From positions 18,013,088 to 18,077,087 of the forward strand of contig NC_057731.1 of NCBI RefSeq assembly GCF_004010195.1: a stretch of DNA of 64,000 nt, written 5' to 3'. The notes beneath the pieces are model-generated. The model saw nothing but the letters and a program-made list of their open reading frames with translations, searched no databases and had not been told where the DNA came from. Source of the stretch: Chiloscyllium plagiosum (taxonomy: Eukaryota). How positions within the stretch are numbered: the stretch's first letter is position 1; each line of letters opens with the position of its first letter. Both the position numbers and the translations under genes were made by a program. Positions 1 to 64,000 of this stretch are shown here, one piece after another.

Positions 1-170
1 TCCTCTCACTTCTCTCTCCACCCTTCAGGCTCTATGCCTGTATTCCTGATGAAGGGCTTTTGCCTGAAACATCGATTCTCCTGTTCCTCGGATGCTGCCT
101 GACCTGCTGCACTTTTCCAGCAACACATTTTCAGCTCTGATCTCCAGCATCTGCAGCCCTCACTTTCTCT
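1..170 (+). mobile_element. Penelope-like element 3' end (pLTR, family A) with a decayed hammerhead motif at 46-73
   Basis: CTGATGA-A-GGGC TTTT GCCT-GAAACATC followed by GATTCTCCTG...CACTTTCTC, the same terminus as at 24648, 36280, 37576 and 50977. Confidence 0.8.
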
Positions 171-1150
171 CAATAGCTTCAAGGAGTGCAAGCTTTACAT
201 GAGCTAGGGCCCACTTCTGAGATGTGCAGTTACTCAGTTGTGTTTTAGCACTGGGTTGCATGCTATAATGAAGATAATGAGCAGCAATCTGAATGTTATG
301 AGCGACCTGTATCAGCAGGAACCACCCCAGGCTCATCTTGTCCATGTGCTGTTTTGGGGCTTCCAGTACTGCTATTATTATGCCTCTACTTCATGTATTC
401 AACTTGTAGCATTTGTGTAAGAAGCAAGAACTTTTATTTCTTTACTTACCCACTCAAGTCTTTCCTTTATTGGATACATCATTATCAAAAATGCTTTTCC
501 CCATTGTCCCATGATAAATATGCAGTACATTTTGGAGCTTTCAGCCACACAAGTGTGTTTAAAGCAGCTTATACTCCAACACAGATTCTCCAATGACCAG
601 TACATCAAATGTGATGAATCATTATGGTCAGAGCCTAATTAACTGACTGAGCATCAAAATATCCCAGAAGCAGGTCCTGAAGCCAGCTGTAAGGCTGACA
701 AATACAACCTTATCCCCAACAATAACCTTTGCTCAGACTTTTACCATGTACCTTACATCGCTAAGGGCCGGGTTTTCATTGAGTCACCTGTACTTTGCAG
801 ATCATAAAAATGGTGCAAAAAATCTCACCCTTTATTCTGAGAAATCCAAATTTTGCTGGCTGCGGCAGAGGGTGGGGTGTGATTCACCTAAGAGGGAAAC
901 AGAGACTCAGAACTCTGTACTGAGTTCAAACATTTGTGATTGTTGTGAAGGGCCTGAAACTGCACTTCGAGAATAGTCATTGATGGGGTTGTCTTTGGGC
1001 TGAAACTTACCAGAAATCAGCAAAAGATTATTTTGGCAAGTTTTATGGAGGGTTTCTTTCTCTGAGGCCTAGCAAGTTTTCTTGTGCTATCTTCCCAGAC
1101 TCGCCTCATTATCATGTAGGAGCAAAAATTTGTACTGGGGATTATAATGG

Positions 1151-1632
1151 GTCAGGTGGCATCCAGAGAGAGAGCAAGCTAACATTTCGAGTCTAGATGA
1201 CTCTTCATCAGAACTGATGTGAAGTGTGGAGGAGGCAGCATTTATGCACTATTGCAACGTTCTGGACTCAGTATTGAGTTCAATGACTTTAGGGCCTCAG
1301 CACCTTCTCCCATATCGTTACACAACTCCCACACCCCAGTCCTTGGTATCACATGGGCTGCTACCACTAACAACCCAATTGTTATTGATGACCTTTACCC
1401 ATTCCATTGTCTGCTCAAAAGTTGTTCTCTCTCTGTCTCTGTCTCTCTCTCTCTGGTCTCCATCTCACCTACTGTTTTCTCCTTCCCCCTCCCCACACCC
1501 ATCTTCAGCATGTATACCAACAATTTCTTGGCCACAATGAGTTTTAAAAAAGATCATTGGACTGAAAAGGTTAGCTCTGATTTCTTTCCACAGATGCTGC
1601 CAGATCTGCTGAGTTTATCCAGTAACCTCTGA
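1151..1632. mobile_element. PLE remnant (family B): inverted pLTR piece with hammerhead (1181-1211, minus) followed by a plus-strand ORF end, 3' UTR and decayed pLTR
   Basis: Minus strand reads AGTT-CTGATGA-A-GAGTC ATCTA GACTC-GAAATGTT-AGCT. The plus part encodes GLSIEFNDFR, resembling the PLE GIY-YIG C-terminus seen near 36040, and ends in CACAGATGCTGCCAGATCTGCTGAG. Confidence 0.7.
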
Positions 1633-2789
1633 ATTTTGGCCCTATTTTTGAAGTATTAACTTCAATGCCATGAACTCCTGTTTCTGGTGTGACACCTTAT
1701 TGAATGCCTTGTGAAAAACCAAACACTGTAAACCTACTGATTTCAAAATTGCTCATCACATCATGAAAGAACTCAATTTTTTTAAAAAATTGCAAGCTGG
1801 GCCATTAATTCCTAGACAAAGATGACAGATTTCTTTCCTTGAAGGACATTAGTGAACCAGACAGTTTCTTTCAACGATGTACAATGAGTATACGGCCCAC
1901 ATTGGTCTAGCTTTTAGTTCCAAATTTTCATTGATTCATGGTTCATACACTGTCATGTCCCTAAAATGTTTGACTTGGTCTCTAGATTACTAGTCTAGCA
2001 ACAATATCACTACACCACTACACCACCTCAATGATAAGCATGATTTCTGTTTTACCAAATCATATTTTATTATGATTTTCTGACTGTCCTGATATTATCT
2101 TGTTTGTAGTGTATTTTAGAATTTTTGCAATGACAGACTAAGTGGCATATAGTTTCTGCTTTCTGATGCCCTCGTTCCTTAAAAACAAATGTTCAATTCA
2201 CTGTTTTACAATTTGCTGTGGCCTTTCCCAGATTCTAGGGGAAAAGAACAAGCTCACTGTCTGCTGGAAAGCTGTCACACTCTCCACTGATCCCAATCAG
2301 GTGGAAAAGGCTTCTTTGATATCACATCATTAGAACCAACAGAGCAAACTAAGATTCCTGTCATTTACCACATCCTGGTGACTGTCATCAGAGACTGGAA
2401 AAACCATGGTGTTAGTCAAACATTCTTTTTCATAGAAGAATTTTTTGTGTCATTTGCTCACTTATCCTAAGTTGTTCTGCTCTCCTTTGTGTCCCAAATC
2501 CCTGAACAGTCAAGATTGTCTAACTTTACCTTGAGATTTAGTGAAGCTTTCTGTAATGCCCAGGATACTGACAGCAAATGTAGGCTGGTAATTGCTTTTA
2601 GTACTGGATTTATGCCTGCATAATATCCCACTTTGGTCCTTGAAGATAATAAAATGTCATATCAGACCTTGCTTGTGATTTAGAATATCAATTTATTTTA
2701 CAAAGATAAATAAACACAAAAGAAACAATGCTGTAATATGTTGATATATTTACAATGGATAACTTTGCAAGTAACCCATCTGGTAGCAG

Positions 2790-2970
2790 TAAAGATGTAC
2801 AGGTCAGGTGAATTGGCCATGCTAAATTGCCCACAGTGTTAGGTACGTTAGTCAGGGGTAAATATAGGGTAGGGGAATGGGTTTGAGTGGGTTTCTCTTC
2901 GGAGGGGTGGTGTGGATTTGTTGGGCTGAAGAGCCTGTTTCCACACTGTAAAGAATCTAATCTAATCTAA
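2790..2970 (+). mobile_element. 5'-truncated HE1-like SINE
   Basis: ATTGGCCATGCTAAATTGCCC core, CR1-derived 3' end and (TCTAA)3 tail. Confidence 0.8.
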
Positions 2971-3814
2971 ATTCAATTGCATAAGACAATAGTTTTGGAA
3001 TTCTCTTTTGGTAAAGAATGGATCTTGTGCTGAGTGCACCAGTGTCCATTACAGCCCATGTGACACACCACACTGGCGAGGCATTAGTGTGGGCATTAAC
3101 AGTGAATGCTGAAAGTACACAGTAGGCAAATTGTGATGTTAGTGAGCAGATAATGCCATTGCTATTCTCAACCTTAGAGCTTTGGCAAAGGCCTTCTTTG
3201 CACTATTGATCATGCATGGGAAGTAGGAGGAATCGGCCCGTGTTATTTAAAAGGATCAGAAAATTCTTTGAGCTGAGTTGACAGATCTGGTTTTGTCAAA
3301 GTGTTTTAGTGTTGTTTACAGTTGGTGATGCTGAAAGGGAGTGCAGCTGCACATTCTGATTTCAGAGTATTATTGACTGCATCCATAATGATTTGTGACC
3401 AGGAGCAGGAAGAGGAGGAGGCTACAGCATATCCCCTTTCCAGTTGGGCTATCTGTGATTCACTTATTCAGTTGTAGTACTGATGAACATGTTCCTATTC
3501 AGTCAGAGTCTAGCACATTGCCTCTCACTGGCCATCATAGTGTCCTCTTGGCCACAATTCTAAAGTTAAATACCACCAGAAAACAACCTTCCAAACCAAT
3601 GGTATAAAAAACACCTTGTTTATCACGTTCATGCTCAATGACTCACCATGTGTGGATCCTGCCTCTGTACTACCTTTTAAAAGATTGCCAGTATCTGTGC
3701 AGGAGTCTACGAGTGTGTTGCCACAAAGCTGGTCTTTTTTTCTAAAAGCAGTTCCTGTTCTCAAGGACACTGTGTCCTTGGTGATTTTCAGAGGGGTTGT
3801 AAACAATTCCACTT

Positions 3815-4347
3815 CTGATTAGACTGGTTTGGTACAGTGATTAAAGTGTTTTGAGAGGCCTTTTTGCTTATATGTAAACAGTTGAGACTTCAGGCCAAAG
3901 TGATCTTGTTTTAGAAGTGACCTGTATAATGAGAGGCGAGTGGTCAGCTCTCTAGCTGAGCAGTTCAGTTCAGAACCAGTTCATCAGTGTGGAAACAGGC
4001 TCTCACTCTCTCCTTCTGCCCTTCTAACTTCAACCTGTAAGCATTTGTTTCATTTTTACTGTTTTTTAAAGGGGGAGTTGCTTATTGGGACCGTTGTATA
4101 TATTTGGAACAGTATAATTAAGTCTAGTTTGGATAAACTGCGTTCTGTAGGGGTTCTTCATTCTGTTCTTTGTGTTTTATTGTGTAATTTTGTGAATAAC
4201 ATTTTGTCTGTTTTAAAACCTGGTAGTCAACCTAGCTAACTTACTCCGGGTAATTTTCACTGTACACTTACCGAAACAAACTGCAAAGTTATGGTCTGGG
4301 CTGCCTGCTTAAAAATGTTTTGAGTGGTCTGGTCTAGTCCATTAACA
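3815..4347 (+). mobile_element. possible solo LTR fragment
   Basis: TATA-like tataat, CT-rich segment, AATAAC polyA-like signal, ends ...CCATTAACA. No TSD confirmed. Confidence 0.35.
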
Positions 4348-4465
4348 GTGTGATCAACTGATCATCTTAGGGTTTAAACTCCTGCAATATTGTTGATTAG
4401 CTCTAGTTTTTCCGAAAGAGGAAATGTATAATTGTAGGTTTGCAGTGAGGAAAGAACTGCATGTT

Positions 4466-4774
4466 TGATTAGATTTTTTTGATTAAGTTAGATTCCCTAC
4501 AGCATGGAAGCAGGCCCTTTGGCCCAACCAGTCCACACCGACCCTCCGAAGAGTAACCCACCCAGACCCATTTCCCTCTGACTAATGCACCTCACACTAC
4601 AGGCAATTTAGCATGGCTAATTCACCTGACCTGCGGGAGGAAACTGGAATAAACCCATGCAGACACGAGGAGAATATGCAAACTCCACACAGACAGCCGC
4701 CCAAGGCTGGAATTGAACCTGAGACCCTGGTGCTGTGAGGCAGCAGTGCTAACCACTGAGCCACCGAGCCACCC
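4466..4774 (-). mobile_element. HE1-like tRNA-derived SINE with internal deletion
   Basis: Minus strand has A box GGCTCAGTGGTTAG, B box GGTTCAATTCC and a CR1-like tail. Confidence 0.85.
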
Positions 4775-5769
4775 AATATTTGCAATATCTGTGGCTGTAA
4801 ATTAGAAAAGATTAGGTTGAGGGAAAAGTAGACTGTGAGAAGAAGATTAGACAGGAGTATGCTGTCATTTTCAGTCCTTTCATCCTCTCTGCTGGTCATG
4901 ACCAGTTACAGCTGTTTCCTTAAGTTGTGGTTGTATCTGTGCCCCACTGGTTAAGTACTGATATCATTGATTATGCAATACTTTGTCCTGCAAGACAGAG
5001 GGGAGTGCGTTAGTCAGTGTGGTCCAATGTGTTTGGATGATGTTCTCTTAGTTGAATGGATTGAAATATGAGCAATTTGAAGGATCTGGCTGTGAGACTT
5101 GTACTGTGAGAGGTGTGATTGGTAATTTTGGTCAGTGAGTGATGGGGCCTCTGGTACATTGCTCAATGTATGAAGTTCGTGGTGCATTTGGTGTGTTATG
5201 GCCTTGGGGGAGTATTCACTGATTTTGACCACTTGCAAGGACTTTGAACCTCTTTTAGCTTTGCATCCAGATCCTCAGGGTTACATGCCTGGTATTGAGT
5301 GCTTGGCTTACTCCTTAAGTTAGTCTGTCCTCATGTTTGCCTCGCAGGTTTTGTGCCCCTTATACAACAATGTAACTATTCAACAGTTCATTTAAAGCTG
5401 CTGCACACTGTATCCTGTAAATGAGCAGGCAGCACATATTTTGCCTGCATTGTCATAAATGGTGTGAGTTAACACAAACCCCACTCATTTTTGGGCCTTA
5501 CCGAATTTTCACCTTTAATTCTGCGAACTGAGATGAGCCTTTGTAGATAGCTTTTAAATGGATACACTACTCTTAGCTGCCTTCTACAAGTGTCCAGTTG
5601 CAGCTTTGAGACCTTAAACTATCTGGCAATTTCTCTGGAATTTCATCTGACTATATTATAGGCTTCTGAAACTGCCATTGATTGAAAGGAGTTGATCCAG
5701 TTCAGTCTGTAATATCCTGGAAGGTCAGTCAGCAAGTAATCAAGGCCTCTGGGAGAAAAGAGAAAGGAA

Positions 5770-6130
5770 ACAGCAGAAAAACATGAGGAAAACCAGTATT
5801 AAAAATATATTGAAAAGAACTTTATACATATCCCTCCTCCTACTAATGTATGTGACAGGTTTAGATACGATAGACAGGGAAAACCTGTTCCAATTGGCTG
5901 ATGATATAAAGACTAAAGGAGATAGATTTAAGAGAAGCACAACTATTTTATAAAATGAATGGTACTTACACGGAATTGTGGAAACCGAGACAATCAGTGA
6001 TTGTGAAATGAAGCTTGATCGACAATTGTCGCAAATAAACTTGCAGGGCTACAGAAAGAGAGTGGAGAAATGAGGCTGACTGAATTACTCCACAGGAACT
6101 AGCATTAAAGCAATGGGGACATAAGCTCTT
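5770..6130 (+). mobile_element. old CR1 LINE 3' fragment
   Basis: Decayed similarity to the CR1 ORF2 C-terminal region at 9940-10250. Confidence 0.5.
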
Positions 6131-6312
6131 TCATGCTGAATGATTCCACAACTATATGTTTCATTAACATAAAATCAACGACATGCAGAGATTTTATCTC
6201 CCTGAGACAACATTAATTGTATGCATTATTTAGCACACAAAATGTGTACATTTCACCATTTCATACAATAGATAACTGACAGTTAAAATAGTATGAATGC
6301 ATGGGAAAACAT

Positions 6313-6404
6313 AGTTAAAAATCACACAACACCAGGTATAGTCCAACAGGTTTAATTGGGAACACACTAGCTTTCGGAGCGACGCTTCTTCATCAGGCGG
6401 TAGT
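6313..6404 (-). mobile_element. solo PLE pLTR (family C) with hammerhead motif at 6368-6396
   Basis: Matches the arms of the 18551 element. Minus strand reads CTGATGA-A-GAAGC GTC GCTCC-GAAAGCTA-GTG. Confidence 0.8.
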
Positions 6405-7224
6405 CATAGCTGTCACTTGCAGAAGGACATTGGACACAAGTACAGGGAACAAATTTCTATTAAAAAGTTTGCATGAGTATCTTGCGATGCATGTATTATT
6501 TGTCAAGCAGAAGAAGCCCTGACCCTGGAGCTGTCATTTAGAATTCTCCCTGATCTGTTCCCGGGCATTGTCAGTGTTTGATGTACTATGGAATACCTCT
6601 TCAAACAAGACAAGAAAATCTGCTTTCAGAAGCTTTCTTTTCTGCTCAGATTTGTTTCTCAGTTTGTGGTTTATTTATTTTCATCTTAAGACAATATACT
6701 GGCCAACTGTGTATTGTTATTTCTGAAATTATACAGAATCCATTTCTTTATCTCTTTCCTAGATGCTTTGCATTTGTCTTCTAGCTTTTAATAGTTCCTG
6801 GTCTAACCTGTAGAATTCTGAAAACAAGGTGTACAGTTAATATACTGATTTATATTGAATGTCGTAGTATTTTGTGTGGGTGGAAAGCAGAAGTAGAGTT
6901 TTCAGATTTGTCATGTATTAACATCTCTAATTTATGATGCTGCTGTTTCTCATCGAGTGTGCAGAATGTCACATCAACAGCTGAATATCATAGTTTCAAA
7001 GTTATTTTTTGCTTATGTTTTATGCACTCCTGTGTCCTGATATCTGTTTGATTAGTCTTTGAGCGCTTATCTAAAGTGTGTGTAAGCTGACTGGTTTGTT
7101 AGTCTGTTTTGTGGTGAGCGAAATGTGTGCTGGAACATTGACAAAGTAAAAACTTTGCACATAATTATTTGCTGAAAATGGTCCACTTTGCCCGTTTTTT
7201 GTGTTCATACAATGAAACATAATA

Positions 7225-9670
7225 ACATAGGAATTAGAAACAGGAATAGGACAGTCAGCCCCTCGAGTCTGCAGTGCTATTCAGAAATATCACGGCTAAT
7301 CAGGTTACTCCATATTCTTGTCTGCTGCCCCACCTCTCTATAATGTTTCACCTCTTTGCTCATCAAAAACTTACCTATTTCTTCCTTAAAAATATTCAAA
7401 GACTCTTCTTTCACAATCTTTTGAACAATAGAGTTCCAAAGATTCGTAACCCTCTGTGAGGAAAAAATAATCTTCCTTTCTCCTGTCTTAAATGGTAACC
7501 CCTTAATTTGTATACAGTGACCTTTGGTTCTAGGGTCTCATGCCAGGGGACACATGCTCTTCATAGCCACAATGTAATGGTCCCTCAGATTGTTATACAA
7601 GTCAATCAACTCACCCCAAACTCCAATGCATACAAACCTAGCCTGTCTGCTCTTTTTTCTCAGAAGGCAACCTGCCCATTTCAGATATTAGTCAATTAAA
7701 CTTTTATTTCCAATGTATTTGCATCCCCCCTTAAATAAGGAGATGGATAAAGAGACAGATAACGTATATAAAAATCCTGACATGGTGCACCAATGCCCTT
7801 TAGTTACGTCACATTACGCATATACTTTAGTAATCAATTCCCCTTGCAATAAATGAGAACATTCTGTTAACTTTCCTAATGACTTGCCCAACCTCCAGAC
7901 CAATCTTTTGCAGTTTTGCATTAGGATATTTTGATCCTTAAGTTTCTCTGAGCTGTAGAATCTCTCACCATTTTGATAACCCGCTTCTTCTTCCCAAAGT
8001 GGAAACTTTCACATTTTTCCATTATACTTCTTTTGGCAGACCTTTGCCCACTAACCTGAACTATTTATGTGCTTCGTGGCCTCCTCTTGACAACTTACTT
8101 TTTTATCCATGTTTGTATCATCAGAAGATTCTGCAACCATACCTTTGGCACCTTTTATCCAAGTCATATTTATTTAAACAATAAAATGTTGAGGATATTG
8201 AAGATATAAAAGTTAAGTTCAGAAGAAGAGATAATACTGGATTTGAAATGTCAACTCTGTTTCTCTTTCCTTAGATCTGCCAGACTTGTTGAGTTCTTCC
8301 AGCATTCTCTGTTTTAAATGAGGACCCAGCACTGATTCCTGTAGCACACAACTTGTTCAATCTTGCCAACCAGAAAATGACCCATTTATGGCTATTCTTT
8401 GGATCATGTTAACTAGCCAATCATCTATTCATGCCAATATGTTATTCCTACATGTTGACCTTTTTATTTTCTGCAATAAACATTGATCCAATACCTTATC
8501 AAATGGTTTGAGTATCAAGATATAGTATAAAAACATGTTTTCCTTTCTCCACAGCATGTATTGCTTCCAGAAAAACTCCAAAAAATCCGTTAAACATGAA
8601 GTCCCTTTTGCAGAACAATGTTGACTCTGCCTGATCACCTTAAACTTTTCAAAATGCCCTGCTCTAATGTCTTTTAGTAAAAGCTTCTAACATTTTCCCT
8701 TTGACAGGTGATAAGCCAACTAGCCTGTCATTTTCTACTTTCTGTCTCTCTCCTTTCTTGAATAACAGTGTTATACTATTTTCGAATGCAAAGGCACCTT
8801 CTGCAAATGAAAGGAAGTTTGAAAAATTAAAACTTACACATCAACTTTCTCACTTGTCACTAGATTTTATGATAAAATCCATCAGGGCTTGGGGATTTGT
8901 CAGCCCACAACACTAATTTTTACAATTAGTGAGTACCACTCAACTGCTGATTGTAATTCTATTGTGTTCACCCCCTCCTTCCATTTCTTGAATTGGAGCT
9001 ATTTTTGGGGTGTTATTTGCATCCTGTATCATGAAGACCAAGTAAAATACCTTTTCAATTCATCTGCTATCTCCTTCCCCTTTTTAATTTCCTAAGGCTT
9101 ACATTCTGTGGGACCAATGCTCACTTGTTAACATTTCTTCTTTAAGTATATATCGAAATTCTTAATATCCATTGTTACATTTCTAGTTGTTATTTTCTAG
9201 TACTCTGTTTCTCTCCTTATTAATCTTTTACTCAATCTTTGCTCTCATTTTTTATATTCTGTCCAATCTCTGACCTATCAACTATCTTTGCACAATTATG
9301 TTAATTATGTTTGTCTTCAAGTCTGATATTATCCTTTGTTTTTCTTTTAGTTAACCGCGATGGAGTATCCACACTTAGATGTTTTATTTCTTGCTTGAAT
9401 ATACCTATTCTGTGCAATCTGGAATATCCCTTAAATGTTTCTGTTTGCTTCTCTACAGATTATCCCTAAATCCAAATTATCAGTTTATGTTAGCTACCTT
9501 TCATGCCCTCATAATTGCCTCAAATACTAGTCTTGGACCTGCTCTTTTCGCCTCCAAGCTGAGTGTAAAATTCCATCCTATTATCAATGCTGCTGCTGTG
9601 CACTACCTTCACTAAGGTCATAAACTCATCCTATCCCATTGAGCAATACCAGGTCTAATATAATTTACTT
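7225..9670 (-). mobile_element. degenerate CR1 LINE, containing a decayed PLE pLTR insert at about 8215-8315
   Basis: Minus-strand peptide SCLTDFLEFF...KPFDKV (RT domain) and a CR1-type 3' tail near 7225. Confidence 0.75.
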
Positions 9671-9744
9671 CCTTATTGGCTCTGTTGTTAAATCTGTTGT
9701 TTTTGTATCCACTGTGCAAAGTAACTGATTGTATTTACATCCAA

Positions 9745-10295
9745 CGCTCTTGGAGTATTGTGTTCAGTTTTGGTCACCTTGCTACAGGAAGGATGTTATT
9801 AAACTGGGAAGAGTGCAGAAGAAATTTACAAGAATGTTGCCAGGACTCGATGGTCTGAGTTATAAGAAGAAGTTCGATAAGCTAGGACTCCTTTCTAAAG
9901 AGCGTCGGAGACTGAGGGGGGATCTTATAGAAGCTAATAAGATCATGATAGGCCTGGATAGGGTGAATGTACTCAGTCTTTTTCCCAGGGTTGGGGAGTC
10001 GAGGACTAGAGGACATCAGTTTAAGGTTAGAGGGAAAAGAATTAAAGGGAACCTGAGAGGCATCTTTTTTACACAGTGGGTGGTAAGCACATGGAATGAG
10101 CTGCCAGTGGAAGTGGTTGAGGTGGGTACATTGACAACATTTAAAAGGCATTTGGACAAATACATGGATAGAAAAGGGTTTAGAAGGATATGGACCAAGT
10201 GCAGGGAAATAGGGTTAGTGTGGATGGACATTTTGGTCAGCTTGAACTGGATTGATGTGAAGGGTCAGTCTCCGTGCTGAGGACTCTATGACTGT
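9745..10295 (+). mobile_element. CR1 LINE 3' end
   Basis: ORF 9729-10280 reads LEYCVQFWSPCYRKDVIKLGRVQKKFTRMLPGL...RRRLRGDLIE...TRGH...WNELP; followed by an ACTCTATGACT tail. Confidence 0.92.
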
Positions 10296-10789
10296 AATAA
10301 CAAATTTAACAATTTATGGAATGAGAAAAAGCCATGAAGCTCTCTCCTCAGATGAATGTGCAACTTTGCAGCATTATTGTCTCTGCTTAATTATTTTCAG
10401 TTTCTTAAGAGTGGGAGTAATCTATATGAGAGTATATCTCTCTGAAATTTCAGTCATATCCTAAAGCTAATTACATAATAATAATCACTCAGAAAACTGC
10501 CTCAAGCTGTAAATGATTTTATCAAGATTGATGTTTACAAGTCCAATGGAACTTATTACATTGGTCAGTGTCTGTGGTAATCCTATTGAAAGAGATTGAT
10601 TACATGTTGTTTTGTACTAATGCAAACTCCTCAACAAATCTGTCAGATGACACCATTGCACACTGCAAACCAGAAGAGATGGTCTACTTTAATTGCCAAA
10701 AGCAAAAAATATTCAAAGTTGTAACTGTGAGGGATGGGTTTTGGTATGTTAGATAAAGAATTAAGCCTCTTGGCTGTACTTCCAATATG

Positions 10790-11170
10790 ATTTAGGAACA
10801 TAGAAATAAGAACAAGAGTAGACCTTTCAGCTCCTTGAGCTTGTTCCACCATTCAACTATAGCATGGTAGATCTTCTGCCTCAGAATAATTTTACCATAT
10901 TATCCCTATATATCTTGATACCTTTAATATCTAGAAGTATATTGATCTTTGTTTTGAATATGCAGAATAATTGAGTTTTGACAACCCTCTCAAGTAGACA
11001 ATTACAAAGATTCAACACCTCATGCTGTACGTCTCTATGACTCTATGACTCTGAGTGGAAAAATTACTTATCATCTCAGTCACCTCATATTTTGAGATTT
11101 TCTCCCCTGATTCTATTGGCATCAGTCAGGGGAGACATCTTTCATCTACCCTGTCAACTATACAGGTGGT
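10790..11170 (-). mobile_element. old CR1 3' end with a tiny opposite-strand CR1 tail inserted at about 11021-11052
   Basis: GAACATAGAAATAAGAACAAGAGTAG terminus; the insert ends in CTCTATGACTCTATGACTCT. Confidence 0.55.
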
Positions 11171-11289
11171 TTGAAAGTGACGTATTAGACTATAGTAGAG
11201 ATGGTAATCCAAGAACCCAACCCATGGAATAGAGTTACTGCACCAAGGTATAAATTTAATATTGCCAGCATTAATTTTAATGTTCTTTA

Positions 11290-13533
11290 ATGTTAAAATA
11301 GTTATGGAGAGGGCCAAAACTGGTTCACAGATTCAAGATCTAAATTGGGGCAAGGCAAATTTTGAATGAATTAGACAGGATTGATTGGAGTAGTTTGTTT
11401 GCAGGCAAAGGGACCTCCGGCAAGTAGGAGGCCTTTAAAAGTGAGATAGCCAAAGTTCCAGGTCTAAATGTTCCTGTGAGGGTGAGGGACAAGGTTGACA
11501 GGAATAGGGAACCCTGGATGACAAGAGATATTGAGGCTTTGACCAGAAAAAGGAGGCATGGCTCAAGTACAAGCAGCTGGGATCAAGAGAATCCCTGGGT
11601 ATTTACAGGGAATACAGGAGTTTTTGGAGAAGGAAATCAGGAGGGCAAAAAGGGAGCGCGAGATAGTCTTGGCTGAGAAGATTAGGGTGAATCCAAAAAG
11701 GTAATTTAAGTATGTTAAAGGAAAAAGAATAACTAGAGAGAGTATAGGACCAAAGTAGACATGTATGTGTGAAACCACAGGTGTTTACCATGGAGAAAGA
11801 CATGAAGACTAAGGAGCTTGGGCAAGTTAGTGATGATGCCTTGGGGGCAGTCCATATCACAGTAAAACAGGTGTTGGATGTATTAGAATGTATTAAGGTG
11901 GATATATCCTGACCAATTATATATATGAACACTGCAAGAGGCTAGAGAGGAAATTGCAGGGGCCCTGGCTGATATTTTTGCATTATCGTTAGTCACGGGT
12001 GAGGTCCCGTATGACTGGAGGGTAGCAAGTGTGACCTTATTCAAGAAAGGCTGCAAAAGAACACATAGGAACTATAGACCAGTCAGCCTAATATCAGTGG
12101 TGAGGAAGTTACTTGAGAAGATTCTGCGGGATAAGATATACATGCATTTGGAAATACAGGGTTTGATTCGGAATAGTCAACATTTTGTGAGTGGGAGATC
12201 ATGTCTCACAAATTGCAGAGTCTTGTATGTTTAATTATGATCACCCCTCATTCTTCTAAACTGTATTCAATAAAGGCAAAAAAATTGGACAGCATGGTGG
12301 TGCAGTGGTTCTTTGGTGAAGTGACCAGGAAGGTTGATGAGGGCAGGGTGGTAGACTTAGTCTTCATGGATTTCACTAAGGCCTTTGATTCCATATGGTA
12401 GGCTGCTCTGAAAAGTTAGATTGCATGGAATCAAGGGTGAGCTGGCAAACTGGATGCAAAATTGGCGTGATAGTAGGAAGTAGAAGGTACTAGTGGAAGG
12501 ATACTTGTTGAATTGGAGGTGTGTGACTAGTGGAATCTCTCAGGGTTGATGCTGGGTCCATTGCTGTTTGTTATCTATATCAATGATTTAGGTGGAAATG
12601 TACAAGGAATGATAAGTAAGTTTGCTGATGACATTAAAATAGGCAGCATTGTGGACAGTGAGGAAGGTTATTAGAAATTGCAGCAGGACCTTGATCAGCT
12701 GGGGAAGTGGGCCAGAAAATGGTAAATGGAGTATAATATAGATAAGTCTGAGGTCTTGCATTTTGGAAAGTCAAATCAAGATAGGAGTTTCATGGTGAAT
12801 GGTAGGGCCTTAAGGAATATAGTGGAACAGAGGGATCTTGCAGTTCAGGTTCACAATTCTCTGAAAGTGGAGTCACAGGTAGACGGAGCAGTAAAGAAGG
12901 CTTTTGGTGCACTGGCCTTCATCGGTCAGGGCATTGTTATAGAAGTTGGGAAGTTATGTTGCAGTTATACAGGATGTTCGTGAGGCTGCGCTTGGGGTAT
13001 TGTGTTCAGTTTGGTCACCTTGTTATAGGAAGGATGTTACTAAACTGGAAAGAATGCAGAAGAAGTTTACAAGGATGTCACTTGGACTCAATGGTCAAAG
13101 TTATAGGGAGGGGTTAGACAAGCTAGGAGATTTTTCTTCAAGAGCATAGGAGACTGAGAGGGGACCTTATAGAGGTGTATAAGATCATGAGAGGCATGGA
13201 TAGAGCAAATACACTCAGTCTTTTTCCCAGGGTTGGGGAATTGAGCACAGAGGGCATCAGTTTAAAGTTAGAGGGGTAAGAATAAAAGGGAACCTGAGGG
13301 GCAACATTTTTACAGAGAAGGTGGTACGCATATGGAATGTGCTGCCAGCAGAAGTGGTTGGAGAGGATATATTAACAAGATTTAAAGGCCGTTGTCAAAT
13401 ACATGGAATGAAAGGATTAGAAGGATATGGGCCGAATGCAGGGAAATGGGATTAGTGTGGACGGACGTTTTGGTTGAGATGGAACAGATTGGGCCAAAGG
13501 GCTGTCTCTGTGCTGTAGGATTCTATGACTCTA
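11290..13533 (+). mobile_element. CR1 LINE, 5'-truncated, disrupted ORF2
   Basis: Frameshifted peptides LFKKG..NYRPVSLISVV, VDLVFMDFTKAFD, KFADD, VLHFGKSN; TTCTATGACTCTA tail. Confidence 0.92.
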
Positions 13534-14369
13534 TTACAAGAGATGTAAAGAAATGTTTCCTGCTGCTATTTTAATAAGACATGTTAGAAAGGATGACAAA
13601 GCGGTTACTGATCAATATTTGTTTATCAAAAACATTTGTGTGCTGCAATGTTTATAATTACAGTTACCTGAGAATGAATTGACCAAAAGCAGGGGTTGCT
13701 TCTGAGAGCTGCAGAACCACAGATGCTCAGTAAGAGCTCACACACTCCCAACCTTTGATAAATCAATCCCATTTTCTTTCACTACTACTTTTTACATGAC
13801 AGTTATTGAAATGTGTTTCTAATTGAATATCATGTTTCTAAAAATCACCCTGGTAGTGGACATTTTAACAAGTAACAGTTAGAACCTGAGAATGTTTATC
13901 ACTAAAATGGGACATATAGGACACAGGGAGAATGTCTGTATGGAGTTTGTGCAGTCACACCTGAGGTTAAAATTGAACCTGGGTCCCCAATGTTGTGGAA
14001 CAGTAATGCCAACCATTGAGCCACCATGCTGCCCAATGTTATACCTTTATTCAGGAGAGTTTAGAAGAATGTGGGGTGAGATGTTATTAAACTGGAAAGA
14101 ATGCAGAAGAAGTTTGCAAGGATGTTGTCTGGACTCAATGGTCAAAGTTATAGGGAGGGGTATACTAATGCAAACCTGCTTGGATCAAAACGTGAACTGT
14201 AGTTGGTAATTTCTTCAGTTGGGGCTTATTTGGTTCCTTTGCTTTATGGTTCTCAGGTGGAGTTTGTAATGTTAACATGATGCTCATAAATACAAAATCT
14301 GCATGGTTACAAGTAGAAGAAACTCCAGTGACCCCCTCAGTGCTCTGCCCAATGTGTTTGTCTATAGTA

Positions 14370-16790
14370 GAACTTAAGAATGTAAGAAATACGAGCAGGA
14401 CAAGACTGTTCAGCTCTTCATGCCTACCCTGTCATTCAGAAAGATTATGGTTGATCTCCTCCCGGCCTCAAATCCACCATGTTTATAATCTCTTCACAGT
14501 CCTCAACTTCTCGATTGCAGAAATCCATCTACATCCTCTTTAAATACTTTAGGTGAACTAACCCCCACAACTCTTTGGTGTACAGAATATGCAGCATTCA
14601 CTACACAAATTGATTTGCATCTCAATATCAAATGAATGTCCCCTTGTTCTGTAACTATGTCCTCTGGTTTGAGATTCCCTCATTGGGGGAAGCATCTACC
14701 TTGTCAAGCTCCTTCAGAGTCTTGTATGTTTAAATATGATCACTCCTCATTCTTCTACACTCTACTGAATAAAGGCATAACATTGGGCAGCATGATGGCA
14801 CAATGGTTGGCATTACTGCTGCACAACACTGGGGACCCAGGTTCCATTTTAACCTCAGGTGACTGCACAAACTCCATATAGACTTTCTCCCTGTGTCCAT
14901 GTGGGTTTCTACTGTGTGTTCTGGTTTCCTCCCACAGTCCAAAGATGTGTAGGTTACATAGATAGGCCATGCTAAATTCCCCTGTAGTGTTCAGGGATGT
15001 GCAAGCAAGGTGGGTTGGTCATGGGAAATGTGAGGTTTTGGAAGTGGGGGAGAGGTGTGTGAGATTCTCTTCAGAGGTTGATGGAGATTTGATGGGCTGA
15101 ATGGCATCTATCTGTGCTGTAGGAATTGTATGATTCTAAACTTTCATTCCAGGAATAAGCCTTGTGAACTATTGAACTGCCTTCATTGCCAATATATCTG
15201 CTTTTATAAAGCATGGAGGCCAAATGAGTACACAGTACTCCAAATGCAGAATCACCAGCATTCTATACAGTTGTAATAAGACTTCCTTCATTTTAAACTT
15301 CAACCATTTTGAAATAAAGGTCAAAGTTCCATTTGTCTTCTTATTTGAATTTGGATACATTACACTCTTGCCCCCTCCTCCAAGTCATTAATAAATGTAG
15401 GAAATAATTCAGGCCCCAGACGTAATCCTAGTGTCATTCTCTAGTTACATGTTTCCAACTTGAAAAAGATGTATTAGTACTGACTCTGTCTCTGTATATG
15501 AACCAATCTTCAATGTTTGCAAATATATTACCACCAATACTGAGAACTCTTATCTTGTTCAATAACCTTTTATGTTGCACCTTACTGAAATCCCAATATT
15601 GTACATCTACTTTACAAATCCCAATATTGTACATCTACAATATTGTTACCCTTTATCAACTCCACTTATTATTTCTTCAATGACTTTAGTAAATTTGCCA
15701 AACATGATTTCCCTTTTCACAAAACCACGTTGACTCATTTTGATTTCTAAACATCCTGCTATTTCTTCCTTAATAAAAGACACTAACATTATCCCTGTGA
15801 CAGATGTTAGACTGCCTGGCCTTTAGTTTCTTGTTTTCTGTCCTTGTTCCTTCTTGAACAGGGTGTCACATTAACAGTTTTCCAATTTGCTGGAACAGTC
15901 TTAGAATCCAGTGAGTTCTTGAATATTTCAACCAAAGCCTCCATTTTTGCTGCCACCACTTACTTTAAAACCCTTCCATGCAGGCCAACAGGTTCTAGTG
16001 GCTTGCCTGCCTTTCATCCCATTAGCTTGTCAAATATTTATCTCTCAAAATAGAGACAGTTACAAAATATTTTTTCCCAATAGAACTTTGCTTATCTATT
16101 ATCTTTGGGGTGTTTACAGTGTCCTCCATCATAAAAACCAATACAAAACATTGCTTGATCTACAGTCATTTCTGATTTAATGCGACAATCCCAATCTCAT
16201 GTAATCTCACATTATCAGAAATTTGTGCAATAACCATGCCATTTAAGCTAATGGGGATGGAATTGCATTATGGCCAATAAAGGTACAGAAAGTTTCTGTT
16301 TTACAAATAACGATCTAAATTCTTCAATTGCATTAAAGCCAATTCATGTTAAAGAAACAGGCATTATAGCAGAACCAACTATATCTGTTATTTCGCTGGT
16401 CACTTTAATTAACTTCACAGGTACAATGCCTAAGGATTCCACACTAATTTTAGCTACGACTCATGCTTGTTGATACTCATAGAGACTCTTGATTTTGTTT
16501 TTATATTTCTTGCCAATTTACTTTCATAACCTTTTTCCTCCATTTTTAGTAGTTGGTTCCTTAAAAAAGACTCCCAATCCTCTGGTCTACCACTAGTTTT
16601 CATCTCTCTGTATGCCTTAACTTTTGATTGGATACTTGCCTTGACCACTTTTTTGGCAGCCGCAGGTTGTTCATCCTTCTCATGGAGTGTTTTTGTTTAG
16701 AATGGGCTAAATTTTTGCAGACCATCATAAAATAGCTGCATCTAATGCCATCCACTGCTAATCCATTGACTTTCCCATTGTCTCTTTTAT
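14370..16790 (-). mobile_element. degenerate CR1 LINE interrupted by a SINE
   Basis: Minus-strand peptides KEVLLQLYRMLVILHLEYCV and DFSKVQHKRLLNKIR. Confidence 0.8.
14785..15138 (+). mobile_element. HE1-like SINE (older copy)
   Basis: GGGCAGCATGATGGCACAATGGTT tRNA-like head, central GGTTTCCTCCCACAGTCCAAAGATGTG, CR1-like tail. Confidence 0.85.
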
Positions 16791-18100
16791 AGAGCAATAG
16801 AGATTCCTAGCACAGGAAAAAAAAACCCTTCAGCCCATCACTTCCATGCTGGTCAAAAACAGTCAGCTAACATTTTACTTCCATTTTCCAGCACTTGGCC
16901 CATATTCTTGTATGCCTTGGCAATGCAAGTGCTCATCTACATACTTCTTCTGAAACATTATGAGGTTTATTGCTTCTCACACCTTACTAGCAGTGAATTC
17001 CAGATTCTTACCACCTTCTGGATGAAAATGTTGTACCTCACATCTCCTCTCAACCTTCTGCCCTTTACCTTAAATCAATGCCCCGGTCATTGATTCTGCA
17101 ACCAAGGGGAAAAGATTTTTACTGTCTACTCTGTCTTTGCCCCTCATTATTTTATATATCTCAATTTCATCCACTCTGAAACTCCTCTGCTCTAAGGGAA
17201 ACAACCCTAATCTCTCAGTAACTGAAACTCTCCAGCCCAGGCAACATTCTGGTAAATCTCCTCTGCACCCTCTCTGGTGAGCTACTCTTCTGATTGCCCA
17301 GATTGTTGCTGCTTAGGGTTGGTCCTAAGATGGCCAATGGAGAGCTCTTGTTCAAAACCCTGAACCATCATTGCACACATCATCTCCCATGGTCTCTCAT
17401 AGCCACAGGGAGCTCCAACAGCTCTTGCTGCTGGCCTCTGTACAGCTGACTTTCCTGTGACTCCTGAGTACCTGCATCTGTGTCGAGTTGATCATGCCTT
17501 TGTCACAGAATGAATACAGGCACAGAAGAAGATCACTTAGCCTACTGTGTGTGTTCCTGCTCCCAGAAGGAGCAATTCACCTAGAGTCATACACTCTGTT
17601 TCCATGCTGTATGACTCTTCACTGCAACTAGTCCATACCGACAATAATCCCAAACTAAACTTGTCTCACCCGCCTGCGCCTGGCCGATATCCCTCCAAAT
17701 ATTTCTTATTCATGTACTTATCCAAATGTCTTTAATATGTTGCAACTGTACTCACATCTACCATTTCCTCTGGAAGTTCATTCCACACATGAACCACTGT
17801 GTGTAAAAAAAATGCCCCTCATATCTTCATAAATCTTTCTCCTCTCACCTTAAAAATATTTCCCTGAGTCTTGAAATCCCTCACGCTAGGGAAAAGGTAC
17901 CTGTCATTCACCTTACCTCTATCCGTCATTATTTTATAAGCCTCTGTAAGGTCACCTCTCAAGCTCCAATGCTCCAGTGAGAAAAGTCCCAGCCTATCTA
18001 GCCCCTCCCTATCACTGAAACCCTCCATTCCTGGCAACAATCAGGTAAGTCTCTTCTAAACCCTCTCCAGCTTAATAATATTCTTCCTATAACCTAGTGA
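16790..18100 (-). mobile_element. cluster of CR1 3'-end fragments
   Basis: Minus ORF 17819-18040 reads MLPGMEGFSDREGLDRLGLFSLE...LRGDL; several CR1 tails. Confidence 0.75.
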
Positions 18101-18221
18101 CACTCTTTCACTTCCTTCCTCTTATCCTGCATGTTCTTCATTTTCAAATATATCTCTTAATTTCTCTTGAATACGTTGACCCTGCCTGCACCACACTCTG
18201 AGGCAGTGGCCAACATCAGAG

Positions 18222-18328
18222 CTGGAGATCAGAAACATGAACAGAAATTGTTGGAGAAACTCAGCAGGTTTGGAGACATCTGTGGGAGAGAAAGCAGAGT
18301 TAAGATTTCAAGTTCAGTCATCTTTCCT
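18222..18328 (-). mobile_element. decayed PLE pLTR (family B-like)
   Basis: GGAGAAACTCAGCAGGTTTGG...CATCTGTGG...AGAGTTAAGATTTCAAGT; breaks off within the hammerhead remnant. Confidence 0.55.
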
Positions 18329-18550
18329 CACTTGTTGTAAGAATAATCTATTCCTCCTGTTGTCAATTTTTTTTTGCTTTATCTCAGATCTATGCCTTTT
18401 GTTTCTCAATTATTTCAACAATAGAACCAATTTGTCCCACTTCATTCATCCAGACTTCTCATGATTTTGAACATGCCAATCAAACCTCCTCTCCACGTTT
18501 CTTCTCCAAGGAGAACAGTTCTAGTTTCTCCAATCTATCTGCATAACTGA

Positions 18551-18866
18551 CATGATTTGGAGATGCCGGTGTTGGACTTGGGTGTACAAAGTTAACAATC
18601 ACACAACACCAGATTATAGTCCAACAGGTTTAATTGGAAGCACACTAGCTTTCGGAGCGACGCTCCTTCATCAGGTGATAGTGGAAGGCTCGATCGTAAC
18701 ACAGAATTTATAGCAAAACTTTACAGTGTGATGTAAATTTTTGCTATAAATTCTGTGTTACGATCAAGCCCTCCACTATCACCTGATGAAGGAGCGTTGC
18801 TCCGAAAGCTAGTGCTTCCAATTAAACCTGTTGGACTATAACGTGGTGTTGTGTGATTTTTAACTT
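18551..18866. mobile_element. fold-back PLE insertion (family C) with two opposed hammerhead motifs
   Basis: Inverted arms of about 135 bp around a centre near 18728; TSD TGCATAACTGA at 18540-18550 and 18867-18877. Confidence 0.9.
18783..18811 (+). ncRNA. minimal type I hammerhead ribozyme motif (mirror copy at 18646-18674, minus)
   Basis: CAC-CTGATGA-A-GGAGC GTT GCTCC-GAAAGCTA-GTG: core, 5-bp helix II, palindromic AGCT helix III, CUA triplet, 3-bp helix I. Confidence 0.8.
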
Positions 18867-19724
18867 TGCATAACTGAAGTTCCTTATCCCTGACGCCATT
18901 GTCATGAATGTTATCTGCATCATCAGTAAGGCCTTCATATCATTCATAGAGTCATAGAGATTTTACAACATGGAAAAGGCCCTTTAGCCCATCATTTCCA
19001 CTCTGGTCATTAAACATCCATTTATTTGAATCTCATTTTCAATCACTGGGCTGGAACCTTTTATGTTATAGCATTTTTCAGTGTTCATCTCATTAATGTA
19101 GTTCCCAGAACCGTTATATTTTATGCATGTTAAACACAACTTCCTTGCTTTTATAATATGTGTTGCTAATGATAAAGCCCAGGATAATGTATACTTTATT
19201 AACCGTACTCTCAATCTGTTCTGCCACCTTCATTGATTTATACACATATACATCCAGGTTCCTCAGCTCCTGTACTTCCTTTAGGATTGTATATTTTGTT
19301 TCATATTGTCTCTTTGCATTGTTCCCACCAAAATGAAGAAATCACTCCACACTCCCCAGCCTCTACATTATGGGTTTATAAGCAATTCATCACCAGCTAC
19401 TTGAGGGCATTTAAAGATGGGCAATAAATATTAACTTAGGTAGTGATGCCCAAATCCCATGAATGAATGTGAAAAAACCCTCTGCCTTATCAATTGTAAA
19501 CCCCTCAATTGTCTAAAGAATCTCCATCTTCACCATAATCTGTGTCGTACCTTTTGTCTTGGTGAAGGCAGATGCAAGCTATTCAATTAGTTGTCTCAGC
19601 CATGCTTTTGGCCCCATATATAAAATTTCCTTTTCAAGCCTAATCAGCGTCACTCCCTTCATTTTTTTATAGAAGACTTTAAAGTGCCCTTTATGTTAAC
19701 TGCCAGTTTATTCTCATATTCTCA

Positions 19725-20130
19725 TAGATTCGTAGAGTCATAGAGATGTATAGCATGGAAACAGACCCCTCGGTCCAACCCATCCATGCCGACCAGATAT
19801 CCCAACCCGATCTAGTCCCACCTGCCAGCACCCGGCCCATATCCCTCCAAACTCTTTCTATTCATATACCCATCCAAATGCCACTTAAATGTTGCAATTG
19901 TACCAGCCTCCACCACTTCCTCTGGCACCTCATTCCATACACGTACCACTCTCTGTATGAAAAAGTTGACCCTTAGGTCTCTTTTATATCTTTCCCCTCT
20001 TACCTTAACCCTATGCCCTCTAGTTGTGGACTCCCTGTTGTAATCTGAGGTAACCCTCTTCGCTGTCCACTACACCTCCAACTTTGGTGTCATCTACAAA
20101 CTTACTAACTGTATCTCTTATACTTGCATC
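19725..20130 (-). mobile_element. young CR1 3' end within an older minus-strand CR1 (about 19480-21200)
   Basis: TAGAGTCATAGAGATGTATAGCATGGAAACAGACCC terminus; flanks show decayed CR1 endonuclease-region similarity. Confidence 0.8.
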
Positions 20131-20799
20131 CAAATCGTTTATTCTCTTTTTATTCTGTTACCTGCCTTTTCAATCTTCTTGGAATTTTGTAATCAGGCTG
20201 GCTATTGGTTGTTTTCTCCACCTGACATCTGTCCGACGTTTACTTTTTCATATTCATCTTCAGCTTAATTTTAATCTAAAGGTGTGGTTCTTTGTTCGCC
20301 CAACCTGTTCCCTCCATGGGTGTTTACCTTGACTGTGCCCAAACAATCTCTTCAGCGACAGTTTTGATTCCATTTTATCCGGATCAGATTCATACAGCAT
20401 TGAAATTGGCTAACGCACTTATTATTGCACCAGATTGTTCCTTGCCAATTTTTATCTTAAACCTTATTATAAAATTATCACCATTTTCAAAATGTTCCTG
20501 TACTGATATGTGTGACAACTTGACATACCTGATTCACAAGGGCAAAGTCTGGCAATGCCTCTTCTCCCATTGGACTGGGAACTTACTGCCGTTGAAAACA
20601 CCTCTCAGCACACGCTGGGAACTCTTGATTGTTGTTTACACTATTATCCAAGTCTATATTTAGATAGTTAAAGTCCCCTATTATAAATATTCCATATCGT
20701 GCACATCTCTGTGATTTCCTTGCTAGTTTGTTCTACTTCTTTCCCACTATTTGGTAACCTAAAGACCTCACTGACCAATGTAGTTGCTCCTTTTTTGTT

Positions 20800-21045
20800 A
20801 AAAAATAAAAGCAAATTGCAGCGGATGCTGGAATCTGAAACCAAAAAAGAAAATGGTGGAAAATCCCAGCAGGTCTGGCAGCATCTGAAAGGAGAGAAAA
20901 GAGCTGACGTTTCAAGTCTAACTGACCCTTTGTCAAAAAAAACTTTTTTTTTGACAAAGGGTCAGTTAGACTCGAAACGTGAGCTCTTTTCTCTCCTTAC
21001 AGATGCTGCCAGACCTGCTGAGATTTTCCAGCATTTTCTCTTTTG
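20800..21045. mobile_element. fold-back PLE insertion (family B variant) with U3-A8 hammerhead cores
   Basis: Inverted arms of about 100 bp centred on an A-run/C/T-run at 20943; TSD GCTCCTTTTTTGTT at 20786-20799 and 21046-21059. Confidence 0.9.
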
Positions 21046-21221
21046 GCTCCTTTTTTGTTGTTGCATACTTCTGGATCCTGAGCTTGGATGCTCTGGGAAA
21101 TCTGCTGTCTCCTTTTGTTCTCTGAAGCAACAATTTCTCCATTTTTCTTTCCTTCCCCATCTTCCCTGAAAACTTTATACTCCAGGAATATTTATTGCAC
21201 AATCCTGAAACTTGTTGGGAT

Positions 21222-21895
21222 TATAGAGTCATACAGCATAGAAAGAGACCCTTCCATCCAACTCATCCACACCAACCAGACATCCCAATCCGATCTGGAC
21301 TCATTTGCCAGTATTTGGCCCATATCCCTCTAAATCCTTCCTATTCATGTACCCGTCCAGGTGCCTTTTAAATTATACCAGTCTCCACCACTTCCCCTTG
21401 CAGGTTATTCCGAACATGCACCACCCTCTGTGGGAAAAGTTATCCCTCAGGTGGCTTTTGTAAATCTTACCCCTCTCACTGTAAACCTATGTGGTCTAGT
21501 TTTGCACTTCCCCAGCCTAGAAAAAAGGCCATTCACCTTGTCTATGATCCTCATGTTTTTATAAACTGCTAAGGATCACCCCTTAGCCTCTAACACTCCA
21601 AGGGATAAATAGCCCCAGCTTATTCAGCCTCTCCTTAGAGCTCAAACCCTCCAGATCCGGCAATATTCTTGTGAATCTTTTCTGCACCCTCTCAAGTTTA
21701 ACAACACCCTTTGTAGAGAAAGGTGACCAGAATTTGTGTACGCAATATTATAAAAACGGCCTCACAAATGTCATGTACAACCACAAAATGGCATCCTAAC
21801 TCCTATTTTCAATATTCTTTCCAATGAAGGCATTCATACCAAATGCCTTCTTCACCACCCTGTGTCTACCTGTGACTCCACTTTCAAGGAACTAC
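21222..21895 (-). mobile_element. CR1 LINE 3' portion
   Basis: ATAGAGTCATACAGCAT terminus; the minus strand matches CR1 ORF2 C-terminal sequence (LKVESQVD). Confidence 0.8.
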
Positions 21896-22656
21896 TAGAT
21901 GAAAAGGCTTGAGAGGAGGCCAGTATGGAGTGTAAATGTTTATATAGATGCATTGTGTCAAAACAAACTGTTTCTTTAAAGGTGTTGAAATTTTGTAACT
22001 TAATAAATTTATCAAAAGTCAAACATACATGTTCAAAAATGCAAATTGGAATGTCTAGTGACAAATTCATTCAACAGTCAGTCTAAATAATTTAATTTCA
22101 ACATCATGGAAAGATAGAGAAGCAGTTTTATGTGATATTATTGATTTTGTCTCTCTCTTGATAATGCTTTTCATATCGGTGTCATAGTTTGAAACATCAA
22201 AGTCTCTAGCATTTTATTATATAATGATGCCACAATTGTGACATAGCTCATGGAGAAAGCAGGCAGCACAGCTTGCTAATCTTCAGTGTATCGTTGATAT
22301 TGCTCATGCTTTATGAGACAACAGAATCAGATTCATCACAAGTAATATTACTCACATCAGTTTCTCACATCAGTTGAAACATCTGAACTGTGTCCTTTAG
22401 GATGAAAGGTAGAACACTTCCTTTTAGTTTTAAGATAAGAGTTGTGTTTCATAGTTGTTTCAACGATCAGTTATCGATACACACAAAGTCATTACTGAGC
22501 ACAAAAACTCCTGGATCCAAATAGTGAACTCAATGTTTCTCCATTTGTTGTTTTTGGAGAAGAATGTAACACTATTTCATTCACAAAGATTGTCTGAGTT
22601 AAAATTATATAACTGAATTACTTGCAGCTCTTACTTTTGACCTTTTTGTATTACAG

Positions 22657-22756
22657 AGGTAAAGAGATTGGCCATGATGTGGACTTTTTGATAAGCTGCC
22701 CAGAAAACTTGGATGAAAACTTTCTTTGTAAGATAATCAATAAGCTGGACATTCAG
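22657..22756 (+). CDS. DNTT: DNTT/TdT internal coding exon (equivalent to human exon 8)
   Basis: Pyrimidine tract and ttacag acceptor, CAG|gtagat donor. After one phase nucleotide it translates GKEIGHDVDFLISCPENLDENFLCKIINKLDIQ, containing the Pol X catalytic GHDVD motif. Joins the next exon in phase 0. Too short for the ORF track. Confidence 0.96.
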
Positions 22757-24647
22757 GTAGATATCAACGCTGCTAAATTACAGTGACTTAGCAATAAGCA
22801 ACTTAATTTATGTTATCCTCTGTATGTCATTTATTTTATGCTAATAGCAACATCTAATGGAAAAACAAGAACCGCCACAAGTTAAAAATTAGCCAAAAAT
22901 CAGCCAATGCATCAGGAACATTTGCTCACTAGATTCAAGACAGAGCAGATTTATAATTGCAATTATATAAAGAATAAAAGTTAATTAGTTTTGAGATTCA
23001 ACCTTGGAATCTAATTAGAAAAGGAAAGAATTATATTAGCTCTGATTTTAACTCCAGGCTGGTTCTGGGTCAGTGGTGAGTAACATGACTTCAATAAAGA
23101 TTTTACCTTCTGGTACAGAAAACAGACTTGAGCATTTTACCTCCTAGGCTTTTTCTATGTGCAGTTTCCCCACTCAATTCACAGGGAAATAAATTGAATG
23201 TCATCATGGCACAGTCAAAGGTCGAAAAAATGTGAAAAGATCTTGGGCCACAACATCATTACACAATGTGGACATCAACATTGCACCAGCTTTGCTGAAG
23301 CTACTGAAGACATGCCTTAGAAATGTAGTAGGATTGGTAAAAATACTTTGCAAGTTAAGCGTGGTAAGTGCAATCTAATGCCCTGTGTCAAGGTGTGTTG
23401 GTAGAGGGGAAGCATTGTGATTGACTGGGAGATCCCAGTGCCTTCATCCTGTTAAGTCAGGGTCAGGGAGACTTTCAGACTACCTTCCCACTCAGTGGTA
23501 CACCACCTTAAGTGCTTTGTTTAACTAGTGATGGTAGAGGGCTCATTGTCCAAGGAGGCTAGCCAACAAACCCTGTTTAGTTATCTCGTGGCCTTTTAGG
23601 GTCATGTGTTTGCTTGTGGGATTTGACATCAGAAAGGGGAAGTCCATGGGATGCCACCCTCTTTGTCCTTAATGTTGACACCCTTCTGTCCTCACTGGCA
23701 CAGCCACCACCTTTCAATACCTGTCCTGCCCATATTCACTTCAATCTCATTACTGATCCTTTGCATTGGAAATACGAAATAATGAAATATCAACAGTTCC
23801 CCACACTCATGGTGCTGCATAACTGCCAGTATCTCCTTAAACATAGAAATGGGAGCAAGGGGAGGCCATTTGGCCCTTTCACCCTGCTCTGCAATTCAAT
23901 ATGATCATGGTTAATCGCCTAACTCAGTACCCTGTTCCTGCTTTCTCCCCATACCATTTAAATCCATTTAACCTTTAATGTAGTAAAATAAAGGAATGGG
24001 TGAATGTACCCTAATCAGTTTGTAGTAACCCTTTTTAACTTAAGTTTGTTGCACAGTGAGATAGGGAGCAAGAGTCAGGGAAAGGTCCAACACAACTTTA
24101 TTGAACATTTTATCAAGATAAAACAATATTTATGAGACTGTACTGTTGTACTTTAATTAAATGCTACCAAACTCGATCAATCTCTTCATGGGGCTCCTCA
24201 AGAAACAGTCTTAAATCTCTAAGTAAACAGTCTCAAATCTGCATTAGCTATCTAATTCTGACATACGTTTCCAAGGATTTACTATACCCTATCCACAGGT
24301 GCCTACCACTGTATTTGAGCTGTTTGTCTAAAAGGACTGCTAATACTCATTCAATAAGGCTGGGACAAGGTTGAGCGATGTTTCAGGATCTGCAGTTGTT
24401 GATTTAGACCTCCCCTCTCCTCAAGGGCTGATTGTGGTCACAACATGTTGGCCTCTCCATTGAAGAAGGTGCAAAAAACAAAAGCTGCCCCTTTATCCTC
24501 TCAAAGAAACTATGGCCCATGTCCAATACTAGCATTGAGTGGGGCAGCTAGACCCAATGAGGTAACTACTTTAATATTTGGAGGTTGCAGAACATGGTTT
24601 TGATCCTTCAACTGTTGAGTACTGTCCTTGCCACACTATTCCTCTGG

Positions 24648-24858
24648 GAGAAAGTGAGGACTGCAGATGCTGGAGATCAGAGCTGAAAATGTGTTGCTGG
24701 AAAAGCGCAGCAGGTCAGGCAGCATCCAAGGAACAGGAGAATCGACGTTTCGGACATAAGCCCTTCCTCATTCCTGAAGAAGGGCTTGTGCCCGAAACGT
24801 CGATTCTCCTGTTCCTTGGATGCTGCCTGACCTGCGCTTTTCCAGCAACACATTTTCA
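24648..24858. mobile_element. fold-back PLE insertion (family A)
   Basis: Inverted arms of about 87 bp centred near 24770; TSD ACACTATTCCTCTGG at 24633-24647 and 24859-24873. Confidence 0.9.
24774..24801 (+). ncRNA. minimal hammerhead ribozyme motif
   Basis: CTGAAGA-A-GGGC TTGT GCCC-GAAACGTC; palindromic ACGT, GUC triplet; helix I is weak. Confidence 0.72.
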
Positions 24859-26099
24859 ACACTATTCCTCTGGCCTTCCTACTGAGCTGGGTGCCACCAG
24901 GTCTGTGTAGCATTCTTCTAACAGCGCAGGTTGACTGGATGTGGAAATACAGCTTGTTCTGAAACAATGTGGCTGTTAGCTCCTGGTCAGGCTGATTGGG
25001 CCTGCCTGGTTTCCATGGGAGTTGATTGTTCAAGGCTTAGCTGCATGAACACTCTGTTCCAACTCTGCAGCTTGCAAATAAGTTGAAACTTGGCTTCCAC
25101 ATTTTGAGTTCTTTTATCCATGCTCACGACACAGTATCAATATTTCTTTAACAATCCTGGAGATCATGGGTCACCTGACCATAGTAAGAACTTTAGATAT
25201 TTTCATACCAGCCTGTCTAGACATGTAAGTACACACATCCAGAGCAGGTGGAACTTCAATCTGAGACTCCTCGCTCAAAGGTCGAGACGTTACCACAACA
25301 CCACAAGAGCAATGCCCTAACAACTAAAATTAATCATATTTAATGAGCAGCAGGTCATACTGAGTGGAGATTTTCACCTTGCCAGGGCCTGAATTCAATG
25401 GGAGGACTAATGTTACCGTCCAGGTGAATATTTGTTACCTTGGATTGTCCTGGGCCACCCCTGGAAAGAGAAAAATCCCACTGGATTTTTCACTGGTTTA
25501 AGGCTACAATCACCAGCCCTATTATCTGCTCTGATCACTTAATGACAGATTCCACACAATTCTGGGGCTAAATTCATTAACTCTGAAAACGGGTGTCAGG
25601 AGCACAATGAGAAGTTCACCTTAAAATGATGTTAGCAATGAAGGAGGTAAACCAGTTTTGTGTAGTTTTCTGCTGATTTGAATGATTTCAGTGTCTAGTC
25701 AATGTAAGCCACAACACCACAAGTTGAATGGCTGAACATATCATCTGTGGCCTGTGAAATTGGTGAACATGACAATATCCACTTTACCAATGGTCAGGCA
25801 TCAGTCAGACACGAATGGTGTGGAAATTTCCCCTGCACAGCTGAGCTGGACCTCCTCTGGTGCCTTGATGATAACTGCAAGCCACATACCGTCCTAACTT
25901 TGAGATATATTGCCATTCCTTTAGTATTGTTGGGTCAAATTCCCGGAACTCCCTCCACATGGTCTCGTAGTTTAACTTGCACCAAGTGGACTACAGTGGT
26001 TCAAAGGGGCAGCTCACCACCACTTTCTCAACTCGGGGTCGATAATAAATCCTGGCCCAACCAGCGAGGCCCATCCATTGAAGGAATAAAAAGTAACAG

Positions 26100-29000
26100 G
26101 TGATGTCTCTTTATAACAGCCTGACAAGAGCCAATAATAAAAAGCTTAAAGCAGTGGAGAATTTACAGCCATGTCTTAGCTGCAATACATTGGAGTAGAA
26201 TGGAGGGTTAGAATAGACTAACAGTAATAGTGAGGGTAGGCAACGGGGATTCGGAACCGTGTTGCAATGGAAGTGTGTCTGATGGGTGTTGTTTATCGCC
26301 AGTCATCTTGAATGTGTCTGCAGAAGCATTTGTGCGGAGAGGCGCGCCACGTGTACAAGGCCTGCCCAAGACGAGGGGCCACCACCTACGCACAGTTGGC
26401 CGGAGGTGGCAATGCGAGCCATGGACTGCAAAAGGCCAGCAAGGTACCACAAACCAGCAGGGGAACAGTGTCTGGGGGCACCCAGAAGGATGGATTGGAG
26501 CAGACGGCAGCCAAGGGGGGACGAGCAGCAGCCAATCCAAGCTCCCACAGGACAGACGGAGGAAATGGAGGAGGAGAAAACCGAGGAGGCAGAGGAGTGG
26601 ATTCCTGTAAAAACCAGGAAGAGGAAACCTCGCCAGGCCCCCAAAGCCACCCAGCAAAGGGGGAAACTACACCTGCATGAGATGGATACAGGCAGCTCTT
26701 CAGATGGTGAGGACGGGCATAAGGAGGGTCGTCACCAGAGGAAGAGACAGAGTGCAGCGGCGCCTCCTCGTCGCTGATGTCACGTTCAGAAACACTCCCC
26801 TGAGACTGATTAATGTGTACGCCCCAGTGGGTAAGAGTAAACGGTTGGCCGTCCTGCAGCAGCTTCCACTGTTGCTGGCTACGTTCAGGCCGGTCATTCT
26901 GGCCGGAGACTTCAACTGTATCATTGATGCAGATGGACGATCGGCGGGGTGGACAGTAAACTGGACACCACGTTCAGAGCAATGATGGAAATGGTAAAAG
27001 ATGCCAAGCTGTACGATGTCTTCATACAGACAGAGCACAGCGTAGATACACCTGGTCACGGGCAGACAGGTCTATCCGCTCAAGGAAAGATGACCTGTTT
27101 GTGTCCTAAACGTTCTCGGTCAGATCCACTGACATCAAGCCGGTGTTCTTCTCTGACCACTGACTCCTGCTGGCCGACTGTCACCAACAGGATGAGCAGC
27201 AGGCTGGTAAGGGAACGTGGAAGCTGAACACCAAGCTGTTGACCCCGGGAAACATTGAGGAGCTCAAGAGGGACTACGCAGGTTGGAGAACTGTGAAGCC
27301 CCTCTTTGAGTCCCCAGCTGACTGGTGGGAAACAGTAAAAGGGAACATCAAGAGGTTCTTCATCCTCAAAGGTGTTAGGAGGTGAGAGAGAGGCGGAGAA
27401 AACTGTCCCAGCTCCAGGAAAGTATGCAGAACTTGCTCCTGCTGCAGACAATGGGGGTTGATGTCACAGAGGACCTCCAGGAGGTGAAGGGCCAGCAAGC
27501 CTCGCTCTTTGCCTCAGAGGCCTCCAAGATAATCGTCTGGTCCAGGGTCCGCTCAGTGGAGCAGGACAAGACGTGCTCACGTTTCTTCTTCCAGAAGGTG
27601 CACTGCACAAAGAGAGCTCCGTGCTCAGCAGCCTGAAGGAAGAAGATGGCTCAGTAACATCATCTCAGGCTTACGTCATGAGGATCAGCAAATCCTTCTA
27701 TGCCAGTCTGTATGACTCGAAGCCAACCGACAGCGCGGCCTCCCAGTCATTCCTGTCCTCTATCACGGAGGTCTTAGACAACAGAACAAGGGAGAGGCTG
27801 GACCAGCCACTATCTCTGGACGAGCTGACCAAGCTGACAAGTCCTTCGAAAAGAATAAAACTCCCAGAAGCGATGGCTTACCGGTCAAGCTCTATTCTGC
27901 TCTGTGGGACTTGATTGGCCAGGACCTGCTGGAGGTATATGTCAGTATGCTTCGGGCAGGTACCATGACTGAATCCATGAGGAAAGGCATCATCACCCTC
28001 ATCTACAAGCGGAAGGGGTAGAGGCAGGAAATCAGAAATTGGAGACCAATCTCACTATTGAATGCGGATTCCAAAATCTTGGCAAAGGTAATCGCCAACT
28101 GGGTCAGGTCTGCTCTGGGGTCGGTGATTCACCCTGACCAAACCTGTGCTGTACCAGGCAGGAAGATCGCTGAGAGTCTCGCACTCCTCAGGGATACGAT
28201 CGCCTACGTGCAGGACAGGGGGCTGGACACCTGCCTCATCAGCCCACGACCAAGAGAAAGCCTTTGACAGGATATCACATACATATACGAGAGATGTTCT
28301 CTCCCAAATGGGCTTTGGGGAGGGAATCTGCAATTGGATCAGACTGCTCTACACCAGCATTGTCAGTGCAGTCTCAATCAATGGGTGGGAATCAGATAGC
28401 TTCCCAGTCAGATCTGGAGTCAGGCAGGGCTGCCCTCTCTCTCCTGCCTTGTTTGTGTGCTGCATAGAGCCATTTGCCGAGTCCATCAGGAAGGATGTAA
28501 GCCTGAGAGAGGTGACTATTCCTGGCAGCAGGGGCCTGCAAGTTAAGGCCTCCCTGTACATTGATGATGTCGCCGTTTTCTGCTCGGATTCGCTGTCCGT
28601 GCACAGACTAATGTGCATATGTGACCAGTTCGAACGGGCCTCGGGGGCCAAGGTAAACTGAGGCAAGAGCGAGGCCATGCTCTTCGGGAACTGGGCCGAC
28701 CAATCCTCGATCCCCTTCACCGTCAGGACCGACCACCTGAAGGTGCTGGGTATTTGATTCGGGGGGGCTGGGGCGTGCACCAAGTCTTGGGGGGAGCGTA
28801 TCAAGAAAGTGAGGCAAAAACTGGGCAGATGGAAGCTACGGTTGCTGTCCATCGCGGGAAAAAAACCTGGTCATCAGGTGTGAGGCATTGTCAGTGTTGT
28901 TATGTGTGGCACAGATCCGGCCTATTCCCAGAACCTGTGCCATCACAGTCACCTGGGCCATCTTCCATTTTATATGGAGATCAAAGATGGCCAGGGTCTG

Positions 29001-30900
29001 AAGGGATTCGATGTACAAAGATCTGGGCAATGGGGAAAAAACACACCAAATGCCACCCTCACCCTGATGGTCACCTTTGTGTGTGGCTGCTTCAAGCTGT
29101 GCGTGGATCCCCAGTACGCAAACACCAAGTGTCACTATGTACTGAGGTTCTACCTGTCCCCGGTGTTGTGAAGGATGGGCCTGGCCTCGCTGCCTCAGAA
29201 TGCTCCAAGTAGTTGGACCGTTCTCTATCACCTGTCCTTCGTGGAGAAGTTTATGAAGAAAAGCACCTTTGACCTCAAGTCCATCAGGAAGTGGTCAGCA
29301 CGTAGTGTCCTTGAGACTCTTCGAGAAAAGGAGAGGGCGGATTCTTGGCAGACTGTCAAAGTCATTTGGCAAAATGCCTCATCGCCGGAACTTTCCAACA
29401 AGCACCAAGACATGGCTTGGCTGGTGGTGAGAAGGGCTCTGCCTGTGAGATCCTTTATGCCGCACCGCACGCTGCCCTCGAAGCGGCTGTGGTGGGGATG
29501 AGACCGTCACATCCCTCCTTCTGGAATGTGCCAATGCAGAGGAAGTCTGGAGAGGAATGCAGTGGTGTTTGTTGAGGTTCATCCCGAGCAACTCCGTGAC
29601 GTGGGACTCTGTGCTCTACGGCCTGTTCTCTGGGACGCACACCGAGACGAATATCAACTGTGCCTGGAGGATCATCAACTTGGTGAAGGACGCTCTCTGG
29701 GCGGTCCGAAACCTGTTGATCTTCCAGCTGAAGGAGTTGACCCCGACTGAGTGTTGCAGACTGGCACATTCCAAGGTCCAGGACTACGTGTTGAGGGACG
29801 TACTTGAAACTTGGGGCAGCTGCTGCCAAGGCGCGGTGGGGAAAGACCACCTTGTAACATCTGCCTGCCAAAGTACAGGGGTCGCACGCAGTAAGTGGGC
29901 TCCACTGACGCCTCAACTAAATATATGGATATATGGATGGTAAATGTACAGACCTGTATATACGAATGATTACTCGATCTCTGTATGCAAAGAAATGGAA
30001 TGTTTACATATGTATGGCATGACCAATTGTACAGATCGTCAAAATATTTTATGAATAAAGTATATTTTTGAAATTTAAAAAAGTATCTGCAGAAGCACAA
30101 ATCAATTAAGTTTTTGAAAACCAGTGTTAAGATTGGGGGAGGGTAGCAAATGATAACTTCAATTAGATTTGCAAATGACAAAACACTTGAAGCAAGCACA
30201 GGGAGAGGATGACACGTATGAGTAGGTAGACCAGTAACAGTGGGCAGGGCCTTTGGAATATAAAGGAACCTTGGAAAAACCAAAATGATGCAAGTTTTAA
30301 ATCACCAAGAAATATTCATATGCCCATGGAGGGAAGAGAACTGGAACAGGTGCAAGAATTCAAGTATTTATGAAACAGTTTGTGCAGATGGAAGGTGCAA
30401 CAAAGAATTAAGATCAAAATAACAATGGGCAAAATGATATTTAATCAGAATATTGAAAAGGCAATTCAAAAAAAGCAATGTGTAGAGGGCTTGATTCAGA
30501 GTGTCATTTCTTGTGGTTCTGAGAATGGAGGAGGAGAGTACCTAATTAACTAATTTTGAAATGGGAGTTTGGAGGAGAAAGGAAAGGATTTGCTTCCATA
30601 AAAAGTAACAAATGTTGAAATGTTATGAACAGCAAATGAACTTGTTGAACACAATTAGATAGTTAGGAGAAAGAGGGAAACTGGGAAGGACACATTTTAA
30701 AGAAAACAAAGTTGTAAGAGACGTTATGGAGGAGCGATTTCAATGTGAAAGATGATGATGAAGGAAGACAATATTAATGCTAGCTGCTTGAACATTGAAG
30801 GAAATTATTGTCAAATATAAAGGAAGGTATGACATATAAAGCTGTGGAAAGACTGCATCTAGTCAAAGACCTCCCTTTGGGCAAAGCACACATGCTAATG
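26100..30900 (+). mobile_element. old RTE-like LINE remnant split by the Tx1 insertion (about 26100-26328 and 30083-30900)
   Basis: GCCLSPVILNVSAEA before the insertion continues after it as VKIGG...IRFAND...KTKMM...ELEQVQEFKYL, i.e. consecutive RT motifs. Confidence 0.65.
26329..30082 (+). mobile_element. Tx1-like (L1 clade) LINE, 5'-truncated, internally deleted and frameshifted
   Basis: ORF1 zinc-knuckle remnant CGEARHVYKACP; endonuclease LINVYAP...ILAGDFNCII; RT KILAKVIA, DQEKAFDRISH, GVRQGCPLSP, LYIDDV; AATAAA plus A tail; 15-bp TSD GT(G/A)TCTGCAGAAGCA at 26314-26328 and 30083-30097. Confidence 0.92.
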
Positions 30901-31248
30901 TTACATTTGGTAACAAGTCCTGTTGTGACAGATTGGCAACTGTTTCCCTGCAAAATTACAGCATCTTTGAGTGCTATATCTCAAAAGTATCCAAGACACA
31001 AACTCTCACCCTATAACCAATGTGGGTACATAAGTAAGATAAGTTGTGAACAGTTCCCTTTAGCTGCAGCCTTTTATGAGACCCACTTGTTTCAAGCCCC
31101 AGGTATTGAGACTACATCTTCATCCGTCCAAATGAATGAAGCCACAAAGGCGCACATATTAAATAATGAATGTTTAGGGTGGAAATGTAAGGATATGATC
31201 AGAAAGTAGCAAAGAAGCTCAAGACAGTCTTAGAAATGCATTAATCAC

Positions 31249-31526
31249 TGCTGTGGTTCTGTTCGCCGAGCTGGGAATTTGTGTTGCAGACGTTTCGTCC
31301 CCTGTCTAGGTGACATCCTCAGTGCTTGGGAGCCTCCTGTGAAGCGCTTCTGTGATGTTTCCTCCGGCATTTATAGGAAACATCATAGAAGCGCTTCACA
31401 GGAGGCTCCCAAGCACTGAGGATGTCACCTAGACAGGGGACGAAACGTCTGCGACACAAATTTCCAGCTTGGCGAACAGAACCACAACAACGAGCACCCG
31501 AGCTACAAATCTTCTCACAAACTTTG
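31249..31526. mobile_element. fold-back PLE insertion (family D) with two intact opposed hammerhead motifs
   Basis: Inverted arms of about 115 bp; TSD AATGCATTAATCAC at 31235-31248 and 31527-31540. Confidence 0.9.
31416..31449 (+). ncRNA. minimal hammerhead ribozyme motif (mirror copy at 31289-31322, minus)
   Basis: GCA-CTGAGGA-T-GTCACCT AGAC AGGGGAC-GAAACGTC-TGC: core, helix II with one mismatch, ACGT palindrome, GUC triplet, 3-bp helix I. Confidence 0.8.
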
Positions 31527-33050
31527 AATGCATTAATCACAATGGCTCACAGATCCAAATGGGCTTCAGATTAAAGTCACATCAAATTTGTGAAACTAAT
31601 TCCATTGCTTTTCACTGAGGAAATTTATTACTGACCAGTTCCATCATAAAAGTCAGAGTCAATGGGTTTCCCACAGGGATCGAGCATTAGGCCAATTTTA
31701 CACCATTTCACTTATCTTGTTCTTGCTGGTAGATTGGTTTCAAACTGTGACCATAGATTATGAAAACAAAGGAAGTTCATTTATAACCATTACGTTCCCC
31801 ACAGCCCCTGAGGATAATAGGGGTGCTTTCTTATTAGAGAGAGATGACTGGTGGTGGTTCAACCTGAGGGTCACCACACCTCAGGCAAGGTTGAGGAAGT
31901 GCATCTTCATGGTGACCTCAGCCAATACAGGAACTGAATCTGTGCTGATGGCATCGCTCTGCATCGCCGACCAGCTATCTTCAGATTAAATCTCAAAGCA
32001 TCACGTTATTTGTCCTTTTTAAGGATATACATTTTATGAATAGCATGTAGGTTTTTTTCTTTCCATTTTTCATTTTCTTTTGTGTTGTTCATGGTCATTC
32101 TGGCTGAGTACATTCCAGACCATTGTTGTTTGTGTACAAAAGTTAAAGAACATAAGAATTGTAGATTATCAAGTTTATAACACATAGGGAATTCAACTGA
32201 CCCATTATTCCTCTGTATGTGCTGGATCATCAACAGGATTTATCTATCATAGCAATTTGTAGCACCTCATTATAGAAAAACATCCTAAAGTGAAGTTCCA
32301 AAGAAGAGTAATTATTTCAAAATATTAATTTTACTTCTGTATCCACAGATGCTGTCAAACCTGCTGAGTTTCTCTAACATATCCTGTTTTTATTATCCAA
32401 AAGTATTTTGCAGGTTTTGAAAAATTAGGTTCTAATTATTATGCTCTAATTGTAACTCAGCATTCTTTCACCAAACTCGAAAGGTGTTAATCACTTGGAC
32501 AGCATTCATGGTTGTATTGAAAATTATTTTAGCTTTAATTTTAAGGAATTTTATGTTCTCCATGCAATTCACTCATGGGTTTTCATATTTGATTATAAAG
32601 TTACTACAAATAGATTCAGATTAAGTGAGGTGAAACAGTCTATTTTATTCGTATTGCATCTGACCTGCAGAAATCTCACCATTATACTATTTGCTCAAAC
32701 TGCATTGCTGTGAAAAACAATGTCTTTTTGCAGTCAGCTCAGAGTGTGACAGTCCTCTGGAGGCCTGGAAACCAATGATAAAGTGAAGGAGGCACAGGTT
32801 GACTGTTTGCATCATAACCTTGTCATAAGAACTAACATCTTGAAAGGATTTAGCATTAGCAATTAGGATGGCTTGATACTGTTGCTCTGGCCTTCGATAT
32901 GGAAGATGAGATTTGTCACGAGGGATGTTTTTACAAAACCATTTTTTCATTTCACTGTTTTGTCAAATAACATCATGTGAGCTGTCACAAGTATGGAGGA
33001 AAAAAATGAGTTTCACTGGCTTGACAACTGCTGTAAAAATGTTGAACTGA

Positions 33051-33500
<450 letters not shown>

Positions 33501-33909
33501 TAATATAAAGATTGTGATAAAAGCCTGGAGACAGTAGAATAGATATCTTTTTTTTTGGAAATTGTCATTAACCAATAGATCTCAAGTACTCTCACATCAC
33601 AGTCAATAAATACATTAATGGCTCATAAAAAGTATCTTCTCCCGATGGTGCTTCCATCTTTCTAGCTCATCCAGTTCCAACACCAGAGTAAATTACATTT
33701 TCAGATTGCCAGTCAGATTGACAGGAGTAGCAATCCCAGATAAATTGGTAATTTTTGACAGCTGGCCATGAATTGAAACAACTGTAAAAAATCCACTTAA
33801 GACAGATAGCAACATCAAATAATTTGATGAGAATAATTTGTAATGCAGCCAGCCTTGTCGATTGAACTCCTGAGCTCCACCGCCAGATATGGATCAGTTG
33901 GTAAATATT

Positions 33910-34480
33910 CGAATATAAGAACCAGGAGTAGGAGTAGGCCAAATACCTGTCAAGCCTGCCCTATCTCTCAATGTGATCATGACAATCTTAAGCATCAACT
34001 TCACTTGACCCCTCTTTTCCCTATATCTCTTGGTCCCCAATCAAATCCCAACCAAGAATCTGTCCATCTAAGTCCTAAATAGCCAGAGGCAGTGGCAGAA
34101 GCAGATAAGATAGCAATGCTTAAGAAGAATTTAGACAGACACATGAACAGGCAGGGAGTAGAGGGATATGGACCATGTGCAGACAGGTTTAGAATGGCAT
34201 CATTGTCAGTACAGACATGGTATAACGAAAGGCCTGTTCTAATGCTGTACTGTTCTGTGTTCTATGATGGTGCATCCACAATGCTCGAATTCGCAAAGTT
34301 CGTAACCCTTTGAGTGAAGTAATTCCTCTTCATTGCAGCCATAAATTATCAGCCCTGGAAATCTTGCCCCATTGTTCTGGCTGACCTCTGGCTGAGGAAA
34401 GAATCCTTCAGATGAGAAGCCCCTTCATACTTTTGAATGTTTCACTGCTCCCAAGTGCTAGATTACATCTTGTAAGGCAA
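33910..34480. mobile_element. nested CR1 3' ends (plus copy at about 34085-34265 inside a minus copy)
   Basis: EADKIAMLKKNLDRHMNRQGVEGYGP and a TGTTCTATG tail. Confidence 0.65.
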
Positions 34481-35332
34481 TGCCACTTCCCATTTAGACT
34501 CAACAGTGTTCATTCTCTACCATGATTAACCAAATAAGTCCTTAGACCCAAAGCACTGTAGTGGTAGTGTGCCTGTCTGCAGACCAAGTGTCCTGGGTTC
34601 TGGTCCCAGCTGCTCCAGAGGTGTGTAATAACATCTATGAACAGGTTGATTTAAAAAATACCTACTTGTGAGTTTTCATTGAGAAAAGAGGATTGTTGGC
34701 AGTCATGATCCCAAACATTGCTGAAAGCTCTTGGTTCCCCAGTGCATACAACATTACAAACCACATGTAGGCCATTATGAGCAGATGTCAAGCAGACAAC
34801 AAGCATTTGCTCGCAGAGGTAACTTGCTCACATTGATATTCACACTGTTTTAAGTGTAGACGCAGGTTTATATGCCACTATCAATACCAAGAAAACTCCA
34901 TGTGTCAGGTGTCATTAAACACCATCAGAGCTGTTGGCAGAGTATAGGCATGGTTCTCAGCCTATTACAGGCCTTGAGTCAGGCTTGCTGGGCTGTCAGA
35001 AGCTGGTGGTGCATCAGAGGCTTGCAGATCCTGGGTGTTAAGGCCGACTGCTTTGGGGATCTGGTGACAAGAAGGTAAGTCATCTTTATAAACTTCTGCA
35101 GAGTGGGGGTTTTGGAGACAACATATATGGGATAGGTTTCAGAGGCCACCTCCACTCCCCCATCCAAGTCTCCAATTGCTCCCAGATTAGAGCAATTGGA
35201 GGCCATCCATATCCCTGCAGGAGGGTTGCTCTGGGAAATTAGCTAACTTTCTCATTCACCAGGATGACATGCCATCAGGCAGTTGGCGAGTTAAAACCAT
35301 TAATTGACAACTTAAGAGCCTTTAATTTTCAA

Positions 35333-36408
35333 CCTCTTGTGGCCTCCTTCTTCAAGGACCACAACATCCTCTCCCATGTGGTCAATAATGCTCTCCAACA
35401 TATCTCCACCACTTCCCACACCTCTATCCTTGAACCCCACCCCTCCAACTGCAACAAGGATAGAATCCTCCTGGTCCTCACCTTCCACCCTACCAATCTC
35501 TGGATACACATCATTCTACACCATTTCCACCTTCTACAGTCAGAACCCACCACCAGAGATATATTTCCCACATCTATCAGCATTCTGCAGAGACCATTCC
35601 CTCCGCAACTCCCTTGTTAGGTCCATGCCCCTCACCGACCCAGTGTCTACTCCCGGTACCTTGCCTTGCTACTGCAAGAGGTGTAAAACCTGTGCCCACA
35701 CCTCCCCCTCTCATCTCCTTCCAAGGCCTCAAAGGATCCTTCCACCACTGGCAGAGATTTTCTTGCACCTCCAAACACCTCATCTACTGTGTTTCTTGTT
35801 TTTGATGTGGTCTCACCTACAATGGAGAGACAGGACACCAACTCATGGAATGTTTCAAAGAACATCTCCAGGACACATGCACCAAACAACCTCACCGCCC
35901 TGTGACCAACCACTTCAGCTCCCCCTCCCACTCTGCCAAGGACATGCAAGTCCTGAGCCTCCTCCACTGCCAAGTACTAGCCATCCTACGCCTGGATGAA
36001 GAACACCTCATCTTCCACCTTGGGACCCTCCAACCACACAGCATCAACATTGATTTCACTAGTTTCCTAATTTCCCCTACCCCCTACCTCATCGGACAGC
36101 CAATCCTCCAACTCGGCACCTGCCCTCTTCAACTGTTCTACCTGTCCATCTTTCTTCTCACCTATCCGCTTCACCCTCCACTCCAACCTGCATCTGCTTA
36201 TTGCCTTCCAAACTACCTACCCCCAACCTCACACTCCTCCCATTTATCTCGCAGCCCCCTTCCACCACTGCTCCCCCCAATTCCTGATGAAGGGCTTATG
36301 GCCGAAACATCGACACTCCTGCTCCTCGGATGCTGCCTGACCTCTGTGTTCTTCGAGTGCTACACTTTTCGACTCTGATATCCAATATCTGCAGTGCTCA
36401 TTTTCTAA
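35333..36408 (+). mobile_element. Penelope-like retroelement 3' portion: disrupted RT thumb/linker, GIY-YIG endonuclease and family A pLTR
   Basis: Frameshifted LVLTFHPTN...SLRNSLVRS...PCYCKRCKTC...FSCTSKHLIYCVSC..CGLTYNGET...FKEH...PVTNHF...LGTLQPHSINIDF; followed by hammerhead CTGATGA...GAAACATC at 36284-36311. Confidence 0.9.
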
Positions 36409-36803
36409 CATTCTTAGCAGATGCACGTGCAGGATGTGGTGAATTCTATGTTCTATGTTGTTTTTATTTCTATTTTCCTTGCCAATGTTTTCTTATTCAA
36501 TCCTTAATTCACACTTTGATCTCTCCCCACACCACCCTTGCAGCCTTTGACTCGATGTTTGCAGGCTTCTTAAAATCTCCGTTCTGTTCTTCCCTTTGTT
36601 CCCTCTTTGTTTGTCTTTGTCATCTGTCTCATTTTGTGTCGGAGAATTGAGCCCAATGGATCAGAGACCACCAACAAGGATTGTAGTGAAATTGACAAGC
36701 AGTTTATTACACAAAGCGATATCGCAGAAGAGAAATTAACCAGGCTGACACAAAACTGATTCTCTGCACAGATGGCCAAATCCTCTTCCCAGAACAGAAA
36801 GTG

Positions 36804-37113
36804 TAGATTAGATTAGATTACTTACAGTGTGGAAACAGGCCCTTCGGCCCAACAAGTCCACACCGACCCGCCGAAGCGTAACCCACCCATTCCTCTACAT
36901 TTACCCCTTTACCTAACACTACGGGCAATTTAGCATGGCCAATTCACCTGACCTGCACATCTTTGGACTGTGGGAGGAAACCGGAGCACCCGGAGGAAAC
37001 CCACACAGACACAGGGAGAATGTGCAAACTCCACACAGTCAGTCGCCTGAGTCGGGAATTGAACCCGGGTCTCTGGCACTGTGAGGCAGCAGTGCTAACC
37101 ACTGTGCCACCGT
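36804..37113 (-). mobile_element. HE1-like SINE, near full length, young
   Basis: A box, B box GGGTTCAATTCC, (TCTAA)n tail, CpGs retained. Confidence 0.9.
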
Positions 37114-37575
37114 AGGCATATTTTATAGGGGTACAACACAAAGGTGATGATTGTAAAGCTGTTACAATACAATGGTGAAAATTGTGAAGAGATTAAAACA
37201 AGAATAAACTGAATGGAAGTTAACCAAGCGACCGACAGTAGCAATTCATCTGTAATTAACACAGGAGATTCCAGCTATCTCTGTGAGTGGGTGAGAATGT
37301 CTTATAGAGGATTTTTAATTGTATTTCCCGTCTGCGCAAATATGTGTAAATGTTCCTTCTCCAGGCATCCAGGTGTGCCCATTGTGTTCCTCCTGTCTTC
37401 TGGGGGCCTCGGTCTGCCTCTGCTAATGCGGTATCGGTTTCAATGGGAAAGGAGCCTGCCCTTAGGGTGTTGGGACTGCAATGCTATTCGGGGCTGGGAG
37501 CTGATTGTGAATGCTGTTCTAGGAAGTGTATTCTCTGGTCTGGGAGTGCTTTGGCCATGTCTGGTTTTATGTTAG

Positions 37576-37696
37576 AGAGAAAGTGAGGGCTGCAGATCAG
37601 AGCTGAAAATGTGTTGCTGGAAAAGCGCAGCAGGTCAGCAGCATCCAAGGAACAAGAGAATCGACGTTTCGGGCATAAGCCCTTCTTCAGGAATTA
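37576..37696 (-). mobile_element. solo family A pLTR insertion with intact hammerhead at 37663-37690
   Basis: Minus strand reads AATTC-CTGAAGA-A-GGGC TTAT GCCC-GAAACGTC; TSD TGGTTTTATGTTAG at 37562-37575 and 37697-37710. Confidence 0.88.
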
Positions 37697-39129
37697 TGGT
37701 TTTATGTTAGCCTGTTTAGCCAAGACTAGACCACTCTGGGTAGTTTGTGTATATGTTGGCAGGCTTGATTTCTGTGTTTTGCAGGCCAGCTTCTGTGTTT
37801 TTATGTGGCCATGCTATGGGTCTTCAGGGTGGCACAGCTTTTCCCCAGATTTTGTTTCACAGACTTATTTCTTTTTGCCATCTATTCAGTCTCCCTTCAG
37901 AAATGTCTCGATTGACTTTACATTGTGATGCTGCTTATTGTTTTCTTTCCCATATTGTCGCAGTCTTGACAAATGTTTTTACTTGGTCTCTTTGCTTTCT
38001 TACTTTTTTTTTCCTCCTTCCTTCACTTCATTTTCACTTCTGTTGATTCATCCACACAAGTTGTTTCTAAGTGTCTGATAAACATCACTGGTTACAGATC
38101 ATTCTCCACTGCAACCTGAGAATCGCTGGGGCTCTTAAGGAAGCTCTCCGAGATGATTTACATTAGATCTTCACGAACAGCTGAACTTTACCGTACAGAT
38201 ACTTCAGAAATTGACAAATTAAATCTTTATTTTGAAGCACAAAAAGACTTCAGAAGATAGTTCAATGCATTTGGAGATTGCTGCAAACATTGGGATATTT
38301 GCCAGGTGTGCAGATTGTCCAGTCAGCTCACCTTGACATCCTATTTTTGGCTCACTTTTATTTTGCAAAGACAACAAAGGAGAAAGTATCTGTAAGATGA
38401 CACAACAGATGGTCAAGAAATGAAGTACTAGCATATTTAGTTCCTTGATTGCTTTGGGACTTGTAGAACCTTCAGTGATGACATGGTATACACTTCTCCA
38501 CTCCACATTTCAGTCTTGTTCTAGCGGTAATCCATGAAAGGTAAATTATTAGCTCTTAACATGAGTTTATTTATTTTTAGGAGCTCGGATATTGAACGTT
38601 TGCTGTCCTGTTATATTAATGGCCGACATTTGTTGATTTAGATTGAACAATAGAAGGAAGAGCTGAGGAAAAAAAAAGGCAAATTGATCACAGTGGCATC
38701 ACAATCCTTGGTTTCTACTCTAACTTATCAGATTGAAATGTTGAGCATGAAAAGACAGAATGTTTCAGCTAGTAAATAAAAATAACATTTATTTAAGAGG
38801 TAATCCATCTCTTTGCTGATACATAATGATTGTTAGTCTGTCTTGCTAGGCTGGATGCCCATGAGCATATTAAAGCAATTAACTAGGTTTCAGTTTTAAT
38901 CAGCTCCCCATTTTCCCTTTTTTTTGCTTAGAACACACCAAAAGCTCATTACACCACTTTAAAATGCTTACTGTCACATAATACTAATATAAACTAGCCC
39001 CATGTTCACGGTTACTTTGAAATCATGTTCTTTGCCAATTTAGGCAAAAACATCATTATCAGCTTCAGGGCACCCATGTCACACAATGGGGAGAACATTA
39101 TCAGCTTCAGGGAAACCCATTTCACACAA

Positions 39130-40320
39130 CAGGTGAGGTGCTGGAAGACTGGAGGTTGGCAAATATGGTGCCATTGTTTAAGAAGGGTGGTAAAGACAAG
39201 CCAGTGAACTATAGACCGGTGAGCCTGATCTCGGTGGTGGGCAAGTTGTTGGAGGGAATCCTGAGGGTCAGAATGTACATGTATTTGGAAAGGCAAGGAC
39301 TGATTCGGGANNNNNNNNNNNNNNNNNNNNNNNNNNNNNNNNNNNNNNNNNNNNNNNNNNNNNNNNNNNNNNNNNNNNNNNNNNNNNNNNNNNNNNNNNN
39401 NNNNNNNNNNNNNNNNNNNNNNNNNNNNNNNNNNNNNNNNNNNNNNNNNNNNNNNNNNNNNNNNNNNNNNNNNNNNNNNNNNNNNNNNNNNNNNNNNNNN
39501 NNNNNNNNNNNNNNNNNNNNNNNNNNNNNNNNNNNNNNNNNNNNNNNNNNNNNNNNNNNNNNNNNNNNNNNNNNNNNNNNNNNNNNNNNNNNNNNNNNNN
39601 NNNNNNNNNNNNNNNNNNNNNNNNNNNNNNNNNNNNNNNNNNNNNNNNNNNNNNNNNNNNNNNNNNNNNNNNNNNNNNNNNNNNNNNNNNNNNNNNNNNN
39701 NNNNNNNNNNNNNNNNNNNNNNNNNNNNNNNNNNNNNNNNNNNNNNNNNNNNNNNNNNNNNNNNNNNNNNNNNNNNNNNNNNNNNNNNNNNNNNNNNNNN
39801 NNNNNNNNNNNNNNNNNNNNNNNNNNNNNNNNNNNNNNNNNNNNNNNNNNNNNNNNNNNNNNNNNNNNNNNNNNNNNNNNNNNNNNNNNNNNNNNNNNNN
39901 NNNNNNNNNNNNNNNNNNNNNNNNNNNNNNNNNNNNNNNNNNNNNNNNNNNNNNNNNNNNNNNNNNNNNNNNNNNNNNNNNNNNNNNNNNNNNNNNNNNN
40001 NNNNNNNNNNNNNNNNNNNNNNNNNNNNNNNNNNNNNNNNNNNNNNNNNNNNNNNNNNNNNNNNNNNNNNNNNNNNNNNNNNNNNNNNNNNNNNNNNNNN
40101 NNNNNNNNNNNNNNNNNNNNNNNNNNNNNNNNNNNNNNNNNNNNNNNNNNCTGGTACAATGCAACATTTAAGAGGCATTTGGATGGGTATATGAATAGGA
40201 AGGGTTTGGAGGGATATGTGCCGGATGCTGGCAGGTGGGTTGGGATATCTGGTCGGCATGGACGGGTTGGACCGAAAGGTCTGTTTCCATGCTGTACATC
40301 TCCATGACTCTATGACTCTA
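39130..40320 (+). mobile_element. young CR1 LINE spanning the assembly gap
   Basis: EDWRLANMVPLFKKGGKDKPVNYRPVSL before the gap; FKRHLDGYMNRKGLEGY and an ATGACTCT-repeat tail after it. Confidence 0.88.
39311..40150. other. assembly gap (840 N)
   Basis: Run of n. Confidence 1.
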
Positions 40321-41689
40321 ATTGGGAGAACATAATCAGCAATGGGGATTTTTTTATTTTTTTAAAAAAACACTGATGTCAGAAACATTCCTCTAAGTGC
40401 CAAGAAGATTTTAAAACTTTGCCATGTCCACAGGCCATGAGCATCAATAGAAATCAAAGGCATCAGACCAGCAATGACAATTTTATCTTAAATGTATTTC
40501 AAGGTGAGCAAAATATGCACTGCTGGAATAACAATAAAGTAACTCCGATATAGATATTTTAAAATCCAGTTTGCTTATAAATGATAAAAATTAAGATGAC
40601 TTCTGATTAATAATTGCCTATATAAAAGACAGAGACTGGGAATGACTCTAAAATATTGCTGAATAAGTAAAATTGATAGTCCTCTGCGATATTCAAACTG
40701 ACAAAAGCCTTGATTAAAATATCACACAGTTGGATATTGCACAAATTAGTTAAGAAATTGCCTCTTAACTCATAGCCTTAAATGCAATAATTTTATATTT
40801 ATGTTCAAAATGTACCAAGTACTTTTTGTTTTAACATTTACCCAGCAAAGCCCATGTTACACTTTTGCACAGTCAATGTCTAAAATGTGTTTGTTGGTTT
40901 CCTATAGTTGAATTACAGGGGAGTACTGGAAGGATTACAGGCTGAATATTAACTTGTTCAACCTGTGTCATGATTGCTCCTTCTATGGCCTACATATTCT
41001 AATGTGGAACTTGAATTCAATTTCTGGTTTCGAGGCAAATTTATTACCTGCTGAGTCACAGGACCTCCATGTAAAAATGTTAATAGTGAGTCATCAGCTT
41101 GTTTCATATTGTCTTCAAATTTTATTTTCATGGGACTTCAAGACCATTCAGTCTTTAAAGAAATGGAACACAATGTGATTCATATATGTGCTGTTAGGCA
41201 GCTTGGTGGTAAAATGGGTATCACCAATGAGACCTTGTGTTTTGGAAAATCCAGCCACATGGTAGAAGTTCCACAACCTCTTTTGTTGAAGTATTCAGGA
41301 ACTGTTTGATACTTCAAAGAATAAACGATTGACTTATCTGGAAAATATTACCAGCATTGGTTTAAAATGAAACACAAAAGAGACACGAATGTTTAATATG
41401 TTGATGGTTTCCATTGTAATGGGCAAAACTATTTTCTGGATCTCATTATCTCGGACATTGATCAAACTCTAGTAAGTAGATTATAGGGTTGTATTCTGCT
41501 TTGTTGGTGACTAATAGAGTGTATCATTAAACTGCAAGGCATAATTTCTTTTCTTAAATCTAGTTTTGCTTGCTTGCAAATTAAGATCTTACTTAACTTT
41601 ATTGTTTTTAAGTTTTACGTTTTTTTCAGGATTGGGTGGGGTTAATCAAGCTCTGTGCTGTAGAGATGGTGAGACCAGTTAAAAATAAG

Positions 41690-44540
41690 GAAATATCACA
41701 TCTGGTTCTGCAATTGCCTAGCATCAACTTCGGAAGCTGAAACAACAATGGCAAAGACAGCTCTGTCAGACTTTGCAAAATCCTCCACATTTACATCTCT
41801 GGGCTAGTGCCAAAATTGAGAGAGCTGTCTCACTGACTCGTCAAGCATCAGATTGAAATAGTCATACTCACAGAATCATACCTGACAGACAGTGTCCCAG
41901 ACACCACTCTCTCTATCCCTGGATATGTCCTGTCCCACCGGCAGGACAGATCCAGCAGAGGTGGTGGCACAGCCAGATGCAGTTAGGGAGTCCACAACAT
42001 TGATCTGGACCCCATGAAGTCTCATGGCTTCAGGTCAAACATGGGCAAGGAAACCTCCTGCTAGTTTTCACGTAACGTCCTCCCTCAGCTGATGAATCAG
42101 TGCTCCTTATTGTTGAACAACTAGGAGGAAGCATTGAAGGTGCCAGGGTGCAAAATGTATTCCAGTGGGGAATTTCAATGTCCACCACCAAGAGTGGATC
42201 AGCAACTGATCAAGCTGGTCGGGTCCTAAAGGACATAATTGCTAGACTAGGTCTGCAGCAGGTGGTGAGAAAGCAAACAAAAAGAAAAACATGCTTGACC
42301 TCTTCCTTACCAATCTGCCAGCTGCAGATCCATCTGTCCATGAATTGGTAAGAGTGACCACAGCATAGTTCTTGTGGACACAAAGTCCCACCTTCATATT
42401 GAGAATATCTTTCATCATGTTGTGTGACATTATCACTGTGCTAAATGGGACAGACTTTGAACAGTCTGAAGACTGGGCATCCATGAGGTGCTGTGGGCCA
42501 TCAACAGCAGCAGAACTGTACTTTAGCAGAATCTACAACCTTATAGCCCCCCACTACCATCAAGGCAAAGGATTAACCCTGGTTCAATGGAAGGTGCAGG
42601 AGGGCATGCCAGGAGCAGCCCCAAGAATACTTAAAAATTAGGTGTCAACCTGGTGAAGCCACCAAACAGGACTACCTACATGCCAAACAGCATAAGCAGC
42701 CAGTGATAGACAGAACTAAGTGATCCCACAACCAACAGGTCAGATATAAGTTCTGCAGTCCTGCCACATCCAGTCATGAATGGTGGTGAACAATTAAACA
42801 ACTCACTAGAGGAGAAGGCTCCACAAATATCCCCATCCTCAATGATGAAAGGGCCAAGCAGTGCAAAAGGTAAGGCTGAAGCATTCACAGCAATCTTCAG
42901 CCAGAAGTGTTGAGTGCATGATTTATCTCTGCCTCCACCAGTGGTTCCCAACGTTACAGATACCAGTCTTCAGCAATTTAATTCACTCCAAGTGACATCA
43001 AGAAATGGATGTCAACACTGGGTACTGCAAAGACTATGGGTCGTGACAACAATAGTACTGAAGACTTGTGCTCCAGAACTTGTGACACCCCTAGGCAAGC
43101 TGTTCCAGTACAGTTAACACACTTGCATTTACCCGACAATATAGAAAATTGCTCAGGTATATCCTGCACACAAAAAGCAAGCCAAATCCAACCCGGCCAA
43201 TTACCACCCCATTAATCATCTCTCGATTATCAGTAAAGTGATGGAGGGTGTCGTCAACAGGGCTGTCAAACAGCACCTGCTCAACAGTAACCTGCTCAGT
43301 GAAGCCCAGTTTAGGTTCCAACAGGACCACTCAGCTCCTGACCTCATTACAGCCTTGGTTCAAACATGGACAAAAGAGCTGAATTCCAGAGGTGAGGTGA
43401 GAGTGACAGCCCTTGACATCAAGGCTGCATTAGACTGAGTGTGGCATCAAGGAGCCCTAGCAGAACTAGAATCAGTGGTTATTGGGGGCAAACTCTCCGC
43501 TGCTTAGAGTCATATCTGATACATAGGAAGATAGTCTTAGTTGTTGAAGGTCAGTCATCTCAGCTGCAGAACATCACTGCAGGAGTTCCTCAGGATAGTG
43601 TTCTAGGCCCAACCATCTTCAGCTTCTTCATCAATGACCTTCCCTCAATCCTAATGTCAGAAGTGGGTATGTTTGTTGATGATTGCACAATGTTCATCAC
43701 TAATCTCAATTCCTCAGATACTGTATCAGTCCATATTGAAATGCAACAAGATTTGGATCATATCCAGGCTTGGGCTGACACATGACAAATAATATTCATA
43801 CCATGCAAATGTCAGGCAATGATCCCCACCAACAAATGGAAATCTAACCACCGCCCCCTGACATTTGGTGGTGCTACTATCACTGAATCCCTCACTATCA
43901 ACATCCTGGGGGTTACCGGTGACCAGAAACTCAGCTGGACTCACTACATAAACACAGTGGCTACAAGAGCAGATCAGAGACTAGGGACAAAAGGACTGCC
44001 CTCAAAATCTGCCCACTATCTACAAGGCATAAGTCAGGAGTGTGATTGAATACTCCTCAGTTTCCTGGATGGGTCCAGCTCCAGTTCCAGCAACACTACA
44101 GAAGCTTGACACCATCCAGGACAAAGCAGCCTACTTAATTGGTATTATATCCACAAATATCTACTCCCTCCTTCACTGATGCTCAGTAGCAGCAGTGTGT
44201 ACTATTTATAAGGTGCACTGCAAAAATTCACCAAAGATCCTTAGTCAGCACTTTCCAATCCTGCAATAACTTCCATCCAGAATGATGAGAGCAGCAGATA
44301 TGGGGGAACACCACCGCCTGCACATTTCCCTCCAAGTCACTCACCATCCTGACATGGGAATGTATCGTCATTCCTTCACTGTCACTGGGTCAAAATCCTG
44401 GAATTCCCTTCTTAATGGCAGTTCATGTCTACCTACAGCATGTGGACTGCAGTGGTTCAAGAAGGCACCTTCATAAGGGGCAAGTAGGGACAGGCAATAA
44501 ATGCTGACCTGCCTGTGACACCCACATCCCACGAAGGAAT
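41690..44540 (+). mobile_element. near full-length decayed non-LTR retrotransposon (APE + RT, CR1/L2 group)
   Basis: APE start (VILTESYL), RT motifs ALDIKAA, GVPQDSVLGPTIF, MFVDD; 3' tail GGCAATAAATGCTG...CCCACATCCCA. Confidence 0.85.
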
Positions 44541-44569
44541 GATTTTACAAAGTCAATGAAGAGAGTCTG

Positions 44570-47060
44570 GAATTAATTTTGATCAGCAATATGCATCGCT
44601 TGCCATGTGGAATTATGATGTTGTGGTGATAACGAAGACCTAGCTGAAGGAAAGGCAGGACTGTATGTTAAATATTCCTGGTTACAGGGTGTTCAAAAAA
44701 TCTAGGAAAGGCAGAAAGGGAAGTGGGGTGGCAGTATTGATCAACATAGCTTTGCAGGATTAGAGAAAGAGGATGGCTCCGAAGTTTCAGGGACAGAACC
44801 AATTGAGCTAGAGGTAAAGAATAAGGACAGTGCAATCACCTTGCCTTGTGTGAGCTGAAGGCACCAATTAGCAGGAAGAGCAAGTAAAGGAACAAATCTG
44901 CAAAGTAAGTATTGAAAGGTGCCAGCATTGCTGAGTAGTTATAATGGTGCAATTTTATTACCCAAATGTAGTTTGATTTGTAGTACTGTAAAGGGCAGAG
45001 AGGGGCAAACATTCTTAAATTGTGTTCAGAAGAATTTACTTTTGCAGATTGGTGTCCAGTCCAACAAGAAAGGCAATACTGATTAACCTGATCCTTGGGA
45101 GCACGGTGGTCAGGTAGAGCAAGAGTCAAGGAGGCAGTAATTGTTGGGCCAGAGGAATTAGGATGATGGGGCAAGAATAACATGGGCTGCATAGAATGGA
45201 GCAAAGGTTAGTAAGAAAGATTACAGCTGATCAATGGGCTACGTTTAAAGAAACAATGGATCAGATGAAGTTAAGATATATTCCTTCAAGAGGGTAAGGT
45301 AGGAAAAACAACTTGACAGCACGGTGGCTCAATGGTTAGCTCTGCTGCCTCACAGTACCAGAGACCTGGGTTTGATTCCAGCCTTGGGTGACTGTGTGAA
45401 GTTTGCATGTTTTCCCCGGATCTGCATAGGTTTCTGCCTGGTGCACTGGTTTCCTCCCACAGTCCAAACATAGCTGGATTGGCCATGCTAATTTCCCCAT
45501 AGGGTCCAAGGATGTGCAGGCTAGTAGCCATGAGAAATGTGAGGTTATGGATCTATGGTCACTGGCTAGGTCTGGGTGGGGTGCTCTTTAGAGGGTTGGT
45601 GTGGACTTGATGGGCCAATTGGCCTCTTTCCACATTGTAGGGATGCTATGATTGATTCTATAAAATCCAGAGTGTCCTATTGAAACAGAAGGAATAAACT
45701 AAGATAAAGGAGAGAATGTATGTTTATTAGAGGTGTCAGGTAGAAAATACAACTGAGAACTGAGCCAAATATAAAATGTTCAGAAAGGAAGTAAAAAAAT
45801 AAATAAAACAAGCAATGAGGGATTATAAACAAAAGACTGACAGCAAAGATAAAGGGGAATCCCAAAGCCTTTGTTACCATGTCAACAGTAAAAATGTGGC
45901 AAGAGAAGGAGTAGGGCTGATGAGGGATCTAAAAGGGGATTTCTGTATTGAGGTAAGGGGCATGGCTGAGGTCTTAAACAAATATCCTGCAGGTGTCTTT
46001 ACCAAGGAGCATTCCTTACCTGGGCTATAGTGACAAAGGAGGAAACTCAGTCACTTGGTAGGGTTTGATATTTATAAGAGGTGGTATTACGTTGTTGGTA
46101 TTTCGAGATGACAAGACCCCTGAACCAGACGAAGTACCTCCACATATGTTAAAGGAAGTGAGGGTTGAAATTGCAGAGACATTATTCTTAATCTTTCAGT
46201 CTTTTCTGGACATGTGGGTGGTACCAGAGTACTGGAAAATTAAAAACATTGCAGCCTTATTCAAAAGGATTGTAGGGAAAAACCCAGCAATTACCTACTA
46301 GTCAGTTTAAACTCAGCTTCGAGGAACAATAATCCAGGTTAGAATTAATAGTCACGTGGACAAATATTAATTAGAGAGAGCCAACATAGCTTTTTTCAGG
46401 GAAAGTCTTGTCTAACAAATATGCTGGATTTCTTTGAAAACATAACAGAGAGAGTTGATGATGGTAATGCAGTTGATGTGATGTACATAGGCTTCGAAAA
46501 GGTAATTGGCAGTGCTCCACAACAGACTTGTGATAAAGCTTACAGCTCATGGAATAAAAGGAACAGTTACAACTTGGATGCAAATTTGCTGAGTGATAGG
46601 AAGCAACAATCATTAATTACTATTTTTCTGGCTGAAGGTAGGTTTGTACTGGACATTCCTGGGAAATGTTGAGACCTTTTGTTTTCCCTGATTCATAGAA
46701 ATGATCTACATCTTGGTATGCAAGAGGCAATTTCCAGGTTGTGGATGATACAAAATTTGGAAGCATTGTAAACTGTGAGGAGGGCTTCCAAAATATATTG
46801 ATAAATTGGTGGGCGCATGGATAATCAACAGGTGGAATTCAATGTGTAGAAATGTGAAGCAATATATTTTTGTAGGAAAAACATGGGAGAGACAGTATAA
46901 AATGAAAGGTATTCCTGTAAAGATTGTGCAGGGGCCGAGCAGTCATAATGCACGAAAGGTAGGAGAACAGATGGGGAGCTCAATACAAAAGAGATTTACA
47001 AGAAAGGTTCCAGGGATGAGAAAGTTCCTTAGAAAGATAAATTGGAGCAGTTGGTACTAT
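44570..47060 (+). mobile_element. degenerate CR1 LINE with a SINE inserted at about 45315-45660
   Basis: Decayed APE and RT peptides (MLDFFENITERVDDGNAVDVMY, VDDTK); SINE A/B boxes near 45320-45380. Confidence 0.8.
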
Positions 47061-48574
47061 TTTCCTTCGAGAGAAGGATCTTTAAGTCCTTTTTCATTAC
47101 ACAATACTGGATCTAAAAGAGCATGCCCTCTATTGGCCCCTTAATGTACTGCTCTAGAAAACCATCTCAAATACATCCCAGAAAATCATCTTCCACAGTT
47201 TAGTACTCAGTTGTTTTACCCAGTCTATATGCAGATTGAAGGCATCCATGATAAGTCTGCTGCTGAAGCTACAAGGTTCTGTCATCTCCTCATTAATATT
47301 AGGCCACACTACCATTGCTATTTGGTTCTTTAGATCCACCCAAACAGATTCCTGCATTGTTCTTCTGTTCTGAGATTCTTTTCTATGAATGAAATGATCC
47401 TATCCCTTATTATCAGCACAACTCAGCCTCCTTTCCCTTCTTGTCTGTCCTTCTTAGACATCAAATATCCTTGAACATCCCAGTGCTGATCAACATGCAG
47501 CCATGTTTTTGTAATGGCAATTGGATCGTACCAATGCATCTCTAATTGTACCTTTAGAATTAGGGATCATGAGGAACTACTCATGCTGGGTGCATAGTCA
47601 TGAACTTCAGTTAGTGGCAACTTGAATGTTGTGCTGGAAGTGGAAAGATAAAGAAGCAATGATTATGGAAAACAATGACAGTCAAAAATATTATCAATGA
47701 TACACAAAAATTAGTTTGACATAAATAACAGGAAGAACCTAAAAATCCAAACCAAGCCTCAGCAAGTATTGTTCTGTAAACAACAATATGGAGGTGTCCC
47801 ACTGACCTTTCTAAATTGACACACAGAAAATGAGGAACTGCAAAAGATTATTGGAAGATACATTTTTGGTGGGTTATTCTGCATAATTTTATAATTTTGA
47901 AAACTGTAATGATGCTAATACACATTGAAGCAAAACTGCAAATCAACAAATTATTGTTTATGGAGCTGGGAATGTAATGTCAAATCCACTTGAGCCAATA
48001 TGCTCAAATGTGCTGGGTCTGCAGGCAGGGTGCACCATGTGTATGCACATATATCAGGGGGGAGAAGCTCTCAAAATCCAAATGAAAATAAATTTTAGTT
48101 TTTCTTTCACTAAATCTCAATATTTTCTCATTTTCAGATCACTAAGAATAGATTCACACAAAAAAACCATGTAATCTAATGCAAATTAATGCCAGAATTT
48201 AAGGTGTTTGTGTCTTGTATACTGTAGGTGTGAAATAGTGAAATCCTTTGAAAATTCAGGGCTATGAAACTGCTTTATTTTAAAGTTAAATTCCCAACGT
48301 ACTGTTACAGCCACCTCTAGGATGTCAATGAAGTTTCAGCAGCAGGAGGTACATGCAGCTGTAGATCTTTCTGTAATTATGCAGAGTTTAACTTGGCTGG
48401 ATGGACGTGAGAGAATCTGCTGTTTTCAGATGAACATGTCTGCATAACTTAGGCAATCAATATTAACTCTTTACATAACCACAATCACTCATGAAGAACT
48501 GTGGAAAGAAGTCTTTCATTTTAAATCTACTTTTAAAGAACCTAAGCACAAATCTGCACATATAAAATTAGTAT

Positions 48575-50200
48575 AAGACCAAAAGATGTAGGATCAGAAT
48601 TAAGTGATTCGGCCCATTGAGTCTCCTCTATCATTCAATCATGGCTCTTGTATGCCTCAAACCCATTCTCCTGCCCTCTCTCTTTAAACCTTGATGGTCC
48701 TTACTAATCAAGAACTTGTCCATCTCTGTTTTAAATACATTTGATGACTTGGCCTCTATAGCCTTCTCTAGCAATGAGTTCTACAACTTCACCACTCTCT
48801 GTCTGAAGAAATTCCTCTTCATCTCAGTTCTAAAGAGTTTTCCCTTCACTCAGAGGCTGTTGTCTTGGGTCCTAGTCTTTCCTACTGGTGGAAATGTCTT
48901 CCCCATGTACATTTTATCCAGGCCTCTCAGTTTCAACCAGATTCTCCCTTAACCTTCTAAACTCCATTGGATACAGAAACAGAGTCCTCAACTGCTCTTC
49001 ATACGACAAGCTCTTCATCCTGGGGATCATTCTTGTAAACCTCCTCTGGACTCCCTCCAAGGCCAGCACATATTTCCTGAGATACGAGGTTCAAAACTAC
49101 TTACAATATTTCAAATACAATCTTTCAGAGCCTTATATAGCCTCAGCAGTACATCTTTGCTCTTGTATTCTACCCCTCTTGAAATGAATGCTAACATTGC
49201 ATTTGCCTTCCTAATTGACAACTGAACCTGCATGTTAGCCTTAGGAGTCCTTGATCAAGATTCTCTTAAGTGCCTTTGTGCTTCAGATTTTCAAAGCCTT
49301 TCCCCATTTAGAAAATAGTCTGTGCTTCTACTCTTCCCACCAAAGTGCATAGCCTCACATTATCCCACACTGTATTGTACTTCTTTCCTCCCTCTCCTAG
49401 CCTGTCCAAGTCCTTCCGCAGCCTTCCCGTTTCCTTAACACTTCCTGTCCCTCCTCCTATCTTTGTATCATCTACAAACTTAGCAAAAATGCCCTTAGTT
49501 CTTTCATCTAGGTCATTAATGTATAACGTGAATGGTTTTGGTCCCAACACTGACACCTGCAGAACTCCATTAGTCTCCAACTGCCATTTTGAAAAAGAGC
49601 ACTTTTATCCCCATTCCCTGCTCCCTCCAGTTTATCCATCCAGTACCTTGTCCTTAAACCCATGGGTTCTAATCTTATTTAACAGCCTCCTGTGTGGCAC
49701 CTTGCCAAAGGCCTTTGGGAAATCCAAATAGATTACATTCACTGCCTCTCTTTTGGATAATTTATCTGTTATCTTTTCAATAAGATTCTAGCAGATTTGT
49801 TAGGCATGACAAAGCCATGCTGACTCAGCCCTATTTCACCATGCACTTCCAAGTATCAGCTATCTCACTCTTAATTATGGATTCTACAATCTTACAATCA
49901 CCAAGGCCAGGCTAACTAGCCTATAATTTCCTGTCTTCTGCTTCCCTCCCTTCTTAAACAAGGGTACTGCATTCACTATTTTCCAGTCCTCTGGAGCCCT
50001 CTCTGACTCTAGTGATTACTGAAAGATCATCACCAGTGCCTCTACAACCTTCTTAGCTACCTCCTTCAGAGCTGTGGGGTGCAGTCCATCCAGTCTGGGT
50101 GATTTGTCCACCTTCAGACCTTTCAGTTTTCCTAGCATCTTCTACTTAGTGGCAGTCATCACACTCAGCTCTGCCCTCTGATACTTTTGAGTCTGAGATG
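48575..50200 (-). mobile_element. CR1 LINE fragment
   Basis: Minus ORF NGVLQVSVLGPKPFTLYINDLDE...KFVDDTKIGG. Confidence 0.88.
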
Positions 50201-50976
50201 TACTTCTGTCAGACTTTATATGCTTCATGTTCCACTGTACTGAGAATGCATCAGCAGAATTAAATAGGCAACATTCAATAAAGGCTTACCAAGTGATAAA
50301 CCATGAAGACATTGTACAGAATTTTACCAGTCCCTGTTGGCAGGGATGGGATGCCAAAATCCCCTTGATGAATTTCCCATTACCCTCACACTAGCCCCAA
50401 TCTGTTTGTAATGTCATTTGCCCTCACCCCAATTGAGGCCTGTAATTGGGCAATTAATGACCACTTAAGGGCCACACCTTACCTGATTAGTTAGTTTGGG
50501 AGGAGTTCAGGAGGAGGGTAGATGGCCAAAGGGTTGCCTTGTCAAGACTTGTGCTGTCAGGGTGGGGCCCATCTCCTTCAGTGGGTTTCTTTCCCAAAAG
50601 GTCAGTCTCTCACATCCCCTCCCAGCCTACTGACCTTTCCATGAAGACCCATCTCACTGTGCCTCACCTCTCTAACCAGTTAAGAATCCTTGAATTATTA
50701 CATGTCTTTATTAAAGTGGGGAGATATTACTGACTCAGGTGGAGGGACACAAAAGTCCTGTCTTCTAAAAAATCTTCACCCAGATTTTCCACATCAAATG
50801 CACAGTTGATGTTAACATTAGATTTCTACCTCTTGTGGTTAATCAGTTATGAACTTTTTGACTGAAGCAAATATTTGTCAAGTAATTCCTTGGAACTGCT
50901 CCCACTCCACTGGTGTCACATGTAGTCAGGAATTCTAATGTATCAATGGCAAGGCAACATGTGCAAAGCAAAAGCA

Positions 50977-51179
50977 GGATTGGAGTGGTGCTGGAAAAAC
51001 ACAGCAGGTCAGGCAGCATCCGAGGAGCAGGAACATCGACGTTTTGGGCAAAAGGATGAAGGGCTTTTGCCCAAAATACTGATTTTCCTGCTCCTCAGAT
51101 GCTGCCTGACCTGCTGTGCTTTTCCAACACCACTGTAATCTTGACTCTAATCTCCAGCATCTGCAGTACCCACTTTTGC
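50977..51179. mobile_element. fold-back PLE insertion (family A subfamily), folded inside the hammerhead
   Basis: Inverted arms joined at GGGCAAAAG|GATGAAGGGC; TSD AGCAAAAGCA at 50967-50976 and 51183-51192 (extends to 13 bp with one mismatch). Confidence 0.85.
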
Positions 51180-53129
51180 CACAGCAAAAGCAAGTCTCAG
51201 GAACTGCTTAGCCACCATTCTTGCATAATAAAAAGATGCTATAAGGAGTGTCGTTGCATTAATATATATTCAGGGACACTGCCTGATTGGGGATGCTCCT
51301 TTTAAGACATTAAAGTTAAGTCCTCTCTTCTTTCCCTTTTGATCATGAATATCCCTTGGTACTGGATCCCAACATTGGATTTCTCCCTGACTCACTGCCA
51401 ATATCCATTCCACAACCAACATTTCTCAAACATACTATTTTGCCATGATCACGTTTTTTTGTTTTGGGAGCTTACTGTGCACACTTCAGCTGACTTCTCT
51501 CCTACATTTCAGGACTGTGTTTCATATGTTCTTCATCAACTGTAAAGTGCTTTGAGGTGCTCTGAAGCCATGAATAGTATATTATAAACGCTAATTCTTC
51601 ATTCTAACATTCAACTAACAGAGCAAAAGATATCAAGGGAAATGCAATTATACTTCCCTTATTTTCTTTTCTTTATTATGATTCTATGCAAGTGATGCAG
51701 TCTGGCCAAATGATGCAATTGATGCAGTCTGGCCAAACATTGCTCAATCCATTGACTTCTTGAAGGTAAATATCTATGCTCCATCTACTAGAAGAGGCCA
51801 AGTCAAACTATTAATTCTGTATAACATTGTAACTACAGCAGTTCTACAAAAGTTGATAAAATTTAAACAAAATTAATACCAGTGTAAAATAACTTCCTTT
51901 GCTTTTTGGCATCTGTCTAAATGGTCTATACAATGGCAGCATATGCACATGTGAATGCTCATCAATGCACGATGCTTTTATTCTGGCATTTGTATTCCAA
52001 GGATCAAATATGGATTTAATCATGGTTTGCTGAACCAGGGTTACTGGAGCATTTCTTTGCAAAAATTAAATTGGTTACCTGCCCATTGTAGCCCAAACCA
52101 AATTTTCAAGACTTTTTGATATTTGTCTAAGCACTAGCATTAATTTAATGAGGCATCTGTTCTTGTTCCAGTTGTGTTTTGTTGCACATTGTTTTTATAT
52201 TATCTTATCTATAACATCTGCAGTAGTTTGAAATTATAATTGCAGCAGAGGTTTTAAAAGATGCACCTTCTGCTTGTTCCAGGAATTTAATTCAAAAGAA
52301 ATCATAAAACTAAAACTGCCAAAACTGTTCTTTAAGAATCTGAGCTAGTTGCAACTGAGTTAACAGTGAATAATATTCAACAATATCCTTAATCTATCAC
52401 TAAATGTATTTAAGGTGCTATTTGTTTCCAAGTGACAACAAACTCTGAAATCTCATCTGGTCTGAATGCTTAAAGATTGTTGCAGAATCTCTACTATTCA
52501 GTGGACACATTAAGCCATTAATTTTAAACATGTTTCGGATGTCACGGGCAGAAGTTATGTATTTTCTCATTTCTAGTGATCAATGAGTTTTGCATATGAG
52601 GCCTGAGTGTCGACTCACCTTCAGTGTGTCCCAATTTAAATGATGTCAATAGTAAGTTTATTTTGATTGGTTTGAAATAAAGAAGTTCTTTTAATACCCC
52701 ATACTTGCCCTTGAAGTTTATAAATGTGACATCTAACTCATTTGCCTGACACAATTATTCACACAAAAACTGGATGCAGATAGAGAAAAAAGGACACTGC
52801 AATTACAGAGCATAATTGCCTCTGTTTTTCATTTGTGACAGGCCTGTAGTTCCTTAGATAAGTGTATGTTTTAGCTAGGGTGACATTTTTGTAATGTAAA
52901 GGATTCTCAGTAAGCTGCAAGGCCTCCTCTAGTCAAATTTCAAGTAAATTTAGTTCTCAGTTGAGCTTGAAATTGTAATACGCTGGGAAGAATTTTCTCC
53001 CACTTTCAGGATATTGCTGTTTGTTATCTTGGTTGATTAAGTGACTTGCAGCAGGTTCAATGTATTTGTAATGAACTCTGTTGGATCTCCTATCACTAAA
53101 CAGCTTCTTCCTATATTTTAAAAGTGAAC

Positions 53130-54350
53130 AGAAAGCATGTCTCTTTCATATTGCATTCTTTCATATTGATGATAACATTCAACTCTTTTATGGTATGATC
53201 GCATAAACTGATAGGGTGGTAATTGGCCTGATTGGATGTGTCCTGTTGTTTCTGTGTGTGTAGGATGTACCTTGGCAATTTTGCACAGTGCTGGATAGAT
53301 ACTGGTACTGTAGTTGTATTGGAATAGCTTGGCTTGGGGCATAGTCAGTTCTGGAGCATAAGTCTTCAATACAGTTGCCAGAAAGTTGTCAATTGCAGTA
53401 TTGAATGCCTTCAGCCGTTTCTCAAAAAACATGTGAAATGAATCAAATTAGCTGAAGACTGACATCTGTGATGCTGATTGGATTTGTAGGAGCCTGAGAT
53501 GAATCACCAACCCGGCACTTCTTGCTGAAGATTGTTGCAAACGTTTTGGCCTTTTCCCCATCATTGAGGATTGGGCTATTTGTGAGTGTCGTGTTCCAGC
53601 AAGTTGTTTAATTGCTCACCACAATTCATAACTATGTATGGTAGGTCTGCAGAGCTTAGATCTGGCTTGTTGGTTGGTGTTAGATGCATAGAGTGATACA
53701 GCACGGAAACAACCCTTCAGTTCAACTAATCTATGCCAACCAGATTATCTTAAACTAAACTAGTCCCATTTGTCTGCATTTGGTCCATATCCCTCTAAAC
53801 TTCCCTTGTTCACGTGCCTATCTAAATGTCTTTGAAATATTGTAACTGTTACTGCCTCGATCACTTCCTTTGACAACTCACTCCTTACACAGTTTGTGGA
53901 AAAGTTTCCCCTTAGGTCCTTTTTAAATCTTTCCCTTCCACCTTAAACCTGTGCCCTCTAGTTTAGTTTTGGACTCCCCTACCTTTGGAAAAAGACCTTG
54001 GCCTTTCATCTTTATCTATGAGCCTCATGATTTATAAACCTCTCTAAGGTCACCTTGTTGTTTGACCTGCAAGCAGTCCTGTGCTGTTGCTTTAGCAGAT
54101 GACACCTCATTTTACTAATGTCTGACTCTGCTCCTGACTTGTCCCCCTGCACCTAAACCAGGATTGATCCCTTGTCTTGGTGGTAATGGTGGAGGATATG
54201 CTGGGCCTTGAGGTTACAGATTGTGTTGGAGTAAAATTCTGCTAATGATGACTCACGGTACCTCATGGATGCCCAGTCTTGAGTTGCTAGGTCTGTTTGA
54301 AATCTATCCCATTGTGCACAATGATACTGCTGCACAACATGATGGAGATT
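53130..54350 (-). mobile_element. decayed copy of the 41690-type LINE with a CR1 3' end inserted at about 53690-54055
   Basis: VLKTYAPELTMPQAKLFQYNY matches VLKTCAPELVTPLGKLFQYS near 43050. Confidence 0.75.
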
Positions 54351-54469
54351 TTTGCTGGTGAATTATCATGTTCATAAGGCCAACTTTTCTGTTACTGACT
54401 TTGCAAGCTTCGGTATTGAACATTTAATGTGTTGTAATAGATTTTGTTCCTATTTCATTATTTATTTAG

Positions 54470-54580
<111 letters not shown>

Positions 54581-55799
54581 TAATTGACTTAAACATGTTG
54601 TACACGGCTCAAGCTAAATTATAATTGTGTGTAATCTAGACCATTTGACAATTTGTCTGTATTTGTCTCACCTTTGCTATCTTTCACAAAGTGTAACTCA
54701 GCTGTTATTCTGGATGAATGATATTCACGGTAGGTGCTTAAAATTCATGTACAACCTGTTGAATGTATTCAGATTTATAAAACAGCAAAGTAACTTCAAA
54801 AGGTGTGATATAAAATGTTTGTGAACACTCCCAAAAAAATCAAGAACTTTGTTTTCTTAATCAATTCGCGGGAACAAGTCATGTGACCACTGAGTTATGC
54901 ATTGTCGGGATGAGATCAGCCATGATCGTATCAAATAGTGGAACAGGCTTGAGGCTGAATTAAGTTGATTAGGCTGAATTGCCTAATCCTGCTGCAAGTT
55001 CTTGTTATAAACAATGGGGTAGATTTTAACTTGTGCTGGATTTAAACTGTCCTGGTGCAGTAATGACTTCTGTCACATCCTGCGTCTGAATAAAGGCTCA
55101 GCAATTGTCAGGTTAGGACTGTATGAACATGCTGTTGTAAGTCAGAATAATTGATGAAAACTGCCAGTCAGTGGAAAATCAGACATGTCTTGCCTGCCCA
55201 TTATGATTCGTGTAAGTGTGGGAAATGGAATACTGCGGAATCTTACAGTAGACAGTGGCGATGGATGTTGTATTCCCAAAAGCCAGTTGGTGAACTATTG
55301 AACTTTAATATCATTTAACAGAGTTATGCATTACAAATGTATACCTTCTGAAACAACAGCCACAGTTTTAGTCTGTGTTCATACAAAATAAATTAATCCT
55401 TAGTTAACACCTACAGCTTGCATTAAAGTAAACACAATTCAGATACACTTAACTGATTTCCTTCTTTCACTTGAAATAAAAATATGAAGTGAATATTTGC
55501 AACAAATAAATTAATTTTACAGATTTTCTTTCTCTCAACATTGTTCAAAGCTAGCAAGGTGGAATTCATAACCTTTTCTCATCCATAATGTATGCATAGA
55601 GTACATTAGCTCACATTAAGTGATTACCTAAATTACATGGAATGGGTGTACTATCTTCAGTGCACCCATTGTATAGAATTTCATTTTATATTTGATAAAC
55701 ATAATTGTTTAATTATTGCCTCCAAAAGAGCCATGGCAGAAACTTGCTGTGATGACCTAGTACAAATAAGTAGGGAGTGACATTCTCTAAATAAGATTA

Positions 55800-56490
55800 C
55801 AACAAAATAAAGAACTGCAGATGTTAGAGATTTGAAACAAAAACAGAAATTGCTGGAGAAACTCAGCAAGTCTGACAATATCTATGGAAAGAAAACAGAG
55901 TTAACTTTTCAAATGCAGCTCTCTAACACTTTAGCTTGGCAACATTTGGAGTATTGTATGCGTTTCAGGTCGCCACACTATAGGAAGGATATGGAGTCTT
56001 TGGAAAGGGTGAAAAAGAGGTTTACCAGAATGTCACCTGGATTGGGATGTACTAGCTGTAAGAAGAGAAGGGACAAACTTAGATTGTTTTCACTAGAGTA
56101 TTGAGGGCTGAGGCATGACCTGATACGAGTATATAAAATTATGACAAGCATTAACAGGTTGGATAGTTAGAATACTTTTCCCAAGGTGGAAATATCAAAT
56201 ACCAGGGGGCATAGTTTTCAGTGAGAGTGGGATGATTTAATGTGTAAGGCAAGTGTTTTAAGCAAGGGATGGTAGGTGCCTGGAACATTCTGCCTGGGGA
56301 AGTTGTAGAAGCAGATACGATAGTAATGTTTAAGAGGAATTCAGACAGACCCATGACCAGGCAGGGAATAGAGGGATATGGACCATGTGCAGGGAGATGG
56401 ATTAATTTGGAATGGCATAATGGCTGGCAGAGAGATGGTGAGCTGAAGGGCCTGTTCTTGTACTGTATAGTCGATGTTCTGTATTCTATT
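55800..56490. mobile_element. decayed minus-strand PLE pLTR (55800-55912) abutting a plus-strand CR1 3' end
   Basis: AGAACTGCAGATG...CTGGAGAAACTCAGCA, then HLEYCMRFRSPHYRKDMESLERV. Confidence 0.75.
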
Positions 56491-57769
56491 TTCTCAGCGA
56501 CATGGTCTATTAGTAGTGGATTCGAATGAGATATCTGCCAATGTAATGAGCATCTTATTGCATCTTTATATTTTTGACAAGCAGCATGGTGAACTTCTGA
56601 CCAGGCAGCAGTGAGCTGCTTATTGAGGAGGACTATTGCTTAATCACCCTGTTGGTGGCACATCTCAGCTCATTGATATTAGCTTTTGATTTTACATAAT
56701 GCACCAAGCAAGTTAGACCTCGAGAAAACGTGAGTTGGAAGTCAGAACAGGTACCCGGCAAATACACTTGTTCTGAAGGACCACGATATTGGACTGGGTG
56801 GCAATATCTCAGACATACTCCATTGGCTCTTGTCACACACATCTCACATTAACGAATATTAACAACCAACATAACACTAAAAACCCTCATGGCACATATC
56901 TTATCCACTTACAGAATTCTTCTGCACTTCAATAATTCAACTTGAGTTGCAGTGACTGAGTGTAATGCTGCCGCAAGGGCACTACACTCAGGGACATGCC
57001 CCCAACTCCTGGAGTGGCCAAGGCTGCACCTGAGGGCTCTTTGCTCGTGTCATAGTGCTCACTCACTGTAAGCGTAGCTGGATATTCGCAGCATTCTGCC
57101 TTGTGTTGCCTTGCCTCGCTATTATGTACTTGCCCCCTGTAGCCAGAGCTTAACCACCCTGTCTACATGTGACTATTTAATAGGAACTCTGCATTGTCTT
57201 AATATTGAAATAGTTTTTTTAAATTTCTAAATTACTTCTAAATATGTGAGGCAGTAATTATCTTAACAGCATCACGTATCTACATTGCACACTCCTCCCC
57301 CCTTGGGTAATATATTGTGAATTCTGGGATAAATTTCTTATTCTTCACTTGTCTTCACAGTTGTGCCAGGTTTGAATCTTTCTGAAAAATATCAACTGCC
57401 TCCTCTACCCTTTCTGCACTCTCTGCTCCAGTCTCATTTATTTTCTGGCACTACATCATGCACAAAAATAAGAAATATATTCCACTCAGTTTCTCTGTAG
57501 TGTGACATAATGCATCTCATAAATGTTCTCTTTCCCCCATTTTTCGGGTATACTTTCTTATCCACTTCATCATCCATGGATTTAAGTTGTATTAAGAATG
57601 GACATACGTGATCTTATTGAGGATTTTCTGAAAGCTTAAGAAAACCTGTGAAATTCCTCTCTTTGCTTCTGATCATCTGAATGAGGATACTTGTCGTACC
57701 AATTCTCCCTTTTATCTTAGTGCTGATGATGCTTATTTTTTATGGTTTTACTTAGGGTTTCTATTGACA

Positions 57770-58440
57770 ACAGCATTTGTGGAGACCTAAAATGAGTTAC
57801 TTTTTCAGGTGCCTGGACATCTATCAGAACTGAGAAACATTAGAAATGTAACAAGTTTCAAGCCAATAAATGTGAAAAGATGGGCTTGTTGTAGATAAAT
57901 AAAAGTGAAGGTGAAGCCTGTGTGAGGGCAGAAGGCAGAATTGATCAAATGGCAACGGATTGGTGGAGGACAAAGGGAGTTTGTAATTGAGACTAATGGA
58001 GAAACAAATAATCTGTTGAGAGGAGGTGTGAATGGCAAAATCATGAACAGCTGTCATCCAAAGAGGGAAAAAAGATGAATAAGCAGGAAGTTGTGAAACA
58101 AAATGGGACTAAAGATTACAGTCTGTAATTGTTCAACTCAATGTTGAATCCAGAAAGTTGTTAATTAACTTTAAAACGGAGGTGTTGTTCTTCACTGGCA
58201 CAACTGAGACAGAGATGTCTGAGTGAGAGTGGGAGGACAAGTAAAATGTACTAATTCTGGGATTTGGTTGCAGACTGAATGAAGATGTTCTGTGAGACAG
58301 TCACCTAATCTGCAATTGATTTCCCCAGGAGGAGAAAGGCACATTGTGAGCAGTAATTACAGTATAATAAATACTGAAAGAAGGATAAACAAATCCCTAT
58401 TTCATCTGGAAGGTATGGTTTAGACTATGCAGATTAGATG
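57770..58440 (-). mobile_element. old PLE 3' remnant
   Basis: Minus strand has GGATTCAACATTGAGTTGAACAATT (GFNIELNN, as at the PLE ORF end) followed by a decayed pLTR (AGTTCTGATAGA...GAAA). Confidence 0.5.
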
Positions 58441-60624
58441 AAGATGTGCTTGGTGCTGGTGTCACTTTGGAGCTGTTGCAACCTGATCTGTTGCATGTGG
58501 AGGGTGCTTGGGTGGAAGTTGAGGACACCGGATGCCCTATTATGGTTCTGGAAGCATGACCACGGTACAGAGGAGAGATTTGGGAAACAGCATTGACAAT
58601 GTTGAGCACCCTGCCAACCATTACTTAGTTGATGAGAGAGGAAAATGTGGAACTGGATTTTTCCATTTACTGTTAAAGTATAGCGGGGAGTGCTTTTATG
58701 GGATCTGCTCTGCTACAGCCCAGAGTTAATTTTCACATGCAATCTCTTTTTTATTTTAATCTTCTATGCAGCCAAGGTGTTGAGCACATATCTCACAAAA
58801 TTGCTTTGACACAGAGGTGGAAGTCTTCACCACTGGTGAGATTGCTGGCTTTAGATGCCTCTGGCACTACATTTAAAACCCAGCTGCCTACCATTCTGTG
58901 CAATGCAACCCAAGATTTACATCTCAAACAGAGGTGCTAGACCGTAAATTAGGAAAGATGTTGCAGAGGAGAGGCAACCTAGCTCCCTGCTGCCAACACA
59001 GATACCTAGAGGGCCGGGTGGACAGAATGATGGATTCCTACTGATTGCATGTTGCTCTCAGCTTGGCTACAAATGCAGCACATCTCTATCAAGTCTCCAG
59101 TACTATTGCCAGGATGTTGCCAGAGCACAGAGTCCTTGCATTATCCTGAGCCTTCATTCATATATTGATATTATTTTCAGTGAACCCAAGTGGCTAAAGA
59201 TTAGCATCTAGGATACTGGGAACCTCAGGATCACCAATTTGGTATTTCTGGTTAAAGATGGTTGCACTGTCTTTTGCCAGGTTTATGTCTTTCATGTCTG
59301 TCTTTATATGTAATTACATATAGTTGACATTTGGCAAAGAAATGTGTAGAATCAACCTGATCTTCATTGGAAATAGTTAAATTAATGTTCACTTAGATAA
59401 TTACCTCAAAATTACCTCAAAATTTTCCTCAAAATGTAAATTATTTATTAAGTTTTGCATGATTGTGCATTGTTGAAAACTTGGATCTGCCATAGAAAGT
59501 ATGAGTGAGGACTAAATGAGGAGAAGAGTAGTATGGAAGTTGGGGTAGTTTATATGTTTCAGATTTTAAAATTTTTTGTTAAATTTGAATTCAAATGCTG
59601 CAACTCTAAATTCAATTATCAGTCAAATGTTTGTGTAAGGCTGTGTGTTTGCCCAGGTAAGGTAATACTGATTTTTGATGATGATAAAGGTATACTGAAC
59701 CAAATATCAGTAATCTTCTGTGTTGATTTGAAATATTTTTAATCCCAACCACCCAAGTTGTTTGAAGTATAACATGCTTAATTAGAGGGAGGAGTGGTGG
59801 AAACCATTAGTAAGGACAATGTACAGAACTAAGAGCATAACATTCTTAGAACAATTATAAGAAAGTTCTTTGTTTCAACATAAAAATATTCAAACAATTA
59901 GAGAACTTGCTGTGGAAATTGTGCCTGAGTTTAGGAATCAATCTGAATTTAGGGGTGATTTATAACTTCACCTTTATTAGATTCGTTCTGTGCTGTCTCT
60001 CATTATCCAGGATAGTTTTGTCAGGGAGTCAGAACTGATGCCTTGAGAGACTTTTTGAATTTTATGCTACATTAACTTGCCAACAAAAGAGTGAAGGACA
60101 GTGAAGCCAAAAGTGACTGTGACATCATATACTTAAATTTTGTTGCAATTATTTCATGTTTGAAATTCTAGCTATATGATACATTGCATCTTACAATGAA
60201 TACCCTACTGAGAAACAACTGTGCGTGAGATGCAATGACAGCTGAAACGTTGTTAGAAGGCTACCTTTAGTAAATATGGGACACATCGACTGGCAGTATT
60301 TTGTAGCATGAAATTCTGGGACTTCTGCCTGGGACTTATTAGTGTTTGGTAATTGTCATGATGAATGCCATTTTCTCTCAATCTCTCCCACGTCTTGTAG
60401 AGACAGTAGACTGCACCTAACCAAGCTACTTCCTCTTTTTAGAAATGATGTACCATCAGAGGAGGACAAAGAAAGTTTTCACAGGCAAACAGATGTTGAT
60501 TGGGTGCACTTAAGGAAATAAATTCTTCCAACTAACAATGGGATAAAAGATTCTGGGTATTACCTGGGTCGGTTTGTAAATGAGCATGGCTTCCTCTTGT
60601 TGGGTAACAGTTTTGGGTAAGACA

Positions 60625-63600
60625 ATAAGACATAGAAGTCAAAGTAGGCCATTCAACCCATTAAATCTGTCCCATCAGACTTGCTGATCATGCCTTATCT
60701 GACAATCCTCAACTCCACTTTGTTGCCTTTCCCCAAAATCCTAGAATCCCTTACTGATTAAAAATCTGTCTTTCTCAGGCATGAATATACTTAATGACCT
60801 CACCTCAACAGCCCATTATATAAAGAATACAACAGATTATCAGGAAGAAGTAAAATTCTTATCATCTATGTCTTAAATGTGTGACCTCTTATTCTGAGAT
60901 TATGCCCTCTGTTCCTTTGCTCTCCCATAGGGGAAACAATCTCTCCACATATACCTTATCAAGTCCCCCTAGACTCTTGTATATTTCAATAAGATTATCT
61001 CCCAAACTTCTATATTGCAGTGAGTATAGGTCCAATTTACTTAACCTCTCCTTATAAAACAATCATTCTATATAGCTTGTCAACCTCATGATATCAGCTC
61101 TTCTCTGGGCTACCTCCAATGCCAGTGTATATTTCCTTCGATAAGAGACCTAAAATTGTTCACAGTATTCCAGCTATGGGCTAACTAGTGTGTTGAATGG
61201 TTTTAGCAAACCTTTCCTACTTTTAATATTCCATTCCTTTTGGAATAAAGGCCAACATTTCATTTGTGTGCCCATGTCCGCTGAACTTCGATACAAACTT
61301 TTTGCGATTCATGGACAAGAACTCCCAAATCCCTTTGTATTGTAGCTTCCTGCACTGTAGCAGAGTTATGGGAACAAAAGTAGTAGGTCAGTAAGGGCAG
61401 TGATTGAGGTAGAGCTTAAGTCAAGTAAGTTTAATAGGGAGAGCAAGCAGGGCCAAGTTAATAAACATGGTGGGAATGGAGATCCTGGAGGTTTATTTCA
61501 ATGCAAGGAGTATAAAAGATAAGACAGACAAGCTTAGAACCTGGATTAGTTACCAGAACTATGAAACTGTAGCCATTACAGAAACTTGGTTGAAAGAAGG
61601 GCAGGACTGGCAGCTCAATGTTCCAGGGTTTGGATGTTTCAGTTGTGATAGAGAATGATGTAAAAGGGGGAGTTGCATTACTGATTTATGGAGAATGCCA
61701 TAGCTGTAATAAGTGAGGATATCTGGGATGACTCATCCACAGTTGCTATATGGGAAGAGGAATAAGAAAGGCTCAATCCTGTTATGCCAAATTATAAGCG
61801 GGAAATAGAGGAACAGATATGTAAGCAGATTATGGAAGGATGTAAAAATAACCAAGTTGTTGCAGAGGGTTATTTTAACTTCCCAATATTGACTGGGACT
61901 CACTTAATTCCAAGGGCAAAGATGGTGCAGAATTTGTTAGGCACATCCAGGAGGGTTTGTTGAAACAGTATTTAGATAGTCCAACTCGGGAAGTGGCCAC
62001 ATTAGATGTTGTTTTGGGAAGATGCCTGACCAGGTGATTGAAGTTTCAGTGGGAGACCATTTTGGGAACAGTGATCATAATTCCAGTTTTAGTTATGGAT
62101 AAGAATAAGACTGGTCTTCTGGTGAAAGTGCTAAATTAGGGAAAGGAATATTACAGTAATATTAAGCAGGAACTGGAGAAATTAGATTGGGGCAGCTGTT
62201 TGAGGGTAAATCTACATCAGACATGCAGGAGTCTTTTGATCACTGTGCAGGACCAGCATGTTCCTGTGAGGATGAAAGGTGAGGATGGCAAGATTCAGCA
62301 ACCATTGATGACAAGTGATATTGAAAGATATTAGTCAAAAAGAAAGAGAAAAGGTGTAAAGTTTAGGAAACTGAAATCAGACAAGCCCTTGAGGAATGTA
62401 AAGGAAGCAGGTAAGAACTTAAACGAGGAATTAGGAGAGATAAAGTCAATTAAATGCCCTTGGACAAATAGGAGAAATGAACATTGCAACTCATTTACAG
62501 GTATATTAGAAGCTAGAGGGTAACCAGCGAAAGAGTAGGTCCATTCAAGGACAAAGGATAGATTTATGCCCAGAGTCAGAGGAAGTGGGTGAGATTCTGG
62601 ATGAGTTAGGACATGGATAATGGATACTCAGTGAGGGCTAACTGAAGTTGCCAAAAACCCATTTTGACTTCCATGTCAGGAATTTTCCGCATCCAGCTTA
62701 CTCGCCTCAGTTGGTACAATGGGAAACTGCATATTAGTGAGTCACGATTGGCAGTTAATAAGATTGCATCAAGAATTCCTCCTAAATAAGTACTTCACTT
62801 CAGTCTGGCAAAAATCTCACCTCACTGTCTGGAATTGAGCTGTAAGATGTAACAAGTTGTTCCTAACATCGGTGTAGACCTCACTGGACTTCTTATCTGA
62901 TTCTGTGAAATATCACCATTTCCAACATTATCCAGGCATCTATATTCTACCAATAGTATTTGTTACTGATATAACTGGTTTTAACATGCTACCAATGCAC
63001 AAAAATGAAAATTCAGAAGTGCTGGATATGGTTGATTATTACTTTGAAAAATATTTTGCAGTAGAGGGAGAGACCAGCATGCTGAACTCTCCAAGAAAAT
63101 TAACAATTGTACCAGAATCAGAGACTCACCAAAATTAGTGTCAGAATAATGGAACAATGAAGAAACTAATTGCACTAAAGATTAGATTAGATTAGATTAG
63201 ATTCTCTACAGTGTGGAAACAGGCCCTTCGGCCCAACAAGTCCAAACTGCCCCTCCAAAGAGAAACCCACCCAGACCCATTCCCCTACCCTATATTTACC
63301 CCTGACTAACGCACCTAACACTGTGGGCAATTTTAGCAAGGTCAATTCACCTGACCTGCACATCTTTGGATTGTGCGAGGAAACCGGAGCACCTGGAAGA
63401 AACCCACACAGTGAGGCAGCAGTGCTAACCACTGAGCCACTGTGCCACCAGTGATACATCACTGAGATCAGATCATTTCCATTGCAGATGATTTAAAGTG
63501 AGGCAGATGAGAACATTGCAAATGTCCTAACGATAATTTTCCAACTTGCCCTCCATTCAGGAAACATTCCTTCACTCTGTAAACTTACATATATTTTCCA

Positions 63601-64000
63601 TCATTTCAGAAAAGTTGAGAATGGAAACCCAGGGAATTTTCAATTAGTTAACTTAACGTCTGTTGATGTGAAATTATTATAGTCTGTAATTAAGGATAGC
63701 ATGATAAATCACCTGGAAAATATTCAGCTGCTGGGAGACAGCCAGTGTGGATTTTTAAAGTGTAAGTTATGCCTGATGAATCTGAATTTGTGTGGAGACA
63801 ACTATAATAATGAATAATGGAATGTCAGTAGTTATTATCCATGTGGACTTCGAAACAGCATTAAATAATATCCCTAAAACAAGACTGTTCACTGAGGTTA
63901 AGTTCATGGAACTGAAAACAAATTGTTGGCCAGGTCGGGAGCCTTAAATGAGCAGCCAATGGCAGAAAATAGGAATAATGGTTAGGTGCTCCAAGTGAGA
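60625..64000. mobile_element. CR1 cluster: minus 3' end (60625-61350), plus ORF2 start (about 61400-62640), plus RT fragment (about 62970-64000)
   Basis: YFNARSIKDKTDKL...VAITETWLKEGQDWQLNVPGF is the APE N-terminus; decayed RT motifs further on. Confidence 0.8.
63182..63449 (-). mobile_element. HE1-like SINE with an internal deletion that removes the B box
   Basis: (TCTAA)4 tail; head retains GGCTCAGTGGTTAGCACTGCTGCCTCAC. Confidence 0.85.

What the first reader, a model, noticed from the sequence alone, without database searches (positions are those of the whole stretch)
18551..51179. Hammerhead-bearing fold-back retro-insertions from four PLE families share one geometry with a roughly 37-nt single-arm overhang
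Seen: five short TSD-flanked palindromic insertions (18551-18866, 20800-21045, 24648-24858, 31249-31526, 50977-51179) belong to four distinct sequence families. In each, two pLTR copies diverge from the centre with 3' ends outward, the fold point lies in or within about 55 nt upstream of a CUGANGA...GAAA hammerhead core, and one arm is longer: 18551-18588 (36-38 nt), 20800-20840 (about 41), 24648-24683 (36), 31490-31526 (37), 51141-51179 (about 38). TSDs are 10-15 bp. Established: Penelope-like elements carry minimal hammerheads, often show inverted termini, and have a short 3' tail extension, so the parts are not new. Inference: the constant overhang across unrelated sequences suggests a length-measuring step, with the two target-DNA ends primed at two fixed registers on the RNA. 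These are retro-products that mimic MITEs, and some may be mobile units in their own right.
Basis: partly seen in the sequence, partly recalled or inferred. Interest (0 to 1): 0.8.

Follow-up and report, generated by a model that had tools for sequence, protein, structure and literature searches.

The report
Head-to-head Penelope insertions with tails
Five short palindromic repeats in this animal genome are truncated, head-to-head double copies of Penelope-like retrotransposon ends, and their one-sided 36-42-base overhang is the already described "tail" of such elements, so the finding is real but largely known.

Summary
They have exact 10-15 bp target-site duplications (TSDs), 3' ends pointing outward, and one arm 36-42 nt longer. 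Hammerhead cores lie 0-54 nt from the fold point. One core is a U3-A8 variant and one is decayed. Rfam finds none of them.

A contig from a related species lacks the 211-bp element at 24648-24858 plus one TSD copy. That palindrome, overhang included, is therefore a single insertion.

The overhang is not measured anew at each event. It is each family's own 3' tail. Fifteen related 3' ends in the window fall into two registers, 8 long and 7 short.

This geometry is in print: head-to-head inverted pseudo-LTRs (pLTRs), a 30-40 bp tail on one end only, and variable TSDs (Arkhipova 2013; Craig 2021).

The families are not all unrelated: three of the five elements share their 3' region. Independent mobility of the palindromes is not supported.

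What remains suggestive is that all 5 fold-backs pair one long with one short end, and that arm 5' ends cluster at the hammerhead.

First-reader notes on other windows of this genome describe the same architecture. Those notes are unchecked.

The parts
18551..18866 (.). ins1 (family F1): head-to-head fold-back. Tail 18551-18588 (sense on -), arms 18589-18725 (-) and 18732-18866 (+). TSD copies at 18540-18550 and 18867-18877.
   Evidence: hammerhead cores at 18650-18674 (-) and 18783-18807 (+)
20800..21045 (.). ins2 (family F2): head-to-head fold-back. Tail 20800-20841 (sense on -), arms 20842-20942 (-) and 20945-21045 (+). TSD copies at 20786-20799 and 21046-21059.
   Evidence: U3-A8 variant cores at 20910-20936 (-) and 20951-20977 (+); right junction also present in a contig of related organism B (X5 record 17)
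24648..24858 (.). ins3 (family F3): head-to-head fold-back. Tail 24648-24683 (sense on -), arms 24684-24770 (-) and 24775-24858 (+). TSD copies at 24633-24647 and 24859-24873.
   Evidence: core at 24774-24797 (+); empty site in organism B (X5 record 23 joins 24632 directly to 24859); both junctions in organism A contigs with 0 differences (X1 records 7, 8)
31249..31526 (.). ins4 (family F4): head-to-head fold-back. Arms 31249-31363 (-) and 31375-31489 (+), tail 31490-31526 (+). TSD copies at 31235-31248 and 31527-31540.
   Evidence: cores at 31293-31322 (-) and 31416-31445 (+), with one mismatch in helix II
50977..51182 (.). ins5 (family F3, older): head-to-head fold-back. Arms 50977-51054 (-) and 51064-51140 (+), tail 51141-51182 (+). 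TSD copies at 50967-50976 and 51183-51192.
   Evidence: core decayed (read by eye); tail motif at 51151-51166
37576..37696 (-). Single-arm F3 copy with tail and a 14-bp TSD. Its 5' end lies about 5 nt upstream of the hammerhead core.
   Evidence: core at 37667-37690 (-)
1..172 (+). Single-arm F3 copy with tail. It runs on upstream of the hammerhead and off the window start.
   Evidence: core at 46-69; the AUG inside the core opens a frame closed after 17 codons
36285..36406 (+). Single-arm F3 copy with tail. The sequence runs on upstream of the core.
18200..18313 (-). Single-arm F2-like copy with tail (ends approximate, no TSD found).
55812..55915 (-). Single-arm F2-like copy with tail (ends approximate).
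6311..6404 (-). Single-arm F1 copy that ends at the short register, with no tail (ends approximate).
1542..1640 (+). Single-arm F2-like copy that ends at the short register (ends approximate).
8240..8316 (+). Single-arm F2-like copy that ends at the short register (ends approximate).
32318..32392 (+). Single-arm F2-like copy that ends at the short register (ends approximate).
1123..1211 (-). Single-arm copy of a further subfamily, with a canonical CUGAUGA core whose helix II resembles that of ins2. It ends at the short register (ends approximate).

Best explanation
Each palindrome is the product of one integration event of a Penelope-like element (PLE) machinery acting on the 3' part of a pseudo-LTR (pLTR) RNA.

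Proposed steps:
1. The endonuclease makes a staggered cut, which later gives the 10-15 bp TSD.
2. Both target 3'-OH ends prime reverse transcription on pLTR RNA.
3. Synthesis starts at one of two fixed internal registers about 36-42 nt apart. One strand uses the distal register, giving the arm with the tail. The other uses the proximal register, giving the arm without it.
4. Both antisense cDNAs run towards the hammerhead region. They are joined head-to-head close to the template's 5' end, by a template jump or a few bases of microhomology.
5. Fill-in completes the palindrome.

The overhang is the family's own 3' tail, which is the known 30-40 bp PLE tail.

Shown here: a single insertion event with a TSD; outward 3' ends; two discrete registers shared by fold-backs and single-arm copies; hammerhead cores of the PLE minimal type.

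Inferred from the literature (Frangieh 2024): priming of both strands, and the registers being RT start sites.

Inferred only: how the two cDNAs are joined. Within this explanation I put about 0.55 on dual-strand priming and about 0.25 on a snap-back route (see rivals).
For: One event: a contig of related organism B is contiguous from 24632 to 24859, so it lacks the 211-bp element plus one 15-bp TSD copy (X5 record 23). Organism A contigs hold both junctions with 0 differences (X1 records 7, 8).

Exact TSDs of 11, 14, 15, 14 and 10 bp, plus 14 bp for the single copy at 37576-37696.

Two registers: in an alignment of 15 related 3' ends, 8 continue through a conserved tail and 7 lose similarity within about four columns at the end of a T run. 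Fold-back arms and single arms share the same two positions.

At the short end of ins2, contigs of other copies in three runs continue into the tail sequence. At places 21039 and 21044 this involves 1,051-1,839 contigs per run.

PLE-type hammerheads: 8 C3-G8 cores against 0.48 expected, all with the 1-nt bulge before helix II, followed by GAAA and a short palindrome. Two more U3-A8 cores are in ins2. The bulge, the dimer-type helix III, the U3-A8 variant and pairs of minimal hammerheads on opposite strands are described for PLEs in Cervera & de la Pena 2014 (passages).

Published geometry:
[quoted passage not shown] Published mechanism: the anole PLE protein cleaves and extends both strands, RT starts at two adjacent internal sites, and the tail is the sequence between them (Frangieh 2024, main text part 1 and passages).

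Layout resembles the anole element. In the F3 copy at 1-172 the AUG lies inside the CUGAUGA box, the predicted cut is 25 nt after it, and the registers are at about +85 and +121 (by hand). In the anole element the cut is 26 bp after the ORF start and RT starts 111-118 bp into the ORF.

Flanks of other copies at the long terminus are AT-rich: 27 of 30 consensus letters are A or T, with agreement 0.34 over 32,752 reads. This fits the reported AT-rich target preference.
Against: - No RT or GIY-YIG coding sequence is linked to these copies in the window. The only RT is a LINE remnant. PLE membership therefore rests on structural hallmarks.
- Rfam does not call the hammerheads.
- For F1 and F4 the window holds no second long copy, so I have not shown that their overhangs are family sequence. 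That is only analogy.
- Frangieh et al. saw no difference in start site between top and bottom strands. That alone does not predict that all 5 of 5 fold-backs pair one long with one short end.
- Two independently primed cDNAs need not stop within 2-11 nt of each other, as the arms do here. This needs an extra assumption, such as a common RNA 5' end or a cDNA-to-cDNA jump.
- Ends of 9 of the 10 single-arm copies are judged only by loss of similarity. A TSD of 9 nt or more was found for 1 of 10.
Confidence: 0.8

Rival explanations
1. Single priming plus snap-back. Only one target strand primes, at the distal register. The cDNA runs to near the hammerhead, folds back on itself and is copied back outwards. 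Synthesis stops about 37 nt before the cDNA's start because that part is still held by the RNP. The end is then joined to the other target end.
For: - The arms meet with spacers of only 2-11 nt in 5 of 5 elements, as hairpin priming predicts.
- It also predicts that every fold-back has one long and one short end (5 of 5).
- Arkhipova 2013 read palindromes at inverted junctions as signs of self-priming (passage).
- In ins5 the 9-nt spacer is continuous with the tail-bearing arm, read by eye.
Against: - The short end of fold-backs coincides with the 3' end of single-arm copies that have no fold-back: 4 single arms in the alignment, plus the F1 copy. It therefore behaves as a start site on RNA, as shown in vitro.
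- In ins3 the 12-nt spacer is continuous with the arm that lacks the tail. A cDNA begun at the short register cannot template a tail by snap-back, unless a later deletion at the palindrome centre is assumed.
Confidence: 0.25
2. The palindromes are mobile units in their own right. A fold-back is transcribed and retro-copied as a whole, like a retro-MITE.
For: - Fold-backs are frequent: 5 against 10 single-arm copies in the window.
- First-reader notes on other windows report the same architecture. These notes are unchecked.
Against: - The two same-family fold-backs (ins3, ins5) have different fold junctions.
- At the ins3 fold point, 18,402 reads from other copies leave the sequence, partly continuing into upstream pLTR sequence.
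- By analogy with the anole element, the template RNA needs sequence 3' of the RT start sites (up to +172) that is not copied into insertions. Such copies would then be dead on arrival.
- A whole-palindrome copy would need its RNA 5' end exactly at the antisense tail end.
Confidence: 0.07
3. DNA-transposon MITEs with terminal inverted repeats.
For: They are short, palindromic, TSD-flanked and high in copy number.
Against: - TSD length varies from 10 to 15 bp.
- The two termini are not inverted copies of each other, because one carries a 36-42 nt extra tail.
- Single-arm copies with the same 3' ends and variable 5' ends exist.
- Hammerhead cores are oriented with 3' ends outward.
Confidence: 0.02
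4. Assembly or sequencing fold-back artefacts.
For: Palindromes can be created by chimeric long reads.
Against: - TSDs are exact.
- The arms have diverged by 4-14%.
- The ins3 junctions are in short-read contigs of organism A (X1 records 7, 8), and the ins2 right junction is in a contig of organism B (X5 record 17).
- The empty site in organism B matches the TSD exactly.
Confidence: 0.01

Closest known systems
Head-to-head inverted pLTR insertions of endonuclease-containing Penelope-like elements, with the 30-40 bp 'tail' (Arkhipova et al. 2013, PMC3846280; Craig et al. 2021, PMC8557442; passages read)
   Same: An inverted 5'-truncated copy joined head-to-head. The tail sits on one end only. 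The published example has a 31-bp tail and an inverted pLTR 37 bp shorter, against 36-42 nt here. TSDs are short and variable. Junctions are small palindromes.
   Different: Here there is no ORF between the repeats. The whole insertion is two pLTR 3' parts of 80-140 nt, 206-316 bp in all. TSDs are 10-15 bp against the 8-10 bp quoted for the rotifer. The families are very abundant: about 50,000x read depth against about 0-2.4x for single-copy sequence.
PAc (Poseidon of Anolis carolinensis): internal initiation of reverse transcription (Frangieh et al. 2024, PMC11167929; abstract, main text part 1 and passages)
   Same: Two discrete 3' registers with the tail between them. The AUG lies at the hammerhead, with the cut about 25-26 nt after it. 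The registers lie about 85-121 nt after the AUG (111-118 in PAc). Target flanks are AT-rich.
   Different: PAc was studied in vitro with an autonomous element. Here there are only genomic products of ORF-less copies. PAc showed no strand bias in start site, whereas here 5 of 5 double insertions pair one register of each kind.
Minimal hammerhead ribozymes of PLEs (Cervera & de la Pena 2014, PMC4209133; passages)
   Same: Type I layout. One bulged base before helix II. Helix III is reduced to a short palindrome, which is the dimer type. A U3-A8 covariant core occurs. Pairs of motifs lie on opposite strands about 100-700 bp apart.
   Different: The opposite-strand cores here are only 15-109 nt apart. 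Self-cleavage was not tested.
Twin priming of LINE-1 (5' inversions).
   Same: Both target strands prime cDNA in one integration event, giving inverted segments inside one TSD.
   Different: In L1 the second primer anneals internally, so the two segments are different parts of the RNA. Here both arms are the same 3' region, offset by a fixed ~37 nt.
Animal non-LTR retrozymes (Cervera & de la Pena 2020, PMC7229834, listing only; Li et al. 2026 preprint, 10.64898/2026.07.22.740005, abstract and passages)
   Same: ORF-less, hammerhead-bearing derivatives of PLE pLTRs. They are present in vertebrates, including one cartilaginous fish.
   Different: Retrozymes are defined by tandem direct repeats and circular RNAs. 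The elements here are inverted pairs or single copies with TSDs. The preprint's text does not mention tails or palindromes.
MITEs (DNA-transposon derivatives)
   Same: Size, palindromic look and copy number.
   Different: Here TSD length varies, the termini are asymmetric, and the 5' truncation is of the retro type.

Membership tests
Penelope-like elements (EN+ type), insertion products | pLTR copies in direct or inverted orientation, with an inverted 5'-truncated copy joined head-to-head | tested here: met
   5 of 5 elements: arms 86-96% complementary, spacers 2-11 nt, hammerhead cores oriented with 3' ends outward
Penelope-like elements (EN+ type), insertion products | 30-40 bp 'tail' extension, often on one end only | tested here: met
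In the F2/F3 families the overhang is homologous to the 3' tail of single-arm copies. Two values slightly exceed 40.
Penelope-like elements (EN+ type), insertion products | Short TSDs of variable length from target-primed insertion | tested here: met
   Exact TSDs of 11, 14, 15, 14 and 10 bp and 14 bp; empty site for ins3 in a related species
Penelope-like elements (EN+ type), insertion products | Minimal type I hammerhead in the pLTR | tested here: met
   Cores in ins1 (2), ins2 (2, U3-A8), ins3 (1) and ins4 (2); 8 C3-G8 cores in the window against 0.48 in shuffles. ins5 is decayed. No Rfam hit. Catalysis was not tested.
Penelope-like elements (EN+ type), insertion products | Autonomous partner encoding a telomerase-like RT with a GIY-YIG endonuclease | not testable with these tools
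   No such ORF in the window. The only RVT_1 hit belongs to a LINE with weak AP-endonuclease and zf-RVT hits. Frames from the AUG in the core close after 17 and 8 codons. First-reader notes report GIY-YIG-linked hammerhead termini elsewhere in this genome; unchecked.
Penelope-like elements (EN+ type), insertion products | AT-rich target preference | tested here: inconclusive
   The consensus of the flanks of other copies at the long terminus has 27 of 30 letters A or T, with agreement 0.34. The six TSDs in the window are 53-71% A+T, counted by hand, against about 60% for the window.
MITE (DNA transposon derivative) | Terminal inverted repeats reaching both ends, and a TSD of fixed length | tested here: not met
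   One end carries 36-42 nt with no partner. TSDs are 10-15 bp.
Non-LTR retrozyme | Tandem direct repeats, each with a type I hammerhead, giving circular RNA | tested here: not met
   The copies are inverted pairs or single. No tandem direct arrangement of these families appears in the window. RNA was not examined.

The most novel reading that the evidence does not exclude
In a double (fold-back) PLE integration the two registers may be used obligately once each, with both cDNAs copied to the same RNA 5' end, which lies at the 5' edge of the hammerhead. On this reading one short pLTR transcript, or a pair held in a dimeric RNP, is read from both target strands. The ~37-nt offset would then be the footprint of that complex, and the palindrome centre would record the template's 5' end. 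This goes beyond Frangieh 2024, who saw no strand preference for either start site.

Pointers:
- 5 of 5 fold-backs are heterotypic, while single arms are 5 long to 5 short (0.5^5 = 0.03).
- Spacers are only 2-11 nt.
- The 5' ends of five F3 arms lie within -12 to +13 nt of core position 3.
Probability: 0.25. Interest if true: 0.5.

Novelty: new member of a known kind. Interest (0 to 1): 0.25.

Why it matters
The finding gives natural, genomic products that mirror an in vitro result from 2024: two RT start registers and extension of both strands. They come from a distant vertebrate lineage and from families with different sequences. This supports the view that the tail and the head-to-head geometry are general consequences of PLE integration.

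In practice, such ORF-less fold-backs look like MITEs or miRNA hairpins. Rfam's E-value hits show this. They should be annotated as PLE fragments.

The possible rule of one register of each kind per event could be tested genome-wide. If it holds, it would constrain models of the integration complex.

Tried and rejected
1. Rfam. A gathering-threshold search and an E<=10 search of the whole window gave no hammerhead family. The motifs are too minimal for the models, so I used a descriptor with shuffle controls instead.

2. My own idea that the tail base-pairs with an upstream box, bracketing the short register.
- The longest perfect complementary runs are 9, 7, 7 and 9 nt at similar positions. 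They are reached by 31, 49, 61 and 5 of 2000 shuffles.
- In ins4's long arm the run is only 4 nt, reached by 1997 of 2000 shuffles.
- RNAduplex energies are no better than dinucleotide shuffles in 5 of 6 copies: 370, 126, 475, 79 and 137 of 1000 shuffles reach them, against 12 of 1000 for ins2.
- Minimum-free-energy folds show the stem in some copies only.
- I leave this as suggestive, not established.

3. TSD search for the ten single-arm copies. Only 1 of 10 has an exact repeat of 9 nt or more, so the other ends are approximate.

4. Search for an autonomous PLE in the window. 20 ORF pieces were scanned against Pfam. Only a LINE-type RT with weak AP-endonuclease and zf-RVT hits was found.

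5. Genome-wide ratio of short to long ends from the laid reads.
- The table lists only six loose-end rows for the raw-read run, and the short register is not among them.
- I can therefore only say that each short-register place has no more than the smallest listed row (8,184 reads), against 32,752 at the long terminus. This assumes the listing is ordered by read number.
- Whether the ins3 junction recurs elsewhere could not be counted from that output.

6. Literature.
- Searches for shark + Penelope + hammerhead and for Penelope-like + head-to-head / fold-back / hairpin / MITE found no paper on ORF-less PLE fold-backs as a class.
- The 2026 retrozyme preprint does not mention tails or palindromes.
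- Supplementary files were not opened. The supplementary figures of Frangieh 2024 (ends of genomic copies, RT start sites) and the motif lists of Cervera 2014 may bear on both the register and the hammerhead claims.

7. Considered and rejected: DNA-transposon MITEs and assembly artefacts (see rivals).

Full report
WHAT IS THERE

A scan of the whole window for inverted repeats with arms of at least 40 nt and at most 600 nt apart returns six pairs. There was therefore no selection of asymmetric cases within the window.

Anchored searches give exact target-site duplications (TSDs) of 11, 14, 15, 14 and 10 bp. Aligning each element with its own reverse complement leaves 38, 42, 36, 37 and 42 nt unpaired on one side and 0-1 nt on the other. 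The arms are 86-96% complementary, with spacers of 2-11 nt.

The assembly gap (39311-40150, all 840 N of the window) is more than 7.7 kb from any element and plays no part. I did not try to fill it.

HAMMERHEADS

Rfam reports no hammerhead at gathering scores or at E<=10. It reports only weak miRNA-family hits that sit on the palindromes and reflect the hairpins.

A descriptor of my own (CUGANGA, 0-1 bulged base, helix II of at least 4 pairs, GAAA) finds 8 cores, against a mean of 0.48 (maximum 3) in 100 dinucleotide shuffles. They lie in both arms of ins1, both arms of ins4 and one arm of ins3, plus three single copies. The other arm of ins3 ends inside the core. Both arms of ins2 carry UUGACAA in place of CUGANGA, with the same bulge, a 5-bp helix II and GAAAC. 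The other two hits of that variant descriptor look like AT-rich chance matches (4 hits against 0.83 expected). The ins5 core is decayed, read by eye.

All cores have one bulged base before helix II and are followed by GAAA and a short palindrome. These traits, the U3-A8 covariant core, and pairs of minimal hammerheads on opposite strands are described for PLEs by Cervera & de la Pena 2014 (passages). Cores are on the - strand in left arms and the + strand in right arms, so 3' ends point outward. The fold centres lie about 54, 7, 1, 47 and 0 nt from core position 3, computed by hand.

ONE INSERTION EVENT

I laid one raw-read run and one contig set of the same species label (organism A), and contig sets of two related organisms (B, C), on 20500-25200.

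A 1,940-nt contig of organism B is contiguous from 24632 to 24859. It lacks the 211-bp ins3 plus one copy of the 15-bp TSD (X5 record 23). That is a precise empty site. Contigs of organism A hold both junctions without a difference (X1 records 7, 8). The right junction of ins2 is present in a contig of organism B (X5 record 17, 5 differences in 226), so ins2 is older than ins3. Flanking single-copy sequence differs by about 2-3% between A and B (X5 records 18 and 23). The palindromes are therefore real, and each is a single insertion.

THE OVERHANG IS THE FAMILY'S TAIL, AND THERE ARE TWO REGISTERS

BLAST of the five elements against the window finds further copies, read.
- ins3 and ins5 are one family (75-82% identity).
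- ins2 shares a 19-nt box (9 matches in the window against 0.03 expected) and the tail motif (6 matches against 0.69) with them.
- ins1 and ins4 show no cross-hits.

'Four unrelated families' is therefore overstated. There are three unrelated groups.

In an alignment of 15 related 3' ends with their flanks, 8 continue through a conserved tail to a common terminus. The other 7 lose similarity within about four columns, at the end of a T run. The short arms of ins2, ins3 and ins5 end in the same zone as four single-arm copies, and the long arms end where five single-arm copies end. An F1 single copy at 6311-6404 ends at the short register of ins1.

At the short end of ins2, contigs of other copies in three runs continue with the tail sequence (1,051-1,839 contigs per run at places 21039 and 21044). 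At the long terminus of ins3, 32,752 reads of other copies run into unrelated, AT-rich flanks (consensus agreement 0.34, 27 of 30 letters A or T).

Read depth on ins3 is about 50,000x, against about 0-2.4x on single-copy bins, with 1.93 Gb read at 80% or more likeness. The family therefore has of the order of 10^4 copies. This is a rough figure.

For F1 and F4 the window offers no second long copy. That their overhang is family sequence is analogy, not shown.

COMPARISON WITH WHAT IS KNOWN

Craig et al. [quoted passage not shown]

Arkhipova et al. [quoted passage not shown] They also describe palindromes at inverted junctions, which they read as self-priming (passages).

Frangieh et al. 2024 purified the protein of an anole PLE (abstract, main text part 1 and passages). 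They showed that:
- it cleaves and extends both target strands;
- RT starts at two adjacent internal sites not homologous to the target;
- the tail corresponds to the sequence between these sites;
- the RNA needs the first 172 nt of the ORF, while RT starts at 111-118.

In the F3 copy at 1-172 the AUG lies inside the CUGAUGA box, the predicted cut is 25 nt after it, and the two registers are at about +85 and +121 (by hand). The anole values are a cut 26 bp after the ORF start and RT starts at 111-118.

The frames opened by that AUG close after 17 codons (F3) and 8 codons (F1), so these are ORF-less derivatives. No PLE-type ORF is in the window. The only RT is a LINE remnant at about 26.2-29.6 kb.

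The geometry is a known PLE hallmark.

MECHANISM AND ITS OPEN POINTS

I favour dual-strand target-primed reverse transcription at the two registers, followed by head-to-head joining of the two antisense cDNAs near the template's 5' end.

The main argument against a pure snap-back route is that the short end of fold-backs is the same position at which single-arm copies end. It therefore behaves as a start site on RNA. In ins3 the 12-nt spacer is also continuous with the arm that lacks the tail. A snap-back cannot produce that without a later deletion.

In favour of snap-back, or of a cDNA-to-cDNA jump, are the very small spacers in 5 of 5 elements.

Two observations go beyond the papers I read.
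- All 5 fold-backs pair one long with one short end, while single arms are 5 long to 5 short (0.5^5 = 0.03 under independence).
- The 5' ends of five F3 arms lie within -12 to +13 nt of core position 3, although two other F3 copies run on upstream. At the ins3 fold point, 18,402 reads of other copies diverge with a consensus agreement of 0.48. That lies between the value for random flanks (0.34) and for true repeat continuation (0.85-0.92), which suggests a mixture.

Both observations rest on small numbers.

MOBILITY OF THE PALINDROMES

I found nothing in favour. The two same-family fold-backs have different junctions. By analogy with the anole element, insertions lack the downstream RNA segment needed for priming. 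Recurrence of a junction elsewhere could not be counted from the output.

MY OWN SIDE IDEA

I tested whether the tail pairs with an upstream box. It gave mixed results and is not claimed.

EARLIER NOTES OF THIS SCAN

171 first-reader notes on this genome fit 'hammerhead penelope palindrome'. One describes 'inverted arm + fixed ~35-nt tail + 12-15 bp TSD' on another piece. Others mention GIY-YIG-linked hammerhead termini and a UUGANAA core. None has been followed up. I use them as leads only.

VERDICT

The feature is real and cleanly delimited, and the main inference is correct. It is a new set of members of a known kind, with low to moderate interest.

Noticed in passing
window 26200-29600 (+): A decayed non-LTR (LINE) element in a GC-rich stretch (0.53). 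It has weak Exo_endo_phos hits at 26677-26985, RVT_1 (E 1.1e-18) at 28146-28661 and zf-RVT at 29175-29501. There is no GIY-YIG, so it is not the partner of the fold-backs.
   Followed up: partly
window 21285-21441; also 19740-19890, 21223-21373, 40160-40320: A very high-copy repeat, about 16,000x in raw reads. It has sharp ends at 21317 and 21373 where other copies continue with a well-agreeing consensus (0.85-0.92). A direct copy lies 1.5 kb upstream, and inverted copies lie directly after the N gap.
   Followed up: no
window 1185-1211 (-) versus 20910-20936 / 20951-20977: A copy with a canonical CUGAUGA core has a helix II resembling that of ins2, which carries UUGACAA. This is a C3-G8 / U3-A8 covariation between related subfamilies in one window. 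The variant is known in PLE hammerheads.
   Followed up: partly
window 24647/24686 (joint table): A joint '24647 to 24686, opposite strands' is seen in 25, 23 and 12 contigs of three runs and in 3 raw reads. It may be tail-to-tail junctions elsewhere, in which a long terminus abuts an antisense arm that starts at the short register. The meaning of the row is uncertain.
   Followed up: no
window 24831: The CTG indel that distinguishes the two arms of ins3 is polymorphic in the family: 8,609 of 24,650 reads carry the extra CTG. It could mean two templates or slippage.
   Followed up: no
window 18665-18792, 20882-21004, 24720-24824, 50999-51118: Rfam E-value hits to unrelated miRNA families (mir-1791, MIR2118, mir-680, MIR171_1 and others) lie on the palindromes, all far below gathering scores. 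They are hairpin look-alikes.
   Followed up: yes
window 2791-2970, 4479-4773, 36804-37119, 45319-45498, 63187-63449: Another dispersed repeat family occurs in both orientations, possibly SINE-like. It is unrelated to the fold-backs.
   Followed up: no
window 21913-23796: The raw-read run shows depth 0 here, while contigs of three runs cover it. This is sampling or a filter, so no finding.
   Followed up: no
window 52141-52240 (+): A weak tail-motif match (3 mismatches) at 52208-52223 lies in what may be a very decayed further copy.
   Followed up: partly
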